From NCBI GenBank assembly GCA_008632985.1, contig QPGO01000294.1, forward strand, positions 1 through 64,000: a DNA stretch of 64,000 nucleotides. The letters are read 5' to 3'. The DNA comes from Psammoneis japonica (taxonomy: Eukaryota). The translations under genes were made by a program, and so were the position numbers. Positions 1 to 64,000 of the stretch are shown one piece after another. Each line of letters begins with the position of its first letter. Within the stretch, counting starts at the first letter, position 1. The notes under the pieces were generated by a model. It was not told the origin of the DNA, did not search any database, and saw only the letters and a list, made by a program, of their open reading frames with translations.

Positions 1-1303
1 CAGCACACAGCCAATGTCATTGCCGAGAACACGTTTGCTCAGGTTGACAGCAAAGGCAACCAGTGTTCTGTCTTGCATGAGATGCAGGACCACGAGAGGT
101 GCGACGATGCAGTGTCAATTGCTGACGGTGCCACACGAACCGCTGACGTGAAGGAGAAGAAGAAGATCACAATGAAAGGGTGGAAGTCATTGGTTGGATG
201 GAAGGATGGCAGCTCATCTGGGGTCAAACTCAAAGATCTGAAGGACTCCAGCCCCATTGAAGTTGCTGAGCATGCTGTTGCGAACAGGTTGACGGAGGAA
301 CCTGCTTTTGCTTGGTGGGTCACACATGTCCCACGCAAATGGAATCGCATCATGTCCAAGGTTAAGAAGAAGCACTGGCGCACGACTCACAAGTTTGGGA
401 TCTGATTGCCCAAGTCAGCGGAGGATGCTCTGTGGACAGACCAGGAAACGGGGACAGATCATTGGGCTCGTGCAATCAACAAGGAGATGGCAAAGGCAAA
501 GGTGGCATGGCGCGAGCACGAGGCTGAAACCCCTCAAGTCATCCGGGAAGGCAAGAGTGCAACTTTGCGTGGTTGTCAGGAGATCAGGTGCCACATGGCA
601 TTCGATGTTAAAATGGATTTCACCAGAAAGGCAAGGTTTGCAGCTGGCGGACACACGACAGAGGCTCCGGCATCGACCACTTGTTCTGGCATGGTTTCCA
701 GAGACAGTGTGCAACTTGGACCCTTGTTGGCAGCTTTGAATGGGATCGACATTGCAGCGATTGATCTGGAGAATGCTTGTCTCAATGCACCGTGCGCAGA
801 GAAGATGTGGTTTGAAGGTGGAAAGGAATGCGGCGAGTGTGAAGGAAAGGTGCTTGTCGTCACTTGGGCGTTGTGTGGCTCAAAGAGCTCGGGACACTCG
901 TGGAGGTCTGCACTGTCATCGGTCTTGCGTGACTTGGGCTTTGAATTGACGAGAGCGGATCCAGACGTCTGCTTGCGCGCGGCGACTCGTGAGGACGGGC
1001 ATGAGCATTGTGAAATGCTTTTGGTTTGTGTCGATGACACACTGATCATTTCCCATCAGGGGAAGTCCATTGTTGCTGCAACAGGTGAACACTGTGCCGT
1101 GAAGCCCGGCAGTGAAGGAGAACCGGAAGTTTGTCTTGGGGCTAATGTTGAGAGGGTTCAGACTCAGGATGGGCGCACGATTTGGGCAAGTTCACCGAGA
1201 TCATGTGTCAAATCAGCGATTGAGACTGTGGAAGGCCTGTTGGATGAAGACGGCAATGGAGAGGTTCTGAAGAACAGTGCAAAGGATCCGCCACCCGCAA
1301 AAT
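1..1303 (+). mobile_element. Degenerate Ty1/copia (CoDi-type) pol fragment (post-integrase region and RT); upstream member of a 1429-bp-offset tandem duplication
   Basis: Copia RT motifs FDVKMDFTRKARFAAGGH, DLENA[C]LNA, AL[C]GSKSSG and [C]VDD. Premature TGA at 403-405 (CGA at 1832-1834 in the next copy). Breaks off at ~1303 and restarts at an upstream pol position. Confidence 0.93.
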
Positions 1304-3498
1304 GAGTGACGTGGTGTTGTGACGAAACCTGCAAGAGGACAGGATGGGCGTCCAGTTGGGACTCGGCCTCAAAACCCATTGTTTGACACTCGCGAATGCG
1401 AAGTGGAATGTGCCAACGGAACCACAGATGAGCACACAGCCAACGTCATTGCCGAGAACATGTTTGCTCAGGTTGACAGCAAAGGCAACCAGTGTTCTGT
1501 CTTGCATGAGATGCAGGACCACAAGAGGAGCGACGATGCAGTGTCAATTGCTGACGGTGCCGCACGAACCGCTGACGTGAAGGAGAAGAAGAAGATCACA
1601 ACGAAAGGGTGGAAGTCATTGGTTGGATGGAAGGATGGCAGCTCATCTGGGGTCAAACTCAAAGATCTGAAGGACTCCAGCCCCATTGAAGTTGCTGAGC
1701 ATGCTGTTGCGAACAGGTTGACGGAGGAACCTGCTTTTGCTTGGTGGGTCACACATGTCCCACGCAAACGGAATCGCATCATGTCCAAGGTTAAGAAGAA
1801 GCACTGGCGCACGACTCACAAGTTTGGGATCCGATTGCCCAAGTCAGCGGAGGACGCTCTGTGGACAGACCAGGAAACGGGGACAGATCATTGGGCTCGT
1901 GCAATCAACAAGGAGATGGCAAAGGCAAAGGTGGCATGGCGCGAGCACGAGGCTGAAACCCCTCAAGTCATCCGGGAAGGCAAGAGTGCAACTTTGCGTG
2001 GTTGTCAGGAGATCAGGTGCCACATGGCATTTGATGTTAAAATGGATTTCACCAGAAAGGCAAGGTTTGCAGCTGGCGGACACACGACAGAGGCTCCGGC
2101 ATCGATCACTTGTTCTGGCGTGGTTTCCAGAGACAGTGTGCGACTTGGACCCTTGTTGGCAGCTTTGAATGGGATCGACATTGCAGCGATTGATCTGGAG
2201 AATGCTTGTCTCAATGCACCGTGTGCAGAGAAGATGTGGTTTGAAGGCGGAAAGGAATGCGGCAAGTGTGAAGGAAAGGTGCTTGTCGTCACTTGGGCGT
2301 TGTGTGGCTCAAAGAGCTCGGGACACTCGTGGAGGTCTGCACTGTCATCGGCCTCACGTGACTTGGGCTTCGAATTGACGAGAGCAGATCCAGACGTCTG
2401 CTTGCGTGCGGCGACTCGTGAGGACGGGCATGAGCATTGTGAAATGCTTTTGGTTTGTGTCGATGACACACTGATCATTTCCCATCAGGGGAAGTCCATT
2501 GTTGCTGCAACAGGTGAACACTGTGCCGTGAAGCCCGGCAGTGAAGGAGAACCGGAAGTTTGTCTTGGGGCTAACGTTGAGAGGGTTTAGACTCAGGATG
2601 GGCGCACGATTTGGGCAAGTTCACCAAGATCATGTGTCAAATCGGCGATTGAGACTGTGGAAGGCCTGTTGGATGAAGACGGCAATGGAGAGGTTCTGAA
2701 GAACAGTGCAAAGGATCCGCCACCCCCAAAATGCAAACCAGAGCTGGATGTGACGGACGAGTTGGGCCCCGACTTGGTGGACAGGTGTTTGCAGCTGACA
2801 GGGATTTGTCGTTGGGCGATCGAGTTGGGTCGCATCGACATCTTGCATGAGGTCTCAATCTTGTCTCAATGTCAAGCCAACCCAAGGAAAGGACACCTTG
2901 AGGCATTGTGTCATGTGTTTGCACACATGAAGAAGCACCAGAATGTTGGGCGCATCGGATTTGATCCAAAGGAACCGGTGATTGATGAATCTATTTTTAA
3001 TTTGAACACAGACTGGACCAAGTTTTACGGGGACGTCGAGGAGGAACTGCCACCACGGGCCGAAACCCCGTGGCAACCCGGCAAATGTCTGCGCATTTGT
3101 TGACGCTAACCATGCAGGGAATGTTGTCACTCGCAGGTCGCATGGTGGAATTCTGACATTCGTCAACAATGCACCAGTGGTGTGGTTCAGCAAACATCAG
3201 AGTGCGGCAGAATCAGCAATGTTTGGGAGTGAGTTGGTTGCAATGCGGATTTGCAAGGAATTGGTTGTTGCTTTGCGTCACAAGCTTCGCATGTGGTGTT
3301 GTGAAGAATGTAGAGGCACCCGAGTTGGTTTTGCACAAGAAGCACAATGCCATCAACTGCCATGTTGTGCGAGAGGTGGTCGCAGTGGGAATCATTCGTG
3401 TTGGCAAGGAGGATGTGGAAACAAACTTGGCAGATCAACCCATGAAGGTGGTTGCAGGAGAGCGGCGATGGAAGCTTTGCTCGTGTGTCTTTTGGTGA
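1304..3498 (+). mobile_element. Degenerate Ty1/copia (CoDi-type) pol 3' part: RT and RNase H
   Basis: ORF 1319-2590 has the RT motifs, with a TAG at 2588-2590 and a frameshift near 3060. RNase H motifs are FVDANHAG, FGSELVA, KKHNAIN[C]H and NLAD. Ends CVFW* at 3498. Confidence 0.93.
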
Positions 3499-3661
3499 TG
3501 TCCCGACACCAAGGCCAGGCACCTGTGGCTTGCACCCACATGTCTTGGCCTCCCAAGCCAGCATGTCTGGTGGTTTAATTTGGGTCTTGTGGTTTGCCTC
3601 TCTGTGAGAGGATGTTACATGTTTGGACGAATCGGCATCGTCATTGCCGTTTCGCAGGGAC

Positions 3662-3840
3662 TGAGTAAAAATCTGGATGGAGAGCTGTGCTGCAACTGGT
3701 GATTGGTTGACATGTGTGAGTCGAGTGGTGCTGCAGCGACCCGCTCACAATCTAATCAGGTTCAGGTTCGCATTGACAGTGTTGCTGCTTTCCATCAGAC
3801 GCAAGGTGTCGCACTTGTTCTTTCGTTGCATTGAGATTTG
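3662..3840 (+). repeat. 3' LTR of the copia element (~180 bp)
   Basis: Starts TGAGTAAAAATCTGGATGG just after a short purine-rich GCAGGGAC. Aligns with 34846-35012 and 54744-54919, which precede gag. Confidence 0.8.
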
Positions 3841-3989
3841 TTCGGTTGTTCAAATCTTCGTTGTGCAACGAACAGATTTCTTGCTTGCACCGTGCTCAGA
3901 TGAAAGGAAAGGAATTCGGAGTCTAAAATTTTAAAAATCAAAAACTCCCTCCGACGCGATCAAGAGGTCGCATGAGACGACGTGCGACC

Positions 3990-5303
3990 ATGATGGGAAT
4001 GAGAGAGTTTGACATCATTGTGTGCGGTGCAACAGGCTTCACGGGTGAGAAGGTTGCCAAGCACATCAAAGAATCCACTGAGCACAAACTAGCGATCTCT
4101 GGGCATTCTCGAGAAAAAGTTGGAGCAAGTCGCAACAGCGATTGGCCTCTCGCAAGACGCTGTCTTGGTGGCTCCAGTCGATGATCTGGATGCCCTGAAG
4201 GGTGCATTGGCAAAGGTTCGGGTTGTTCTTTCTTGTGCTGGACTGCATCGTCACGTTGGAATTGAAGTTGGCCATGCTGCAGTCGAAACCAAGATGGATT
4301 GCCTTGGTTTGCGTGGGGAACCGCAGTTCTTCTGTTGGTTCAGCACGATGGTGCTGCTCGTGCAGCTGATGCACTGATTGTGAGTGCACGCGCATTTGAT
4401 TGTGTTCCAGCAGAGCTCTCTGCTGCCTTTGCTGCAAGAGAGCTCAGTCGTTGCTTTTGTTCTGCGCCATTGACTGGAATCGAAATTGTTCATGCTTTTC
4501 ATGGTGTTGCGTGTGGAAACCCAACAACATTTCATGCAGCTGTCTGTGGCTTTCATGCTGCCATGAATGGCGAGCTCAAGCAAAGTCGTCAAGCTGTTGA
4601 AGAAAAATTCAAAGTGCAGAAACCACCTCCAAGACCAGAGGACTGGCCGAAGGCACCAGCAGCACCTGATGCCATCCCACAGCATCACGAAGCCACCAAC
4701 ACCTGCACTGTCAACTTCATGGGTGCAGATGCTGCAGCAATGTTGGCCTCCGACAGGTGCCTTCGTTTGCGGATTCCGTCCCAACATGCGGACACACCTC
4801 AACCTCGGCTAGCCATGAGCATTGGACAAAAGGAGAAATCACACGCACTGCAGCTGTTGGCATTTGGGTCTGCATTTTCGTTTCTAGCCAGATTTGGCTG
4901 GGGCTGCAAGGTTCTTCATGACCATCCAGAATCATTTTCGGGTGGTTTCTTCCGACAAGGGGGGCCAACAGAAGAGGAGCTTGCCAGCGCACACTTTTCA
5001 ACTTTCACTGCAGCACGCGGCAGGAGCGAAAAGGACTGTGTCACAGTCAAGCACCATGGACCAGAGCCGGGTTGCGCAGCAACTCCACAAATGATTGTCG
5101 CACTGGCAACAACTTTGCCAGAGCATCGTGACAAGCTTTCCTTCAAGGGCGGCATTGTGCCACCGGCAGCTTTGTTTGGTCAATGTGATGAAGTCTGCCG
5201 GCAGCTGAGGAAGCATGCTGTCAAGTTTGAGACTGCAGAGAGCTCGGCAGAACCTTCCGTCACAAGTGATGCCGCCAGGATTTGCTCGAATGCAGACATC
5301 TAG
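3990..5303 (+). pseudogene. Saccharopine dehydrogenase-like oxidoreductase (SCCPDH family) pseudogene
   Basis: Rossmann motif FDIIV[C]GATGFTG, plus VLSCAG, GEPQF, AFDCVPAEL and GPEPG[C]AATP, spread over three frames. Tyr positions are replaced by Cys/His. Confidence 0.85.
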
Positions 5304-8300
5304 CCTCAGTTCTACAGCCCTCATCTGCTCACCGCGTGCGATGAAACTTGCATCAGTTTCGCTCTCCGATGCCGATGTGCAACACTTTGTCACGAAAGCA
5401 AAGACACGTGCAATGCCAGCTGTTGACTGGACACAAGTTGATCATCAAGACGACAAGCTGAGAGAACCAGTCGTTTTTGCACCTGCACCAGTGGCCTGCC
5501 CCAAAACCGACGGAGCAGTTTGATGACTGAAAAAGGCAACGGTTTGGCTCTGCAGCAAATGAGTGTCACTGTTGAGGAGTCTTGGATGTTTGATTCGTGG
5601 GAACTTTTCACAAGCGTCGTCAGGAGGCGCAACGTGATTTGAAAGAATGCGAGAATCGACAATGTGCTTCTTCGAATCAGGCAGAGTCTGCGCAGAGCTG
5701 TTGCTGCTTGAGGTCATCAGATTCAAGCTGACCTGCATGAAAGGACAAAAGAAGGGTGTCTTTGAGGTTGCGGACCGTGGCGGATGGGTGGCGAGAGACG
5801 ACATTTAAGAAACATTCAGTTGCCTCCCTCAGCATGAGATTGATCTCACTCCATGCAGGGGGGCATGGCATTTGGACAATCCAAACATGCCGGTTTGTGC
5901 CGTCAAGAAATGTTCGCGTTGTGGTGCAAAAATGCTTGGGACAAAGAGATTTGGTCTGAAAATGAAGACAGTGGCAAGCGAAATTGACTTGCATGAATCT
6001 CACGAACAAGACTTGCCGCAGCGTCAGTCGTCGTCGCGGTGCTGTTTTCTTTGGTGGGGAATTTCAGCCACTGCCTCCCACAACACCTGCATCATTGCCT
6101 CCGTGTTCCCGTCTGCATCCGATGCACGTGTTGGGCTGCAAGGAAAACCCATTGAAAATGTCTTTGAGAGCAGTTGTTCCACAAGGCAACGGAACTCAAG
6201 CGACTCAATCACACCCATGCATCCAAAGTGGACAACACAACATTGCGGAATTCGATGAAGGCAAGGAAGATGTGAAGGAGTCGCTTCAAGATGCTGTTGC
6301 AAACACCAAGCAAGTCAAGAATGGAAGTGGTTTCAAAAGTTGGGAAAGCTTGAAGATGCACTTTGCATTGGCGCGAACTGACTTGTTGCTGCAGTGCTGT
6401 TCCACTGGACCTTTCCGCCTCCTTGGCAGCAGCACGCGATTTCTTTGTTGTTCGTGACACTCTCCACTGCAGGGCCACTGGAGCCAGCTCTAGCTGCTAG
6501 AGCAGAGGACAGAGCCACAACACTGCTTCTAACACCATCCACTCTAGAGAGATCGCCTTCAAGAGATTCGTGTTCTCAGCCCCAAAATGAAATGATCTCA
6601 TTGGGCAAACGACGTCCATGCGGCTCTCAAACTGACATCATCGCTGATGCATTTGCTTGAAGCACATGAACAAATGTGGAAGATTGACGGCCAAAGCTAA
6701 ACACATGACAGTGGAGAGGCATTGCATGTGGAGAGGCAACGACGGTCGCGCCTTCGTAGTGTTTTGGAACCTGGTGCATCGGATGGACTCTGTTGGGACT
6801 GACGCAGGTTCTTGTGGCAAACTTGAGCATTGCTGCGAATGCAAACCGATCACGCTACAGACGAGGAATGTGTGGGAGGCAAACTGCACTCATTGTCCTC
6901 TCTTGCTTTGGCATCAAAAGCTGTTCTCGACGTTGGAAATCTTGGTTTCTCTGTCACTTGAAGGGCACACAAGGTCAGAATGCGAGCGCTTGAAACTGAC
7001 AAAAGCAAATGCCATGTCTTGGAGAGCGCACTCGGGTCGACCATGTGAAATGTAAAACCACTGTTGCATGAATCTCGATGGCTCTTGAGGGGCTGTTTCA
7101 GCTGCCAGAGCAACTGTCAAGGCTTGGAGAGTCGCCTCGTCTGCAGGAGTGCCGCGAGAGAGATGTTTCTAATGGGGAACACGTCAAGCGCAACAACCGC
7201 CAACAGTCAGAGACACCTGCATCATAAAAACTTCGTCTCATGTTTGGATTTGATGAAAATTGGATGTCCGCATCATGTTCCGAGTGACTCGAATGAGAGA
7301 GGCTTGGAGGACTCGAGAAAAAACGCTTGTCGACCCGACTCGACACTTTGACATGTTGCAAACGACATGGGATGACCACAATGGCGAGCCTTGAGAATGC
7401 CACAGTCCTGTCATTGTCGCCAGCAATCGTAGATGGGACTGCAAGTGACATGTGGATTCCCCTTTTTGCATTTCTTCATTCATGTTCATCTGTCAAAAAA
7501 CAGAAATCAAAATCTGAAAAAGAGTGTGAGTTACAAAGTGTGACTCAGCGAGACGGTCACAATCGCAAACGCAACAAAACAGATCTTCAAACGCTGTGGG
7601 ACATGGAGAATGCAGCTGACATGACGGGCCGGCGACCCACAGGAGTGTCAAGCCTGTGGGGGTTCAGACATGAGATGCTCAATGAGCAACTCAAGCAGTC
7701 TGAACCACCTTACAACCTTCACAAAAAAGGCTGCCCTTCGGGGCATCAAGCACACCATCTTGGTCCACGACGTTGACAGGCGTTCAGCGTGAATTCAAAG
7801 AAAGAAAGCAGAGGCTGGCCCTCCTCTGACAGAGCCAGTGCATCGCAGTGCACTCGAAAGCACACTGGCTGGCTCTCACCACTGCCGCATTGGACATTTA
7901 CAAGCATTCAGCACACACGCAAGAAGCGAGTTTGCTGGCAATCGTGGTGTGTCTCCGTCGGAACCACGGACTGCTTTGACAGGCAATCGTCATTTCGCCT
8001 CGAACCGACTTCCAAAGATGTGCGCAATCAAATGCACAGAGGAAAACCATCAAGGACCCAAGCCTTCAGGTCCACATGGCAATCGTGTGCGGACGACATT
8101 CAATGACTCAACTCCAGCAGATCTAACTCGCAACGAGAACAAGACAATTGACTCGCCGTCGGCAGAGAACTGATGCAACCATGACAATCAAGAGAGCAAT
8201 GTGTTTCAAAAGGTCGAATGGCGTTTTTTGTGTGCTCCGTGCAACAATGAGGAAAGTGATTCAGATTTCACTTGTCCCGAGCCTTGACGCTTGACGTTTC

Positions 8301-8480
8301 GAATTTTTTTGAAATTGTGGCGGGAAAACCAACGGCTTCTTTTGCTGTCACATTTTGTGTGAAACTCATGCGAACACCGATGACGTCTGCCAAACGGAGA
8401 ATCTTTTGAGCTCCGAACTCCAAGATTTCCTTCCATCTGCCACATCCGCAGCACATGCCACATCAAGCATCACATTCATT

Positions 8481-8501
8481 TTGTTGTTGCAGTTGTTGTT
8501 G

Positions 8502-8553
<52 letters not shown>

Positions 8554-8566
8554 AGTTGCAGTTGCA
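8481..8566. repeat. (CTG/TTG)n trinucleotide microsatellite
   Basis: Directly visible; the paralog at 44704-44792 has a different CTG/TTG arrangement. Confidence 0.95.
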
Positions 8567-8699
8567 TTCGTCCTTGTCTGTTTTTCAATGACATTGAACC
8601 CAACACTCAACAGCATGACGACTGGAGCCCCCAAAGACAGCGGGCTGTCTCCAACAAAAGAAAAGGAGGAGGAAAATGATTCGCGAAGGCTTCCCCGCG

Positions 8700-9520
8700 T
8701 TGCTTCGTGCCGACGGCATGTGGTTTGGGTCCTCTGATTGAGGGTGCTGTCAGCAGCTGGTTGTCATTCGACCTCAGTTTGAGGGTGCCGCAGCTTTGAA
8801 CTGTGAGGATGATTGGGATTGGCGACACGGACAAGACCTGCAAGGCATTCTTGGAGCTTGCAGAATTGCCGCTCGGCATGCTGCGGGTTGGCCCCGACGC
8901 ATGGAGCCAGGCATTCACGCCGGACCAGGATGGCATTTCGAATGATCTCCTTTCCTTGTGCTGTCGACTCTGCCCGCAGTGTCACAAACGACAAAAATCT
9001 CATTCGCCTTGCCGCAGAAGCGTTGCTGCATTGTTTTGCCTTGTGCGCAGAGATTGGTGCTCCTGGGACACTTCCAGAAATTCTACGGGGGCATTTTCAA
9101 GTCAAGAGTGCACCGGACCGCTTTGCCCAGAAGGACCTTGTAACTGCAGGTTTCATCAAAATTGGACGCTTGAGCCATTCGCAGTGGTGGGCGGATGAAC
9201 GAGGACACCAGAGGCCAGTCGAGCTTCCCACTGTTCCACTGAAAAACATGGTTGAGGTGCTGACCAAGTGGGACACCCATGCAAGCAACCCCACAGTCAT
9301 TGATCAACGTGGTGAAAGCTTGCTCTTTGATGGATCTGATGAAACCCTTTGCGAGTGCCGTCACCGAAGCGTGTTGACCTGTTCCGAAACAATGTCTCGA
9401 CCACTGATGTTTCTGGCACCCTTCATTGGTGAAGAAACAGCGCTGAACCCACTCTGGTTGCTTGTGACCAAGGTGCAAAAAAGAACAAGCGAGGCCGAGG
9501 AACATTGGCAATGGCGCGGC
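8700..9520 (+). pseudogene. AhpC/TSA (peroxiredoxin-like, algal/cyanobacterial type) pseudogene
   Basis: Motifs IGIGD, CAEIGAPGTLPEILRG[H]F, G[H]QRPVEL..V.LKNMVEVLTKWDT[H], QRG..LLFD and MSRPL.FL; frameshifted. Boundaries approximate. Confidence 0.7.
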
Positions 9521-10129
9521 ATTGCACAAGCGTGGGTTAAAGTGAGTGCGTCGTTTTGCCAAATTTAGAATCTTGCGATCTCTGAACGCCAAGATTTCCT
9601 TCCCTCCGACACCACCACGCTTCACTGACAGAGCCTGCGACACTTCACATGCATGCCACATGATGCTGCCACATGCAACATCATGCTCAACAGTGACAAC
9701 AACAGGAACAAACAACGCAACAACAATGTCGTCGCTTCCAAGAGCAGAAGAAGCAATGCGGTGTGTTCGTACGACAAACAAACGCCACCACACAAATGAA
9801 GAGACAAGTCGAGTGCTGATGCTGCAGACTGTGTTCAGAAGTGGCAGCATTGACGATGAAGCCACCCTCGTTGACCTGAAGTCTTGACTGGACTCGACTC
9901 CGCTTGCTCTCGTGGTGGCTGTGACATCCTTTGGTGGACCCAGATGCAAATCTCTCCTCAACGATTTGCCTTTGCTCAAAAAGACTACGCCAGCGGTTCT
10001 GCTTGCTGTGGTTCTGCCCCGTCAAACCCCAAATTTTGATTTTACATGCCGATCGAATTGGGCTTGAATGAGATGCCGTGTCTGTCGCAAGCATTCGCGC
10101 CAATCTTCAAGAGATCAGCAGCAGTGATG

Positions 10130-10790
10130 GAGGGGGCTGCTGTCCCTTTTAGCACCAGCAACACCAAGAATCCTTCCGTGTGCTGTCCTGACAGTTCATT
10201 GGATCCCAATTCCTCTCCCACCAACCCCTTGGATGTGCTGCAATTGGTGCAACAATGGGCCACACGCTGAAACAAATCACCAAGGCGTCAACGGATTCCA
10301 ATTTGGGTCTGGGTTGCGGCTTGCGGCAATGCCACGAGCTTTGCCAGCCTGCTTGAGAATGAGGCAGTTCTCTGTTTGTGAAGTGGCGCTGGAGTCTGTT
10401 GCTTTTTGGCTGCCGACGTTGTGGGACCGTCCTGCACTTTCATTGAAGTGTCGACATGAAACCCCACATGTTTTACAAGTCACGAACTCACGCCAACAAG
10501 AAGAAGACGACCAATGTCGAATTCTGTTTGGGAGCGATGGAACACCTTCCCGCAGCCGACGGCCCGGTGGATTGTGCTGTGAGCAATTGCGTCATCGATC
10601 TCAATCCTGACAAGCCGCAGGTGTCTCGAGAAATGCACCACATTCTCAAACGGGGTGGTCGCATTGCCGTGTCAGACATCGTGATTCGCCCTGAAAAGAT
10701 CACACCCAACACCCCATTTTGCTTCAAGACGGCCAAAGCGATGACATGCATTCTCCCCGCAACTTGTGCGGACGAAGCCTTTCGATCCAT
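10130..10790 (+). pseudogene. Arsenite methyltransferase (ArsM/AS3MT-like) pseudogene
   Basis: SNLGLGCG near 10300, decayed SAM motif VLCL*SGAGVCCFLAA.VVGP, and NVEF.LG..EHLP.AD..VDC.VSNCVI.L.PDKPQV.RE...ILK.GGRIAVSDIV. Confidence 0.85.
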
Positions 10791-10859
10791 GTGGGCAGAG
10801 TTTGAATGGGAAATGAGGTGACCATTCCAACGTTGGTTCCCAACACTCGGCAGCTCGTG

Positions 10860-11560
10860 ATGACGATGATGCCAACACCACTTCTTGTTGAACCACTCGC
10901 ATGCGCGAGAGATCTGCGGCCACGTGCCTCGAAAGCCAGAGGTTACCTCAACGACACCATCATCGGTGAATTTTTCCTTTTGCTGTCCCTGTGGGCAAAG
11001 AAGCACCATTTGGAGCTTCCCAAGCAATGCCACTTTGTCAGCTCATGCTTTTTGCCAACACTTGTGCAGGATGGGCGCGTCAAGAATGGCAATGTTTGTT
11101 GTCAACTGAAGAAGTCACCGGGCAAGGGGGTGTTCGAATGCGACCGCCTGTTGGTGCCGATCAACAAGAGCAATGTCCACTGGGCTCTGTTGGTTGTCGA
11201 TTTCGAAGCTCACGTAATCGCAGGGTGTGATTCATGCGGAAATCCATGAAAGTCGTACGCCAAGAAGCTGTTGGAGTTCGTCGAGCAGGAACATCGTTTC
11301 CAATGCAACAACGAGAGCCTTCCGTCCGACTGGTCCATTGTCGAGAGTTGTCACATCCCCAAGCAGGCTAACGGATTTGATTGCGGTGTGTTCGTCAGCA
11401 TGTGTGCCTGCTGTTTGTCCTTGGGATGTGATGTCCTCGAAGGACACTTTGACCAGGACAAGATTCTGGGTCCATCCGGGGACTTCGGCCGTGCCAAGAT
11501 TTGTTCTGCCATCCTTCAGGGGCAGGTGGAGCAAAGGGTTTTTATGCAGTCCATGCAATG
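10860..11560 (+). pseudogene. Ulp1/SENP (C48) peptidase pseudogene
   Basis: YLNDTII, LLVPINKSNVHWALLVVD, [C]DS and IPKQANGFDCGVF give the His-Asp-Cys triad; frameshift near 11250. Confidence 0.88.
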
Positions 11561-12794
11561 CAGCAGAATTTTCCTTGGTCATGCGCATCTTGTGATCAAA
11601 TTTTCTTTTGCGTGTGCAGATTGATGGCATGAGAAAACAGACCAGGCGATGAACACGCCAACAAAGTGCCCATCTTGAAATGGATCTGCTTCTTGCCGGA
11701 GCCAGTCACCATGAGGCGACGAGATGCTTGACAAGAAAGTGCTCCATCTCTTTTCGGATTCAAGCTGCGCTTTCATCCTGCCTCCAAGTGCTTGGCAAGC
11801 TGCAGCTGTGTTTGCTGCCACACCTCCCTGTTCAGCGTTTTCAATCAAAAGAAAAAAGAGAGGAGGGCCAGTTCGTGGCAGTGAATGCCAGCCAGCAGAG
11901 AGAGGTGCTGCTCTGCCAATCTGGAATTCGGCTCGCCCGCATGTCATTTGCGACATGAGCACCTCCAATGAAGAACGGCAATCCATGTTGTCCATCCAAC
12001 TCACAGTGGCAACCACCAAGGAAGAGACTGGTGCAAGGCAAACAGGGATGACACCGTGCTTGATTGCGCCATTGGGGGTGCTGGTCTTTGCAATTGAGTT
12101 GTGGCGTCTCGATTTTCTCGGGCGGGACACAGGGCGTTCCTCTTGGATGCAGGCACTGATTCCAGATTGTGATTGCAGCACAACGCGAGTCTCAGTTGTT
12201 TGGCCAATGTCGACGGAAGATGTTGAGATTTGGCGGCACTTTGCTTTTTCCAATTCCAACGCAGTCCTGTGCCCTCTAGCGACTGCTGTTGGAGGGCATG
12301 CTTGTTGCTGCGGGCAGCAACAACAGGTTGGCCGAGTGTGGTCAACCGTCAACAGGAATCTCCATGGGACGGTGTCGCCAGCAACCGGGACACTTGCGCC
12401 AATGGCACCCACAGCATGTGTGGATGCAAACTCTGGTGGATGCAAACGACTCGTTGGAAATCATTTTGGCTCTTGGGAAACAAAGCCGCACATCTCGCAT
12501 CCACAGCATCTCGTTGCCATCGGCGCTCAAGTCGTGTCGATCGTCACAGTCGTCACATTGGTGCGGGTGTTCTTTCTGCCAACACGGCATCATTGCGTCG
12601 CTTCTTGGACCGTGCAGTGCCGCAGGACATTCGATCAGAACATCCAACGACGACACCATGCAATGCACATCAACACATGAAATGTCGTTGTTGCTGCAAG
12701 TGAAGCAGAAATCATTCAGCATCTAGCACAACTTGCCGACTGCAGTGTGCTTGCCGATCATTCTTCTTTCTTCTGCGTTGTCAATTTGAAGTTG

Positions 12795-14840
12795 TCAGCA
12801 GACGCGATCTTTTCTTTGATTTTTGCTCGCAACAAAAATGACACGGGATTTTGCCGTGTAAAAAGAGCAAACAATGGATGTGCAGACAGACGATCCTTGA
12901 ATTTTGCTCGCAGCAAAACCAACACGGGCTTTTGCCGTGTAAAAAAGAGTGAACAATGGATGCACAGACAGACGATCCTCGAATTTTGCTCGCCAGCCAC
13001 TGCGTGAAAGAGGGGCCCATGAAGCCGCAGGCCCCAAGCACAACCGCTTTCCTTCAGTCCACTTGTTCACAACACCAAAAAAATTCTCTGCTCCATTTCC
13101 ATCTGACAGCCATGCAATGCGATCAATGTTGGACTTGTTCACTCTCTTCGTGATGACTTTTGTGAGAATTTTTCTTCCTTTGTTGGACACCTTCATCGTC
13201 GCTCCATGAAACCGAGCCTGTTTTTGACAGAGCTCACAAACCAGCTTGTCAAAATCACCTTTTGCAAGCGGCGTGGCATTTTCCAGTTCTAGCTGCACGC
13301 GAACACGTCGCTCCGCCTGGAGGCACTTGCAGTTTCGCAAATCACACAATCTGTGGTCTCCACAGTGGTGAGGAACAATTGCATCGAAGCCACGCAAGCA
13401 TCTGTCTCTTGCCTTGTCTTGCTGGTGCTTGAATGAAAACAGCAAGAGAAGTCTCTTCCACTTCTGCTTCACAGTCTCTCATGCACCTTTGCTGTGCCTG
13501 ACATGTTGCCACCGATTCTCATTAATCAAAAGAACGTGATGACAAAGGGACATGCGTCGAGAACAATCCGACACAATGGCCTCCATCCGTGGAGTCGAAA
13601 GACCCTTTTTGAACTCAGGGTTTTTTGATGCCAAAGTGAAAAAGCCGCTTTTCACCGTTTTTGTCATGTGCCCGCCATCAGGAAGCTGCTGTGAAAATCC
13701 CTCTGCCGTGTCTCCAACTATGTCGCGTTGCTCTTTGACAAATGCAACAATGCTTCGTGTGTCTCCGTCTGAGGTTATCTCACGAGGAAAAATGGCTAAG
13801 TCATCTGACCTGAAGTTGCCATCATCGTCCAACAGAAGCTCTCTTGCAAGTGCAATGTTAGCATGCTCTTCTGCCACCCCGGGGCCATACTTCGAGTTCC
13901 TAGAACACGAGCCTTCATGCGAGAAATCAATCTCGCCGGGAAGAATGTCGCCGTATCGTTTTTCAGGATGCTTTTCAAGGTAAGCGGTAACAACGCGGGA
14001 ACAAAGAGCACAACTAATTTGGTCTACAATTACAGCAAGTGGCTTGCCAGTCACTAAGCTAATGCAGACCAAGCAATGAAGCACGCCTTTCACTCGATGA
14101 CAGATCCACCGCATCGGTCCACCACCGTCGTTGTTTATCGGCCCCATTGCAAAGTTGTGATGCTTGCCATCTCGATCAGTAAATTGAAAATCACCCTCAT
14201 AATGTCTCTGCTTCCTGCTCTCTTCCACATGCTCTCTACGATTCTGAAGTAGTTGCTCCTTTGCCACAGGCAGCCCAACCTTCTTAATGCGTTTGAATTG
14301 CTCGTCGATTGCAGATTTGGGAGGGCACACCCCACCGAACCCCGCATAAAGCTCCTGCAGCTTTTCTCTTGAGACACCAGCATCAATGGAAGCCAATGCA
14401 ACAACAATTATATCTTCTGACACAAGTTGGCCTGATGGTTGCTGCACTTGTTCCGCCGGCCATCGCACCATTTCCTTCCGACAATACGAACAACGCCAAA
14501 CTTCTTTCAAGCCGAACGACAGGGTACTTCTAGCCACCAAGATTGCATCATGACCGCATTTTTGATTGTGATTAAAGACATCTTTCACCCACTCATCATC
14601 CATTTTGATGCTAGACTTCTTGTAGCCGGTCATGTTGTTACATGGGTCTGACGGATAATTTTCTTTGTTGTGGTCGTCGTCGGTGCTGGATCCGATTCTT
14701 CCGCTGTTGTGAGGAGTTGCAGCACAATTGTCACCCTTCTCTATGTCATGATTCAATCTAGAGCTTTTGCTCTTGGATGCATTATCTTCCACCTTAGAAC
14801 TCTTCTTGTCCGCAGTGCGAGTGTAACCGGCATTCTCCAA
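12795..14840 (-). mobile_element. Kolobok-like (Pfam 'Mutator-like') DDE transposase, interrupted by one in-frame TGA
   Basis: Motif order C..C, NDGGG, TGKPL...SCALC, H...C.RN, SDGDT, DGGH..K, HH.GDH..C and NGAENF. ORFs 13479-14840 and 12795-13472 are in the same frame. The true 3' end is probably near 13000. Confidence 0.7.
12821..12995. repeat. ~81-82-bp tandem repeat (about 2.1 copies) at the 3' end of the transposase; possibly subterminal repeats
   Basis: TTTTGCTCGC units start at 12821, 12902 and 12984; paralog at ~49044-49215. Confidence 0.85.
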
Positions 14841-15486
14841 TGCATTGTGTGCCTCTTGAAACAGTGTCTTATTCCGAATGAAGTAGTTTGGCCCAATCCT
14901 TGGAATGGTGACAAATGCATTATGCTGTTCTTTGTAACATTTGAAGCCATTTGCTTGAGGGCCACACTTATAGTAAGTATGATGAGCGCCGTTGTTGTTG
15001 AATCGGTCCCGTTCTACAGTGCGGCATCACGAGTCCCACGCATTGCATTCGTCACATCACAAAGAGGCAGTGATGGATAGCCACCACGCTTCAGAATTGC
15101 ATGTGTCATTGAGTTGTCCATCCAATATCCCTTGATGTTGGATGGAAGGTGGAGGAGCACTGTTGACACAGCGCCGCAAACGCCATTGTGATTCGTACTC
15201 ATTCTGAGATTTTTATGGCTTCTGGTAATCGTGGTATGCTCGTGTAGATTCCCACGAATTCCCCTCCGCGTAGCGTCAGTACAATTTTCTACGGAGTATA
15301 TCCGGGTTGCAGGTCCATTCGGAACCTTAAGCTGACGCACTTCAACTACTGTATAGTTCCTACGCACTTCTAAAACAGCACTTCTGGTCTAATCAAAATC
15401 TTTTCAGCCCTTTGGTTGTTGCAACTACTAGACTAGTTTCAATCAAATCACAGCTTAGTCGGCAAAAACGGCTAGCTATCAACGCA

Positions 15487-17604
15487 ATGGCGGAACAAGA
15501 TAGCTCGATGGATAAGAAAATCGTTGAAGGGTTTTGCCTATTATGGGAATTCAAATCCAACGGGAAGGTCAAACTCCAGAATGATCGGAATTTTCTGGAA
15601 GGAATCCTAGTTCGTGACAAAAGTGCTAGTACCAATAGCCAAAGAGACGAGAACCCCGACGCAAACCTCTTAGATTCCTATTCTCAGTTCCGACAGAGAA
15701 GGGCAAGAAGCTTGTTCGGTGAAATAGGTGAATTATTCGTTCATTACACCCTGTACTTGCCGCTCGCTTTGAGGGGCGAAGATCGCGACAGGGACATTGA
15801 AAAGATCAACTCAAGTCTCCGGACACAATTGTTCCACTTCTCTGCCTTTCGTTTCGGTTACGAACTTGGGAGTGGCAAGTTGGGATATGGAACGGGTAAA
15901 GTGCAGCTCGATACTGCAATCATGCGGCTTCATACGGTTATTCTGGTCCTCAATGGTACAGTCTTCCACATTTTGTTGATCACCCTTATTTGGGGCCTCA
16001 ACATCTACCATATCGTGCATTGGAAAGAATTTACGGATGCGTACAGGGTTACGAGTTCTGTGTTGCTAACACTCTTATATCTCTTTAGGCTCTTCGTGGT
16101 GCGACCGTTTCTTATTCAGCATAGCGCCTCTCAGCAATTCTTCTTCACGTTTAACGTCTGGACAATTTTGGGGCAACAGTGGTGCAAAATATATCATTCA
16201 AAACGTAAAGTCGTGCAAAATCCTATTCGAGTTAGTAAGCCGGTTTCTATCGCGGAAGCTGATGCATGGACACCCTACGAACAATTAACACCAAAGGATC
16301 CGAATCACTCCCACTGCATCTTTGTGTCGCATCGATGGAAGACGCCATCCAATCCTGATCCCGATGGAAGCGAACGTCGAGAACTATCCAAATATTGCAA
16401 AAATGTGCAATGTTTCCTCGACTACTTGATCGATCCAACTGCCGTCAACTACTGGGAGGGAAACAAGGACAATATCATTCCTGATATTTTCATTCGGATG
16501 CTGAGACGCTACCATCGATTCTGGTGCCTTTCTGATGACCATTTGCATCGCATGATATTTCATGTGTCTGGGCTAAATAATGAGCCTTATGCTGCAGCGA
16601 GCTTTTTTGCTCGACGTCAAAAGGAGGTACTGGTATGGTATGACTACCAGTCGGTTCCACAAGGGAGGGACGACCAATCACGCGAGATTCGTTCCAAATG
16701 TTTGGACGAGATTGAGTTCATTTGCCAGGAAATGACGATGCACATTGAGGGAAGTGTGGACTATCAGACGAGGGGCTGGTGTCTCTTCGAGATGTTGCAT
16801 GGAGTGATGGGGGATGTATCTAGATTGGAGGAAAGCAATTTGCTTCCTGGATTTCACGGTCACTTGTTTTTTCTTGCGATGCGGGTCTACATTAATCTCT
16901 GCGAGAGCCTCGAGAAGGAGGATCCCGAGAACTCCTCCGTAGTCCCCGACGTGGCCAACTTGTTACGAGAAATGAACATAGAATGCACCAATGGATCGGA
17001 CCTCGAGTTTCTCGCTGGACGTTTAACACGTCAAATCATTGTTCAGGGGCCGGCAAGAAAAGCGTACGAATTCGTAATTCACCCTCTACACACGGCCCGG
17101 ATGTTGTTTCGAATGGTAATTTTTTCTTCATGGCAAGATGGAAGTGTTGAACGCCCGAAGCTTGAAGCTGATTTCAATCGAATAGTGTGGCATTTCATGG
17201 GAAAATATGAGATGCCCCTAATTGGTGACGAGGAGTGGTCCGCTGGTATCCCATTTTATTCGACGCTTCGGAAGATGTCCCGGAGGTCGTTGCACATTGT
17301 GGACCGGGGCACAACGGTATATTTGAAATTTAACTATCCTGCTCAAGTTTTGTCTCACTACGTACAAACGAAACACGAAGATTTTTCTATTCCGGGATAC
17401 AGCGAGCAGGTACTTACGCTTTTAAACATCTTCAGGCGGATTAAGGAGTCGATGGGTTTGGAAACCCTAACCAAAACTTGGTGGCAACAGATAAAGAGGG
17501 GAGATGGCGAGGACTTAGATCAATTTCTGTCCAACATGTCATCGACGTGCTACTTATTGCGGGTCCAAGTTGGAATGCCCGATGATCGTGGTTTCACAGA
17601 ATAA
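15487..17604 (+). CDS. Intact ~705-aa protein with two predicted N-proximal TM helices and a HET-like (TIR-related) domain
   Basis: Uninterrupted ORF with normal Tyr use (about 27 Tyr). Hydrophobic segments HTVILVLNGTVFHILLITLIWGL and VLLTLLYLFRLFVV. Motifs FVSHRW....PDPDG, VWYDYQSVPQ, YQTRGWCLFE and CTNGSD. First ATG at 15487. Confidence 0.8.
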   Translation: MAEQDSSMDKKIVEGFCLLWEFKSNGKVKLQNDRNFLEGILVRDKSASTNSQRDENPDANLLDSYSQFRQRRARSLFGEIGELFVHYTLYLPLALRGEDRDRDIEKINSSLRTQLFHFSAFRFGYELGSGKLGYGTGKVQLDTAIMRLHTVILVLNGTVFHILLITLIWGLNIYHIVHWKEFTDAYRVTSSVLLTLLYLFRLFVVRPFLIQHSASQQFFFTFNVWTILGQQWCKIYHSKRKVVQNPIRVSKPVSIAEADAWTPYEQLTPKDPNHSHCIFVSHRWKTPSNPDPDGSERRELSKYCKNVQCFLDYLIDPTAVNYWEGNKDNIIPDIFIRMLRRYHRFWCLSDDHLHRMIFHVSGLNNEPYAAASFFARRQKEVLVWYDYQSVPQGRDDQSREIRSKCLDEIEFICQEMTMHIEGSVDYQTRGWCLFEMLHGVMGDVSRLEESNLLPGFHGHLFFLAMRVYINLCESLEKEDPENSSVVPDVANLLREMNIECTNGSDLEFLAGRLTRQIIVQGPARKAYEFVIHPLHTARMLFRMVIFSSWQDGSVERPKLEADFNRIVWHFMGKYEMPLIGDEEWSAGIPFYSTLRKMSRRSLHIVDRGTTVYLKFNYPAQVLSHYVQTKHEDFSIPGYSEQVLTLLNIFRRIKESMGLETLTKTWWQQIKRGDGEDLDQFLSNMSSTCYLLRVQVGMPDDRGFTE

Positions 17605-18797
17605 TAGTAGAACTTCATATCAATATGACTTCTCTGAAATTCGACTGAAAGATAAGAAAATGAGTTTTGTTCGCCTGCTAACTGTAACGACACGTGCTTA
17701 CAGAGGAGCCCATTCTCATTTCGCGAAGAGAAGATTACAGTCTTGAGGGGTCTACTGTTCGGGGTCCGCGCTTGGGATCGACTCCCAGCTGCGCGTCCGT
17801 CCGCCCCCACGAGTTGTCATCGCCCCTCTCGCTAGCCATCGATCTATCCCTAGCAGCTGGAAGACCAGCAATGGTCACAACAAACAGCCGTTTCGATTTC
17901 GTACGACCGAAGTCCCTCTCAATCATTTGTCACAACCGTTCGTCCATACATTTGCATGGTTTATACGATATCCACATAATTCGTTTGCATGCAGCACAAG
18001 AATTCTTCATTCATTCAGAGTGTCTCAAGCATTGTCAGCTCCTTGTCAAAATTGAGCAATGTGTTCCCCTCTGTCAACACCAATTTACAAGTAGAGTTGA
18101 CTCTCTCTGCGTAACTCTCCGCATTCAAGGCACCAATTTGAGCACATGATGAGCTAGCCACAAGGGGTAAAAATCCAAACTTCTTTTTGTTTCTCATCAC
18201 CTCCCAAGTCCCAACTGCATTCAGTGGTTGCTGCCCCACAATGCACAATCGATTTGCATTTTGCTGTCTCCACAGTGCCACGTGCTACAAGGTTTGCCAT
18301 GCAGTTAAGCATTTGTGGCACAGCCAACATCTGCAGCACCCTCAAAAATGTCACGATGCCACCTCGCCAGAGCATCCACCCACACATTCAATCCAGCTGG
18401 GAGAGAGAGAGACAAGCATGGCACAACAACCGATCCTGGTGACCTTTGATCCCCTGAAAAAACACTGTCATCATGCACAGCAAGAATGCCAAAAACCAAG
18501 ACAAAAGTGGAATTGCAAGCATCATGCTTGACATGGTGTGCACTGCTCCTGCAACCTCAAGAACCTGGCATTGCCGTGTGGCACAGTTGCATTGACAGGC
18601 ACTTTTGTTGCACCATGTTCAAGAAAGGGGTTGCTGCCAATTGAATGCAAAATCACATTGGTGAACCTCATCTTCTTGTCAAAGGGAAGGGGTTGCAGCC
18701 AACCACCTGTGAGTGTTGACCGTGAACCACATCTTCCAAAATTCACAGCTTGGGCAAACTCAACTTGCCAAAACTCGGATTGGTTTTTCCAGCAACC

Positions 18798-19090
18798 TGA
18801 CAGCTCCCAGCAAGAACCCAACAGCTCCCCATCATGCAACAGCTCCCAGCATCCCAATGGCTTCTCAGAGCAGTGCATCGACAGCTCCTGGTGGCCCAAC
18901 AGCTCCTGGCGGTGTGACAGTTCCCACCAGCCCAATGGCTCGGGCTCAGGGCTGTGCGATGACAACTCCCAGCGAACCCGCAGTCCTGCCAGTGCAATGG
19001 CTCCCAGCAACTCAATGGCTCAGAGCAGCACAACAACAGGAGCTCCCGGCAATGAAACAGCTCCTGGCAGCACGAGGACAGCTCCATCAG
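18798..19090. repeat. Imperfect short-period tandem repeat with ACAGCTCC core
   Basis: Recurrent ACAGCTCCC/ACAGCTCCTGG at irregular spacing of roughly 20-40 bp. Confidence 0.7.
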
Positions 19091-19869
19091 TGCAACCAAC
19101 AGTGCTTGGAAACTTGAAACGACTCTCTCTTCCGTGACCCATGAATCAGGAGGCACTTGCTTTGCAGCTCCACTCATGGTGGTTGACAGGCTCGATGCCA
19201 AGAGGGCATGAGCAGCAAGACATGACTGAGGAGATCTTGCATCAGCAAAATTTGGTGTCACGGATTGGATGGATGGAGTTGAGCTGGCAGCTGACTTGCT
19301 GGAGCTGGTCTTTGGAGCAAGAGAGGAGACAATGGCACCAAAAAAATGGCCATCCAACATTCTTCACAGCTGAAACAAGCTTCCCTGGTGACAACAATGA
19401 TGAAACAAGAGCCTCAGGAGGTGGAAGCAGTGGGACAACATGATGCTTCTTGGAGCGCTGATGCCTGTTTGGGCGAGAATGGGCACGTGGGACACGTTGG
19501 GTGTTGTGATTTGGCCCTTTCCCCTCCCTTTTCCTGGGAGGAGATGACTTGGACACACAGCAATTTTTGGAACAGCAGGGTTAGATGCATTTTTGTGAGA
19601 ACAGACAGACAACATTGCAGTGTAAGATGCTCTGATGAGAGCAATTTACGTGGCAGTTTGCGCTCATCACTTCCAATGAACAGTGGGTTTCGTTCCCACT
19701 TTTTAGCTTCTGCACCCAGTCAACATGTTGGCAGCAGTAAAATGGCACCTGGAGCGTGTTTGTAAGCCATTCGGTGAGTTGAGTTTGCTGAGACTAGTTG
19801 GTTTATCCACAGTGCTGGTGAGACCAGTCAGTTTGGGCATGAAGCTCCAACACAGAAACTAAAAAGTCC

Positions 19870-20820
19870 TGGCACAATGCTCGAAGGAGTGGTGCCAGTG
19901 TGAGGGCCGGGAGGTTGATGGGAATCCAAATGAGGGCCGGGAGGTCGACAGGAATCCAAGTGAGGGCCAAGCTGAAACAAGAGCTGGGAAGTTGACAGGA
20001 ATCTGAAACAAAGGTGCGGTTTAGACTGCAACGTTTTCGTGTTGCTCTGGTGAGATTGGTTGAAGACACCAGTCGGTTTGGCCATGGGCAAAGATGCAGT
20101 TGAGCATGGAAACACGAAGGAATTGAAAGAGTGGGCATGTGATGCCATTGCTGAGTCAGGCTGACAAGCAGATGGTTGCACAGAAGCCACAAAGAAGATC
20201 AGTGAGTGCGTTGGCAGAGTGTTCGGGCCAGAGATGCAAGTGTTGGCATCCTTGAGGCAAGAGAGCAGACCAGAAGAGCCTGAGCATCCAGCTGGGCAGG
20301 ATGCGTCAGAGAAGGGTGAGGCAATCTGGGGGAAGCAGCACAATCACCACATGAAACAGGATGCAATCTACAAGACACAGAAGGTGAAGGTGTTCAATGT
20401 TGTCATGGGCCAGTGCACCAAGGCCGTTCATCACAAACTTGAAGGAGTGACAGGGTTTGCAAAGATCATGAAGGAGTGGGATGTGGTGGCACTGTTGGAC
20501 ATCCTCAAGTCAGTGCTGTTTGACACTTGTGAGAAGGTTCACTCACACATCCAAATGGCCAGTGCTTGGAAGCAGTTGGCACTCATCTGACAGGATGAAG
20601 GGGAGACACTCCGAGATCATTTCAATCGGTTCGCGAGTGCAGTCGAGATGGTGGAAAGGTCCTGCGGAAGGATTGTCCCAGAAGAAATCACCAGAAGACA
20701 AGATGGACTCAGCTCAGATGCTGATGACACACGATCAAGAGAGAGAGAGAGAGGCAAACTGTTGGCGGTGATGCCAATGGAAGGTGCCAGTGGATGCTGG
20801 CAAGTCTTGGAGGACCTGCA
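19870..20820 (+). mobile_element. Degenerate gag-like fragment of a second copia family
   Basis: ATKKISE[C]VGRVFG.EM and KVFNVVMGQCTKAV.HKLEG..GF.KI....DVVALLDILK resemble diatom copia Gag; stops present. Confidence 0.55.
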
Positions 20821-20968
20821 GCCTGGTGCATTGTCTGCTCTTCGCTCGGCCACGAGTTGCACATGCTGCGAGTTGTGCAGAAGAACTGCTCATTGCCAAT
20901 TGCGAAAACAGATCATCGCCATCATGGAATCACTTCATCGATGCCACGAAAGAAAAACAACGACGATG

Positions 20969-21364
20969 GACGCGTTCCAGCCCTGGGTGGGAGCTCGTAG
21001 CACTGACGTGTGACACAAATAATTTTTGTCATCCGTCGCATGTTTCGCATGCAGCTTTCTACGTGGGACATTTAAAAAAAATTGTCCAGACTCGCTGTTT
21101 TGCGAAGCCCCAGACGTTTTACATGACGAATTTATAGAAACAACAATGCGCCAGTTGCATTCTTCAATGTCTGAATGATGTAACTGGCTAAGTAAAAAAT
21201 GATGTACTTCAATCATGGGCGAGTTTGTGCGTTCGCAAAATTTTCTCATTTTCTGTTTGCGATCATTGACATTTTAATTGCCGTTTGATTTTAGTGCGGA
21301 GCTCGCACGTAGAAGTCCACGAGCCCAATGTCACACGGATTCCCACCTACGTCTGAAACGCATC
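20969..21364 (+). mobile_element. MITE family A, copy 1 (396 bp)
   Basis: Termini GACGCGTTCCAG...CTGAAACGCATC; 4-bp TSD GATG; empty site in the paralog near 49395. Confidence 0.92.
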
Positions 21365-22997
21365 GATGTTCCATCTCAAAGGCATGCTTTGGGAATGCCA
21401 TCAGCACACACGTCGCAATGAACAACAGAAAAGAAAAGCGCAGTGAGTCAGCAATGCAGTCAGCCAGCATGCATCGGAACGAACCACAGAAAAAACAATG
21501 CAGAGGTGGAGAGCACATTGATTGGTTGTTGCTCACGACGCATAACGATGTTCCACTGCTGCGCAGAACCCAACATTTGCCCTGCTCTTTTTCCCCCGAT
21601 TTGGTCATCTTCCGGGAAGACAGATGCCAGGATTTTGCCGGTGCCCTGATTTCCATCGCAAGGAAGTGCAGCGGTGCCTGGGACTTCTTGATGACTGCAT
21701 CATCAGAATGATCATGTTCAACGTGCAGTCGAGTCAGTCTCTGGCAACCGTTGCCGATTGGAGCATTTGATCTAAACTGCGACACAACAGAGGAAACAAT
21801 CAACCTTGTTTTGATCACTCTTTTGGAAACATTGCGGATGTCACTTTTCCTGTGTTTTAAGACAGCGGTCGTTTCAAGGAGCACCGCGTGGTGTCTTGTT
21901 TCAGTCCCCAAAGGCGGCAGCTCCACTGGGTCGGCGGTTGAGCATGCAAGCCAGGAAATGCATCCCCGGCAGTGGGAAGAGCAGTGGAATCCGTCAAAGA
22001 GAGACAGCACAGCTTTAGAATCGTCCAACAAAACACCTCTGGCGGGCGAATTCAGCCAAAAGGTCACGAAAAGCTCTGCCGGCATGCACTGTGCGACAGC
22101 TCATGGTGTTAAAAAGGAGGCAACCAAGACGTCCTTGACCTCTTGGAGAAGCCTGTTGGCTGCTCTGCTGCTGGTGCCACCAGCACCAGATGACTTTACA
22201 ACACGAAACATGACAAAAGTCGTCACCTTGTGCGCGTCACCATTTCCAGCACAATGAAATCCAAAGTGGCATCATTTGGAACAAAGAGTGGAGTCGAGTT
22301 GTTGTTGGCTTGATTCCAATTTGTGCGCCCAATGGATGCACCGTAACTGATGCTTCAACTCTGCTAGAGTCAGTGTCGTGCTGCTGCTGCTTGGGAACCA
22401 CCGCGATCCTAGAATGACACAAATTCCAACACCGAGTGAGGTGGTTGCACCCAATGGTTGTTGCGTGTTTTTGTTGCGCACTGCTGTGGCACACAACACA
22501 AAATTGGCAACAACAGCAGAATCTTCAATGGAGAACAACCAGATTTTTCTTTTGGCAATTGCACGACAAACTTTTTCGGCTGCTGCACTGTAGATCCCTG
22601 CTGCCGGCAGTCGGATGGAGACAGGCAGTTTGGCGACCAAACGGCATTTTGTGCCAGTGGTGCACTGCACAACATCTGTTTGCCCTCATCCATTTTAAGC
22701 TGCGATTTCATCACCAACTAGATCAAGAACGTCACCGCACCACTGCCATTCCTTCAGTGAATTTGGATGCAAGACATGAGACATGAGCATGTGCTGTTGC
22801 TGCAATTTGCTCTAGCTGTGCAGAGGGCATCGTGATCGTTCGAAAGGATGGCAGCGCACCCCACCATCAAAGTTGCGTTCACCATTGTTGAAACGTTCAA
22901 TGAACGATTTCACCTTGGCATGCTTTTCTGCGTTTGTCAGCATTGAATTTGCCTGCGTGTTTTCAATGCCAGGCTCCCCGCAGAAACACTGACCACC

Positions 22998-24718
22998 ATG
23001 GCGTCGTCTTCCGCCGCTGCTGGCAGCAATGCCGCCAATGCAAACAAAGACACCACTGCCGCTGATGACATCACTGTCGATCTAGCATCCCTTGAACCTT
23101 CATCCAAACTGAAAGAACGACAGTTTGAAGAGATTGCTGTCCATTTTGACATGCGTGGCCCAGAAGCGACTTGCAAGCCAATGGCCCTCGTCACTTCCCA
23201 TCTCCAAATTCTCAGTCAGATCCTTTTCACTTTTCACATCGAAGTTCAGATTCTGGACAACTGCAACACCAGAATTGCACACGTGAACGTTGCCGAATGG
23301 GCATCGACTCTCCAACACGAACATCATTTTCAGATTTCTGCGACTCGGAGCGGTGAGAATCGTCCGGTCACACACCGTTTGTGTCATCGTCTCCTTGCGA
23401 AAGTCCCCCTTTGCGACATTCGCTCTCATCCCAATGTTCAAAGCATTTTGGAGACAAACAATGCCGGTTTAAAACGTCATCATTGGAGTGAGTCCATCAT
23501 CAACATGGCTGGCCCGGCATGTTTTGTTGCCACTTCTTCCAAACATGCTCCCATCGACTCTGCAACCAAGTTGTTCCTCAAAGATCTTGGGGATTTAAAA
23601 ACCAAGATGCCGAAGTTCCGCCTTGCCCCCACTTCAGTCCGAGCAGACAACAACAAAACATCCGTCCCCATCCACGCCGTGACCTTTTCTGTTTGAAGTC
23701 CAACAAGATGATTGCTGCACTGCGGCGAAAACCCTGTTGTGTGCTTCCGAAAAGCTTCCGACTCATGTCCTCATGGCAAAAACTCGACACCTGTCTCCAC
23801 TCGCCTTTTACAATGCGGTTAAAACACAAGCCCAACGAAACAACAACACCTTTGTGGCGCCGTTGTTGCGTGCTTCTGTGGGTGTGATGTTCTTTTTTGG
23901 AAAACCACATCAAAGTGATTGAAGGTGTGATTGACATTTTTCCCTCCCCCAACGTGTCATCTGCCGGGCGTCACAATGTTCTGGTCAAACGAAATCATTT
24001 CAAAAAGGCTCAAACTGAGATTTCCACGTGCATTTTGAATGAGATCCCAAATGTTCCGAAAGATTCCCACCCGTCTCCTCCATTTGACGATCTCCATCAG
24101 GTGCCTGGTGTTTTTGACGAAGCTTCTGATGCTGGTGAATCCATCATGTTGGCTGGCATCCGCAGCTTGGAGTCACTCACTTTCTCCGACGTGTCTCCCT
24201 TGACCAACCAAGAAGCTCCTCGACTTGACCGACTTCCCACCCCTTCGTCTGGCAGAGGTCATGGTCGGTCCGCCATTCCCGGTCGCGGCGACTCAGCAGC
24301 ACGTCCCATTCCTCCTCAGACATTCACAAACCCACCATCTTTCCAAACTCCAAACTTCGGTCTAACTGGATGTCCCGGTGTCACGTCTCCGCAAGCGTCT
24401 TATGCCCAAATCGCTCAATCCTCATCGAGTTCTTCGATTGCTTCCGTTCAGTTTGCCGAGGTCCAGCGCACTGTGACCCAAATGCAAACCCGTCATGAAA
24501 AGGCCATTCGTGATCTGCGTGACAAGCACACACACGAACTGCAAACTGTGCAATCGCAACATGCAGCGAAACTGTCAGGCATGCAAGACCAGATGAATGA
24601 GGTCATTCAGTTGCTCCAAGCGTCTCAATCCGCTTCTTCAGAGAGTCCTGCGAGGAAACGGCAAAACCAAAATCAGACTCCCGATTGCAGTGACGATGGA
24701 AAAGACTCGGATTTTTAG
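22998..24718 (+). pseudogene. LINE ORF1 (frameshifted), with C-terminal coiled-coil-like region
   Basis: Consecutive ORFs 22998-23696, ~23700-23890 and 23897-24718 directly upstream of ORF2. Confidence 0.7.
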
Positions 24719-24726
24719 CACGGAGA

Positions 24727-27700
24727 TGGATCTCGCCGCCTCCATCTCCACAAACCATTGGGCGCCCTCCAGACATTCATCAGCAAATGTCTTCCCTGTC
24801 TCTTGCTCGCGTGTTCCGACGCACCAGCAAGAGTCGACCTTTCTTCCTCCAACACGGCTCCACTCCACTTCCTTGCTTTGAGCCCCAGTCTTCTCTTCGG
24901 AGGAGCACGGCCCAACCATGAGTGGCAACCCTTCTGCCGAGACCATTTCGGCGTGGCAATCTCTTTTAGACGGACGAAGTTGCCATCCACCGGCTGATCG
25001 ACGCATTGATTTCTCACGCTTGAAAACCAACGAACCCATCGGTGATGGCCTCAACCCCAAGCTGCCACACCACACCCGATCACACGCCTTCAACGCCAAT
25101 GGATGTAAGTTTGACAAACGAGGTGGTGACACAACCGAATGCTGCCAGGTGGCCAATGAAATCCAAGCCGACATTGTTGGCACATCTGAAGCATGTTTGG
25201 ATGCAACACAATGCGACATCTTGTCAGCATGCAGGTCTGCGGTTTCCAATTCCTTGTTGCACGGCAGAGGCACGTTCTCCACCAGCTCTGCTCCATTCAC
25301 TGCGCAGTGCAAACCAGGCGGAACTGCCCTGTTTTCTTGCAATTCAGTGTCAGCGCGGCATCGATCCCAACATTCTGATCCTCTCGGGCGATGGTCCATC
25401 CAGGTGTTTGACGGTCGCAATGGGAGACAAGCCATGTTCGCATCATGCCACAGAGTTTGTGCCAAGAACCAGCAACAACCAGGAAAAACCACCGCGTTTG
25501 CTCAACAACAATGCCTCCTCCGACGGAATGGCAACTCTGTTGCAGACCCACGGAAAGCATTTTGTACAGATTTAGCCCGTGTTCTCCAAGACTTTACAAC
25601 TGACTCCAACAGAGAAGTTACATTGTTTGGTGACTTCAGTGCGGATTTCGAATTCGACACCGATTCCTTGGCAAGCCCAGCACAACGATTCAATTTTTCG
25701 GACGCATTCTTCAATCTCATTGGCAATGCCAATTTTTCCACATGCACCCGTGGATCCAAACGCCTTGACTTCATTCTTGCTTTGCCGGGAGCATTGTCAG
25801 CAGTCAGATTTGGAGGGTGCGAAGCCTTTGGATGTCACATCACTTCTGACCACAGAGCTTGTCACGTGGACTTCGACACGGCAGCATTGTTTGGGAACCC
25901 CACAGTTGATTTACCTGAAGCATGCTTTCAAGACATTCAGGCTTCCTTGAAACCCCACGTCACAGCTTGCTTGAAATCCATTGGTCCCATGTTGGAAAGC
26001 CGCTCAGTGTTGGAAAGGACAACATGGCTTTTAGCGCTCAACGAACCCAATCATGAGCTGGCAGAGCGATTGGATCATGACATCTTACAGTTTTCCTTGT
26101 CTGCGGCCAAACACTGCAGGCGACATCGAGAACCCGACTGGTCAGTGGAGCTGTCGGACCTTCGCCATTGCGCCTGCATTTTCTCCAGAGTGGTTTCCAT
26201 GATGCGCACCAAAATTGATTGTGTGTCTCAGATTCAACGGATTTGGGACAAACTCAAAGGTTCCTTCATCATTCCTGAGACTCTCCAAGAATGTGTGGCT
26301 GCCCTGCAAGAAGCTCAATCAGATTGTAAAAGGTTGGCAGCAGGCAGTGTTGTTCATTGGGAGAGAGAAATGTTGACTGAAATCACCACCCTTGACTTGG
26401 AAGGAACCAAACAGTCCCGAAAGCAAGCTTCAATCCTTTGCAATGTTCGAAAAGCAGAAGAGATGGCACGTCTTTTCAAGAAGATCAAATCATGCAAAGC
26501 AGAGCGTGACACTGGCATCAACAGCGTACAAGTTCCAAGGAACCCAAACACACATCCTAAAGAATGTGACGACTGGATTGCTCTCGATGCACCAGAAGAC
26601 GTCGCTGCTGCTCTTCGCACTCGGAATCAGAAACATTTTGGACAGGCTCAAGGAACCCCTCCGACCGCACCTCCTTTGTCCGTGGACCTTGGATTCACCG
26701 GCGATGCTGTCATGGCGGAACTTGTGTTAGACGGTGACTGTGACACTTCATCTCTCAATGAGGCTGCCGCTCAATTGATCGCATGTTCAAAACGGGCGAT
26801 CTCCTGTTTCAGTGTCGAATGAATTGACCGAAGCAGAGTCAGAGGGCAAAATCAAAGGTTGGAAGGAGTCTACCTCTGCGTCTCTGCACTCTGGTTTACA
26901 TTTGGGACATTGGAAAGCTGTGCACGCGCCTCATCAATTCTCGGATGCTCCTGTTTTGGACAATGAAGACGACTCCGAATGCACTGCTTTGGACAACATC
27001 CAACAGACTTTGATCCAAATTTGCCTCAACCTCCTTAATTGTGCTTTGCGGTGGGGTTGTTCCTTTGACCGTTGGAAGGACATGGTCAACGTGATGATTT
27101 TCAAAGAACCTGGCAACAACAAGATTCGCCGCCTGCGTGCAATTCACATCTACAAAGCCGACTTTCAGCTTGTTGCTGGCGTCAAGTGGAGAGCTCTAGC
27201 TCAAAACATGGAACATCAACGGTCATGCAATCCCGGCATTTACGGCACTCGTCCCTTTCTCAATGCCCATGCCCCGGTTTGTCTTTGAGGAACTCATGCT
27301 CGAGACCAGTCGAGCATCTCGCAAGTCAACTGTCACCAGCAACGACGATTGCACGTCATGTTTTGACAGGAACATTCCCGCTTTGGTCACTGTCCAGAAC
27401 CGCAGCAATGGCGTGCCCAAGAAAGTCACCCAAGTCGCCAACACCACGCTTCACAAAGCTCGCCACTGGTTGAAAACCGTTCTCGGATTATCTCCAACGT
27501 CCTGTTCCCACTCTGAGGAGTTGCCTGTTCTCGGGACGGGGCAAGGCAGTGGTGGATCGTCATTCGATTGGAACCAAATCTGCAACAGCCTCTTTGACAT
27601 CTTCGATCGTCATGCTCACGGCGCGTTTTTCGAAACCCCTGACAGAACAACGTCTGTGCGAATGTTTTGGCCAAGGCTGTGTTTGACAACACTTCCAAAC

Positions 27701-30700
27701 AAGCCAACAATTTTTGCTCATCTCCCCAGCCTTGTGTGCTTGAACTCGCTTTCAAAATGCAAGAGGACAATCAATTGTGGTGCAATCTCTTGAACGCCGC
27801 AGGTCACGAACTGGAGCTGCCCAAATGTTCATTCCACGCCATCGAATGGATGTTTACAGATGATGGTGAGCCTTGTCTCAGACCTTGCAACGATGAACTC
27901 ATGATCGAGATCGCATCTGCCGACAGGACCACGAGTTGACAGAGCAAACAGCTGTCTGCACACTCCTCCCACAAAACCTTGGGCACCTGCAAGGCTCCTG
28001 TCGGCAGCCAGAAGACGCAACATTCGGCGCTTAAGAAGAAAAGTGACGACATTGCCATGTTCCTCCGCTCTTGCCCTTTGGACCGTCACAAAGCTTGGAC
28101 CCATTGCTTTGCGTGTTGCTTGTCTTCCATGACTTGCGTTCTTCCAAACACTCATTTTCTTCCCAAGGAACCATTGGAAATGCAGCAAAAGGCAGTGCGC
28201 ATTGTCGTCGCTAAATGCGGACACAATCGGAACATGAAACGCGATGTCTTGTTTGGACCCCACTCTTCAGGTGGAGGAGGTTTTCGTTCATTGGATGTTG
28301 AGCAAGGTGTCGCTCAAGTGCCACAGTTTTTACGACACTGGCAAGGATCAGGCCAACCACAAGCCATGTCTCAGATTGCCATCTCTTGGGTTCAATTTCA
28401 TCTTGGCACAGGAGTCAGTTTCCTCTGGGACGTGACTTCGAAACTGCCTCATGCAGAGTCAAAATGGTTCATGTCCATGCGGTCTTTTCTTGCAAGAGTG
28501 AATGCACACATCGATTTTGACAACACCGGCGTCCTTCCATTGCAGAGAGACAACGATCAGTGTGTCATGGATGTGGTTTTGGACTCGGGAGTTTTTAACG
28601 ATCGGGAGGTCAGGTGGGCAAATTGCTGCAGATTGCATCTCAACGTTCTCACTGTCTCAGATGTTGCTCTCCCGGACAGTCGGTCTCTCGATCGGCGTGC
28701 ATTGGAGGGCAACCGTTCTCTTTTCAGTGGTGTGTCAAAGTTGAACCCAGTGGAACAACAGTGCCCGTCTGCGTGTGCATGGAAACAATGGAAGAGATTT
28801 TGCTCCCTCTCATGTGTGGACAATGCTGCGACTCTCAAAGGTCCTCCAGGACAGTGGGTTGTCTCATCTCTGGACATGCGAATGTCTTGCCTGGTGCACT
28901 GCGAACCGGACAAACAACACTTGTGCATTCGCACCGACTCCGGTTTTCAAGTTTTCCCTTTACGAAACAACTGTGCGGACTCAGTCTCAGAGCCAGAAAC
29001 ATTGCACGATTTGTCTCCATCAGCTGCCCCTGCATTGGCAACCACTGTGGAAGATGGCCGGTGGAGATTGGCTTTGTCCGTTTCTCCCATTGCGATTGCT
29101 GCACAACCCATGGCTCCGAACGACTTCATGACGATGTTGCAGCCCCTGCCCAAATGGGAAGCTTCGTCATTTGCCAACATCTCATTGCACAGATCCATCT
29201 TCGAAATTGCAGACTGTTTGAGAACATCACGAGCTTCTGTGGGCAGCGATGGATCGGTCATTGAATTTTGTGGGACCTTTGGCTGGACATTGACAGTTTC
29301 AGGTGTCCCTTTGGTGGATTGCGCTGGCCCCGTGTTTGGTTTTTGTCCTTCGTCTTATCGGGCAGAGGCATGTGGCATTTTGTCTGTGCTGCGGTTCATT
29401 TTTCGGACAATGGAATGTTGCCAATCAACATTCCCTCTTGGTCTGGACATTCATTGCGACAACTCTTCGTCATTCCGACACGTTTTGGACTTTGCAGCCT
29501 TGCCACCGTTGCCTGACGATCTTGACGAATCCAACCGAGTTCGTGACTGTCACCAACGTCATCATCTGGCAAACACTTTGTCATCAGAATGGGATTTGCC
29601 ACATGAAACATGTGACGCGTTCCAGCCCTGTGTGGGAGCTCGCAGTGCTGACGTGTGACACAAACAATTTTCATCATCCATCGTACGTTTCGCACGCAGC
29701 TTTCTACGTGTGACATTTAAAAAAAATTGTCCAGACTTGCTGTTTTGCGAAGCCCCAGACGTTTTATGCAACGAATTTGTGGAAACAACAATGCGCCAAT
29801 TGCATTCTTCAATGTCTGAAGAATGCAGCTGGCTGAGCAAACAATGATGTGCTTCAATCATGGGCGAGTTTGTGCGTTCGCAAAATTGCCTCATTTTCTG
29901 TTGGCGATCATTGACACTTTAATTGCCGCACAGTTTTACTGCGGAGCTCGCACACAGAAGTCTGCGGGCCCAATGTCACACGGATTCCCACCTGCGTCTG
30001 GAACGCGTCACACAAATCGACTTGTGAGATGTCGAGTTTCTCTTTCGGTGAATCAACCGGAACACCAGCGGCATTTTGTTGGGTGAAAGGCCATCAAGAC
30101 AATGACGCACCTCTCGATTCTCTTTCGTTGCCAGCCAAATTGAGTGTCCGAGCAGACATGTTAGCGGGTCGACACCATGGTCACTTTTCAGGAGACGTGC
30201 TGGTGGCGCCAAGAACCCCTCATTGTTTGGCGAATTTAGTTGTCCAAAATGCAACAGTGAACTCGAATTTCAAGTCTGCCCTTCGTTTCGAAGCATCAAG
30301 TCCAGCCCTCATCAAGTGCATGAAAGACAAGCATGGTTGGACGGACTTGGCATGTGAGTCTGTCGATTGGACAGTGCACTCCAAATTAATGTCACGGAAC
30401 ATCAGACGAAAGGTGAGCACTGTCAAGTTGGTGCAAGATTTGCTTCCTGCTAACAAGATCGTGCACCGGCACAATCCTGTACGACCCAATTGCTGCACTC
30501 ACTGCCAACACCCAAAGGAAGACCGTGACCACATTCTGCGCTGTCCTCACAACGAAGAGTGGTGCAGAAAGTTTTTACAAGGCTTGCGGAAGAAGTGCGA
30601 CGACATCCACACATCACCTTCCATCCGTGATTTGATCATTTCATCTGTCGAGTCGTGGTTCCGCAAAGAAATCATGTGTTCCGATGGGCTGCATCGGAGT

Positions 30701-31150
30701 GCAGCAGCAACACTTCGATCCCAGGATGCCATCAGTTGGAGACATCTCTTCAGTGGACGCTTTTCCCGAGAATGGAACGTGGCGCAACGAGCTTGCTTGT
30801 CATCTGGTGGATTGCATCAGGATCTTTCGGACAAAGAAAAGCGCTTGGACTGGGCAGCAACGATTGGGAACCACATTTGGGAACAATGGTGGGATTTGTG
30901 AGATTCTCACAACGATGCTGTGCATGGCCATGATTCGGACACTGGGAAGTCTTCTCAGCGATGAGACGCCAAAGCAGAGGTTCGGGCCATTCACTCAAAA
31001 TCGGACGAATGTCTTGCAAAGGACAGGGCTCAACTTTTTGACTCAGTCAATGATCACCTCACACATTCAACCCATCGCCTTCGGAATTGGTTAGCTGTGG
31101 TAAAACCAATGTTCAAGTCGAGCATGAAAGAGGCCAAGCGCCTTGCTCTG
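24727..31150 (+). pseudogene. LINE ORF2: AP endonuclease, RT, RNase H, CCHC finger (disrupted, MITE inserted)
   Basis: APE: N.NG, KPGGT, DPLGRW, GDF, RLDFI, SDHR. RT: KEPGN.KI.RLR.I, GTGQGS. RNase H: SDGS, SYRAEA[C]G, [C]DN, WVKGHQD. Finger: C..C....EDRDH...C. Confidence 0.9.
29614..30009 (+). mobile_element. MITE family A, copy 2 (396 bp), inserted in the LINE RNase H
   Basis: Termini GACGCGTTCCAG...CTGGAACGCGTC; colinear with 20969-21364; flanks ATGT/ACAC (inferred mutated ATAT TSD). Confidence 0.92.
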
Positions 31151-34100
31151 CGCGGCACATGAATGATCGCTGGTCACTTCGGCGTGGCATCGTCTGTGGA
31201 CGATGCCGATCTTGGCCAATTGCCACACACTCCTGCCGCACTGTCAGTGTGCTGGGAGTGTGGGTTAGCTTGTTGCCGGAGTTGCGGGGCGGAAGCGCAG
31301 CAGCACTTTAAAGATGGAATTTTGGTTTTGATTTCACCTTGGCATGAAGCTCCTCTGATGAGGTCTTGGGTGCCCAGGAAAAGATGTGCTGCGAAAAGTG
31401 CTGACTCCAAAAAATGACGTTGTGGATTTCATCAATTGGCGCTGTGGTGAATGTGCGCAAAGCAATGTTGAAAAAGAGCACACAGTGGCAGTGGCCATTC
31501 AGCGGGGCTGTGATGCAGCACTCATTCACTCACTCCAACATGGGACATGGTGAGCCATTGCAATGGAATCCTTGACACAGAACATGACCCTCTTTGTGAG
31601 AATGGTGAGGACGGAATTCTCGGCGTCAGATCTTCCAAAACGATCCATCAAGGCAAAGAAATGTGCACAACCTGTGATCTGTACATTGACTGTGGAGATG
31701 TGGTGACTGTTGGGGTGTGGCTGAATCCCCAGCTCTGGATCTTTCCCAGTCAAGGTGTTTGCTTCAAAGTGGAAGGGTGCTGTGACGAAAGCAAAGAATT
31801 TGAACTTGACGTTTGGTTGGAAGTGGAGCCTGAGCACCCAGGAAAGGATGCACTTGGATTGCCAGAAAAAAGTCTTTTTCTTCAGCAGCATCTCAAGGAA
31901 TTTGAAGAAAAGAGGGATTCACACCTCAAGGCTGGAGGATGTTTTACAAAATGCAGCTCTTCAATGCAAAATCAGACGCAACAGAAGCTGTGCTTGAGTG
32001 GTTGGAGGAACGCGACAACAAGCTGCAAGGTGTTTTAAAGCTCCGCCTCACTGCAACTTGTCTCTTGAGGAGATTCACAAGCGGAAGAAATTTCTGGATC
32101 CCTGTGGCATGGAAATGCTCAGACGAGATTGTTGAATGACTTGTGGGTGAACAGGTTGACAAGGTCGGAGGACTGTCTTTGCTGACAGCAGCATTGGAGC
32201 TGGCTTGGTGGCTTGTCATGCCCTGGATGAGGCAGGACTCGTTTGCAAATGTCTTGACATCAACAATGCAGTCAAGACAAAGAACAAGAAGATTGCGTGG
32301 TGTCAACTGGGGGATGCCACAAACGAAGAAAAACAAAGGCCTCATTTGTCAGTGCTTCACTTTGAGCATGCAGCTGGACCAAACCTTCAGACAGAATGCC
32401 ATGAAATGATTCTGCTTTTGCCCCTTTACTTTGGAGAGGGAGGCACAACCAGCGATGCTGTCTTGGATGCCAGCACAGAATGGCAGGCCATTGGGAGAGT
32501 GTTTGGACCCGGACAGAGCAGCCCGGTTGTCAATCTCTTCAGGATTAAAGTTCGTGGTCCCAACGATGAAGAGTGCCTTGATGGTCAGCCAATTTGCCAA
32601 AACACTGACGAGGAGACAATCGTGATGGCAATCAATGCTGGGGATGAATGAAGATCATGTGGTGTTTGCTGCAATTGTTCTCAGTCAGTGTTGATCTGTT
32701 TGGCGCTTGCTTGTTCCTCCTTCTGATGCTTCAGATGAAGTCCTTCCTCAAATCATTGTTGTCCAAGTTGACTCTGCCCAGCCTTGTTGCCTGGAACCAC
32801 ACACAAAGAGAACATCATTTGAGAAACATCCAGACTTGTTTGGTCTGCTGCAACTTAGAAACAACTGGCTGCCTCAACACTGCATCTGTTGTGTGCAAAG
32901 TGTCAATCTTGACAACAAACTGGGTTTTGCAGAAATGTTGCTGGGAGAAGAATGTGCCCAAAGCCAGCAACTCCAGCTGCTGTGGTGTGCATTCAGAGTC
33001 AAAAGAGCAGACAGCTGGGGGGGGGGGATTGTCAAAAATCTAACTGCAGCAGGGTCTCCACATCTTTCAGCTTGATCTGTGGACAGCCAATGGCCTCCCC
33101 CTGCAGAAGTCCCCTTCGCACACTTTTGCAGGATTGGATGCTGGTGTGCTGATGGCTCAGATTTGCTCAAGCACAGGCTTTTCCCCAGAGAGCCACCTGC
33201 TGCCAGCATTGTCACATTTTGAAGAGTTTTTGCCACACCATTGATTGAGTGCCAAAAGAGTGAAGAGGAAACAAAAATCTCCAATGCCAAGGATCAGGCA
33301 ACACATTTTCAGGCACCCCCCTGGCAGATGACTTGATGCACCCAGACATGACTTGCCCATGAGATCGTTCATTTTGCTGCAACGAGGCCCCACATGCACC
33401 ATTGCTCAGCAAGCCATGCCCTCTGCTTGCAAAAGAAAAATGTCCCTGCACACACCAGTGCAAAAGCAAATGTGATGGATTTGAAACACAGGTGTGAACA
33501 GCACACAATCAAGCAAAGGCAATTCATTGAAGAAGCCAACCGTTTTTTTGTTCTGCAGCTTGTCAAGACTCACAATCAAGGCCTCTGTTCTTGGCACAAT
33601 TGCCGCACCAAACACAGAGACAGGACAGCCCCAATTGTCAGCATGCAGAGCTGCACTCACCTGCATTGGAGCCACATGTTCTCCCACACAACAATGAAAA
33701 AAAATTTGAGAAAGACAGTCACCATGTGCTTCTTTGAGAATGTGCTGACATGGCTTTGTGAACAAGCCACTGCAGGTTGTGCTCAGAAAAACACCCCTCT
33801 GCCTGACAGATTGGTGGCTTGCATTTGTCACAGATCAAGCCAAAAATGGAAGTCCACAACTTGGACATCATGCACCACTTTGCCAGCTCTGCATCCTTGC
33901 ATTTTTAGAGCAAACAGTGTTGCAGCATGGCCAGGGTTGGTGGGGTTTCAAGTTTGGGTCAGGGGACAGAGAGTGGAAATTTTGTGGCAAAACTTGAAGC
34001 ATGTGTGTGACCAAGCAAGATTCCATCTAAAAAGTCAGTCTGTGACATGACCAAGTTAATCTGCTGTGAGGAGCCAGCACGCAAAATGCTTGCCACAGGT

Positions 34101-36153
34101 GGCATGGTGCCAACAAGAACAACAACGCCATCAACACAGGCTCCCATGCTAAGAAATGTGTTGTTTCTTTTGCTCAGAGCACTGCTCCAATGTTTTCCAT
34201 CACTCCCATTGATTGCACAACAACTCCTTTGAAACACAAGAGCTTCCTTCCTCCAAAATGATGCAGCCACCTGAGTTGATGCACTCATGTCCAGTGCCAT
34301 GGTTGCTGCAAGCGCCTGCCCCTCCAATGACTCCCTGGTGTCATGTTCCCATTGACTGAATGACCATGTGGCTCTTCTGAAACACAACAGCTTCTGCCTC
34401 TGAAACAACATTGCAGCTGCCAGAACTGAAGCACTCATGCCTCCCACAGATGCCAGCACAAGCCCGCCCCTCCAATGTCTTGCAGCCATGGCATTGGCGC
34501 CTGTCCACTGCAGCTCAAAGGTGGTGTTGAAAACATTCCAAGAAAGACACACAACATGCATTGCAAGGAGCAAGAACCTCATGCTGAGCTCCAGCCATCA
34601 AGCTGTCTTCATCCATCTTGACATTCAAAGTCCAGCCAGTGCTGCATGCTGTGAGCTGAGTGAACCACTGTTGCTGGTGCTGGAAGCACCAGAGACAAAC
34701 AAGCTGAAACACAGTCACATGTGCTGGCACTGTTTCACCTGAAAAAAGGACAGAGATTGCACATGAGCATGCCCCACTGGCAATCAACAGACTGCACCCA
34801 AGACTCAACTGGCAGCTGGAACGTCATGATTCAGCAGCGTGGTTGCGAGTGAATCTGGATGGAGAGCCATGTTGCAATTGGTGATTGGTCAACATGTGTG
34901 AGTTGAGTGGTGCTGCAGCAACCCGCTCACAATCCAATCAGGTTTGGGCTCGCATTGACAGTGTTGCCACTTTCCATTGGACGCAAGGTGTTGCACTTGT
35001 TCTTTCGTTGCAGCTGTAGAAACGGCGCTGAACTGCATGCGATGCGTCAGAATTCGGATTGATGCACACGAAGATGCGTCTCGTGTTGCTTGTTGTGATG
35101 TCCACAAAACAGCTTGCAATGGCAACACTTGCAATGACAGTCACTGTCCTCACATGTGTGATGGGTGTGAGGGGACTGCGGCGTTGGGCGACATGCCCGA
35201 GCGTGTGCTCAACAATGTCGGTTGACATGAACGACACAGGGCTGATCACCCTGACGTTGGGTGGCTGTGTGAACCCGTCATCACAACACAGAGAAAGTGC
35301 AGCCACCATGACCATGCAGACTCACAGCTGTGTGTCCCTGATGCGGGACCTTTGCACCCTTTCTTTGTCACAGGATGGCAGCAGCGGCAGCACCAGCAGC
35401 AGCACTTGTGGCACCAGCTGCAGCAGCTGACGTTGACGCAGTTTTGCAAGTTTGTGGTGTTGCTGACCAGAACGCAAGGGCAAGGTTGGTTTTCTGCGAA
35501 GGGTTCGCGACTTTGGAAAACATCGCAGTGATGGAGAGTGACCATGATGTGGAAGATGTGGCGCAGAGGGCATCTCGTCGCACGGTGGCCGACGGATGCG
35601 TGACTCTCGGGACTGTTCAGATCAAGAACTTGCAGGCGCTAGCATGGCGGTGCCAGGATTTGCTCAAATGGAGTCAGCCATTGGTCGCGGCAGACTTCAA
35701 TGCAGAAGCTGTGGCTGTGGCCCGGGATGGCAGGCACATTGAAAAGGAGCGCACGGACTTGGATGCGTCGGCAAGTGGCCTCGTGAAGTTCAAGCCTGAT
35801 GATTTTGATGTGTGCGAAGACGCTTTCTTGAATCTCCTGGCACAGAAGTTTGGCCTGTTGAAAGAGCCCCTTCGCCATGTGGCAAGGACGATGCCAGCTC
35901 TGGCTGCATTCACGGACACCCAACAACAGCGCATGCACCAGACACCTTTGAATGGTGCCGCATGTGACGAGGACAACCGCAGCGTTTGTCGCATGTTGAA
36001 GGAACACTTGGTTGACATGGCAGGATGGGCATGGATCAAACCATTTAATGCAACAGAAGATGGACGTGGAGCATTCAACGCGTGGGTTGACCATTGCAAC
36101 AGACAGGGCGAGTTGAGCAAGTGCACTCATCTGGCTGTGGCAACTGTTGAAAC

Positions 36154-36719
36154 GACGTGTTCCAGTCCCAGGTGACACACAAAACGACAATCGATTTTGA
36201 ACATAAATTGTGTGTCTCTCAGTGTGTGAAGCATTTTCACATAAAATGCTCAGGCGGATTGGCTTTTACAGGCATCTGGAGCATGAATGATTGTGAAGAA
36301 TTAAACAGTTTTTTGTGGGGTGTTGAATTCCTCATGGGATGTGCATCACAAACTTCCTCAGTGGACTGAGTGCTGATTGCACGTCCGCACTCTTTCTACA
36401 GAAATTTCTTTGTAAGCAGCAAACACACGAAAAAGCATCGCAGCAAGGCACATTTAGTCAACGTCCAAACAACGGCAATGATTTCGCCGAAAATCATCCG
36501 TTGTGTCATGACTCGTTTGTCGCAATGAAAAACATTGATGGCACAATGACAATGACTTTGCAACACTCACACGAGTCTTGTCAGTGTTGCAAAACATTAG
36601 AATTTTAGCAAGTCTATGCTTTTGGTGGTGAAAAACCGTTCGCAAGTCAGAGACCGCGCAAAAATTGCGCAAATGTCGTTTTTGTGCACGATTTGGGTCA
36701 CGTGCGGCTGGAACACGTC
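36154..36719 (+). mobile_element. MITE family B (566 bp) inserted in gag
   Basis: Perfect 12-bp TIR GACGTGTTCCAG/CTGGAACACGTC; 4-bp TSD AAAC; gag resumes afterwards (TLFYKKE). Confidence 0.9.
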
Positions 36720-37878
36720 AAACCTTGTTTTACAAAAAGGAAGGATCGCTCCCGTTCGAAAAGTTCAATGAGAAACTCACCAGTGCTTTCGCTGCTTTGA
36801 ACAAATCACCGGACGACCACAAATCTGAACGACAGAAAGTTGACATTCTCCCAAAAGGGATCCGAACGGATGACCCTCGTCTCATTGCAGCAACGGCTGT
36901 CATTGGCAGCCAGCACCCTCGTGACTTCGCGGGGGCATGTGCTCATTTCTCATCTGAAGTCTCTCGTTTGCATGCAGGTGCTCAGTTGGAAGCCCGGCAT
37001 TGCTCGAAGTGCAAGATTTCTGAAATGAGCCGTGGTGGCGGTGGTGGCCGCGGCTTTTGTCGAGTTGTGGTTGCGGAGGAAGATTTGGACGTGGGGGCGG
37101 ACGTGGACGTGGTGGTGGACGCCAAGGTGGAGGGGGCAACCACACTGCTGTGATCAATGGAGTGGATGTGTCCGACCCTGCAAGGAGCTTTGGCGCTCAA
37201 GAATGGGAAAAGTTGCAGTGCAATGGAGGCATGAGCTGCGTGTTCCAGGCTCACGAACGAATGGGTCATGGACGCGGTTGTGGCCGTGGGTCTCCCGCAG
37301 GTCAACAAGGACGCGATGGGGGCGGCAGGCATGCAGCTGAAGCCCGAGTCTGTCAAGATGGCCAAGACCAAACCCAACAACAGGATCAGGAGCAAAAGAG
37401 TGGCAGGCGTGGTCGCGGCGCTGACCGTGATCGCGGTGGACGCAATGGACGCGCCTTTGGTCAGGGAGCCCATGATGGTTCCACCTGACTCCTTGGGGTG
37501 GCAACAGCTGCTGGAGCATTGGCACATTTGGCACACTTGTTGTTTTTGCTTGTGTCACTCTTCTTGCTCTTGACTGAACCCCACCCAATGTCTCGTTTCA
37601 AAGGAAAGGCGACAAAGAGACACATTGCTGTAATGTCAAAACGTGTGATCCGATCGACGAGTTCTGCACAGATGACAAATTTGATGACACCTGGGTTTGT
37701 TGCTCGAAATGAATGTGACACTCACATGGACACTTGTTGCGCTGGAGCGAACTGGAAACTCATGGAGTTGACAAATGAAGTTTGCGAAGTGCACCCATTT
37801 CTGGACTCTTGTGAGCCGATCAAACAGATTCCTGTGGCACGTTGTTGCACCGCATGGACAGATCCGGAAACGACTCGT

Positions 37879-38275
37879 GACGAGTTCCAATCCCAGGTGG
37901 GACTCCGTGTGACATTGGGCCCGCAGCATCCTGCGTGCGAGCTCTGTGTTAAAATCATTGATCAATTTAAATGCAAATGATCGCCAACAGAAAAAGAGGC
38001 AATTTTACGAACGTGTCTCCTCCTTCACACTTGCAGCACATGAATGACAGTTTTCATGGGTGTGTTCTACAGACATTAAAGAACACACCCAGTGCATTTT
38101 CATTGTCACAAATGTTGAAAATAGAAAGCCTTTGGCTTCGCAAAATGGGAAGCATGAAACAATTTCATAGAATGTCACACGCAGCCATCTACGTGCGCGA
38201 CATGCGGCGCGATCCAAAAAACTGTTGATGTCACAGTTCAGCACTGCGAGGTCCCACCTAGAGCTGGAACGCATC
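37879..38275 (-). mobile_element. MITE family A-related (397 bp), reverse orientation, inserted in the copia protease region
   Basis: Reverse complement starts GATGCGTTCCAGCTCTAGGTGGGAC; TSD TCGT; empty site at ~57380. Confidence 0.9.
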
Positions 38276-41200
38276 TCGTGAACATTTGCTGGTTGGTGAT
38301 CAAATGCTCTGGTTTGGAACCGACACGGAACACTCACTTTTGAATCCCAGCCAACTCCGTGCGCACAACATGCCCGCACACGACAACCCTCACAACACTC
38401 GAAACGGATTTGGCATTGAAGCTGAAGAAGCTTTCATCCCTTTCAATGCCACGGGGACAATTGTGTCTTTCAAGTCTCGCGCTCTGATGGATTGGGAAGT
38501 GCAGAACTCACCGGTCATGCTGTTGACAGGTGACGCATGGGATCCAGCACAGACAGACATGGGCTTGCCGGAGTGCACTAGAGCACAGGCGGAGATGCGT
38601 GCTGTTCGATCATCAAACTCTGGCATGCGACAAGAACAGGTCTTGGAATTGAGGAGCGAGAAGGCGAAGTCCCAAGCAGCACGCTGGGGCAAGGTCGAAA
38701 TGCAACTGTCGTCAATGTCCCCCATCTGTCAACTTCAATTGTTTTGTGACAGACTTGTCGGCTCAGTTGACATGGCTTGCACATGTCACGATGACGTGGA
38801 CAAGAGGCAGATGGCAGTCAAAGATTTACACAGCAAGGATCGACACTCAAAAGTTGACGCTGAAGAGTTGGCTCGGAAATGGAGTGTTGGCTTAGAAACG
38901 GCAAAAGACACTCTCAACGTAACTGCTCAGCGTGGTGCACGAACGGCGACCCAGCCGATGTCACGAAGAGTGAGGGTGGATCATCTTGACTTGCATCGGA
39001 AGTGTCTGAAAGGAACATGGTTTGTGGATGCTTTGACATCCAAGGTGAAGTCCTCACTCGGTGACACGTGTGCCAATGTTTGCACTCAGGGCAAATTCGT
39101 GAAGGTTGTGCCAATGACCGCCAGGTCGGAGGCAGGTTTGTCTCTTGTTGAATTTACAGACGACGTGGGTGCACCAGAACATCTCATGTCGGATGGGGCA
39201 GGAGAGTTCACCGGAAGAAGCACCGAGTTTGTGAGACACGCACGACGCATGAGGATGCAATTAAGAACATCAGAACAGGGCCAAAAGAATCAGAATCAGG
39301 CAGCGGAGCGCGAAATTGGTTTCTCAGCCAAGTGTTGGCGGCTGCGGATGACAAAGAAGAAGGTGCCAAAGCGATCATGGGACTTCGGTCTTGTTTGTGA
39401 GTCGGAACTAGTGTTGCGCATGGCAAGAGGCAGAGACAAGAGGTCTGGACATGAAGAGGTCACTGGACAGACACCGGAAACAGACGAGTGTTTGGACTTT
39501 GGTTTCTGCGACATGGTGCGGTGGTGGGACAGGCCCAACAAGCCAAATGCAACAGACGATCCTCGAAGGCTTGGACGGTGGCTTGGCATCTCTCACAAAG
39601 TTGGCTTGGACATGTGCCATTGGATCATTGCGGAAAGCGGGAAGATTGTCTCCAAAACATCTGTTGAGCATGTGACACAGGGTGACATGGTGCAACCGGA
39701 CATTCACGTCAAGGTCGACAACTTTAATGAGCAGCTGGAGAAGTGATTGGACGATGCCAACTTTGTCTCAAAGGGTGATGAAGCAGCACCCGCATTCGTG
39801 TTGGACGATCTTGCAATTGACGGCAACTCTGGTGTGGAATGTGAGGGCGGTGTCATGCCAGAGGACAAGGAACATGGCGACATGCCATTGCCCGACGAGC
39901 AACCAGACAACGATGACGAGCAGGCAATCGATCAACACCTGGGAATGGAACTCATGTTTGACATCGGAGCCGACGGCGAGCGATGTGGTGTTGCAACGAA
40001 ACATGCAAGAGGACAGGATGGGCGTCCAGTTGGGACTCGGCATCAAAACCCATTGTTTGACACTCACGAGTGCGAAGTGGAATGTGCCAACGGAACCACA
40101 GATGAGCACACAGCCAATGTCATTGCCGAGAACATGTTTGCTCAGGTCGACAGCGAAGGCAACCAGTGTTCCATCTTGCACGAGATGCTTGGTCGGATGG
40201 AAGGATGGCAGCTCATCTTGGGTCAAACTCAAAGATCTGAAGGACTCTAACCCCATTGAAGTTGCTGAGCATGCTGTTGCGAACAGGTTGACGGAGGAAC
40301 CTGCTTTTGCTTGGTGGGTCACACATGTCCTGCGCAAACGGAATCGCACCATGTCCAAGGTTAAGAAGAAGCACTGGTGCATGACTCACAAGTTTGGGGT
40401 CCCATTGCCCAAGTCAACAGAGGACGCTCTGCAGACAGACCAGGAAACGGGGACAGATCATTGGGCTCATGCAATCAACAAGGAGATGGCAAAGGCAAAG
40501 GTGGCATGGCACGAGCACAAGGCTGAAACCCCTCAAGTCGTCCGGGAAGGCAAGAGTGCAACTTTGCGTGGTTGTCAGGAGATCAGGTGCCACATGGCAT
40601 TCGATGTTAAAATGGATTTCACCAGAAAGGCAAGGTTTGTAGCTGGCGGACACATGACAGAGGCTCCGGCATCGATCACTTGTTCTAGCGTGGTTTCCAG
40701 AGACAGTGTGCAACTTGGATTCTTGTTGGCAGCTTTGAATGGGATCGACACCACAGTGATTGATCTGGAGAATGCTTGTCTCAATGCACCGTGCGCAGAG
40801 AAGATGTGGTTTGAAGGCGGAAAGGAATGCAGCGAGTGTGAAGGAAAGGTGCTTGTCATCACTTGGGTGTTGTGTGGCTTAAAGAGCTCGGGACACTCGT
40901 GGAGGTCTGCACTGTCATCGGTCTTACATGACTTGGGCTTCGAATTGACGAGAGTGGATCCGGATGTCCACTTGCGTGCGGCGACTCGTGAGGACGGGCA
41001 TGAGCATTGTGAAATGCTTTTGGTTCATGTCGATGACACACTGATCATTTCCCATCAGGGGAAGTCCATTGTTGCTGCAACAGGTGAACACTGTGCCGTG
41101 AAGCCCGGCAGTGAAGGAGAACCAGAAGTTTGTCTTGGGGCTAACATTGAGAGGGTTCAGACTCAGGATGGGCACACGATTTGGGCAAGTTCACCGAGAT

Positions 41201-44200
41201 CACATGCTAAATTGGCGATTAAGACTGTGGAAGGCCTGTTGGATGAAGACGGCAATGGAGAGGTTCTGAAGAACAGCGCAAAGGATCCACCACCCCCAAA
41301 ATGCAAACCAGAACTGGACGTGACGGACGAGTTAGGCCCCGACTTGGTGGACAGGTGTTTGCAGCTGACAGGGATTTGTCGTTGGGCGATCAAGTTGGGT
41401 CGCATCGACATCTCACATGAGGTCTCAATCTCATCTCAATGTCAAGCCAACCCAAGGAAAGGACACCTTGAGGCATTGTGTCATGTGTTTGCGCACATGA
41501 AGAAGCACCAGAACGTTGGACGCATCGGATTTGATCCAAAGGAACCGGTGATTGATGAATCTATTTTTAATTTGAACGCAGACTGGACTGAGTTTTACGG
41601 GGACATCGAGGAGGAACTGCCACCATGGGCGCCAAAACCCCGTGGCAACCCGGCGAACATCTGCGCATTTGTTGACGCTAACCATGCAGGGAATGTTGTC
41701 ACTCGCAGGTCGCATGGTGGAATTCTGACATTCGTCAACAACGCGCCAGTGGTGTGGTTCAGCAAACGTCAGAATGCGGCAGAATTGGCAACGTTTGGGA
41801 GTGAGTTGGTTGCAATGCGGATTTGCAAGGAATTGATTGTTGCTTTGCATTGCAAGCTTCGTGTGTTTGGGGTTCCCCTTGCTTCTTCGAATCAGGACTG
41901 AAGAGAAAGTCTGCGCAGAACTGTTGCTGCTTGAGGTCGTCAGATTCAAGCTGACCTGCATGAAAGGACAAAAGAAGGGTGTCTTTGAGGTTGCGGACCA
42001 TGGCGGATGGGTGGTGAGAGATGACATTTAAGAAATGTTCAGTTGCCTCCCTCAGCATGAGATCAATCTCACTCCATGTGGGGGGGGGCATGGCATTTGG
42101 ACAATCCAAACATGCCGGTTTGTGCCGTTGAGAAATGTTCGCGTTGTGGTGCAAAAATGCTCGGGACGAAGAGATTTGGTCTGAAAATGAAGACAGTGGC
42201 AAGCGAAATTGACTTGCGCGAATCTCACGAACAAGACTTGCCGCTGTGTCAGTCATCGTCGCAGTGCTGTTTTCTTTGGTGGGGAATTTCAGCTGCTGCC
42301 TCCCGCAACACCTGCATCATTGCCTCCGTTTTCCCGTCTGTGTCCGATGCACATGTTGGGCCACAAGGAAAACCCATTGAAAATGTCTTTGAGAGCAGTT
42401 TTTCTACAAGGCAATGGAACTCAAGTGACTCAATCACACCCATGCATCCAAAGTGAACAACACAACATTGCGGAATTCAATGAAGGCAAGGAAGATGTGA
42501 AGGAGTCGCTTCAAGATGCTGTTGCAAACACCAAGCAAGTCAAGAATGGAAGCAGTTTCAAAAGTTGGGAAAGCTTGAAGATGCGCTTCGCATTGGCACA
42601 AACCGACTTGTTGCCACAGTGCTGTTCCACTGGACCTTTCCACCTCCTTGGCAACAGCGCGCGATTTCTTTGTCATGTGTGACACTCTCTGCTGCAGCTG
42701 CTGGAGCTGGCTCTAGCTGCCAGAGCAGAGGACAGAGCTGCAACACTGCTTCCAACACTGTCTGCTCTAGAGAGATTGCCTTCAAGAGATTCGCATTCTC
42801 AGCCCCAAAATGAAATGATCTCATTGGGCAAACGACGTCCATGCAGCTCTCAAACTGACATCATCGCTGATGCATTTGCTTGAAGCACATGAACAAATGT
42901 GGAAGATTGATGGCCAAAGCCAAACACACAACAGTGGACAGGCATTGCATGTGGAGAGGCAACAACGGTCGCACCTTCGTAGTGTTTTGGAACCTGGTGT
43001 GTCGGATGGACTCTGTTGGGACTGACGCAGGTTCTTGTGGCAAACTTGAGCATTGCCACGAATGCAAACCGATCACGCTACAGACGAGGAATGTGCAGGA
43101 GGCAAACTGCACTCATTGTCCTCTCTTGCTTTGGCATCGAAAGCTGTTCTCGACATTGGAAATCTTGGTTTCTCTGTCACTTGAAGGGCACACAAGGTCA
43201 GAATGCGAGCGCTTGAAACTGACAAAAGCAAATGCCATGTCTTGGAGAGCACACTCGGATCGACTGTGTGAAACACAAAACCACTGTTGCATGAATCTCG
43301 ACGGCTCTTGAGGGGCTGTTTCAGCTGCCAGAATGACTGTCAAGGCTTAGAGAGTTGCCTCGTCTGCAGGAGCACCGCGAGAGAGATGTTTCTAACGGGG
43401 AACACGTCAAGCGCAACAACCGACAACAGTCAGAGACGCCTGCATCATAAAAACTTCGTCTCATGTTTGGATTTGATGAAAATTGGATGTCCGCATCATG
43501 TTCCGAGCAACTCGAATGAGAGAGGCTTGGAGGATTCAAGAAAAAATGCTTGTCGACCCGACTCGACACTTTGACATGTTGCAAACGACATGGGATGACC
43601 ACAATGGTGAGCCTTGAGAATGCCGCAGTCCTGTCATCATCGCCAGCAATCGTAGATGGGACTGTAAATGACACGCAGATTCCCCTTGTTGCACTTCTTC
43701 ATTCACATTCGTCTGTCAAAAAACAGAAATCAAAATCTGAAAAAGAGTGTGAGTCATAAAGCACAACTCAGCGAGACGGTCACAATCGCAAACGCAACAA
43801 AACAGATCTTCAAACGCTGTGGGACGTGGAGAATGCAGCTGATGCAATGGGCCGGCGAGCCACAGGAGTGTCAAGCCTGTGGGGGTTCAGATGTGAGATG
43901 CTCAATGAGCAACTCAAGCTGTCTGAACCACCTTACAACCTTCATGAAAAAGGCTGCCCTTCGGGGCATCAAGCACACCATCTTGGTCCACGACGTCGAC
44001 AGGTGTTCAGCGTGCATTCAAAGAAAGAAAGCAGAGGCTGGCCCTCCTCTGATGGAGCCAATGCATCGCAGTGCACTCAAAAGCACACTGGCTGGCTCTC
44101 ACCACTGCCGCATTGGACGTTTACAAGCATTCAGCACACACGCAAGAAGTGAGTTTGCTGGCAATCGTGGTGCATCTCCGTCGGAACCACGGACTGCTTT

Positions 44201-44703
44201 GACAGGCAATCGTCATTTCGCCTCGAACCGACTTCCAAAGATGCACGCAATCAAACGCACAGAGGAAAACCATCGAGGACCCAAGCCTTCAGGTCTGCAT
44301 GGCAATTGTGTGCGGATGACATTCAATGACTTGACTCCAGCAGATCTAATTCGCAACGAGAATGAGACGATCGACTCACCGTCGGCAGAGAACTGACGCA
44401 ATCATGACAATCAAGAGAGCAATGTGTTTCAAAAGGTCGAATGGCGTTTGTTGTGTGCTCCGTGCAACAATGAGCAAAGTGATTCGGATTTCACTTGTCC
44501 CAAGCCTTGACGCTTGACGTTTCGAATTTTTTTGAAATTGTGGCGGGAAAACCAACGGCTTCTTTTGCTGTCACATTTTGTGTGAAACTCATGCGAGCGC
44601 CGATGACGTCTGCCAAACGGAGAATCTTTCGAGCTCCGAACTCCAAGATTTCCTTCCATCTGCCACATCCGCAGCACATGCCACATCAAGCATCACATTC
44701 ATT

Positions 44704-44732
44704 TTGTTGTTGCAGTTGTTGTTGCTGTTGCT

Positions 44733-44779
<47 letters not shown>

Positions 44780-44792
44780 AGTTGCAGTTGCA
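44704..44792. repeat. (CTG/TTG)n microsatellite, paralog
   Basis: Directly visible. Confidence 0.95.
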
Positions 44793-44924
44793 TTCGTCCT
44801 TGTCTGTTTTCAACAATGTTGTGCCCAACACTCAACAGCATGACAACTGGAGCCCCCAAAGACAGTGGGCTGTCTCCAACAAAAGAAAAGGAGGAGGAAA
44901 ATGATTCGCGAAGGCTTCCCCGCA

Positions 44925-45750
44925 TTGCTTCGTGCTGACGGCATGTGGTTTAGGTCCTCTGATTGAGGGTGCTGTTGGCAGCTGGTTGTCATTCGACCTC
45001 AGTTTGAGAATGCCGCAGTTTTGAACTACAAGGATGATTGGGATTGGCAACACGGACAAGACCTGCAAGGCATTCTCGGAGCTTGCAGAGTTGCCGCTCG
45101 GCATGCTGCGGGTTGGCCCCGACGCATGGAGCCAGGCATTCACGCCGGACCAGGATGGCATTTCGAATGATCTCCTTTCCTTGTGCTGTCGACTCTGCCC
45201 GCAGTGTCCCAAACGACAAAAATCTCACTCGCCTCGCCGCAGAAGCGTTGCTGCATTGTCTTGCCTTGTGCGCAGAGATTGGTGCTCCTGGGACGCTTCC
45301 AGAAATTCTGCGGGGGCATTTTCAAGTCAAGAGCGCACCGGACCGCTTTGCCCAGAAGGACCTTGTAACTGTGGGTTTCATCAAAATTGGACGCTTGAGC
45401 CATTCGCAGTGGTGGGCGGATGAACGAGGATGCCAGAGGCCAGTCGAGCTTCCTGCTGTTCTGCTGAAAAACATGGTTGAGGTGCTGACCAAGTGGGGTG
45501 CCTGTGTGAGCAACCCCACAGTCATTGATCAACGTGGTGAAAGCTTTCTCTTTGATGGATCTGATGAAACCCTTTGCGAGTGCCGTCACCGAAACGTGTT
45601 GACCTGTTCCGAAACAATGTCTTGACCACTGACGTTTCTAGCACCCTTTGTTGGTGAAGAAACAGCGCTGAACCCACTCTGGTTGCTTGTGACCAAGGTG
45701 CAAAAAAGAACAAGCGAGGCCGAGGAATGTCAGCAATGGCACGGCATTGC
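44925..45750 (+). pseudogene. AhpC/TSA-like pseudogene, copy 2
   Basis: Paralog of 8700-9520 with an extra stop at 45623-45625. Confidence 0.7.
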
Positions 45751-46354
45751 ACAAGCGTGGGTTAAAGTGAGCACGTCGTTTTGCCAAATTTAGAATCTTA
45801 CGATCTCTGAACGCCAAGATTTCCTTCCCTCCGACACCACCACGCTTCACTGACAGAGCCTGTGACACTTCACATGCATGCCACATGATGCTGCCACATG
45901 CAACATCATGCTCAACAGCAACAACAACAGGAACAAACAACGCAACAACGATGTCGTCGCTTCCAAGAGCAGAAGAAGCAATGCGGTGCATTCGTGCGAC
46001 AAACAAATGCCACCACACAAATGAAGAGATAAGTCGAGTGCTGATGCTGCAGACTGCACTCAGAAGTGGCAGCATTGACGATGAAGCCACCCTCGTTGAC
46101 CTGAAGTCTCGACTGGACTCGACTCCGCTTGCTCTCGTGGTGGCTGTGACATCCTTTGGTGGACCCAGATGCAAATCTCTCCTTGACGATTTGCCTTTGC
46201 TCAAAAAGACTGCACCAGTGGTTCTGCTTGCTGTGGTTCTGCCCCGTCAAACCCCAAATTTTGATTTTACACACCGATCGAATTGGGCTTGAACGAGACA
46301 CCGTGTCTGTGGCAAGCATTTGCACCAATCTTCAAGAGATCAGCAGCAGTGATG

Positions 46355-47015
46355 GAGGGGGCTGCTGTCCCTTTTACCACCAGCAATGCCAAGAATCCTT
46401 CCGTGTGCTGTCCTGACGGTTCATTGGATCCCAATTCCTCTCCCACCAACCCCTTGGATGTGCTGCGATTGGTGCAACAATGGGCCACACGCTGAAACAA
46501 ATCACCAAGGCGTTGACGGATTCCAATTTGGGTCTGGGTTGCGGCTTGCGGCAATGCCACGAGCTTTGCCAGCCCACTTGAGAATGAGACAGTTCTCCAT
46601 TTGTGAAGTGGTGCTGGAGTCCATTGCTTTTTGGCTGCCGACGTTGTGGGACCGTCCTGCACTTTCATTGAAGTGTCGACATGAAACCCTGCATGTTTTA
46701 CAAGGCACGAACTCACGCCAACAAGAAGAAGACGACCAATGTCGAACTCCGTTTGGGAGCGATGGAACACCTTCCCGCAGCCGACGGACCGGTGGATTGT
46801 GCTGTGAGCAATTGCGTCATCGATCTCAATCCTGACAAGCCACAGGTGTCTCGAGAAATGCACCGCATTCTCAAACGGGGTGGTCGCATTGCCGTGTCGG
46901 ACGTCGTGATTTGCCCTGAAAAGATCACACCCGACACCCCATTTTGCTTCAAGACGGCCGAAGCGATGACATGCATTCTCCCCGCAACTTGCACGGACGA
47001 AGCCTTTCGATCCAT
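46355..47015 (+). pseudogene. ArsM/AS3MT-like pseudogene, copy 2
   Basis: NVELRLGAMEHLP...SNCVI.L.PDK...GGRIAVSDVV; paralog of 10130-10790. Confidence 0.85.
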
Positions 47016-47084
47016 GTGGGCAGAGTTTGAATGGGAAATGAGGTGACCATTCCAACGTTGGTTCCCAACACTCGGCAGCTCGTG

Positions 47085-47785
47085 ATGACGATGATGCCAA
47101 CATCACTTCTTGTTGAACCATTCGCGTGCGCAAGAGATCTGCGGCTGTGTGCCTTGAAAGCCAGAGGTTACCTCAACGACACCACCATCGGTGAATTTTT
47201 CCTTTTGCTGTCCCTGTGGGCAAAGAAGCACCATTTGGAGCTTCCCAAGCAATGCCACTTTGTCAGCTCATGCTTTTTGCCAACACTTGTGCAGGATGGG
47301 CGCGTCAAGAATGGCAACGTTTGTCGTCAACTGAAGAAGTTGCCGGGCAAGGGGGTGTTCGAATGCGACCGCCTGTTGGTGCCAATCAACAAGAGCAATG
47401 TCCACTGGGCTCTGTTGGTTGTCGATTTCGAAGCTCACGTAATCGCAGGGTGTGATTCATCGGAAATCTATGAAAGTCGTGCGCCAAGAAGCTGTTGGAG
47501 TTCGTCGAGCAGGAACATCGTTTCCAATGCAACAACGAGAGCCTTCCATCCGACTGGTCCATTGTCGAGAGTTGTCACATCCCCAAGCAGGCTAACGGAT
47601 TTGATTGCGGTGTGTTCTTCAGCATGTGTGCCTGCTGTTTGTCCTTGGGATGCGATGTCCTGAAGGACACTTTGACCAGGACAAGATTCTGGGTCCATCC
47701 GGGGACTTCGGCCGTGCCAAGATTTGTTCTGCCATCCTTCAGGGGCAGGTGGAGCAAAGGGTTTTTATGCAGTCCATGCAATGCA
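47085..47785 (+). pseudogene. Ulp1/C48 peptidase pseudogene, copy 2
   Basis: HWALL and QANGFDCGVF; additional frameshift. Confidence 0.88.
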
Positions 47786-49737
47786 GCAGAATTTTCCTTG
47801 GTCATGCGCATCTTGTGATCAAATTTTCTTTTGCGTGCGCAGATTGATGGCATGAGAAAACAGACCAGGCGATGAACACACCAACAAAGTGCCCATCTTG
47901 AAATGGATCTGCTTCTTGCTGGAGCCAGTCACCATGAGGCGACGAGCTGCTTGACAAGAAAGTGCTCCATCTCTTTTCGGATTCAAGCTGCGCTTTCATC
48001 CTGCCTCCAAGTGCTTGGCAAGCTGCAGCTGTGTTTGCTGCCACACCTCCCTGTTCAGTGTTTTCAATTAAAAGAAAAAAGAGAGGAGGGCCAGTTCGTG
48101 GCAGTGAATGCCAGCCAGCAGAGAGAGGCACTGCTCTGCCAATCCGGAACTCGGCTCACCCGCATGTCATTTGCGACATGAGCACCTCCAATGAAGAACG
48201 GCAATCTGTGTCACCCGTCCAACTCACAGCGGCAACCACCAAGGAAGAGACTGGCGCAAGGCAAACAGGGATGACACCATGCTTGATTGCGCCATTGGGG
48301 GTGCTGGTCTTTGCAGTTGAGTTGTGGCGTCTCGATTTTCTCGGGCGGGACACAGGGCGTTCCTCTTGGATGCAGGTGCTGATTCCAGATTGCGGTTGCA
48401 GCATGACGCGAGTCTCAGTTGTTTGGCCCATGTCAACGGAAGATGTTGAGATTCAGCGGCACTTTGCTTTTTCCAATTCCAACGCAGTCCTGCACCCTCT
48501 AGCGACCGCTGTTGGAGGGCACACTTGTTGCTGCGGGTGGCAACAACAGGTTGGCCGAGTGTGGTCAATCGTTGACAGGAATCTCCATGGGATGGCATCG
48601 CCAGCAACTGGGACACTTGCGCCAATGGCACCTGCAGCATGTGTGGATGCAAACTCTGGTGGATGCAAACGACTCGTTGGAAATCATTTTGGCTCTTGGG
48701 AAACAAAGCCGCACATCTTGCATTTGTGGCATCTCGTTGCCATCTGCGCTCAAGTCGTGTCGATCGTCACGGTCGTCACGTTAGTGCGGGTGTTCTTTCT
48801 GCCAACACGGCATCATTGCGTCGCTTCTTGGACCGCACAGTGCCGCAGGACATTCGATCAGAACATCCAACGACGACACCATGCAATGCGCATCAACACA
48901 CGAAATGTCGTTGTTGCTGCAAGCGAAGTGGAAATCATTCAGCATCTGGCACAACTTGCCGACTGCAGTGTGCTTGCCGATCATTCTTCTTTCTTCTGTG
49001 TTGTCAATTTGAAGTTGTCAGCAGATGCGATCTTTTCTTCGATTTTTGCTCGCAACAAAAATGACACGGGATTTTGCCGTGTAAAAAGAGCAAACAATGG
49101 ATGCCAGACAGACGATCCTCGAATTTTGCTCGCAGCAAAACTCACACGGGCTTTTGCCGTGTAAAAAAAGCAAACAATGGATGCACAGACAGACGATCCT
49201 CAAATTTTGCTCACCAGCCACTGCGTGAAAGAGGGGCCCATGAAGCCGCAGGCCTGGTGCATTGTCTGCTCTTCGCTGGCTACGAGTTGCACATGCTGCG
49301 AGTTGTGCAGAAGAACTGCTCATCACCAATTGCAAAAACAGATCATCGCCATCATGGAACCACTTCATCAACACCATGAAAGAAAAACAATGACGATGTT
49401 CATTCTCAAAGGCATGCTTTGGGAATGCCATCAGCACACACGTCGCAATGAACAACAGAAAAGAAAGCGCAGCAAGTCAGCAATGCAGTCAGCCAGCATG
49501 CATCGGAACGAACGACAGAAAAAACAATGCAGAGGTGGAGAGCACATTGATTGGTTGTTGCTTGCGACGCATCACGACATTCCACTGCTGCGCAGAACCC
49601 AACATTTGCCCTGCTCTTTTTCTGCCGATTCGGTCATCTTCCGGGAAGACAGATGCCAGGATTTTGCCGGTGCCCTGATTTCCATCGCAAGGAAGTGCAG
49701 CGGTGCCTGGGACTTCTTGATGACTGCATCATCAGAN

Positions 49738-49950
49738 TGCGATTCGTTTGTCGCAATGAAAAACATTGATGGCACGACAACAATGATTTTGCAACACTCA
49801 CACGAGTCTTGTCAGTGTTGCAAAACATTAGAATTTGAGCAAATCTGTGCTTTTGGTGGTGAAAAACCGTTCGCAAGTCAGAGACCGCGCAAAAATCGCG
49901 CAAATGTCGTTTTTGTGCACGATTTGGGTCACGTGCGGCTGGAACACGTC
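49738..49950 (+). mobile_element. MITE family B right-hand fragment after a single-N scaffold join
   Basis: Matches ~36505-36719 and ends CTGGAACACGTC; N at 49737. Confidence 0.8.
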
Positions 49951-52900
49951 TTGGTCATCTTCCAGGAAGACAGATGCCAGGATTTTGCCGGTGCCCTGAT
50001 TTCCATCGCAAGGAAGTGCAGCGGTGTCGGGGACTTCTTGATGACTGCATCATCAGAATGATCATGTTTACTGTGCAGTCGAGTCAGTCTCTGGCAACCG
50101 TTGCCAATTGGAGCATTTGATCTAAACTGCGACACAACAGAGGAAACAATCAATTTTGTTTTGATCACTCTTTGGAAGCATTGCGGATGTCGCTTTTCCC
50201 ATGTTTTAAGACAGCGGTCGTTTCAAGGAGCACCGCGTGGTGTCTTGTTTCAATCCCCAAAGGCGGCAGCTCACTGGGTCGGCGGTTGAGTGTGCAAGCA
50301 GGAAATGTGTCCCCGGCAGTGGGAAGAGCAGTGGAGTCTGTCAAAGAGAGACAGCACAGCTTTAGAATCGTCCAACAAAACACCTCTGGCGGGTGAATTC
50401 AGCCAAAAGGTCATGAAAAGCTCCACCGGCATGCACTGCACGACAGCTCATGGTGTTAAAAAGGAAGCAACCAAGACGACCTTGACCTCTTGGAGAAGCC
50501 TGTTGGCTGCTCTGCTGCTGGTGCTGCAGGCCAGATGACTTTACAACACGAAACATGACAAAAGTCGTCACCTTGTGCGCGTTGCCATTTCCAGCCAATG
50601 AAATCCAAAGTGGCATCATTTGGAATGAAGAGTGGAGTCGAGTTGTTGTTGGCTTGATTCCAATTTGCACGCCCAACGGATGCACCGTAACTGATGCTTC
50701 AATTCTGCTAGAGTCAGTGTCATGCTGCTGCTGCTGGGAACCACCGCGATCCTAGAACAACACACATTCCAACACCGAGTGAGGTGATTGCACCCAATGG
50801 TTGTTGCGTGTTTTTGTTGCGCACTGCTGCAGCACACAACATGAAATTGGCAATGACAGCAGAATCTTTAATGGAGAACAACCAGATTTTTCTTTTGGCA
50901 ATTGCACGTCAAACTTTTTTGGCTGCTGCACTGTAGATCCCTGCTGCCGGCAGTCGGATGGAGACAGGCAGTTTGGCGACCAAACGGCATTTCATGCCAG
51001 TGGTGCACTGCACAACATCTGTTTGCCCTCATCCATTTTAAGCTGCAATTTCATCACCAACTAGATCAAGAACGTCACCGCACCACTGCCATTCCTTCAG
51101 TGAATTTGGACGTAAGACACAAGACGTGAGCATGTGCTGTTGCTGCAATTTGCTCTGGCTGTGCAGAGGGCATCGTGATCGTTCAAAAGGATGGCAGCGT
51201 GCCACACCATCAAAGTTACATTCACCATTGTTGAAACATTCAACAAACGATTTCACCTTGGCAAAGCTCCTCTGATGAGGTCTTGGGTGCCCAGGAAAAG
51301 ATGTGCTGCGAAAAGTGCTGACTCCAAAAAGCGACGTTGTGGATTTCATCGATTGGCACTGTGGTGAATGTGCGCAAAGCAATGTTGAAAAAGAGCATGC
51401 AGTGGCAATGGCCGTTCAGCAGGGCTGTGATGTCGCACTCATTCACTCACTCCAACATGGGACATGGTGAGCCATTGCAATGGAATCCTTGACACAGAAC
51501 ATGACCCTCTTTGTGAGAATGGTGAGGCGGAATTCTCGGCATCAGATCTTCCAAAACGATCCGTCAAGGCAAAGAAATGTGCACAACCTGTGATCTGTAC
51601 ATTGACTGTGGAGATGTGGTGACTGTTGGGGTGTGGCTGAATCCCCAGCTCTGGATCTTTCCCAATCACGGTGTTTGCTTCGAAGTGGAAGGGTGCTGTG
51701 ACGAAAGCAAAGAATTCGAACTTGACATTTGGTTGGAAGTGGAGCCTGAGCACCCAGGAAAGGATGCACTTGGATTGCCAGAAAAAAGTCTTTTTCTTCA
51801 GCAGCATCTCAAGGAATTTGAAGAAAAGAGGGATTCAGACCTCAAGGCTGGAGGATCTGTGCCAAAAATGAATGGGATGTTTTACAGTGCAGTTCTTCAA
51901 TGCAAAATCAGACACAACAGAAGCTGTGCTTGAGTGGTTGGAGGAATGCGACAACAAGCTGTAAGGTGTTTTAAAGCTCCGCCTCACTGCAACTTGTCTC
52001 TTGAGGAGATTCACAAGCGGAAGAAATTTCTGGATCCCTGTGGCATGGAAATGCTCAGACGAGATTGTTGAACGACTTGTGGGTGAACAGGTCGATGAGG
52101 TCAGAGGACTGTCTTTGCTGACAGCAGCATTGGAGCTGGCTTGGTGGCTTGTCATGCCCTGGATGAGGCAGGACTCATTTGCAAATGTCTTGACATCAAC
52201 AATGCAGTCAAGACAAAGAACAAGAAGATTGTGTGGTGTCAACTGGGGGATGCCACAAACGAAGAAAAACAAAGGCCTCATTTGTCAGTGCTTCACTTTG
52301 AGCATGCAGCTGGACCAAACCTTCAGACAGAATGCCATGAAATGATTCTGCTTTTGCCCCTTTACTTTGGAGAGGGAGGCACAACCAGCGATGCTGTCTT
52401 GGACGCCAGCACACAATGGCAGGCCATTGGGAGAGTGTTTGGACCCGGACAGAGCAGCCCGGTTGTCAATCTCTTCAGGATTGAAGTTCGTGGTCCCAAC
52501 GATGAAGAGTGCCTTGATGGTCAGCCAATTTGCCAAAACACTGACAAGGAGACAATCGTGATGGCAATCAATGCTGGGGATGAATGAAGATCATGTGGTG
52601 TTTGCTGCAATTGTTCTCAGTCAGTGTTGATCTGTTTGGCACTTGCTTGTTCCTCCTTCTGATGCTTCAGATGAAGTCCTTCCTCAAATCATTGTTGTCC
52701 AAGTTGACTCTGCCCAGCCTTGTTGCCTGGAACCACACACAAAGAGAACATCATTTGAGAAACATCCAGACTTGTTTGGTCTGCTGCAACTTAGAAATGA
52801 CTGGCTGCCTCAACACTGCATCTGTTGTGTGCAAAGTGTCAATCTTGACAACAAACTGGGTTTCACAGAAATGGTGCTGGGAGAAGAATGTGCCCAAAGC

Positions 52901-55900
52901 CAGCAACTCCAGCTGCTGTGGTGTGCATTCAGAGTCAAAAGAGCAGACAGCTGGGGGGGGGGATTGTCAAAAATCTAACTGCAGCAGGGTCTCCACATCT
53001 TTCAGCTTGATCTGTGGACAGCCAATGGCCTCCCCCTGCAGAAGTCCCCTTCACACACTTTTGCAGGATTGGATGCTGGTGTGCTGATGGCTCAGATTTG
53101 CTCAAGCACAGGCTTTTCCCCAGAGAGCCACCTGCTGCCAGCATTGTCACATTTTGAAGAGTTTTTGCCACACCATTGATTGAGTGCCAAAAGAGTGAAG
53201 AGGAAACAAAAATCTCCAATGCCAAGGATCAGGCAACACATTTTCAGGCACCCCCCTGGCAGATGACTTGATGCACCCAGACATGACTTGCCCATGAGAT
53301 TGTTCATTTTGCTGCAAAGAGGCCCCACATGCACCATTGCTCAGCAAGCCATGCCCTCTGCTTGCAAAAGAAAAATGTCCCTGCACACACCAGTGCAAAA
53401 GCAAATGTGGTGGATTTGAAACACAGGTGTGAACAGCACACAATCAGGCAAAGGCAATTCATTGAAGAAGCCAACCGTTTTTTTGTTCTGCAGCTTGTCA
53501 AGACTCACAATCAAGGCCTCTGTTCTTGGCACAATTGCCGCACCAAACACAGAGACAGGACAGCCCCAATTGTCAGCATGCAGAGCTGCACTCACCTGCA
53601 TTGGAGCCACATGTTCTCCCACACAACAATGAAAAAAATTGAGAAAGACAGTCACCATGTGCTTCTTTGAGAATGTGCTGACATGGCTTTGTGAACAAGC
53701 CACTGCAGGTTGTGCTCAGAAAAACACCCCTCTGCCTGACAGATGGTGGCTTGCATTTGTCACAGATCAAGCCAAAAATGGAAGTCCACAACTTGGACAT
53801 CATGCACCACTTTGCCAGCTCTGCATCCTTGCATTTTTAGAGCAAACAGTGTTGCAGCATGGCCAGGGTTGGTGGGGTTTCAAGTTTGGGTCAGGGGACA
53901 GAGAGTGGAAATTTTCTGGCAAAACTTGAAGCATGTGTGTGACCAAGCAAGATTCCATCTAAAAAGTTAGTCTGTGACATGACCAAGTTAATCTGCTGTG
54001 AGGAGCCAGCACCCAAAATGCTTGCCACAGGTGGCATGGTGCCAACAAGAACAACAGCGCCATCAACACAGGCTCCCATGCTAAGAAATGTGTTGTTTCT
54101 TTTGCTCAGAGCACTGCTCCAATGTTTTCCATCACTCCCATTGATTGCACAACAACTCCTTTGAAACACAAGAGCTTCCTTCCTCCAAAATGATGCAGCC
54201 ACCTGAGTTGATGCACTCATGTCCAGTGCCATGGTTGCTGCAAGCGCCTGCCCCTCCAATGACTCCCTGGTGTCATGTCCCATTGACTGAATGACCATGT
54301 GGCTCTTCTGAAACACAACAGCTTCTGCCTCTGAAACAACATTGCAGCTGCCAGAACTGAAGCACTCATGCCTCCCACAGATGCCAGCACAAGCCCACCC
54401 CTCCAATGTCTTGCAGCCATGGTGTTGAAAACATTCCAAGAAAGACACAAAACATGCATTGCAAGGAGCAAGAACCTCATGCTGAGCTCCAGCCATCAAG
54501 CTGTCTTCATCCATCTTGACATTCAAAGTCCAGCCAGTGCTGCATGCTGTGAGCTGAGTGAACCACTGTTGCTGGTGCTGGAAGCACCAGAGACAAACGA
54601 GCTGAAACACAGTCACATGTGCTGGCACCATTTCACCTGAAAAAAGGACAGAGATTGTGCATGAGCATGCCCCACTGGCAATCAACAGACTGCACCCAAG
54701 ACTCAACTGGCAGCTGGAACGTCATGATTCAGCAGCGTGGTTGTGAGCAAATCTGGATGGAGAGCCATGTCACAATTGGTGATTGGTTGACACATGTGAG
54801 TCGAGTGGTGCTGCAGCAACCCGCTCACAATCCAATCAGGTTTGGGCTGCATTGACAGTGTTGCCACTTTCCATTGGACGCAAGGTGTCGCACTTGTTCT
54901 TTCGTTGCATCAAGATTTATTGCTTTGTCAGAGCCAAGACGAAAAAGACAGAACAAAATGGTTTCAAACACAACTCGTCATGGACGATTGTTTGTTGTGT
55001 TGTTTGCATGGAATGTGCAGCTGTAGAAACGGTGCTGAACTGTGCGCGATGCGTCAGAATTCGGATTGATGCGCATGAAGATGCGTCTCGTGTCGCTTGT
55101 CATGATGTCCACAAAACAGCTTGCAATGGCAACACTTGCAATGACAGTCACTGTCCTCACATGTGTGATGGGTGTGAGGGGACTGCGGCATTGGGCGACA
55201 TGCCCGAGCCTGTGCTCAATGATGTCGGTTGACATGAACGACACAGGACTGATCACCCTGACGTCGGGTGGCTGTGTGAACCCATCATCACAACACAGAG
55301 AAAGTGCAGCTGCCGTGACCATGCAGACTCACAGCTGTGTGTCCCCAATGCGGAGGATGGCAGCAGTGGCAGCACCAGCAGCAGCACTTGTGGCATTGGC
55401 CGCGGCAGCTGACATTGACGCAGTTTTGCAAGTTTGTGGTGTTGCTGACCAGAACGCAAGGGCAAGGTTGGTTTTCTACGAAGGGTTCATGACTTTGGAA
55501 AACATCGCAGTGATGGAGAGTGACCATGATGTGGAAGATGTGGTGCAGAGGGCATCTTGTCACACGGTGGCCGACGGACGCGTGACTCTGGGACTGTTCA
55601 GATCAAGAACTTGCAGGCGCTAGCATGGTGGTGCCAGGATTTGCTTGAATGGAACCAGCCATTGGTTGCGGCAGACTTTAATGCAGCAGCCATGGCTGCG
55701 GCCCGGGATGGCAGGCGCATCAAAAAGGAGCGCACGGACTTGGACGCGTCGGCAAGCGGCCTCGTGAAGTTTGAGCCTGATGATTTTGATGTGTGCGAAG
55801 ACGCTTTCTTGAATCTCCTGGCACAGAAGTTTGGCGTGTTGAAAGATCCCCTTTGCCATGTGGCAAGGATGATGCCAGCTCCGGCTGCATTCGCGGACAC

Positions 55901-56134
55901 CCAACAACAGCGCATGCACCAGACACCTTTGAATGGTGCCGCATGTGACGAGGACAACCGCAGCGTTTGTCATGTGTTGAAGGAACACTTGGTCGACATG
56001 GCAGGATGGGCATGGATCAAACCGTTTGACGCAACAGAAGATGGGCGTGGAGCATTCAACGCATGGGTTGACCATTGCAACGGACAGGGCGAGTTGAGCA
56101 AGCGCATTCATCTGGCTGTGGCAACTGTTGAAAT

Positions 56135-56320
56135 GACGTGTTCCAGTCCCAGGTGACACACAAAATGACAATCGATTTTGAATGTAAATTGTGCATCTCT
56201 CAGTGCATGAAGCACTTTCACACAAAATGCTCAGGAGGATTGGCTTTTACAGGCATCTGGAGCATGAACAATTGTGAAGAATTAAACAGTTTTTTGTGGG
56301 GTGTTGAATTCCTCATGGGA
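56135..56320 (+). mobile_element. MITE family B left part in gag (same site as 36154), running into the assembly gap
   Basis: GACGTGTTCCAGTCCCAGGTGAC start at the same gag position. Confidence 0.88.
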
Positions 56321-56520
56321 NNNNNNNNNNNNNNNNNNNNNNNNNNNNNNNNNNNNNNNNNNNNNNNNNNNNNNNNNNNNNNNNNNNNNNNNNNNNNNNN
56401 NNNNNNNNNNNNNNNNNNNNNNNNNNNNNNNNNNNNNNNNNNNNNNNNNNNNNNNNNNNNNNNNNNNNNNNNNNNNNNNNNNNNNNNNNNNNNNNNNNNN
56501 NNNNNNNNNNNNNNNNNNNN
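56321..56520. other. Assembly gap (200 N)
   Basis: Run of N. Confidence 1.
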
Positions 56521-59500
56521 AAGCGCAAGATTTCCAAATGAGCCATTGTGGTGGCGGTGGCCACGGCTTTTGTTGAGGTCGTGGTTGCGGAGGAAGATTT
56601 GGATGTGGGGGCGGACGTGGACGTGGTGGTGGACGCCAAGGTGGAGGGGGCGACCACACTGCTGTGCTCAATGGAGCAGATGTGTCCGACCCCACAAGGA
56701 GCTTTAGCGCTCAAGAATGGGAAAAGTTGCAGTGCAATGGAGGCATGAGCTGCATGTTCCAGGCTCGCGAACGAATGGGTCATGGACGCGGTGGTGGCCG
56801 TGGGTCTCCCGCAGGTCGCGATGGGGGCGGCAGGCATGCAGCTGAAGCCCGAGTCCATCAAGATGGCCAAGACCAAACCCAACAACAGGATCAGGAGCAA
56901 AAGAGCAGCGGGCGTGGTCGCGGCGCTGACCGTGATCGCGGTGGATGCAATGGACGCACCTTTGGTCGGGGAGCCCATGATGGTTCCACCTGACTCCTTG
57001 GGGTGGCAACAGCTGCTGGAGCATTGGCGCATTTGGCACACTTGTCGTTTTTGCTTGTGCCACTCTTCTTGCTCTTGACTCGACCCCACCCAATGTCTCG
57101 TTTCAAAGGAAAGGCGACAAAGAGACACATTGCTGTAACGTCAAAACGTGTGATCCGATCGATGAGTTCTGCACAGATGACAAATTTGATGACACCTGGG
57201 TTCATTGCTCGAAATGAATGTGACACTCACGTGGACACTTGTTGCACTGGAGCGAACTGGAAACTCATGGAGTTGACGAATGAAGTGTGCAAAGTGCACC
57301 CATTTCTGGACTCTTGTGAGCCGATCAAACAGATTCCTGTGGCACGTTGTTGCACCGCACGGACAGATCCGGAAACGACTCGTGAACATTTGCTGGTTGG
57401 TGATCAAATGCTCTGGTTTGGAACCGACACGGAACATTCACTTTTGAATCCCAACCAACTCCGTGCGCACAACATGCCCGCACACGACAACCCTTGCAAC
57501 ACTCGAAACGGATTTGGCATTGAAGCTGACGAAGCTTTCATCCCTTTCAATGCCACGGGGACAATTGTGTCTTTCAAGTCTCGTGTTCCAACGGATTGGG
57601 AAGTGCAGAACTCACCGGTCATGCTGTTGACAGGTGACACATGGGATCCAGCACAGACAGACATGGGCTCACCGGAGCGCACTGGAGCGCAGGCGGAGAT
57701 GCGTGCCATTCGATCATTGAACTCTGGCATGTGACAAGAAACGCTGGGGCAAGGTCAAAATGCAACTGTCATCAATGTCCCCCATCTGTCAACTTCAATT
57801 GTTTTGGGACAGACTTGTCAGCTCAGTTGATGTGGCTTGCACATGTCGCGACGACGTGGACAAGAGGCAGATGGCAGTCAAAGATTTGCACAGCAAGGAT
57901 CGACACTCAAAAGTTGACGCTGAAGAGTTGGCTCGGAAATGGAGTGTCGGCTTAGAAACGGCAAAAGACACTCTCAACGTAACTGCTCAGCGCGGTGTGC
58001 GAACGGCGACCCAGCCGATGTCACGAAGAGTGAGGGTGGATCATCTTGACTTGCATCGGAAGCGTCTGAAAGGAACATGATTTGTGGATGCTTTGACATC
58101 CAAGGTGAAGTCCTCACTCGGCAACACGTGTGCCAATGTTTGCACTCAGGGCAAATTCGTGAAGGTTGTGCCGATGACCGCCAGGTCGGAGGCAGGTTTG
58201 TCTCTTGTTGAATTTACAGACGACGTGGGTGCACCAGAACATCTTGTGTCAGATGGGGCAGGAGAGTTCACCGGAAGGAGCACCGAGTTTGTGAGACACG
58301 CACGACGCATGAGGATGCAATTGAGAACATCAGAACAGGGCCGAAAGAATCAGAATCAGGCAGCGGAGCACGAAATTGGTTTCTTGGCCAAGCGCTGGCG
58401 GCTGCAGATGACAAAGAAGAAGGTGCCAAAGCGATCATGGGACTTCTGTCTTGTTTGCAAGTCGGAACTGGTGTCGCGCATGGCAAGAGGCAGAGACAAG
58501 AGGACTGGACATGAAGAGGTCACTGGACAGACACCGGAAATGGGCGAGTGTTTGGACTTTGGTTTCTGTGACATGGTGTGGTGGTGGGACAGGCCCAACA
58601 AGCCAAATGCAACAGACGATCCTCGAAGGCTTGGACGGTGGCTTGGCATCTCTCACAAAGTTGGCTCGGACATGCGCCATTGGATCATTGCGGAAAGCGG
58701 GAAGATTGTCTCCAAAACATCCGTTGAGCACGTGACACAGGCTGACATGGTGCAACCGGACATTTGTGTCAAGGTCGACAACTTTAATGAGCAGCTGGAG
58801 AAGCGATTGGATGATGCCAACTTTGTCTCAAAGGGTGATGAAGCAGCACCCCCATTTGTGTTGGACGATCTTGCAATTGACGGCAACTCTGGTGTGGAAT
58901 GTGAGGGCAGTGTCACGCCAGAGGACAAGGAACATGGCGACATGCCATTGCCCGACGAGCAACCAGACGACAATGATGAGCAGGCAATCGATCAACACCT
59001 GGGAATGGAACTTGTGTTTGACATCGGAACCGACGGCAAGCAACGTGGTGTTGCAACGAAACCTGCAAGAGGACAGGATGGGCGTCCAGTTGGGACTCGG
59101 CATCAAAACCCATTGTTTGACACTCGCGAGTGCGAAGTGGAATGTGCCGACGGAACCACAGATGAGCACACAGCCAATGTCATTGCCGAGAACATGTTTG
59201 CTCAGGTTGACAGCAAAGGCAACCAGTGTTCTGTCTTGCACGAGATGCAGGACCACAAGAGGAGTGACGATGCAGTGTCAATTGCTGACGGTGCCGTGCG
59301 AACCGCTGACGGGAAGGAGAAGAAGAAGATCACAACAAAAGGGTGGAAGTCATTGGTCGGATGGAAGGATGGCAGCTCATCTTGGGTCAAACTCAAAGAT
59401 CTGAAGGACTCCAACCCCATTGAAGTTGCTGAGCATGCTGTTGCGAACAGGTTGACGGAGGAACCTGCTTTTGCTTGGTGGGTCACACATGTCCTGCGCA

Positions 59501-59919
59501 AACGGAATCGCATTGTGTCCAAGGTTAAGAAGAAGCACTGGTGCATGACTCACAAGTTTGGGGTCTGATTGCCCAAGTCAACGGAGGATGCTCTGCGGAT
59601 AGACCAGGAAATGGGGACAGATCATTGGGCTCGTGCAATCAACAAGGAGATGGCAAAGGTGAAGGTGGCATGGCGCGAGCACGAGGCTGAAACCCCTCAA
59701 GTCGTCCGGGAAGGCAAGAGTGCAACTTTGCGTGGTTGCAAGGAGATCAGGTGCCACATGGCATTCGATGTTAAAATGGATTTCACCAGAAAGGCAAGGT
59801 TTGCAGCTGGCGGACACACGACAGAGGCTCCGGCATCGATCACTTGTTCTGGCATGGTTTCCAGAGACAGTGTGCGACTTGGATTCTTGTTGGCAGCTTT
59901 GAATGGGATCGACATTGCA

Positions 59920-60143
59920 GCGATTGTTCTGGAGAGTGCTTGTCTCAATGCACCGTGCGCAGAGAAGATGTGGTTTGAAGGCGGAAAGGAATGCAGCGAG
60001 TGTGAAGGAAAGGTGCTTGTTGTCACTTGGGCGATTGATCTGGAGAATGCTTGTCTCAATGCACCGTGCGCAGAGAAGATGTGGTTTGAAGGCGGAAAGG
60101 AATGCAGCGAGTGTGAAGGAAAGGTGCTTGTCATCACTTGGGC
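59920..60143 (+). repeat. 111-bp in-frame tandem duplication inside RT
   Basis: 37-aa block AI.LE.ACLNAPCAEKMW...VTW occurs twice; GCG microhomology at the junction. Confidence 0.92.
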
Positions 60144-60855
60144 GTTGTGTGGCTTAAAGAGCTCGGGACACTCGTGGAGGTCTGCACTGTCATCGGTCTT
60201 GCGTGACTTGGGCTTCGAATTGACGAGAGTGGATCCGGATGTCCACTTGCGTGCGGCGACTCGTGAGGACGGGCATGAGCATTGTGAAATGCTTTTGGTT
60301 CATGTCGATGACACACTGATCATTTCCCATCAGGGGAAGTCCATTGTTGCTGCAACAGGTGAACACTGTGCCGTGAAGCCCGGCAGTGAAGGAGAACCAG
60401 AAGTTTGTCTTGGGGCCAACGTTGAGAGGGTTCAGACTCAGGATGGGCGCACGATTTGGGCAAGTTCACCGAGATCACATGTTAAATCGGCGATTGAGAC
60501 TGTGGAAGGCCTGTTGGATGAAGACGGCAATGGAGAGGTTCTGAAGAACAGTGCAAAGGATCCACCACCCCCAAAATGCAAACCAGAGCTGGACGTGACG
60601 GACGAGTTGGGCCCCGACTTGGTGGACAGGTGTTTGCAGCTGACAGGGATTTGTCGTTGGGCGATCAAGTTGGGTCGCATCGACATCTTGCATGAGGTCT
60701 CAATCTCATCTCAATGTCAAGCCAACCCGAGGAAAGGACACCTTGAGGCATTGTGTCATGTGTTTGCGCACATGAAGAAGCACCAGAATGTTGGGCGCAT
60801 CGGATTTGATCCAAAGGAACCGGTGATTGATGAATCCATTTTTAATTCAAATGCA

Positions 60856-63800
60856 ATTAATTTCACTCTGTGTGGGGGGGCATGGCATTTGGACAATCCA
60901 AACATGCCGGTTTGTGCCGTCAAGAAATGTTCGCGTTGTGGTGCAAAAACACTTGGGACGAAGAGATTTTGTCTGAAAATGAAGACAGTGGCAAGCAAAA
61001 TTGACTTGCACGAATCTCACAAACAAGACTTGCCTCTGTGTCAGTCACGTCGCGGTGCTGTTTTCTTTGGTGGGGAATTTCAGCTGCTGCCTCCCGCAAC
61101 ACCTGCGTTGTTGCCTCCGTTTTCCCGTCTGTGTCCAATGCACGTGTTGGGCCACATGGAAAACCCATTGAAAATGTCTTTGAGAGCAGTTTTTCTACAA
61201 GGCAACGGAACTCAAGCGACTCAATCATGCCCATGCATCCAAAGTGGACAACACAACATTGCGGAATTCGATGAAGGCAAGGAAGATGTGAAGGAGTTGC
61301 TTCAAGATGCTGTTGCAAACACCAAGCAAGTCAAGAATGGAAGCAGTTTCAAAAGTTGGGAAAGCTTGAAGATGCGCTTTGCATTGGCACGAACCGACTT
61401 GTTGCTGCAGCGCTGTTCCACTGGACCTTTCTGCCTCCTTGGCAACAGCACGCGATTTCTTTGTCATGCGCGACACTCTCTGCTGCAGCTGCCAGAGCTG
61501 GCTCTAGCTGCTGGAGCAGAGGACAGAGCTGCAACACTGCTTCTAACACTGTCTGCTCTAGAGAGATCGCCTTCGAGAGATTCGTGTTCTCAGCCCCGAA
61601 ATGAAATGATCTGATTGGGCAAACAACGTCCGTGCGGCTCTCAAACTGACATCATTGCTGATGCATTTGCTTGAAGCGCGTGAACAAACATGGAAGATTG
61701 ACGGCCAAAGCCAAACACATGACAGTGGACAGGCATTGCATGTGGAGAGGCAACGACGGTCGCGCCTTTGCAGTGTTTTGGAACCTGGTGTGTCGGACAA
61801 ATGTTCGCATCGTGGTGCAAAAACACTCGGGACGAAGAGATTTGGTCTGAAAATGAAGACAGTGGTGAGCGAAATTGACTTGTGTGAATCTCACGAACAA
61901 GACTTGCTGCTGCATCAGTCGTCGTCGCGGTGCTGTTTTCTTTGGTGGGGAATTTCAGCTGCTGCCTCCCGCAACACCTGCATTGTTGCCTCCGTTTTCC
62001 CGTCTGCATCCGATGCACGTGTCAGGCCACAAGGAAAACCCATTGAAAATGTCTTTGAGAGCAGTTTTTCTACAAGGCAACGGAACTTAAGCGACCCAAT
62101 CATGCCCATGCATCCAAAGTGGACAGTGCAACATTGCGGAATTCGATGAAGGCAAGGAAGATGTGAAGGAGTCGCTTCAAGATGCTGTTGCAAACACCAA
62201 GCAAGTCAAGAATGGAAGCAGTTTCAAAAGTTGGGAAAGCTTGAAGATGCGCTTCGCATTGGCGCGAACCGACTTGTTGCTGCAGCGCTGTTCCACTGGA
62301 CCTTTCCGCCTCCTTGGCAACAGCGTGCGATTTCTTTGTCATGCGCGACACTCTCTGCTGCAGCCACCAGAGCTGGCTCTAGCTGCTAGAGCAGAGGACA
62401 GAGCTGCAACACTGCTTCTAACGCTGTCCACTCTAGAGAGATCGCCTTCGAGAGATTCGCATTCTCAGTCCCGAAATGAAATAATTTGATTGGGTGAACG
62501 ACGTCCATGTGGCTCTCAAACTGATGTCATCGCTGATGCATTTGCTTGAAGCGCATGAATGAATGTGGAAGATTGACGGCCAAAGCCAAACACATGATGG
62601 TGGACAGGCATTGCATGTGGAGAGGCAACAATGGTCACGCCTTCACAGTGTTTTGGAACCTGGTGCATCGGACAGACTCTGTCAGGACTGACACAGGTTC
62701 TTGTGGCAAACTTGGGCATTGCTGCGAGTGCAAACCGATCACGCTACAGACGAGGAATGCACGGGAGGCAAACTGCACTCATTGTCCTCTCTTGCTTTGG
62801 CATCGAAAGCTGTTCTTGACGTTGGAAATCTTGGTTTCTCTGTCACTTGAAGGGCACACAAGGTCAGAATGCGAGTGCTTGAAACTGATGAAAGCAAATG
62901 CTGTGTCTTGGAGAGCGCACTCGGATCGACTGTGTGAAACGTAAAACCACTGTTGCACGAATCTCGATGGCTCTTGAGGGGCTGTTTCAGCTGCCAGAAC
63001 AACTGTCAAGGCTTGGAGAATTGCCTCATCTGCAGAAGCACCGCAAGAGAGATGTTTCTAATGGGGAACACGTCAAGCGCAACAACCGCCAACAGTCAGA
63101 GACGCCTGCATCATAAAAACTTCGTCTCATGTTTGGATTTGATGAAAATCACATGTCTGCATCATGTTCCGAGCAACTCGAATGAGAGAGGCTTGGAGGA
63201 CTCGAGAAAAAACGCTTGTCGACCCGACTCGACGCTTTGACATGTTGCAAACGACATGGGATGACCACAATGGTGAGCCTTGAGAATGCCGCAGTCCTGT
63301 CATTGTCGCCAGCAATCGCAGATGGGGCTGCAAAACAATGTGTAGATTCCCCTTGTTGCATTTCTTCATTCATGTTCATCTGTCAAAAAATGGAAATCAA
63401 AATCTGAAAAAAGAGTGTGAGTTACAAAGCATGACTCAGCAAGACGGTCACAATCGCAAACTCAACAAAACAGATCTTCAAACGCTGTGGGACGTGGAGA
63501 ATGTGGCTGATGCAATGGGCCGGCGACCCACAGGAGCATTGAGCCTGTGGGGGTTCAGACATGAGATGCTCAATGAGCAACTCAAGCGGTCTGAACCACC
63601 TTGCAACCTTCACGAAAAAGGCTGCCCTTTGGGGCATCAAGCACACCGTCTTGGTCCACGACGTCGACAGGCGTTCAGCGTGCATTCAAAGAAAGAAAGC
63701 AGAGGCTGGCCCTCCTCTGATGGAGCCAATGCATCACAGTGCACTCAAAAGCACACTGGCTGGCTCTCACCACTGCCGCATTGGACGTTTGCAAGCATTC

Positions 63801-64000
63801 AGTGCACACGCAAGAAGCGAGTTTGCTGGCAATCGTGGTGCATCTCCGTCGGAACCACGGACTGCTTTGACAGGCAATCGTCATTTCACCTCAAACCGAC
63901 TTCCAAAGATGTGTGCAATCTAACGCACAGAGGAAAACCATCAAGGACCCAAGCCTTCAGGTCCACCTGGCAATCGTGTGTGGACAACATTCAATGACTT
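60856..64000 (+). repeat. Large repeat unit, copy 3 (start), with an internal 874-bp tandem duplication
   Basis: Matches ~5840-8110 and ~42060-44330. 60925-61798 is repeated at 61799-62672. Confidence 0.92.

Follow-up and report, generated by a model that had tools for sequence, protein, structure and literature searches.

The window analysed here, a 64-kb stretch of DNA from a eukaryotic alga, consists of two transposon blocks depleted of TpA and, between them, a 4.6-kb island that retains TpA and carries two intact ORFs. Its features are as follows.

1–13700, no strand assigned: left TpA-depleted transposon block, with an observed/expected ratio (o/e) for TA of 0.04–0.12 per 2-kb bin.
1310–2590, plus strand: hypermutated Copia polymerase fragment (RVT_2), 0 Tyr; tandem partner at 406–1305.
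5665–13033, plus strand: 7.4-kb composite unit with a Ulp1 protease domain (Peptidase_C48) at 10806–11246; 94.4% identity to 41880–49254.
13482–15026, minus strand: Mutator-like transposase ORF, 515 aa, 13 Tyr, spared; Pfam PF20700 at E 1.8e-5 and 24.4 bits, below the cut-off of 26.5.
13719–18306, no strand assigned: spared island with normal TpA (41 TA per kb) and sharp edges, within about 250–300 bp.
15487–17604, plus strand: intact orphan ORF, 706 aa, 27 Tyr, single copy, spared (from the ORF, read depth and Tyr count).
18300–64000, no strand assigned: right TpA-depleted transposon block (from 2-kb bins and pooled o/e).
20969–21364, plus strand: young MITE, 396 bp, with imperfect terminal inverted repeats, a 4-bp target duplication (GATG) and 15 TA kept.
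24882–26822, plus strand: LINE-like ORF, 0 Tyr; weak Exo_endo_phos match (E 0.0015, below the Pfam cut-off).
29614–30009, plus strand: older MITE copy with TA>TG/CA changes, 6 TA left.
31330–35012, plus strand: unit nearly without TpA and CpG; 96.4% identity to 51249–54909.
37877–38275, minus strand: further MITE copy, 9 TA.
39676–41901, plus strand: hypermutated Copia polymerase ORF (RVT_2), 1 Tyr in 742 positions as translated.
41880–49254, plus strand: second copy of the 7.4-kb unit (from paralogy and Peptidase_C48), Ulp1 domain at 47031–47660.
58081–61614, plus strand: third Copia copy in two ORFs (58081–59568 and 59569–61614), 0 Tyr (from domain, paralogy and Tyr count).

Beyond Copia RVT_2, Exo_endo_phos and the Mutator-like match, the only Pfam domain in the window was that of the Ulp1 protease, and no tRNA or Rfam matches were found within it.

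Across all 64 kb, o/e was 0.13 for TA, 1.57 for TG, 1.55 for CA and 0.68 for CG. TA o/e lay between 0.04 and 0.16 in 30 of the 32 2-kb bins, and the two outlier bins (0.58 and 0.64) both fell within 14001–18000. In the depleted zone, defined as 1–13700 plus 18300–64000 (59,200 nt), 312 TA were observed and 3602 expected (o/e 0.09), together with 5941 TG versus 3718 expected (1.60), 5768 CA versus 3668 (1.57) and 2521 CG versus 3786. The dinucleotides AA (1.19), TT (1.26) and AT (0.89) were not depleted. GC content was 50.6% in the depleted zone and 46.4% in the island (13751–18150), and this rise of 4.2 points equals the TA lost (about 4 points of dinucleotides), which counts towards a change specific to TpA. 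The window has 501 TA, with 230 of them concentrated in five patches and 271 spread across the remaining 58,220 bp. The stop triplets TAA and TAG occur 2.3 and 1.5 times per kb in hypermutated DNA versus 9.8 and 8.7, making them four- to six-fold rarer.

These counts confirm that the loss of TpA in the window is genuine. They bear out an initial annotation of this DNA, which had described TpA as nearly absent and TG/CA as abundant, and had proposed a TpA-specific A:T>G:C change on both strands: AA, TT and AT are normal, and TG and CA are raised about equally. It had named a lack of A>G/T>C enrichment at TpA as evidence against its reading; these changes are enriched at TpA. It had also weighed whether single-copy DNA might be equally poor in TpA; the single-copy gene beside depleted DNA keeps its TpA, as seen in one island.

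Within the island (13751–18150), o/e was 0.59 for TA, 1.13 for TG, 1.23 for CA and 0.94 for CG; the baseline for normal TpA comes from this single 4.6-kb island together with L001, a metagenomic Copia contig that is unrelated. Read depth was ~31–33 over 15338–19339, corresponding to a single copy, yet the stretch 18300–19339 is fully depleted of TpA. The final ~80 codons of the Mutator-like ORF extend into the depleted flank, and its summed read depth of about 100 is ~three times that of single-copy DNA. Partial hypermutation of this gene was considered (TA o/e ~0.5, TG+CA ~1.38) and dropped, as its TA contexts match those of the island; rapidly mutating contexts make up 41% of TA in the ORF versus 47% in the island (p 0.62). 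Word-based searches found no homologue of the Mutator-like ORF or of the orphan ORF, and a search for terminal inverted repeats flanking an insert at 13034–20820 found none.

The initial annotation had also called for the TG/CA bases to be confirmed in raw reads. Read-derived contigs from one sample showed 0 differences over 13586–14315, 14414–15322, 15302–20881 and three further stretches, and one contig of 4316 nt (15302–19617) crosses the edge between island and depleted DNA with an exact match. The assembly itself was probably made from this sample; the agreement therefore excludes assembly error and is not an independent replication.

The effect of TpA loss on coding sequence is clearest in the Copia polymerase ORF at 39676–41901. 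Its best match was 66% identical, and its named matches were diatom Copia elements plus one record labelled as a Marinobacter MAG; among the 120 matches listed, four carried an organism name (Fragilaria crotonensis twice, Cyclotella cryptica once and the Marinobacter-labelled record once). At 18 columns where relatives conserve Tyr, this ORF has Cys at 9, His at 5, Tyr at 1, another residue at 3 and Arg at none, so that Tyr was replaced by Cys or His in 14 of 18 and the catalytic Tyr residues are destroyed. At other conserved columns, Ile>Thr was found in 5 of 13, Val>Ala in 4 of 23, Lys>Arg/Glu in 0 of 20 and an A>G-type change of Asn codons in 1 of 13. The spared ORFs of the island contain 13 Tyr in 515 residues and 27 in 706. 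The four long Tyr-free transposon ORFs of the initial annotation were recovered (424, 635, 487 and 495 aa as translated, including the stop), and its Tyr-to-Cys/His motifs NACLNA, VLCG, HVDD and CLG can be read in the translation of 39676–41901. Its statement that LTR, LINE, DNA-transposon and host-gene sequences are all affected stands for Copia RVT_2; for the LINE it depends on the weak Exo_endo_phos match, the Mutator-like gene is spared, and a host gene is unconfirmed.

Much of the depleted DNA is present as paralogous units, which remain colinear through differing transposon fragments. Segment 1431–2733 is 97.9% identical to 2–1304, and CG o/e is 0.12–0.19 at 32–34 and 52–54 kb, in the 31330–35012/51249–54909 pair. 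Across 24 paralogous alignments (33,677 nt) there were 1697 transitions and 241 transversions, and 348 sites at which one copy reads TG and the other CA, the next commonest double difference numbering 26. These 348 sites between duplicated blocks demonstrate that the change occurred in the chromosome, on both strands and after duplication. The 7.4-kb pair differed at 88 TG-versus-CA, 22 TA-versus-TG/CA, 129 CG-versus-TG/CA and 0 TA-versus-CG sites. A double change from TA to CG was dropped as a candidate, given 0 TA-versus-CG differences and 0 Tyr>Arg replacements. Changes were polarised with protein outgroups and by majority rule among 2–4 paralogues, which are mutually non-independent. From these comparisons, at least roughly two thirds of TA sites would still have been TA when the 7.4-kb unit was duplicated; by a rough indirect estimate, each lineage may have lost more than 85% of its TA, against a divergence of ~0.4–0.7% at other sites. 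No strand-coordinated (processive) events were detected in runs tests, which were near expectation in 9 of 9 pairs (lowest one-sided p 0.18).

The base 3′ of the adenine sets the rate of change, in the order TAT > TAC > TAG > TAA. Surviving TA numbered 0 in ATAT, 0 in ATAC, 8 in ATAG and 19 in ATAA, and 70, 77, 60 and 35 in CTAA, GTAA, TTAA and CTAG, respectively (chi-squared 209 versus mutated sites). At 116 sites where one copy keeps TA, the mutated adenine was followed by C in 39 cases versus 8 for the unmutated alternative, and by A in 31 versus 62. An option with 3′ T was available at 9% of surviving TA, which lie mostly in slow contexts, versus 47–50% in spared DNA. A rule based on the 5′ neighbour (position −2) fitted the survival data equally well, but was contradicted by the choice data; only the 3′-neighbour model fits both. 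The signature is identical whether the adenine is deaminated or a lesion arises on the paired thymine.

The same DNA is also losing CpG. Paralogues differed by CG versus TG/CA at 614 sites and shared CG at 1004, and singleton changes ran towards CG>TG/CA in 93 cases versus 27 in the opposite direction, the excess of transitions characteristic of 5-methyl-CpG decay. The fraction of CpG mutated was 0.116 after A, 0.106 after G, 0.095 after T and 0.047 after C, showing no TCG bias. CpG decay accounts for part of the TG/CA excess and for none of the TA loss. The occurrence of this decay, at a lower rate than TpA loss in the same DNA, suggests that this DNA is CpG-methylated, silent chromatin.

The MITEs bear on how the DNA is targeted. 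The young MITE is missing from a paralogous empty site near 49394–49398, and its family is the most repeated sequence in the window, with a summed read depth of 42,890 over 20674–21340 versus ~31 for single-copy DNA, roughly a thousandfold; its TpA is nonetheless normal. The proposal that the process is repeat-targeted was not supported as worded, given that this MITE, at a depth of ~42,890, keeps TA and single-copy 18300–19339 is depleted. Copy number alone explains the pattern less well than age and/or chromatin state. The process may have stopped, or short or young inserts may escape it.

It is proposed that a transposon graveyard was duplicated and then converted in place from TpA to TpG/CpA by an enzyme directed to silent chromatin, a reading that we consider probable. 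Copia, LINE-like and Ulp1-bearing fragments and MITEs form composite units of ~20 kb, which were copied as chromosomal DNA. After these duplications, nearly all TpA became TpG or CpA through an A:T>G:C transition that affects the adenine in 5′-TA on either strand, fastest when the next base is T, then C, G and A. In this mechanism the adenine would be deaminated to inosine and read as G, and CpG>TpG/CpA decay would proceed in the same silent, methylated chromatin at a lower rate. The 4.6-kb island with its two intact ORFs and the recently inserted MITE escaped. The data demonstrate the signature and its direction, its presence on both strands, its timing after duplication, its sharp borders and the 3′-neighbour rule, whereas the enzyme and its targeting are a proposal. 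Our best guess at the enzyme is a DNA adenine deaminase that would defend the genome by acting on chromatin that is silenced or foreign.

A matching signature has been measured directly in the alga Bigelowiella natans, where Mettrop et al. observed TpA>TpG/CpA hypermutation of integrated viral DNA in mutation-accumulation lines (bioRxiv 10.64898/2026.01.13.699255). According to the available text of the preprint, two viral inserts acquired 231 hypermutations, of which 230 were A>G or T>C and all of these lay on TpA, at ~6e-7 per site per generation, about 1000-fold above background. These inserts are still rich in TpA (3.3% and 9.2%). The evidence on B. natans transposons is statistical: 324 low-TpA CDS and 124 clusters of three or more adjoining 1-kb windows, poor in TpA, rich in CpA+TpG and enriched in transposon domains, which the authors interpreted as defence (10.64898/2026.01.13.699255). 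The initial annotation knew of no such system, a statement now out of date; a full-text literature search, with most subscription journals outside its coverage, found the phenomenon described in this preprint only, and a search on Bigelowiella and Copia added nothing.

In both cases A>G/T>C changes occur almost solely at TpA, yield TpG or CpA according to strand and are local, beside normally mutating DNA. Here, the confinement to TpA is seen in both dinucleotides and Tyr/Lys codons, both products are present, and mobile DNA is mutated beside spared DNA at the one island available. The two differ in that the B. natans mutations arose de novo in viral inserts, whereas here ~59 kb of transposon DNA is saturated. 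The words 'context' and 'trinucleotide' are absent from the available preprint text (10.64898/2026.01.13.699255), and what the window adds to that text is the TAT>TAC>TAG>TAA order of contexts, CpG decay in the same DNA and a young MITE that was spared. The window probably represents a second lineage besides B. natans, because the named Copia relatives are diatom elements.

Fungal RIP, in Neurospora and others, resembles this process as an in-place, both-strand hypermutation of transposons with a dinucleotide rule, loss of coding capacity and a sharp-bordered scar. RIP differs in its chemistry, being C>T at CpA, which makes TpA, AT-richness and stop codons; the window displays the opposite, with TpA destroyed, GC raised by 4 points and TAA/TAG removed, leaving long false ORFs. 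A true RIP analogue, in which duplicates above a length threshold are detected by homology and mutated at TpA, perhaps at a sexual stage, is the foremost alternative, though an unlikely one. Most TA loss is later than the segmental duplications, the spared gene is single copy, and escape of the 396-bp MITE would suit a length threshold such as RIP has. Against it, 18300–19339 is depleted at single-copy depth, the high-copy MITE and the three-fold-depth Mutator-like gene are spared, and older MITE copies of equal length are mutated. Furthermore, B. natans lines propagated asexually hypermutate a viral insert present as a single copy, according to the available preprint text (10.64898/2026.01.13.699255).

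A lesion on thymine would leave the same scar as the proposed adenine deamination. A TET/JBP-type enzyme acting in silent chromatin could convert the T of RTA to 5-hydroxymethyluracil (5hmU) or a J-like base, which would pair with G and give T>C; T>C at 5′-R-T-A is formally the same as A>G at T-A-Y. In trypanosome telomere repeats, base J occupies T positions that are followed by A, and in dinoflagellates TpA is the favoured site of 5hmU. Nothing within the window supports this explanation, and a literature search on 5hmU, TpA and dinoflagellates gave no paper; we regard it as improbable, a little more so than a RIP analogue.

ADAT2/ADAT3 and TadA share with the preferred deaminase the conversion of adenine to inosine, giving A>G, and U precedes the edited A in the natural tRNA target. 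Amphioxus BjADAT2 is one eukaryotic ADAT2 shown to deaminate adenine in DNA, with a preference, in the available part of the paper, for GAA (adenine), TCG (cytosine) and hairpin loops (PMC10354150). The window differs, with T-A-Y in place of GAA and no TCG bias, and the deaminase candidate named in the B. natans preprint therefore gains no support from context.

Error-prone repair patches at methylated repeats, made by a Pol eta-like enzyme with WA>WG errors, were one of two mechanisms proposed in the initial annotation, by whose account such A>G changes occur at WA with TA favoured; the other, adenine deamination, is plausible. T:G repair must be frequent in this DNA if its CpG is decaying. 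However, AA is untouched (o/e 1.19), A>G-type change affects 0 of 20 Lys and 1 of 13 Asn columns versus 14 of 18 for Tyr, and a TA loss above 90%, reaching 100% at ATAT and ATAC, would be hard to attain by patch errors. The fit is poor, and we judge this mechanism very unlikely.

ADAR hyper-editing and APOBEC resemble the proposed defence in that deaminases make clusters of transitions in mobile elements. They act strand-specifically on RNA or first-strand cDNA, whereas here both strands were mutated, in non-retroelement DNA and after chromosomal duplication. ADAR-like or TAD-like A-to-I editing of transposon transcripts, fixed by reverse transcription, would change A>G in the sense strand only; both Cys (9) and His (5) appear in the Copia sense frame, unclassified and Ulp1-bearing DNA is also mutated, and chromosomal duplicates differ at the 348 TG-versus-CA sites. 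The 3′ preference here is T>C>G>A, and that of ADAR is G. The 5′ U preference of ADAR, given in the preprint's discussion (10.64898/2026.01.13.699255), agrees with the window, but this explanation is scarcely tenable. Equally implausible is the absence of any special mutator, with the pattern put down to CpG decay combined with GC-biased conversion, to native composition or to an artefact of assembly or chemistry. CpG decay is genuine here and feeds TG/CA, but its loss of ~1.3 points cannot yield a 4-point TA loss, and decay of ~19% of CG per lineage would predict a few tens of TG-versus-CA doubles and not 348. AA, AT and TT keep their normal levels, the Copia polymerase has lost catalytic Tyr residues, and contigs assembled from reads are identical to the window, also where they cross from depleted DNA into a normal island on the same scaffold.

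Most known genome defences that act by mutation deaminate cytosine (RIP, APOBEC); the first report of an adenine-directed, TpA-specific counterpart dates from 2026 and concerns a single alga, for which a candidate deaminase was named. The window displays the end state of such a process on ordinary transposons, with >90% of TpA gone, Tyr codons erased, stops removed and GC raised by 4 points. If the host is a stramenopile, the system would span at least two major algal lineages and be a candidate general defence. A tentative extension, which we consider rather unlikely, is a conserved SAR-algal defence shared by Rhizaria and stramenopiles, in which chromatin-directed editing of the adenine (or paired thymine) at 5′-TAY in double-stranded DNA accompanies CpG methylation. 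Such a system would be a natural A-to-G base editor of DNA and a functional mirror of RIP. Base-editing research would have an interest in a natural enzyme that acts in this way on chromosomal DNA, and the TAT>TAC>TAG>TAA order provides a fingerprint for testing candidate enzymes.

Hypermutated elements evade Pfam, and their long false ORFs will mislead gene callers: the RVT_2 profile scored only E 1e-8 to 1e-10 here, versus 1e-258 by direct comparison with relatives. A Copia locus from a JGI metagenome (L001, 48% identity) has normal TpA (o/e 0.85), and scans of viral contigs with P0018 and P0171 found no related hypermutated DNA. Public data include four more Copia proteins, from different families, with few Tyr or none, and these hint that the process is widespread.

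Across the whole window, TpA occurs at an observed/expected ratio (o/e) of 0.13, in agreement with the near-absence claimed in the initial annotation, and TpG, CpA and CpG occur at 1.57, 1.55 and 0.68, respectively. The TA o/e lies between 0.04 and 0.16 in 30 of the 32 bins of 2 kb, and is near normal only at 14001–18000 (0.58 and 0.64). When the window is divided at the observed borders, the depleted zone (59,200 nt) contains 312 TA against 3602 expected, 5941 TG against 3718 and 5768 CA against 3668, with ordinary o/e for AA (1.19), TT (1.26) and AT (0.89). The corresponding values in the island (13751–18150) are 0.59 for TA, 1.13 for TG, 1.23 for CA and 0.94 for CG. The GC content is 50.6% in the depleted zone and 46.4% in the island, a gain of 4 points that matches the drop in TA dinucleotides, also 4 points. 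Five patches, comprising the island and four short stretches, hold 230 of the window's 501 TA; the remaining 271 are scattered across 58.2 kb. In depleted DNA, TAA and TAG occur four to six times less often than in the island, and for this reason the depleted DNA abounds in long, meaningless ORFs. Furthermore, the ORFs first singled out as lacking tyrosine do have zero Tyr in their translations.

The elements recognised in the window are listed here, with strand where assigned.

406–1305, 1310–2590, 39676–41901 and 59569–61614: Copia RVT_2 (Pfam, weak)
10806–11246 and 47031–47660: Ulp1 protease domain (Pfam)
13482–15026: Mutator-like ORF (Pfam, sub-threshold; 24.4 bits, cut-off 26.5)
15487–17604, + strand: intact orphan ORF of 706 aa; TpA is normal here and read depth is that of single-copy DNA
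20969–21364: 396-bp MITE (terminal inverted repeats imperfect; target duplication of 4 bp)
24882–26819: LINE endonuclease (Pfam, sub-threshold)
29614–30009 and 37877–38275 (the latter on the − strand): MITE copies of the same family

The direction of change was read from the Copia ORF at 39676–41901, for which a protein search returned 1419 relatives (best identity 66%). Four of the 120 relatives listed carry organism names (Fragilaria crotonensis twice, Cyclotella cryptica once and a Marinobacter MAG label once), and by this sequence comparison the relatives appear to point to diatoms. In an alignment with the best 40 of the 1419, the 18 columns in which at least 80% of relatives agree on Tyr hold Cys (9), His (5), Tyr (1) or other residues (3) in the window, and Arg in none; at 60% agreement, the 22 Tyr columns hold Cys (11), His (6), Tyr (1) and others (4). 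Similarly, Thr replaces Ile in five and Met in one of 13 conserved Ile columns, and Ala replaces Val in four of 23. Lys is retained in 18 of 20 conserved columns and is never Arg or Glu. These changes correspond to TAY becoming TGY or CAY, ATA becoming ACA and GTA becoming GCA, with adenines outside TpA untouched. Hypermutation weakens profile searches for all Copia ORFs in the window: their Pfam RVT_2 E-values are only 1e-8 to 1e-10, versus 1e-258 in direct comparison with relatives. Annotation pipelines would recover too few hypermutated transposons, and gene callers would over-call stop-free ORFs.

Assembly error does not account for the TpA signature. Contigs built from reads agree with the window at every base (0 differences) over 13586–14315, 14414–15322, 15302–20881 and three further pieces, so the TG/CA bases that the initial annotation wished to see confirmed are present in reads; a single contig of 4316 nt bridges the border between the normal island and depleted DNA. 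The reads come from three coded runs of one sample in one study, probably the source of the assembly itself, and the agreement therefore places these bases in the reads rather than in a second isolate. Read depth is ~31–33 over 15338–19339 and ~100 over the Mutator-like gene; in repeats it ranges from 100 to 42,890.

Duplicates at 92–98% identity elsewhere inside the window account for 71% of its length. Segments 1619–3289, 5665–13033 and 20821–22920 are colinear with 40189–41861, 41880–49254 and 49252–51263, respectively, and 31330–41580 is colinear with 51249–60855. As this colinearity extends across different element fragments, the copies stem from segmental duplication of a ~20-kb composite unit rather than from independent transposition events. 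At the higher order, 1619–22920 pairs with 40189–51263, and 31330–41580 with 51249–60855; the first copy (1619–22920) carries later insertions at 3290–5664 and 13034–20820, as well as the MITE at 20969–21364. Read-derived contigs connect 13030 straight to 20821, and the genome therefore has other copies without this 7.8-kb insert. A single N at 49737 and a 200-N run at 56321–56520 mark scaffold gaps in the repeat array, where copy boundaries are uncertain.

Comparison of the paralogues proves that hypermutation works on DNA already in place, after it has been duplicated. The 24 paralogous alignments that reach 300 nt cover 33,677 aligned nt, with some regions counted in several pairs, and contain 1697 transitions and 241 transversions. 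Among dinucleotide differences, CA versus TG leads with 348 sites, and the second most frequent double difference occurs at 26; CA-versus-TG sites form when a single ancestral TpA is resolved separately in each copy. CpG decay would yield only a few tens of these, given that ~19% of CG decayed per lineage. A 7.4-kb pair has 88 CA-versus-TG sites, 22 TA-versus-TG/CA sites and 24 shared TA, from which we infer that, allowing for context-biased choice, about two thirds or more of its TpA were intact at duplication. Runs of the same outcome were absent along the pairs (9 of 9 near expectation; lowest one-sided p 0.18), and TG and CA are equally enriched. Together with the CA-versus-TG differences, this shows that the process worked site by site on both strands of chromosomal DNA, which excludes editing of transposon RNA.

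Survival of TpA depends on the neighbouring base. Survivors number 0 for ATAT, 0 for ATAC/GTAT, 8 for ATAG and 19 for ATAA, against 70 for CTAA/TTAG, 77 for GTAA/TTAC, 60 for TTAA and 35 for CTAG; 9% of surviving TpA have a 3′ T option, versus 47–50% in unmutated DNA. A −2 rule fits these survival data as well as a 3′ (+1) rule. At 116 discriminating sites, where TA is kept in one copy only, 3′ C follows 39 mutated versus 8 alternative adenines, and 3′ A follows 31 versus 62. These choices disagree with the −2 rule, and the +1 model alone agrees, in the order TAT > TAC > TAG > TAA. The model estimates a ratio of roughly 7:3:2:1, on a loosely constrained scale.

The spared island (13719–18306) has edges sharp to ~250–300 bp and contains the orphan ORF and the Mutator-like ORF, which are arranged head to head with 460 bp between them. 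The orphan has no Pfam domain, and a word-based search of 5.8 billion proteins found no homologue. Half-mutation of the Mutator-like region was considered and dropped, because its TpA contexts resemble those elsewhere in the island (p 0.62).

The initial annotation described the mutator as repeat-targeted. The depleted DNA is indeed transposon DNA, but two stretches speak against a simple copy-number trigger. The MITE at 20969–21364 keeps 15 TA, although its summed read depth (~42,890 versus 31) suggests copies on the order of a thousand, and 18300–19339 is fully depleted at single-copy depth. Whether a stretch is depleted thus does not follow from its copy number alone, and age, length or chromatin state are better predictors. 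A paralogous empty site near 49394 indicates that this MITE inserted after duplication, and the two older MITE copies show TA>TG/CA at matching positions. The family offers a ready-made hypermutation clock, if all genomic copies are compared.

The phenomenon is both genuine and striking, and it has already been described, very recently. The initial annotation knew of no such system; a full-text literature search returned one description, by Mettrop et al. in Bigelowiella natans (bioRxiv 10.64898/2026.01.13.699255), and nothing relevant on diatoms with TpA, RIP or hypermutation. According to that preprint, two integrated viral regions took 231 of the 302 nuclear point mutations in mutation-accumulation lines; 230 of the 231 were A>G or T>C, and all of these, by its statement, lie on TpA, at a rate of ~6e-7 per site per generation in some lines only. 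The B. natans genome also has 324 TpA-poor CDS, enriched for transposon domains. The window carries the same signature, here saturated and borne by ordinary transposons. Mettrop et al. suggest a DNA adenine deaminase of the ADAT2 type, and the preprint text does not mention sequence context. The cited precedent, amphioxus ADAT2, prefers GAA and TCG on DNA (PMC10354150); neither fits the window, and context thus lends this candidate no support. New here are saturation on transposons, in-place action after duplication, the 3′-neighbour rule, co-occurring CpG decay and the evidence against a simple copy-number trigger.

The same scar is present in public data. Four Copia proteins from public collections (P0018, 1 of 120 relatives listed; P0171, P0197 and P0164, 3 of 150 listed) are Tyr-poor or Tyr-free polymerases of four different families. 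In all four, the NAYLNA, ALYGLK and YVDD motifs show Cys, His or Arg, and the conserved Tyr columns of P0018 read His (8), Cys (5), Tyr (2), Phe (1) or gaps (3). Identity is only 37–57%, both among the four and between them and the window, which places the scar in other Copia families; the proteins could come from the same species as the window or from others. The window Copia ORF has no match of at least 70% identity in either protein collection, from which its genome is seemingly absent.

Ordinary CpG decay also runs in the TpA-depleted DNA, ~ten-fold slower than the TpA process. The paralogues show 614 CG-versus-TG/CA differences and 1004 shared CG sites, and the singleton form in three- and four-copy families is TG/CA in 93 cases and CG in 27. 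Conserved Arg columns occasionally hold Gln, Trp or His, and Arg was gained in 0 of 32 conserved Cys, His, Gln or Trp columns. The decay has no TCG bias, and its presence suggests that the mutated DNA is CpG-methylated. CpG is also almost gone at 18001–20000, 32001–34000 and 52001–54000 (CG o/e 0.28, 0.19 and 0.12), which are either older or more heavily methylated; TG/CA o/e reaches 1.7–1.8 there because CpG loss adds to the excess.

Follow-up and report, generated by a model that had tools for sequence, protein, structure and literature searches.

Near-saturated replacement of TpA by TpG or CpA in a tandem array of dead transposons of Psammoneis japonica, probably by a DNA-level process acting in place

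Why does the same catalytic codon of a reverse transcriptase read Cys in two copies of a retrotransposon and His in two others? The question arises in a 64,000-nt stretch of Psammoneis japonica DNA (contig QPGO01000294.1, positions 1 to 64,000; hereafter the window), which carries four copia copies on the forward strand. By tblastn against the relative P0003, copy A1 (1..1299, partial) covers pol residues 713–1146, copy A2 (1301..3495) residues 670–1418, copy B (37579..41880) residues 5–1340 and copy C (57084..60855) residues 5–1240. The RVT_2 domain of Ty1/copia LTR retrotransposons was detected in four ORFs at 32.5–40.6 bits, above the curated cut-off of 31.6 (E-value 2.8e-10 for copy B). 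The pol relatives are 1300–1450 aa long with up to 65% identity, and the only named ones are diatom proteins, from Fragilaria crotonensis and Cyclotella cryptica. As originally predicted, the first codon of the YVDD motif is TGT at 1027–1029 and 2456–2458 and CAT at 41026–41028 and 60301–60303, each followed by GTC GAT GAC. An intact YxDD was found in none of the four copies; all of them have CVDD or HVDD at the catalytic motif and are therefore dead.

The original prediction explained this split by a TAT ancestor hit independently on opposite strands, and named two further columns, both of which were found. Copies B and C have CAT in the SPRS column (41203–41205 and 60478) where A1 and A2 have TGT (1204 and 2633), and CAC in the DPDV column (40969–40971 and 60244) where A1 and A2 have TGC (970 and 2399). 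Thirty intact relatives were used as the outgroup. They carry Tyr in 27 of 30 cases at YVDD (the others are two Phe and one Cys) and in 30 of 30 at SPRS, so that it is Tyr, and not Cys, His or Arg, that prevails among relatives at these two columns. The DPDV column is Trp in 28 relatives and Tyr in only two, and an ancestral Tyr is presumed there. The pattern is general for conserved Tyr and far exceeds chance: among the 27 columns that are at least 70% Tyr in the intact relatives, 26 are TGY or CAY in every covering copy and one is TAC. Similarly, at 20 conserved-Tyr columns of the ORF P0001, Tyr was kept once and replaced by Cys 11 times and by His six times. In the same ORF conserved Ile had become Thr, Val or Met, matching what is expected for ATA and for a T followed by AT at the start of the next codon, and conserved Arg had become Trp, Gln or His.

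The split between TG and CA is real in the copia reverse transcriptase but is not a feature of that gene; it extends over the window and several element classes. In the whole window the observed/expected ratio of TA is 0.13, while those of TG, CA, CG and AT are 1.57, 1.55, 0.68 and 0.91, so that TpA is lost and ApT is not. In 2-kb bins the TA ratio is 0.04–0.16 everywhere except 14001–18000 (0.58–0.64), and TG and CA reach 1.4–2.0 in 30 of 32 bins, indicating that their excess is coupled to the depletion. The boundaries, placed from the TA positions, lie at about 13720 and 18170 and divide the window into a depleted block on the left (1..13719; TA ratio 0.04–0.12 per bin), an island of normal TA content (13720..18170) and a depleted block on the right (18171..64000; 0.04–0.16 per bin). 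Outside the island the TA ratio is 0.09 and TG and CA are each about 1.56. Across the 59,549 bp of the two blocks there are 314 TA, so that TA makes up 0.53% of their dinucleotides and 4.20% of those in the island; from island to depleted DNA CG falls from 5.06 to 4.25% and TG plus CA rises from 14.70 to 19.78%. The depletion spans the copia copies, a LINE-like element and a DNA-transposon-like element, and over some 60 kb of dead transposons nearly every TA has become TG or CA on either strand. It is not a family trait, because 80 metagenomic loci of relatives had a median TA ratio of 0.705 and a minimum of 0.38. We also observed that the depleted blocks, having lost TAA and TAG stops, carry many long but spurious ORFs on each strand (92 are 150 aa or longer), a hazard for gene prediction.

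The original prediction noted that a change of TA to CG followed by deamination of the CpG would yield the same pair of products, and in the broader form of this explanation methyl-CpG decay is the main cause and all reciprocal columns derive from CG, ancestral or via TA-to-CG. CpG decay is indeed real here, as judged from the CG ratio of 0.68 and the replacement of Arg by Trp, Gln or His. The 43 reciprocal TG/CA columns in copia coding sequence were assigned by the outgroup to TA in 16 cases and to CG in nine, with 18 ambiguous. Thus a CG source holds for nine of the 25 resolved columns, but as a true ancestral CpG and not as an intermediate from TA; in five of the nine, CG is kept in a third copy. 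A Tyr codon, in contrast, is never CG, and no CG/TA difference was present in any of 21 alignments of window duplicates. CpG decay is also unable to remove TA, which dropped from 4.20 to 0.53%. The outgroup thereby refutes methyl-CpG decay as the main cause, a role we consider very improbable, and it stays a slower parallel process that accounts for a minority of reciprocal columns.

Was the TA lost before or after the copies separated? Three composite units of about 19 kb follow one another in tandem and in the same order of parts along the window. Since the copia copies lie inside these units, they were duplicated as DNA and diverged in place. Each unit also contains a second element, X, on the forward strand: unit 1 at 5665..13033 (7.4 kb; 94.5% identical to 41880–49254), unit 2 at 41880..49254, as aligned to unit 1, and unit 3 at 60856..64000, where it runs past the window end. 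Element X contains an arsenite-methyltransferase-like fragment (10447–10818), whose relatives are named arsenite methyltransferase, a coatomer-beta fragment and a Ulp1 protease (10806–11246; Pfam), and by this content it is not a retroelement. The alignment of units 1 and 2 of element X contained 86 TG/CA reciprocal columns, 22 columns with TA versus TG or CA, 24 with TA in both and 128 with CG versus TG or CA, indicating that about 218 TA sites were retained at the duplication and that most were lost later. CpG decay alone, calculated from the 290 CG/CG and 128 CG/mutated columns, predicts only about seven of the 86; in a three-copy alignment it predicts about one to three of the 57 reciprocal columns whose third copy is uninformative, and the third state was CG in seven reciprocal columns.

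Across the 21 partly overlapping alignments, adjacent double differences between duplicates were TG/CA in 308 cases, and the next class, AC/GT, accounted for 22. The TA hits per site since duplication, estimated from fixed differences, were 185–492 times the residual per-site divergence in all but one of 18 pairs, the exception having only one residual mismatch. The TA hit rate per site was 1.5–9.4 times the CpG rate since duplication, in estimates that ignore CpG-derived reciprocal columns and take concordant independent hits to equal discordant ones; overall, TA sites outpaced background by a factor of about 200–450 and CpG by a factor of 4–9. The CG ratio is uneven among elements (0.12–0.86, with 0.12–0.28 in some), whereas the TA loss is uniform. 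The process was near saturation, affected several element classes and was ongoing after the duplication of the unit. For the copia copies the timing differs in part from that originally proposed, namely that the hits fell in DNA after the copies had separated. The copies are tandem DNA duplicates, as required, but most of the Tyr hits are older than the split: the A and B lineages share 19 mutated Tyr columns, 16 concordant and three discordant, counts that gene conversion between tandem units may have distorted.

These observations bear on the possibility that the changes arose at the RNA or cDNA stage, by an ADAR/ADAT-like enzyme on RNA or a deaminase on cDNA in each round of retrotransposition, followed by independent insertions. 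The copia copies are retroelements, and A-to-I editors are known to prefer a U directly 5′ of the edited A, according to the Discussion of a preprint on Bigelowiella natans (Mettrop et al., bioRxiv 10.64898/2026.01.13.699255). Editing of this kind is expected to mark one strand, but both strands were affected equally. Element X, with its captured gene fragments and Ulp1 protease, is depleted as much as copia, and the copies stand in identical order across the three composite units. Furthermore, 16 of the 19 shared Tyr codons were already gone in the element from which the copia copies descend, so that it could not have copied itself. Contradicted by strand symmetry, by the depletion of non-retroelement DNA and by tandem colinearity, editing at the RNA or cDNA stage is very improbable.

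The preferred reading is that silenced repeat DNA probably underwent an in-place, DNA-level process converting A:T to G:C at TpA; it is deduced wholly from fixed differences. A change of the A on the forward strand would give TG and a change of the A on the reverse strand CA, and the strands were targeted equally (TG 1.57 versus CA 1.55 in the window) and site by site: outcomes along a copy were random and without runs (runs tests, z from −1.06 to +0.9). Which sites were hit depended on the flanks. When units 1 and 2 were compared with every site counted once, sites containing ATA or TAT were discordant in 60 cases and unhit in two, and the others were discordant in 67 and unhit in 54 (Fisher p = 6e-10); two further context analyses gave an identical ordering. 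ATA/TAT sites were erased, while TTAA, CTAA and CTAG survived in about half of cases. The choice of strand was nearly independent of context (44:44 for TTAT versus ATAA) whereas survival of the site depended on it strongly.

The island was spared. Its 4.45 kb hold 187 TA at a ratio of about 0.6, and it forms the centre of an insertion found only in unit 1 (13034..20820) whose flanks, 13034–13719 and 18171–20820, are TA-depleted. A second insertion restricted to unit 1 (22921..31329), recognised as a gap in colinearity, is LINE-like with a TA ratio of 0.09–0.12; its Exo_endo_phos match at 24882–26819 is weak (Pfam E-value 0.0015, under the cut-off). Within the island a 757-aa ORF matches no Pfam family, and a Mutator-like match is also weak (PF20700, E-value 1.8e-5, under the curated cut-off). 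The island's 17 ATAT and 17 ATAC sites, 34 in all and in the contexts that the process favours most, are untouched, suggesting that the process is here either not constitutive or no longer active.

Because long-read consensus is prone to systematic miscalls at methylated motifs, we considered whether sequencing or assembly had produced the pattern, for example by miscalls where a TA motif is modified. The Logan contigs of run X1, which are built from exact 31-letter words, matched 13586–14315, 14414–15322 and 15302–19000 at depth 31–36 with no differences. These segments take in depleted DNA to the left and to the right of the island, with a depth of about 31 across the boundary, and the match excludes a consensus artefact; the run and the assembly probably share one sample, so that the run is not an independent individual. 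Other genomic copies carry adjacent TG-to-CA variants in either direction. In addition, copies inherit the outcome at a given column (16 of 19 concordant), the island is normal in the same molecule, and Tyr has been lost in the same way from three public proteins of other collections. An artefact is therefore exceedingly improbable. The segment 18171–19000 is depleted although it lies within a contig at single-copy depth.

What chemistry could act on a TpA duplex in this way? The favoured interpretation is that a deaminase, perhaps ADAT2/TadA-like, converts the adenine of TpA steps to hypoxanthine. The enzyme may be directed to repeats or foreign DNA, which would make it a genome defence such as has been suggested for B. 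natans; repetition, chromatin state or foreignness would be candidate triggers. However, TA is its own reverse complement, so that A-to-G cannot be separated in sequence from T-to-C on the other strand, and a thymine-centred route, in which the T of TpA is enzymatically modified (5-hydroxymethyluracil or base-J type) or damaged and pairs with G, would leave the same trace; it differs from the favoured reading in the chemical step alone. Strand choice nearly free of context combined with survival bound to context would suit recognition of the duplex step no less than recognition of either base. In dinoflagellates 5-hydroxymethyluracil is enriched at TpA, and TC is the other favoured dinucleotide. 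Here TC is not depleted (ratio 1.07), and such a modification is not on record for this lineage in the literature we found. The sole paper found with the signature puts forward deamination of adenine and reports no enzyme assay. We therefore regard the thymine route as unlikely.

Known hypermutation defences of genomes make C-to-T changes, as in fungal RIP and by APOBEC. The only counterpart aimed at TpA and converting A:T to G:C that we found, in one other alga, is that of the 2026 preprint on B. natans. The present window adds a saturated case, the second, among repeats of a different make-up, and a measured sequence rule against which candidate enzymes can be judged. It also adds another genome in which deaminase candidates can be profiled phylogenetically; the mutated array adjoining an untouched island is a natural experiment on the trigger. 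A broader reading, which we offer only tentatively, is that a saturating, TpA-directed mutator defence also exists in a diatom-lineage genome. It would read the duplex TA step through a palindromic flank rule (ATAT and ATAC far above TTAA and CTAG) with random strand choice, and would represent a new class of double-strand DNA adenine deaminase, or a thymine-modifying equivalent, across SAR algae. Element X, mostly unmutated at duplication and then saturated, set against the untouched single-copy island, would mean that the system is repeat-induced. If true, TpA mutator defence would not be peculiar to one chlorarachniophyte and would be a mirror image of fungal RIP, and a natural enzyme for A:T to G:C change in double-stranded DNA would interest the base-editing field.

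The resemblance to RIP of ascomycete fungi lies in the in-place DNA hypermutation of repeats that destroys transposon frames, affects both copies of a duplication and halts at unique DNA. The direction is opposite, since RIP changes C to T mostly at CpA and makes TpA, while the process in the window removes TpA and raises the GC content; accordingly, the RIP signature of a high TpA/ApT index was not seen in the window (TpA 0.09 of expectation, ApT 0.91). RIP leaves strand-coordinated runs per event whereas outcomes here are random along a copy, and it is triggered by duplication; element X was mutated mostly after duplication and the single-copy island is untouched, yet 18171–19000 is at single-copy depth and depleted, and the viral target in B. 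natans is single copy. Methyl-CpG decay shares a palindromic dinucleotide, symmetry and the same TG and CA products in the same DNA, but its source is CG, and it is 4–9 times slower per site here and variable among elements. ADAR and ADAT2-ADAT3 of the TadA family likewise change A to G with T/U directly 5′ of the target, but they act on RNA, while the substrate here must be chromosomal DNA on both strands.

The closest likeness is to B. natans, where, in a mutation-accumulation experiment, 230 of 231 mutations in two integrated viral regions were A-to-G or T-to-C, and all of these GC-biased mutations fell on TpA (Mettrop et al., bioRxiv 10.64898/2026.01.13.699255); the ADAT2/TadA family was suggested there as the source of the enzyme (bioRxiv 10.64898/2026.01.13.699255). 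In both cases the only products are TpA-to-TpG and TpA-to-CpA, forming a local TpA-poor block rich in CpA and TpG, the rate exceeds background by two to three orders of magnitude (here from fixed differences), and the depletion reaches sequences with reverse transcriptase and DDE domains. The tetranucleotide rule was measured here, whereas the words context, trinucleotide, diatom and stramenopile do not occur in the main text of the preprint. Events were seen de novo in B. natans and as fixed differences here. The proven targets there, two viral insertions present in single copy, are still well short of saturation (Rho TpA 0.45, 3.3% TpA), while the target in P. japonica is a tandem array of transposon remnants reduced to 0.53% TpA.

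The first codon of the YVDD motif is TGT at 1027 (copy A1) and 2456 (A2) and CAT at 41026 (B) and 60301 (C), followed in each copy by GTC GAT GAC. The DPDV column holds TGC at 970 and CAC at 40969, and the SPRS column TGT at 1204 and 2633 and CAT at 41203 and 60478; the Cys/His split of the original prediction was confirmed in the window sequence at every codon. Four ORFs score above the Pfam RVT_2 cut-off and the stretches belong to copia-type pol genes, placed by tblastn with P0003, the best intact relative, at 1–1299 (A1), 1301–3495 (A2), 37579–41880 (B) and 57084–60855 (C). A1 and A2 (window 1–2733) overlap in pol residues 670–1146 with 97.9% identity, a local tandem duplication.

A search among longer proteins returned 1091 relatives, the best 120 of which are pol proteins, mostly of 1300–1450 aa, with identities of up to 65%. 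Those named to species were diatoms: Fragilaria crotonensis, the sole one among the best 120 of 1091, and Cyclotella cryptica, from a cluster look-up. We aligned P0001, the ORF at 39676–41901, with 30 of the intact relatives. The split had been ascribed to a Tyr ancestor, and the relatives agree at YVDD (Tyr in 27/30, Phe in 2, Cys in 1) and at SPRS (Tyr in 30/30), whereas the DPDV column, with Trp in 28/30 and Tyr in 2/30, leaves the ancestor there undecided. At 20 columns where the relatives conserve Tyr, P0001 has 11 Cys, 6 His, 1 Trp, 1 Pro and only one Tyr kept, and its overall Tyr content is 0.1% versus ~3% in the relatives. Isoleucine was also affected: 7 of 27 conserved columns were kept, and the others became mainly Thr (7), Val (5) or Met (2). 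When all copia copies are counted, TGY or CAY stands at 26 of the 27 conserved-Tyr columns and TAC is left in one; copy B has 16 TGY versus 9 CAY. Among 19 mutated Tyr columns common to lineages A (the copies at the left end) and B, 16 show the same outcome and 3 different outcomes. By our calculation, about half should be discordant if the hits were independent, and the binomial probability of three or fewer is ~0.002. The outcomes agree far more often than independent hits would allow: the ancestor shared by the copia copies was already dead.

The Cys/His split at Tyr codons is a symptom of a loss of TA across the window. For the whole window the observed/expected ratio of TA is 0.13 and that of CG 0.68, while TG (1.57) and CA (1.55) are raised, showing that both strands changed equally. 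In 2 kb bins, the TA ratio is 0.04–0.16 in 30 of 32 bins and rises to 0.58 and 0.64 only in two bins of 14001–18000, where an island of undepleted DNA lies. There are 187 TA in the 4,451 bp of the island versus 314 in the 59,549 bp outside it. Compared with the island, the depleted DNA has less TA (0.53% versus 4.20%) and less CG (4.25% versus 5.06%) but more TG plus CA (19.78% versus 14.70%), and the trinucleotides TAT and ATA are down 57-fold and 40-fold. Because TAA and TAG have been lost and TGA is nearly the sole stop left, the two strands of the window contain 92 frames of 150 aa or more that lack a stop, many of them overlapping on opposite strands; gene finders could take such spurious frames in the TA-depleted array for genes. 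The TA loss is uniform across the array and CpG loss is element-specific, being strongest at 18001–20000, 32001–34000 and 52001–54000 (CG observed/expected 0.12–0.28 versus 0.5–0.86 in most of the array).

The possibility that the pattern is a consensus artefact was excluded with sequencing run X1, which is probably from the assembly's own sample, has no recorded library type and adds no second individual. Contigs built from it with exact 31-letter words (depth 31–36) match the window with 0 differences over 13586–14315, 14414–15322 and 15302–19000, and these include depleted DNA on the left and right of the island. In the repeats the depth of the run is 85–466, and other genomic copies vary at adjacent TG/CA pairs, for example at 9694/9695, 10074/10075 and 10373/10374. 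From a further run, X3, no sequence could be placed on the window.

From 5665 to 64000, the window is made up of three composite units of ~19 kb repeated in tandem, in which element X is followed by pieces of 2 kb and 5 kb and by copia. Segments of unit 1 (5665–13033, 20821–22920, 31330–36339, 37007–37880 and 38681–41861) are colinear with 41880–60847, and 60856–64000 is the start of unit 3. Because the order of unrelated elements is common to the units, the units arose by DNA duplication. Insertions specific to unit 1 (13034–20820, 20969–21364 and 22921–31329) stretch it to 36 kb, and in unit 2 there are assembly gaps of a single N at 49737 and of 200 N at 56321–56520. Element X, a 7.4 kb repeat (5665–13033, about the same as 41880–49254), carries three pieces side by side at 10447–11246 and 46672–47660: a fragment resembling arsenite methyltransferases, a short piece of a coatomer-beta appendage and a Ulp1 (Peptidase_C48) domain. 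This arrangement suggests that a DNA transposon captured genes. Both element X and the 8.4 kb insertion, which has a weak Pfam match to a LINE-kind endonuclease, are depleted of TA to the same degree as copia. The changes in the arsenite-methyltransferase-like fragment (I to V, N to D, V to A) are fitting but not decisive, and its conserved Tyr columns are too few for it to be scored as a non-retroelement outgroup. A dispersed repeat of ~396 bp occurs three times, at 20969–21364 (the unit 1-specific insertion), 29614–30009 and, in reverse, 37877–38275, with identities of 88% and 67–71%. At 60925–62674, a local tandem duplication pairs 60925–61799 with 61799–62674 (92% identity).

The duplicated units show what changed after copying. 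The copies of element X in units 1 and 2 differ at 384 of 7,360 aligned bases, of which 194 belong to TA classes (86 reciprocal columns, with TG in one duplicate and CA in the other, and 22 sites of TA versus TG or CA), 128 are CG versus TG or CA, and 62 are other mismatches. An alternative is that reciprocal columns come from CpG decay, either of ancestral CG or of a CG intermediate reached from TA. By our own arithmetic (290 CG/CG and 128 CG/mutated sites), CpG decay alone predicts ~7 reciprocal columns in this pair versus the 86 observed. In the three-copy alignment of element X, the third copy has TG or CA at 57 reciprocal columns, CG at 7 and TA at 2, and the CpG model predicts ~1–3 of the 57. 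The copia coding region is unlike element X in its share of CG-derived columns: judged by the outgroup, its 43 reciprocal columns have a TA ancestor in 16 cases and a CG ancestor in 9, with 18 ambiguous, and CG is still present in the third copy at 5 of the 9. No difference of CG versus TA was found across 21 duplicate alignments. The caveat attached to the original prediction therefore stands for a minority contributed by true ancestral CpG (9/43 copia columns) and fails for the CG intermediate.

Assuming as many concordant as discordant independent hits, and ignoring the CpG-derived minority and gene conversion, we estimated per-copy TA survival since duplication at 0.12–0.28 in 15 of 18 pairs and 0.53–0.58 in the three youngest. 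On the same assumptions, TA changed 185–492 times as fast as the remaining sites diverged in 17 of 18 pairs (the other pair has one residual mismatch) and 1.5–9.4 times, mostly 4–9 times, as fast as CpG. In element X, ~218 TA sites were still present when the unit duplicated and most have been lost since; copia was mostly depleted by then.

Survival depends on the flanking bases. Between units 1 and 2 (9 alignments, 17.5 kb, each site counted once), per-copy TA survival was 0 for ATAT and ATAC, 0.05 for ATAG, 0.07 for ATAA and GTAC, 0.12 for CTAC, 0.40 for GTAA, 0.41 for TTAA, 0.57 for CTAA and 0.67 for CTAG. Discordant versus unhit sites numbered 60:2 where the site contains ATA or TAT and 67:54 elsewhere (Fisher p = 6e-10), and the order of contexts was reproduced with copy-level counts and with the island as the baseline. 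Strand choice, in contrast, was nearly independent of the flanks (TTAT versus ATAA 44:44; C over A at +1 37:19, p = 0.02). A simple rule on the +1 base, hinted at by survival (T > C > G > A), disagrees with the equal T versus A strand choice, and CTAG and GTAA do not fit a multiplicative +1 model. Because strand choice hardly tracks the flanks while survival depends on them, the flank rule seems to belong to the duplex site rather than to a single strand. We also considered processive bursts on one strand, which would cluster outcomes by strand, and dropped them: in runs tests on 8 duplicate pairs the order of outcomes along the copies was random (z −1.06 to +0.9).

The core of the original prediction, that a TA ancestor was changed on either strand, in place and in DNA, is supported by the Tyr columns, the tandem units and the post-duplication TG/CA columns. 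The process is a TpA-targeted, strand-symmetric and context-dependent hypermutation that changes A:T to G:C in place in repeat DNA, and ordinary CpG decay accompanies it; the chemistry and trigger of the hypermutation we infer.

The island has edges, placed from TA positions, near 13720 and 18170; it is at single-copy depth and lies inside a unit 1-specific insertion whose flanks are TA-depleted. It is untouched, keeping 187 TA that include 17 ATAT and 17 ATAC sites. There is a weak match to a Mutator-like transposase at ~14183–14561 (minus strand) and a 757-aa ORF, P0002, at 15331–17604 that belongs to no Pfam family and has one relative at 30% identity; an atlas lead to heterokaryon-incompatibility-like proteins scored 0.87, under 0.9 and thus below the useful level. 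No terminal inverted repeats or other structure were visible at the island edges, the inverted repeats found being short and imperfect. The simplest reading is that the island arrived late, after the process had stopped locally, or that its sequence is not a target. Duplication could be the trigger of the TA loss, because element X lost most of its TA sites after the unit duplicated; against this, 18171–19000 is depleted although it is in a single-copy-depth contig.

We searched for Tyr-poor proteins among the best 150 representatives of the P0001 search in public collections. Three of them (P0231, P0257 and P0224) contain 0–0.4% Tyr and have Cys or His at 11/15, 13/15 and 7/8 conserved Tyr columns, respectively, and P0023, a 1405-aa relative, is partly affected (8/27). 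These proteins may carry the same signature in other data sets; for P0224, a metagenome scan for its DNA gave no confirmed locus. A decayed copy, P0285, kept its Tyr and changed only Arg to Gln, Trp, Cys or His, which reads as plain CpG decay. In 80 metagenomic loci encoding copia relatives, the TA observed/expected ratio had a median of 0.705 and a minimum of 0.38; because none was below 0.3, TA depletion is not a trait of the copia family. Two of these loci, L053 and L064, have CG ratios of 0.03–0.06 and TA ratios of 0.38–0.47, an extreme CpG decay of another kind than the decay in the window.

Our literature search found this signature in a single work, a preprint on B. natans (bioRxiv 10.64898/2026.01.13.699255); the diatom transposon papers that were searched contain nothing relevant to it. 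According to the preprint's main text, of the 231 mutations found in two integrated viral regions 230 were A to G or T to C, these GC-biased ones all fell on TpA, and the rate was ~6e-7 per site per generation versus 3.5e-10 elsewhere. It also describes 124 clusters of TpA-depleted windows, with depleted genes enriched for reverse transcriptase and DDE domains, and its authors propose a putative ADAT2-like DNA adenine deaminase (bioRxiv 10.64898/2026.01.13.699255). The words "context", "trinucleotide" and "diatom" do not occur in that main text; the supplementary mutation and cluster lists may contain information on context in common with our tetranucleotide rule. The process in the window does not belong to fungal RIP but is its mirror image. 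As far as the main text of the preprint allows comparison, the window shares with B. natans the mutational spectrum and a similar excess in rate, but its target consists of transposon remnants arrayed in tandem, its degree is saturation, and its lineage differs, as judged by the transposon family.

Follow-up and report, generated by a model that had tools for sequence, protein, structure and literature searches.

The closest described counterpart of the DNA considered here is found in the integrated viruses of the chlorarachniophyte Bigelowiella natans, in which A:T>G:C hypermutation confined to TpA was measured directly (Mettrop et al., bioRxiv 10.64898/2026.01.13.699255). According to the main text of that preprint, the viral insert serving as the target is single-copy and transcriptionally silent, TpA-poor coding sequences of B. 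natans are enriched in DDE and reverse-transcriptase domains, and a deaminase is proposed as the agent (bioRxiv 10.64898/2026.01.13.699255); as far as that text goes, the viral inserts are presented without extended context and the guidance of the process is left open. The preprint was the sole match in a full-text literature search for TpA-directed hypermutation (its supplements may hold context or transposon lists), and this recently described kind of hypermutation, with one prior report, now has an additional case in the 64-kb stretch of Psammoneis japonica DNA analysed here (positions 1 to 64,000 of contig QPGO01000294.1; 'the window').

TpA occurs 501 times in the window, an observed/expected ratio (o/e, from dinucleotide counts) of 0.13, and CpA and TpG stand at 1.55 and 1.57, CpG at 0.68 and the remaining 12 dinucleotides at 0.82–1.26. 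With AA, AC, AG, AT, GA and TT at 0.91–1.26, depletion is specific to TpA, and excess to CpA and TpG. Sixty of the 64 1-kb intervals have a TpA o/e of 0.25 or less, the exceptions being the four that make up 14001–18000 (0.49, 0.67, 0.61 and 0.66). The extent of loss depends on the 3' neighbour, in the order TAT > TAC > TAG > TAA (survival of 0.02, 0.09, 0.13 and 0.22, respectively, relative to the spared core described below). How closely does this follow the decay of CpG? CpG o/e is 0.04–0.3 at 31.3–35, 51.2–55 and 18.2–20.7 kb and 0.74–0.80 in most repeats, and certain 1-kb intervals without TpA keep near-normal CpG (0.87–0.93), so the two kinds of decay seem only loosely coupled. With nearly all TAA and TAG stops erased, false open frames fill the DNA: stop-to-stop frames of at least 110 aa number 208 in the 64 kb (3.3 per kb), three of which overlap the 3-kb core, in agreement with the remark in an earlier note on this DNA that spurious ORFs are fewer there. 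Frames of 299–741 aa from Copia and LINE relics contain 0–1 Tyr. GC content is 0.46 in the core versus 0.50–0.51 in its flanks, the core value being that expected for the flanks before they would have lost about 40 TpA per kb. Neither tRNA genes nor Rfam families were found in the window.

The window is an array of ~19-kb repeat units with nested Copia, LINE, Mutator-like and MITE relics, and comparison of their copies reveals the direction of the change. The main features of units I and II are as follows.

5665–13033: unit I host repeat, sharing 94.7% identity with 41880–49254; TpA o/e 0.08
41880–49254: unit II host repeat; the empty site lies at the right-hand end (self-BLAST)
13027–13033: 7-bp direct repeat, left copy flanking the segment (read from the sequence)
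13034–20817: 7.8-kb segment, in unit I only, containing the spared island (self-BLAST)
20969–21363: MITE of 395 bp, bounded by terminal inverted repeats, lacking in unit II and of very high copy number; 15 TpA, o/e 0.49

Between 5665–13033 and 41880–49254 there are 386 differences in 7362 aligned bases, 196 derived from TpA, 129 from CpG and about 61 from other sources. At 87 aligned dinucleotides one copy has CA and the other TG (the next class of double difference has eight members), and CA/TG was the top double-difference class in all eight pairs compared. Where a family has three copies, 55 columns contain only CA and TG, and a third state was CG in seven and TA in one. The units thus went on changing after they had been duplicated as DNA. 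It can be estimated from this alignment that about 83% of the TpA remaining at the split of units I and II has since been converted, versus a divergence of ~0.8% elsewhere. A runs test on CA/TG discordant sites in seven pairs (P 0.19–1.0) gave no sign of strand-coordinated tracts, such as a process moving along one strand might leave. The effect on proteins is an end state in which the catalytic tyrosines of transposons have become Cys or His. Two Copia copies have CVDD as the reverse-transcriptase motif, two others have HVDD and, in columns with Tyr in at least 80% of 17 Copia homologues, the four copies have Cys or His in 8/8, 11/11, 15/19 and 12/14 cells (46/52 in total, with one Tyr remaining); conserved Phe and Trp cells were kept in 8/10, 15/19, 25/29 and 14/18. 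The replacement of Tyr (TAY) by Cys (TGY) or His (CAY) involves changes that are almost only A>G or T>C.

Unit I differs from unit II in having the 7.8-kb segment. As 5665–13033 matches 41880–49254, and 20818–20968 matches 49248–49398, the intervening 13034–20817 is missing from the other copy, just as the earlier note had said, and the letters that it gave for the unit II junction (GCAGGCC, TGGTGC, at ~49254) are present in the sequence. The right copy of the 7-bp repeat (20818–20823) is one base short, and unit II has the repeat once (49248–49254); it could have arisen by duplication of a target site or be microhomology at a deletion. Empty sites are present in other copies too (three contigs with a summed depth of 160 join 13030 to 20821, and one joins 13033 to 21367), and altogether the segment is missing from unit II and at least four further contig forms. 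The 55 inverted pairs listed include no terminal inverted repeat for it, and comparison with the remaining window yielded nothing at E<=1e-3 (for 18171–20817 as well), apart from internal ~80-bp repeats at 18.8–19.07 kb. A segment need not be spared because unit II lacks it: 3290–5664 and 22921–31329, two further segments specific to unit I, have undergone full depletion (o/e 0.08 and 0.10). Independently built contigs with zero differences bridge 13586–14315, 15302–19617 and 20360–20881 at a depth of 31–36, equal to that of other unique pieces, although the same reads as in the assembly may underlie them.

Within the segment, TpA content falls into four zones, and two open frames are of interest.

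13034–13718: multi-copy left end, fully TpA-depleted; 2 TpA, o/e 0.04
13719–15200: partly depleted zone; 48 TpA, o/e 0.47; CA/TG still 1.43/1.39
15201–18170: fully spared core; 140 TpA, o/e 0.65; CA/TG 1.13/1.01; CpG 1.02; GC 0.46
18171–20817: right part of the segment; 13 TpA, o/e 0.08; CpG o/e 0.29; one-contig cover at 18.1–19.6 kb, multi-copy at 19.7–20.75 kb
13482–15026, minus strand: 515-codon open frame with a weak Mutator-like transposase match (Pfam PF20700, E 1.8e-5)
15487–17604, plus strand: intact 705-aa gene, with a TAA stop and TAG immediately next; 27 Tyr

The island contains 187 TpA within 13719–18170, the first at 13719 and the last at 18168, beyond which come only those at 18286 and 18306 before the next at 19582. 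The return of TpA and Tyr codons at ~13.7–18.2 kb had been pointed out in the earlier note, and its figure of about 27 Tyr for the 705-aa ORF proves to be exact. The boundaries at 13.72 kb and 18.17–18.29 kb are sharp and separate converted from unconverted DNA along a single molecule. An A-TA/TA-T side is present at 20 of the 48 TpA in the partly depleted zone and at 63 of 140 in the core (p 0.74), a comparison with too little power to place that zone midway in the process or elsewhere. A 4.5-kb stretch with an intact gene is TpA-normal amid 60 kb of converted transposon relics, so that conversion is locally aimed; regional confinement is evident within this single window from the core alone (TA o/e 0.65, CA/TG ~1.0–1.1), and the island does serve as the internal control that it had been taken to be, the depletion being local and not a matter of genome-wide composition. 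The non-coding DNA of the core is as TpA-normal as the ORF (o/e 0.75 for 15027–15486 and 0.60 for 17605–18170, versus 0.61), which means that selection at the protein level is not the cause of the sparing.

The 705-aa protein, judged by its sequence, belongs to a conserved unnamed protist (eukaryotic) family. It has 43 homologues at E<=1e-3 (nine at E<=1e-30), keeps all 40 of the 40 invariant columns in their alignment, and retains Tyr in six of the eight columns with Tyr in at least five of nine homologues. No Pfam family, PHROG or PDB sequence match was found for it, and a Foldseek search with the whole-protein model (mean pLDDT 62.6) gave nothing at E<=0.001. The best VIA-align Z for a domain model (pLDDT 74.2) was 5.4; chains of TIR and nucleoside deoxyribosyltransferase domains aligned to domain-model residues ~34–230 at Z 3.8–4.5, which is below trust level. 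Pfam HET was matched weakly by one of 18 family members (E 0.19), and HET- or TIR-named atlas rows score below threshold, so HET/TIR-like affinities are weak leads. Of 22 pattern matches in viral contigs that might have pointed to a viral origin, none was confirmed. The PF20700 match of the 515-codon frame scores 24.4–24.8 bits, under the cut-off of 26.5; this frame has 13 Tyr, and its final ~80 codons lie inside the depleted part. Word searches found homologues neither for it nor for a 730-aa frame. The hallmarks of MULEs are a transposase domain, long terminal inverted repeats and a 9–11 bp target duplication; in 13034–15400 we see the sub-cut-off PF20700 match, no terminal inverted repeat and a 7-bp flanking repeat.

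What, then, determines which DNA is converted? The interpretation that we favour, with a probability of roughly 0.55, is that TpA is converted in place in silenced DNA, given sufficient residence time, and that the core is unsilenced and probably late. A DNA-level process has turned TpA into CpA or TpG by A:T to G:C transition on either strand; it ran both before and after duplication of the units and is now near saturation, the island being the part that it did not reach. Its target would be silenced repeat DNA, in which it would need time of residence, whereas the core would be unsilenced and probably also a late arrival. The core is read as unsilenced because its CpG is undecayed and because exact contigs from a second sequencing run (not on record as RNA) lie on both island ORFs, at 14008–15198 and 15758–17340. 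None of the contigs of that run falls on 12.7–13.8 or 18.1–20.2 kb, a gap to which we attach no weight. A footprint of silencing would lie in other parts: the CpG o/e of 1.02 in the core compares with 0.74–0.80 in repeats and 0.29 at 18.2–20.8 kb, and the 129 CpG differences between the units are in the same vein. Late arrival is suggested by the absence of the segment from unit II and at least four other contig forms. The chromatin state would be the targeting cue, and the most likely candidate for the agent is a DNA adenine deaminase. In tRNA, A34 is preceded by U33, so a relative of the tRNA-A34 deaminase would fit the 5' T. Some observations go against this interpretation: the one-contig cover coincides exactly with the spared core, as a homology-triggered process would also predict, the 7.8-kb segment may already have been a mosaic when it arrived here, and an old internal deletion in other copies would account for the 7-bp flanking repeat as well as an insertion would.

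The earlier note had proposed that the mutator tracks repetitiveness, and a homology-triggered mirror image of fungal RIP, in which duplicated DNA is mutated and the unique core is spared (depleted single-copy DNA being put down to leakage or lost copies), is the first alternative to be weighed. It seems to us unlikely, in spite of several points that suit it. The core is covered by one exact contig (15302–19617, 4316 bp), with no other at 80% likeness or above, so that the spared 15.2–18.17 kb looks single-copy (summed contig depth being a proxy and not a true copy number), and units I and II were converted independently after duplication. RIP acts poorly on repeats that are short or diverged, which would suit both the 395-bp MITE and the partly depleted Mutator-like part, whose other copies are ~82–84% alike (90 differences in 567 bases and 62 in 354, in two contigs). 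However, one-contig cover like that of the core extends over 18.08–19.15 kb (and, by the 4316-bp contig, to 19.6 kb), where there are 0–7 TpA per 534 bp; 18.3–19.6 kb, with no other contig at least 80% alike, is TpA-free up to 1.3 kb from multi-copy DNA. Thus the expectation that 18.2–20.8 kb would be repeated elsewhere is borne out for about 19.15–20.75 kb but not for 18.1–19.6 kb, and the single-copy yet TpA-depleted state that the earlier note had itself named as contrary to its proposal was found for about half of this DNA. Conversely, the MITE is half spared (o/e 0.49) at a summed depth 700–1300 times that of a single contig, and multi-copy 13.8–15.4 kb retains a TpA o/e of 0.45–0.71, the Mutator-like frame having about 6–9 times the single-contig depth; 13034–13718 and 13719–15400 have similar summed depth and a TpA o/e of 0.04 versus 0.47. 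Over 30 bins, depth and TpA o/e are related with a Spearman rho of −0.29 (p 0.12). The hypermutated NCLDV insert of B. natans, as the preprint describes it, is likewise single-copy. Copy number does not explain the TpA pattern, and we favour the targeting of silenced DNA, together with residence time, over strict repeat induction. The proposal in the earlier note is thus supported in part, its mentions of silenced chromatin and of a recent insertion being those that our preferred reading takes up.

Could time alone be enough? If the whole locus were equally exposed, the core would simply be the youngest DNA, imported in a mosaic with parts already depleted elsewhere, and its decay would follow. 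The absence of the segment from unit II and other copies, its 7-bp flanking repeat and the undecayed state of both CpG and TpA in the core can be read in this way, as can the MITE that is absent from unit II, which keeps 15 TpA (0.49) versus six (0.22) in an older copy at 29610–30006. We nevertheless give this reading a similarly low likelihood, because a single exact contig runs without interruption across the sharp 18.17–18.29 kb boundary, the left boundary falls within an open frame, and no contig at 80% likeness or above supplied a source copy of the segment; moreover, with about 83% of TpA converted at ~0.8% divergence, the core would have to be very young.

ADAR-like A-to-I editing of transposon double-stranded RNA, fixed by retrotransposition (the island never having passed through RNA), is very improbable. 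The preference of ADAR for a 5' U before the edited A (mentioned in the Discussion of the preprint, bioRxiv 10.64898/2026.01.13.699255) and the predominance of Copia and LINE relics in the window would agree with it, but the changes are independent in DNA-level duplicates (units I, II and III), and extend to spacers, the MITE and relics of DNA transposons, both Mutator-like and Ulp1-bearing. The 3' order found here, T > C > G > A, also departs from that of ADAR, for which G is the best 3' neighbour. Least credible of all is that the intact conserved gene marks an island kept by selection on its protein, an alternative raised in the earlier note that the non-coding DNA excludes, or one produced by an assembly chimera or contaminant, against which stand the zero-difference bridging contigs (with the proviso about shared reads given above).

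A broader proposal may tentatively be added, although we think it rather doubtful as yet: that a TpA-specific DNA defence by hypermutation ('reverse RIP'), guided by the state of silenced DNA or a heritable mark on it and not by copy number, operates in a second algal lineage, one not related to chlorarachniophytes, and in the end strips transposon arrays of all TpA, and with it of Tyr codons and TAA/TAG stops. In that case the order TAT > TAC > TAG > TAA would suggest that an adenine deaminase of the tRNA-A34 type had been recruited, and the targeted domain would have its edge marked by the island at about 100-bp resolution. The sharp boundaries in any case allow a direct test of the possible cues (copy number, methylation, chromatin state and transcription). 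On a practical level, gene finders can be expected to over-call ORFs in TpA-depleted DNA, and homology searches to miss its proteins.

How does the locus compare with known systems? It resembles ADAR and APOBEC action on retroelements in that mobile elements are hypermutated in the manner of a deaminase, always next to the same 5' base, but those act on RNA or reverse-transcription intermediates, whereas DNA duplicates and DNA transposons were changed in place here. The decay of CpG through deamination of 5-methylcytosine, which operates in the window too, likewise has a symmetric dinucleotide as target, yields CpA and TpG and strikes repeats; it differs in its target dinucleotide and base, and TpA loss extends to DNA with near-normal CpG. 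With fungal RIP there are in common relics full of transitions at one dinucleotide, mutation after duplication and the sparing of adjoining unique DNA. In RIP, however, TpA is made from CpA, whereas here TpA is destroyed and GC raised, and dependence on duplication, which the single-contig cover of the spared core would suit, is partly contradicted by the TpA-free single-contig 18.3–19.6 kb and the half-spared MITE. The RIP footprint as such (C>T at CpA, TpA excess, AT-rich relics) is absent, with TpA at 0.13, CpA/TpG at 1.55–1.57 and a higher GC in the relics.

It is to B. natans that the likeness is greatest in the accounts available. There, mutations were measured, a real-time rate orders of magnitude above background being a mark of the type, while here there is a fossil footprint, for which the ~83% conversion gives an indirect estimate; viral inserts are replaced here by a tandem array of transposon relics; and the NCLDV insert, with a Rho of 0.45 (the virophage region being undepleted), contrasts with the near saturation of ~60 kb here, at o/e 0.04–0.10. 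The window adds continued action after DNA-level duplication, and a 3'-neighbour order can be read from it ('context' and 'trinucleotide' are words that do not occur in the text of the preprint). The nearest named relatives of the Copia frames are diatom elements (51–52% identity), so that TpA hypermutation here may represent a second lineage; no named B. natans protein is among the 120 matches listed. A metagenome scan with a Copia frame gave one locus (48% identity), with a TpA o/e of 0.85, too little to be informative. What the two cases have in common, as far as the preprint describes its own, are the same substitutions (TpA>TpG and TpA>CpA), local action, a footprint of low TpA with high CpA and TpG, and targets of foreign or mobile origin; in B. 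natans, given the single-copy NCLDV insert, there is also no tie to copy number.

The window holds 501 TpA sites by dinucleotide counts over the 64 kb (observed/expected ratio, o/e, 0.13), CpA and TpG are in excess (o/e 1.55 and 1.57), CpG is mildly low (0.68), and o/e for the remaining twelve dinucleotides ranges from 0.82 to 1.26. In 60 of the 64 one-kb windows TpA o/e is at or below 0.25, the exceptions being the four from 14001 to 18000. The earlier note had claimed that TpA and tyrosine codons return between about 13.7 and 18.2 kb, where spurious ORFs thin out, and had suggested plotting TpA at a 200-bp scale. At that resolution the island is seen just there, its first TpA at 13719 and its last at 18168 (to the right, only 18286 and 18306 carry TpA until the next site at 19582). 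A 705-aa ORF (15487-17604) has 27 Tyr, versus 0-1 in Copia and LINE frames of 299-741 aa, and three of the 208 long stop-free frames in the window (3.3 per kb) overlap the 3-kb core of the island.

Self-comparison of the window reveals a tandem array of composite units of about 19 kb, the first of which occupies 38 kb because four extra pieces are present in it:

First 38 kb: unit I
About 38.3-57.4 kb: unit II
57.4 kb to window end: unit III
3290-5664: first extra piece of unit I
13034-20817: second extra piece (the segment), containing the island
20969-21363: third extra piece, a 395-bp MITE
22921-31329: fourth extra piece

The units contain a Copia reverse transcriptase (RT), a LINE-type endonuclease frame, a Ulp1-protease frame and captured methyltransferase and coatomer gene fragments. 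At 10447-11246 (+) the host repeat bears pieces of a class I methyltransferase (E 1.7e-16), 26 coatomer beta appendage residues and a Ulp1 (C48) protease frame, which together look as though a DNA transposon had captured genes. A scan of the 64 kb for tRNA genes and Rfam families was negative. Unit II includes a single N at 49737 and a 200-N scaffold gap at 56321-56520, so that the array structure at that point depends on scaffolding.

The TpA depletion is a mutation footprint, and its direction is given by the Copia frames, which run uninterrupted for 299-741 codons, their TAA and TAG having been lost, and which contain 0-1 Tyr:

406-1302: Copia frame
1310-2587: Copia frame
39676-41898: Copia frame
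59569-61611: Copia frame

Their nearest named relatives are diatom elements (51-52% identity), the best unnamed ones among the matches listed reaching 66%. Where 80% or more of 17 aligned Copia homologues have Tyr, the four window copies scored have Cys or His in 8/8, 11/11, 15/19 and 12/14 cells, with one Tyr left; conserved Phe/Trp columns are retained in 8/10, 15/19, 25/29 and 14/18 cells of the same copies. At the RT catalytic motif, two copies have CVDD and the other two HVDD. Hence TAY became TGY or CAY. Among the 120 homologues listed (median Tyr 3.8%), only P0061 falls below 1.2%; this public Copia protein (ENA source; 684 aa, 2 Tyr, His 5.3%, Cys 2.5%), with Cys at the RT motif Tyr, bears the same footprint, its source being the same or another organism.

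The process acted on DNA in place, after duplication of the units. Between 5665-13033 of unit I and 41880-49254 of unit II there are 386 differences over 7362 aligned bases: CA stands opposite TG at 87 dinucleotides (the next double-difference class has 8), TA opposite CA or TG at 22 sites and CG opposite CA or TG at 129, leaving only about 61 differences of all other kinds. CpG is retained in both units at 290 sites and in one at 129, and of the 87 doubles, CpG decay can account, by our estimate, for no more than about 7; the remainder require an ancestral TpA that was struck on one strand in unit I and on the other in unit II. Likewise, a three-copy family has 55 columns with CA/TG only, compared with 7 in which CG, and 1 in which TA, occurs as a third state, and CA/TG is the top double-difference class in all eight pairs compared. 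As a runs test on seven pairs found no runs in the choice between CA and TG along the DNA (P 0.19-1.0), the changes look independent and strand-symmetric. Very roughly, some 83% of the TpA present at duplication was converted while other sites diverged by about 0.8%, a rate a few hundred times background.

Two MITE copies, each with terminal inverted repeats of about 25 nt and a 4-5 bp flanking repeat, differ mostly by TA versus CA/TG:

20969-21363: younger copy, absent from unit II, inserted after unit duplication; 15 TpA, o/e 0.49
29610-30006: older copy, carrying CA or TG opposite TA of the younger; 6 TpA, o/e 0.22

Context matters also. ATAT and ATAC are absent among the 239-283 TpA sites surviving outside 13.7-18.2 kb, which are mostly TTAA, CTAA, GTAA and CTAG (core versus depleted DNA, Fisher p 7e-16). 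With the core as reference, trinucleotide survival is 0.02 for ATA/TAT, 0.09 for GTA/TAC, 0.13 for CTA/TAG and 0.22 for TTA/TAA, implying a susceptibility order TAT > TAC > TAG > TAA.

The segment is, as the earlier note had it, missing from unit II, where the quoted junction is present. A 7-bp direct repeat borders it on both sides (one copy short by a base; single in unit II), and 40 bp left of the insertion site ends an 82-bp tandem repeat (2.2 copies, 12816-12993). No terminal inverted repeats were found in it and, internal repeats aside, it shows no match elsewhere in the window. By TpA content it divides, mosaic-like, into four parts:

13034-13718: TpA-free (o/e 0.04)
13719-15200: partly depleted (TpA 0.47, CA/TG 1.43/1.39)
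15201-18170: core, normal (TpA 0.65, CA/TG 1.13/1.01, CpG 1.02, GC 0.46)
18171-20817: TpA (0.08) and CpG (0.29) both lost

Most of a 515-codon frame with a below-threshold Mutator-like match lies in the second part, and the left island boundary falls within this frame; the right boundary is resolved to about 120 bp. Loss of both TpA and CpG recurs as a compositional class (31330-35000, 51250-54900 and 18171-20700; CpG o/e 0.04-0.3, CA+TG up to 2.0), TpA elsewhere in the window being gone with CpG at 0.7-0.9, suggesting that some elements underwent a distinct and stronger decay of the 5mC type.

Copy number was approximated by contigs of sequencing run X1 (possibly the assembly's own source) at 80% likeness or more, although summed contig depth is not true copy number and the contig filter can hide records. 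Between 15.4 and 19.15 kb the only cover comes from an exact 4316-bp contig (15302-19617, depth 31.2), and adjoining exact contigs have depths of 30-36. Summed depth is 185-288 at 13.0-15.4 kb, and 20,000-40,000 for the MITE versus about 31 in unique DNA. Copies lacking the segment exist, in contigs bridging 13030 to 20821 (three, depth 160) and 13033 to 21367 (one). The expectation that 18.2-20.8 kb should be repeated elsewhere held for 19.15-20.75 kb (summed depth 100-500) but not for TpA-free 18.3-19.6 kb, which on summed depth looks single-copy, as does the core. Degenerate repeats of about 60-80 bp lie at 18817-19080, inside this TpA-free single-contig part.

The 705-aa ORF is a real, intact gene. 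It has 43 homologues at E≤1e-3 (nine at E≤1e-30; 33-39% identity over most of the length), retains every one of the 40 positions invariant across the family alignment (among them F.SHRW..HPDP, WYDY.S.PQG and RGWC.FE), and has Tyr at six of the eight columns where most homologues do. Neither the protein nor its relatives matched anything in Pfam, PHROG or PDB by sequence, fold and Atlas searches with it gave only below-threshold HET/TIR-like leads, and no viral relative was found.

Why, then, was the island spared? We favour, at a probability of roughly 0.55, a process that would be aimed at silenced repeat DNA and would need time to act, the core escaping as an unsilenced, probably late-arrived gene. 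This is preferred because depletion is complete in single-contig DNA adjoining the core and only partial in very high-copy and multi-copy pieces, and because the core alone lacks CpG decay (against this, some TpA-free windows have near-normal CpG). Run X2 of the same sample (30 Mb, 64k contigs) adds a hint only, its type not being recorded: exact contigs cover 14008-15198 (depth 32.5) and 15758-17340 (depth 6.2), and if it is RNA, both island ORFs are expressed. A homology-triggered process, as in RIP, would spare the core as unique DNA, and exactly as it predicts the core is a single-contig stretch, but the depleted DNA adjoining it and the partial depletion of high-copy pieces make this unlikely; timing alone is equally doubtful. 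The earlier claim that the mutator tracks repetitiveness or silenced chromatin rather than genome-wide composition is partly supported: the process acts locally, yet copy number by itself does not simply drive it (depth versus TpA o/e, 30 bins: rho -0.29, p 0.12, weak). RNA editing with subsequent retrotransposition is not favoured, since the changes arose in place in DNA-level duplicates, the MITE and DNA-transposon relics, and the 3'-neighbour order differs from that generally known for ADAR. An assembly artefact is unlikely, since exact contigs span both internal boundaries and the right junction. Selection on the gene, an alternative in the earlier note, is excluded, as non-coding island DNA is as TpA-normal (o/e 0.75 and 0.60) as the ORF (0.61).

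Fungal RIP follows a similar logic, with the reverse chemistry and direction. The process matches TpA-only A:T>G:C hypermutation of an integrated NCLDV and a virophage in Bigelowiella natans, where 230 of 231 single-nucleotide mutations in these two regions were A>G or T>C on TpA, at about 1000 times the background rate, TpA-poor coding sequences were enriched in DDE and reverse-transcriptase domains, and an ADAT2-like DNA adenine deaminase was proposed as the agent (bioRxiv 10.64898/2026.01.13.699255). There, in the only system with measured mutation, the target described is a single-copy, transcriptionally silent insert, a further reason for preferring silencing as the cue. A full-text literature search returned no other report of such hypermutation. 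The process seen here is possibly the first of its kind outside chlorarachniophytes. To the preprint's account, the window adds a saturated transposon example, proof that the process acted after DNA duplication, a 3'-neighbour preference, and sharp boundaries between mutated and spared DNA.

Follow-up and report, generated by a model that had tools for sequence, protein, structure and literature searches.

Opposite mutations in the target-site copies of a nested MITE as a probable trace of recurrent TpA-directed mutation in silent repeats of Psammoneis japonica

The window analysed here is a stretch of 64,000 nucleotides of Psammoneis japonica (contig QPGO01000294.1, positions 1 to 64,000), in which a MITE lies inside a dead LINE. 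The two 4-mers that border this MITE, ATGT at 29610-29613 and ACAC at 30010-30013, are unlike at three of four positions. The mismatch had been pointed out in the initial annotation and is real. The three sister MITEs of the window have perfect 4-bp target-site duplications (TSDs; GATG, AAAC and TCGT). The questions are what the target site was, what changed its two copies and when. Our best explanation, which we hold to be quite probable, is a recurrent DNA-level mutator of silent repeat domains that turns TpA into TpG or CpA and struck the TSD copies after the MITE insertion. A cut-and-paste MITE would have entered a LINE copy with TpA steps still present at the target, and the insertion would have duplicated the 4-mer ATAT (less likely ATAC). 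A TpA-specific A:T>G:C mutator would later have struck the two copies independently, on the plus strand at the left and on the minus strand at the right.

Nested elements and the target site

The focal MITE is a 396-bp member of family A (29614..30009, plus strand) with perfect 12-bp terminal inverted repeats (TIRs), GACGCGTTCCAG, at 29614..29625 (plus) and 29998..30009 (minus). Among its 30 ancestral TpA sites, 12 now read TG, 12 read CA and six are kept, and three CpG have been lost. A sister family-A MITE of 396 bp (20969..21364, plus; perfect GATG TSD) has 15 TpA left and an empty site in the duplicate near 49394. The related 397-bp MITE (37879..38275, minus; perfect TCGT TSD; nine TpA) is only 71% identical to the focal one. 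The related 566-bp MITE (36154..36719, plus) has a perfect AAAC TSD, and its duplicate at 56135 reads AAAT through CpG decay at the junction. The host of the focal MITE is a dead full-length LINE (22923..31329, plus), about 8.0 kb long without the MITE, with a TpA observed/expected ratio (O/E) of 0.09 and a CpG O/E of 0.79. It is classed as a LINE by the APE endonuclease and RT domains of its relatives (Pfam matches in eight of ten long ones), a 17-bp TSD and no LTR; the mutated LINE ORFs of the window themselves gave no Pfam match. The left (22906..22922, plus) and right (31330..31346, plus) TSD copies of the LINE are identical and free of TpA, and the empty site is found in the duplicate near 51249-51263. 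The MITE interrupts a part of the LINE ORF (29242..30170, plus) with the motifs GSDGS...RAE...CDN...WVKGHQD, which by its D-E-D and H motifs, read by eye, is putatively RNase H-like; Pfam and PDB searches with it were blank, and word-indexed protein searches returned one and zero matches. A search of the literature gave no clade name for the LINE. Its named relatives, like those of a housekeeping gene, are mostly diatoms.

In a MAFFT alignment of the focal left and right flanks with eight MITE-free LINE copies, the two flanks have just the four TSD columns in common, so the duplication is a genuine 4-bp one. The three differences between its copies are not due to chance, since background divergence at non-TpA, non-CpG positions is about 1% per site and 161 of 184 distinct family copies have perfect 4-bp TSDs. 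A reading of the ends as a TIR starting with TGTGAC and flanked by a 2-bp TA TSD was ruled out, as family copies end in GAC/GTC and have 4-bp TSDs.

Inspection of MITE-free LINE copies at the homologous position had been proposed as a check on the reconstruction. The eight copies used here are all the other DNA-search matches (21 in total) that span the insertion site, and their empty sites read ATGT, GCAT, ACAC, GTGC, GCAC, GTGC, ACAC and CTGC. The central pair is thus TG in four and CA in four, and CG or TA in none. On this comparison, the central pair was formerly TA in all likelihood and a CG origin is very unlikely, because CG is absent from all eight copies although 88% of MITE CpG survive and the CpG O/E of the LINE is as given above. 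The preceding pair (29609-29610, CA in the focal copy) is CA in three empty copies, TG in four and TC in one. In the alignment of empty copies, 29606..29610 (plus) corresponds to a Glu codon and this first TpA-derived pair, which belongs to a conserved Ile codon, and Ile is found there in 78 of 92 motif-matched relatives (of 151). The Tyr position is variable and is not fixed by the relatives (Tyr in 4 of 92). The next codon is CAR (Gln) in seven of the eight empty copies and CAT in the eighth; only the focal copy has AAA (Lys). Of the proposed reading E-I-Y-K-S, the Ile and the TA origin hold; the Lys does not represent the family, whose context is E-I-Y-Q, and ATAT is only the likelier 4-mer.

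The target site is best reconstructed as ATAY, with the ancestral 4-mer deduced and not seen directly. No unmutated LINE copy occurs among the 20 other matching loci (TpA O/E 0.02-0.16) or among 12 longer stretches, and literal ATAT is missing from the eight empty sites because all eight copies are themselves mutated. In the left copy ATGT (29610..29613, plus) the central TA would be read as TG through A>G on the plus strand, and in the right copy ACAC (30010..30013, plus) as CA through A>G on the minus strand. The last C of the right copy would be either a second TA>CA change or ancestral. An ATAT site would require one A>G on the left and two T>C on the right, the second of these enabled by a C>A change in the following codon that this copy alone carries. 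ATAC is an appreciably less probable target; on that reading the central TA went to TG in one copy and to CA in the other, and the final C of the left copy, followed by the G of the TIR, decayed to T as a CpG. This route also takes three steps, such a C>T at the last left position is seen in 4 of 46 comparable TSDs, and position 4 is C in six of the eight empty copies; against it, T stands there in the two nearest, which differ by 39/1099 and 74/1185 transversions, all others by at least 8%. By judgement ATAT appears several times likelier than ATAC, favoured but unproven, and the dating is unchanged under ATAC.

Taken alone, the focal TSD would be equally well explained by ATAC or by an ACGT site that underwent ordinary CpG decay, with C>T on the left and G>A on the right. 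A CG can yield TG/CA discordance, and CpG decay accounts for 11 of the 17 other interpretable discordant TSDs of the family. The empty homologues alone exclude ACGT: they never keep CG, where MITE and LINE CpG largely do persist, and Tyr has a frequency of 0.2% in these copies against 3.5% in relatives, which makes this origin highly improbable. Independent mutation of the two TSD copies after the MITE insertion, as proposed in the initial annotation, is borne out by the true duplication and by the TA-derived site in the empty homologues.

Mutation spectrum in the MITE family

The 91-Mb genome has 308 TIR-pattern matches to two MITE families of about 390 bp, which qualify as MITEs by their length (396 bp), 12-bp TIR, 4-bp TSD and high copy number. 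The sample comprised 185 copies (184 distinct): the 30 best DNA matches, the first 51 pattern-listed copies, and copies chosen for a change at one TpA site. The full sample is thus enriched for mutated copies; the chosen site was excluded from rate fits and from the count in young copies, and is still included in the overall spectrum. The ancestral state was inferred from copies with at least 27 TpA, and the spectrum was taken from 167 copies after removal of 17 with more than six transversions (hybrids, misoriented or diverged). Among the 23 discordant TSDs, five are apparently rearranged and were dropped, one is the focal TSD, two are TA>TG (copies L093 and L186), 11 are of CpG type and four are other.

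In the 167 copies, T[A]>G occurs at 2580 of 9745 sites (26.5% per strand), while other adenines change to G at 0.35-0.9% (A[A] 96/11133, C[A] 53/6776, G[A] 23/6504). Transitions make up 2580 of 2615 T[A] changes (99%, with 35 transversions), and transversions overall amount to 0.02-0.3%. The mutator hence acts on TpA adenines about 30-75 times as strongly as on the rest, and its products are almost exclusively transitions. It also favours a pyrimidine 3' of the changed A: a C or T at +1 raises the TpA rate to medians of 0.39-0.55, against 0.04-0.07 (Kruskal-Wallis p 6e-5). Site rates at TpA span more than two orders of magnitude, with TAAA/TTAA contexts resistant. Non-TpA adenines share the +1 preference (1.1-1.4% versus 0.14-0.22%) at about one-thirtieth of the TpA rate.

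The changes are balanced between strands, with 1509 TG and 1393 CA in 184 copies (794 and 815 in family A, 715 and 578 in family B), and TA>CG double changes number only 14. The strand-coordination variance is 0.95 and 1.03 (expected 1), and pairwise sharing of sites among 62 and 51 heavily mutated copies fits simulated independence. Neither strand-coordinated tracts nor sharing by descent was found in the MITE copies, and there is no sign of further spread of mutated copies. Of 125 TpA-derived sites mutated in both the focal LINE and its nearest sister, 39 were changed in opposite directions. Class II elements transpose without an RNA stage. Given this, the balanced directions and the lack of coordination and of sharing by descent, each copy was mutated in place, and the mutator works on double-stranded chromosomal DNA, on both strands equally and site by site.

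The process is local. In the window, every kilobase outside 14-18 kb has a TpA O/E of 0.02-0.25 with TG and CA raised, whereas a gene island at 14001..18000, our internal control, is near normal (0.49-0.67), and housekeeping loci elsewhere in the genome have 0.45-0.6. The mutator thus spares the gene island, and in the domains where it acts it is accompanied by a slower CpG decay. In the MITE copies, [C]G>T is seen at 397 of 8569 sites and CpG loss reaches 11-12%, compared with a TpA loss of 52-57%. Across copies, TpA loss tracks CpG loss (rho 0.56 and 0.71) and shows no significant correlation with other changes (rho 0.17 and 0.16).

The near-pure transitions and the strictly required 5' T are what an adenine deaminase would leave, and deamination of A to hypoxanthine by a candidate TadA/ADAT- or ADAR-like enzyme in silent, CpG-methylated repeat domains has, in our view, roughly an even chance of being the chemistry. 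Because TpA is palindromic, however, A- and T-directed chemistry leave the same footprint. The same post-insertion process on DNA could start from a lesion on thymine at TpA in silent chromatin, such as an oxidised T pairing with G, and we regard this as a minority possibility, though the most serious one. Modified thymines occur in repeats of protists, the motif can equally be read as purine-T*-A, and plus and minus rates at the same site correlate (rho 0.69), which points to a property of the site or duplex over a purely single-strand motif. On the other side, non-TpA adenines are changed at low, graded rates under the shared +1 preference, which resembles the leakiness of a deaminase without being decisive, and the genome gave no Tet_JBP match, a weak argument as the control also gave no signal. 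Deaminase-type genes found in the genome include TadA, ADAT2 (L213), dCMP-, guanine-deaminase- and RibD-like genes and two A_deamin genes. These labels, assigned from motifs, presumably cover mostly ordinary housekeeping types, none of which is implicated.

Error-prone repair synthesis around deaminated 5-methylcytosine, by a polymerase-eta-like enzyme that mutates nearby A:T, would account for the correlated loss of TpA and CpG, and in family A, proximity to a mutated CpG slightly raises the frequency of TpA mutation (p 0.04). This proximity effect is absent from family B (p 0.34), no significant short-range clustering was found, TpA loss far exceeds CpG loss, and the near-exclusive transitions with a 30-fold lower A[A] rate are unlike the known spectrum of polymerase eta, so that we judge this mechanism improbable. 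The position of the MITE within a retroelement suggests that it could have been transcribed with the LINE, and that A-to-I editing at this RNA stage or errors of reverse transcription caused the changes. This reading is contradicted by the equal numbers of TG and CA within the focal copy, by the same balance without strand coordination genome-wide, and by sister LINE copies that have no MITE at the site, and its probability is very small. The initial annotation was right that the process is chromosomal, but a single TSD cannot exclude an RNA stage; it is the MITE family data that exclude RNA-stage and reverse-transcription effects. An artefact of assembly, or of base calling at modified bases, in the repeats is least probable of all. 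Contigs of a public run, which may itself be the source of the assembly, agree with the window over 27900-28053 and 28044-29337 in four pieces that contain no differing letter; none is listed at the TSDs either, although no piece was shown bridging a TSD junction. TA>CG doubles are rare, and TA-intact copies lie in erased flanks. A second public run yielded no matching piece, and the stretch is absent from runs of other studies.

Timing and recurrence

By nesting, the duplication preceded the LINE and the LINE preceded the MITE, in agreement with the order first proposed, which omitted an earlier round of erasure. This round emerges from the comparison of duplicated parts. Between 31330..34830 and its partner 51249-54909 there are six opposite TG/CA sites in 3.5 kb, whereas 21364..22920 and its partner 49394-51263 have 20 in about 1.6 kb, and 35009-36339 has 15 against its duplicate; transversion counts are of the same order across the parts compared. 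On these counts, 31330..34830 was TpA- and CpG-poor already before the duplication, and 21364..22920 was erased mainly afterwards. With erasure before the duplication and mutation of the MITE after its insertion, one round falls before the duplication and another after the MITE.

The age structure of the MITE family leads to the same result. Among the first 51 pattern-listed copies, 32 have at least 25 TpA left, 13 are down to 12 or fewer and six lie between (13-24), and the median TpA O/E of their flanks is 0.06, with more than 0.35 in only three. TSDs of TpA origin number 6 of 179, compared with about 17 expected in un-erased DNA (p 0.003) and 3.5 in erased DNA. Erased flanks and few TpA-origin TSDs indicate that most MITEs landed in DNA that was already erased; a target that still carried TpA, as for the focal MITE, was the exception. 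In the 44 youngest copies, 80 of 1207 TpA and 11 of 1119 CpG have been lost, against 15 of 6431 other A/T transitions (p 3e-31). The TpA-specific excess is 14-fold, although common descent may account for part of these changes.

A single past episode, now over, with TA-rich MITEs inserted later, would explain the bimodal TpA counts. Yet young copies with a TpA excess lie in erased flanks, TpA-origin TSDs are too few for un-erased targets, and one segment was erased before the duplication and the focal MITE after it, which leaves this scenario with little probability. The process acted at more than one time, be it continuously or in episodes. The focal TSD dates mutation after insertion, as stated in the initial annotation. 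This is one time point, insufficient for the recurrence that was also claimed, and recurrence follows from evidence other than this TSD, namely the young MITEs in erased flanks and the segment erased before the duplication.

Comparison with known systems and significance

In the literature searched, with most subscription papers outside it, no report of a TpA process in diatoms was found, and only one preprint matched. Its text, as far as available, describes how integrated DNA of NCLDV and virophage origin is hypermutated at TpA in Bigelowiella natans (Mettrop et al., bioRxiv 10.64898/2026.01.13.699255). New mutations were scored in mutation-accumulation lines for two viral regions, of which that from the NCLDV is single-copy, and the de novo rate was raised about 1000-fold in some lines only. 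The same text gives a mild TpA depletion (rho 0.45), an enrichment of RT and DDE domains among TpA-poor coding sequences, and an ADAT2-like deaminase as candidate, in a putative role (bioRxiv 10.64898/2026.01.13.699255). DNA-level mutation at TpA is therefore already known, by that account. The process here resembles it in A:T>G:C transitions at TpA on both nuclear strands, local to foreign or silent DNA: transitions are near-pure, confinement to TpA is strong though not absolute, and host genes are spared. It differs from what that text describes in its host, a diatom, in coming close to saturation (O/E about 0.1) in LINEs, MITEs and other repeats, in being dated by nested insertions, and in its +1 pyrimidine preference, low leakage and accompanying CpG decay. 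The ADAT2-like gene of our genome is uninformative about mechanism, since the enzyme is universal according to the preprint text.

RIP, as described for ascomycete fungi, is likewise a dinucleotide-specific production of transitions in chromosomal repeats after insertion that spares genes. RIP creates TpA from CpA, whereas the process here removes TpA; [C]A>T is found at only 22 of 6773 sites, and the dominant change is the reverse. Furthermore, many high-copy MITEs are almost unmutated, with 32 of 51 copies of a family of about 300 nearly intact, which may reflect their age. Hypermutation of retroelements by the deaminases ADAR and APOBEC takes place on RNA or cDNA, on one strand and before integration. 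Our process shares with it the deaminase-type hypermutation of mobile elements and differs in affecting both strands after integration and in including DNA transposons; clusters on one strand, restricted to retroelements, are not what is seen here. TadA-derived adenine base editors make off-target A>G/T>C changes at TA motifs in genomic DNA, according to the part of the source available (PMC13225742); the likeness is one of signature only, as these are engineered enzymes that are not repeat-targeted. TE islands of diatoms are described as CG-methylated in the accessible text of PMC9998398, which would agree with the CpG decay of this genome and with targeting guided by chromatin. The genome has 27 C5-methyltransferase matches.

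The evidence is from one assembly and consists of footprints of past changes, with no de novo mutation observed. Targeted chromosomal A:T>G:C mutation was previously in print for one unrelated alga and for viral inserts. Here the process is near-saturating, affects DNA transposons and retroelements, can be dated and is still visible in young copies. The focal TSD is one neat datum whose value lies in being part of the wider proof. In practical terms, dating of transposable elements is distorted, as about half of TpA sites are lost against a background of about 1%; removal of TAA/TAG stops makes dead ORFs look open; and elements are hidden from domain searches. That the process serves as a genome defence seems to us somewhat more probable than the contrary. 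If an enzyme is responsible, it would be a natural DNA adenine editor with a measurable motif, and the process a second, independent kind of mutational genome defence. More speculatively, and short of an even chance, diatoms may possess a defence dedicated to the editing of DNA adenines and guided by chromatin, a "reverse RIP" that rewrites T-A-(C/T) in silenced repeats until TpA is gone. It would be a natural genomic adenine base editor, possibly common to Rhizaria through a SAR ancestor, and a MITE family whose insertions are almost confined to edited domains would provide a built-in clock for it.

MITE insertion sites and target-site duplications

Copies of the MITE family (elements of about 390 bp) are nearly all located in TpA-erased DNA, where the observed/expected ratio (O/E) of TpA is lowered by mutation to TpG/CpA. 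Flanking TpA O/E is 0.35 or less in 48 of the 51 first-listed copies, and exceeds 0.4 in just nine of the 365 flanks of copies L023-L195. Such a distribution suggests a preference for insertion into silent domains or, alternatively, strong selection elsewhere. Genome-wide, CpG arises at the TIR junctions of the TSDs on MITE insertion and decays later: C to T changes are present at the left junction in 4 of 46 TSDs and G to A changes at the right junction in 7 of 51, with one and zero changes in the opposite direction, respectively. Junction CpG decay is a second clock, running after MITE insertion.

Regarding the sister copies of the LINE, TSDs are perfect in L196 and L197, have a single non-TpA mismatch in L198 and are ambiguous in L200. 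In L201 (approximately 630-645 and 8650-8666) the TSD ends in CA versus TG, changed in opposite directions from either TA or CG.

Older repeats and other features of the window

Both TpA and CpG are depleted in the segment at 31330-35000 and 51249-54900, the oldest-looking layer of the window, where CpG O/E falls as low as 0.04-0.09. Tandem and nested copies of Copia-type reverse transcriptase (RVT_2) relics and of other repeats occupy 38275-41900 and its copies, and pair differences among them are mostly TpA- and CpG-type transitions. The spared island, a gene region with near-normal TpA, has a weak match to a Mutator-like transposase at its edge (13479-15026, minus strand; E 1.8e-5, below the cut-off). 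A 200-N assembly gap (56321-56520) interrupts the duplicate 566-bp MITE, and a single N (49737) lies where a partial MITE (49741-49950) starts.

Deaminase and methyltransferase genes and LINE relatives

Two separate A_deamin genes (ADAT1/ADAR-type) were identified in the genome, at L217:1112-2649 and L218:503-2216, the second being a possible extra paralogue. A single open frame (L212:313-1785, minus strand) encodes both a zinc-dependent deaminase domain and a DIOX_N/2OG-Fe(II) oxygenase. The genome also has 27 C5-methyltransferase matches (L221-L230 among the loci), of which some copies are TpA-erased (L226-L228, O/E 0.03-0.15); erasure thus reaches duplicated host-type genes as well.

Tyrosine makes up 3.5% overall of the 151 LINE relatives from other sources (P0002-P0152), which are called proteins and biased toward intact copies, versus 0.2% of the LINE copies here. 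Only one of these relatives has less than 1.2%, a weak hint that saturating erasure is confined to particular lineages.
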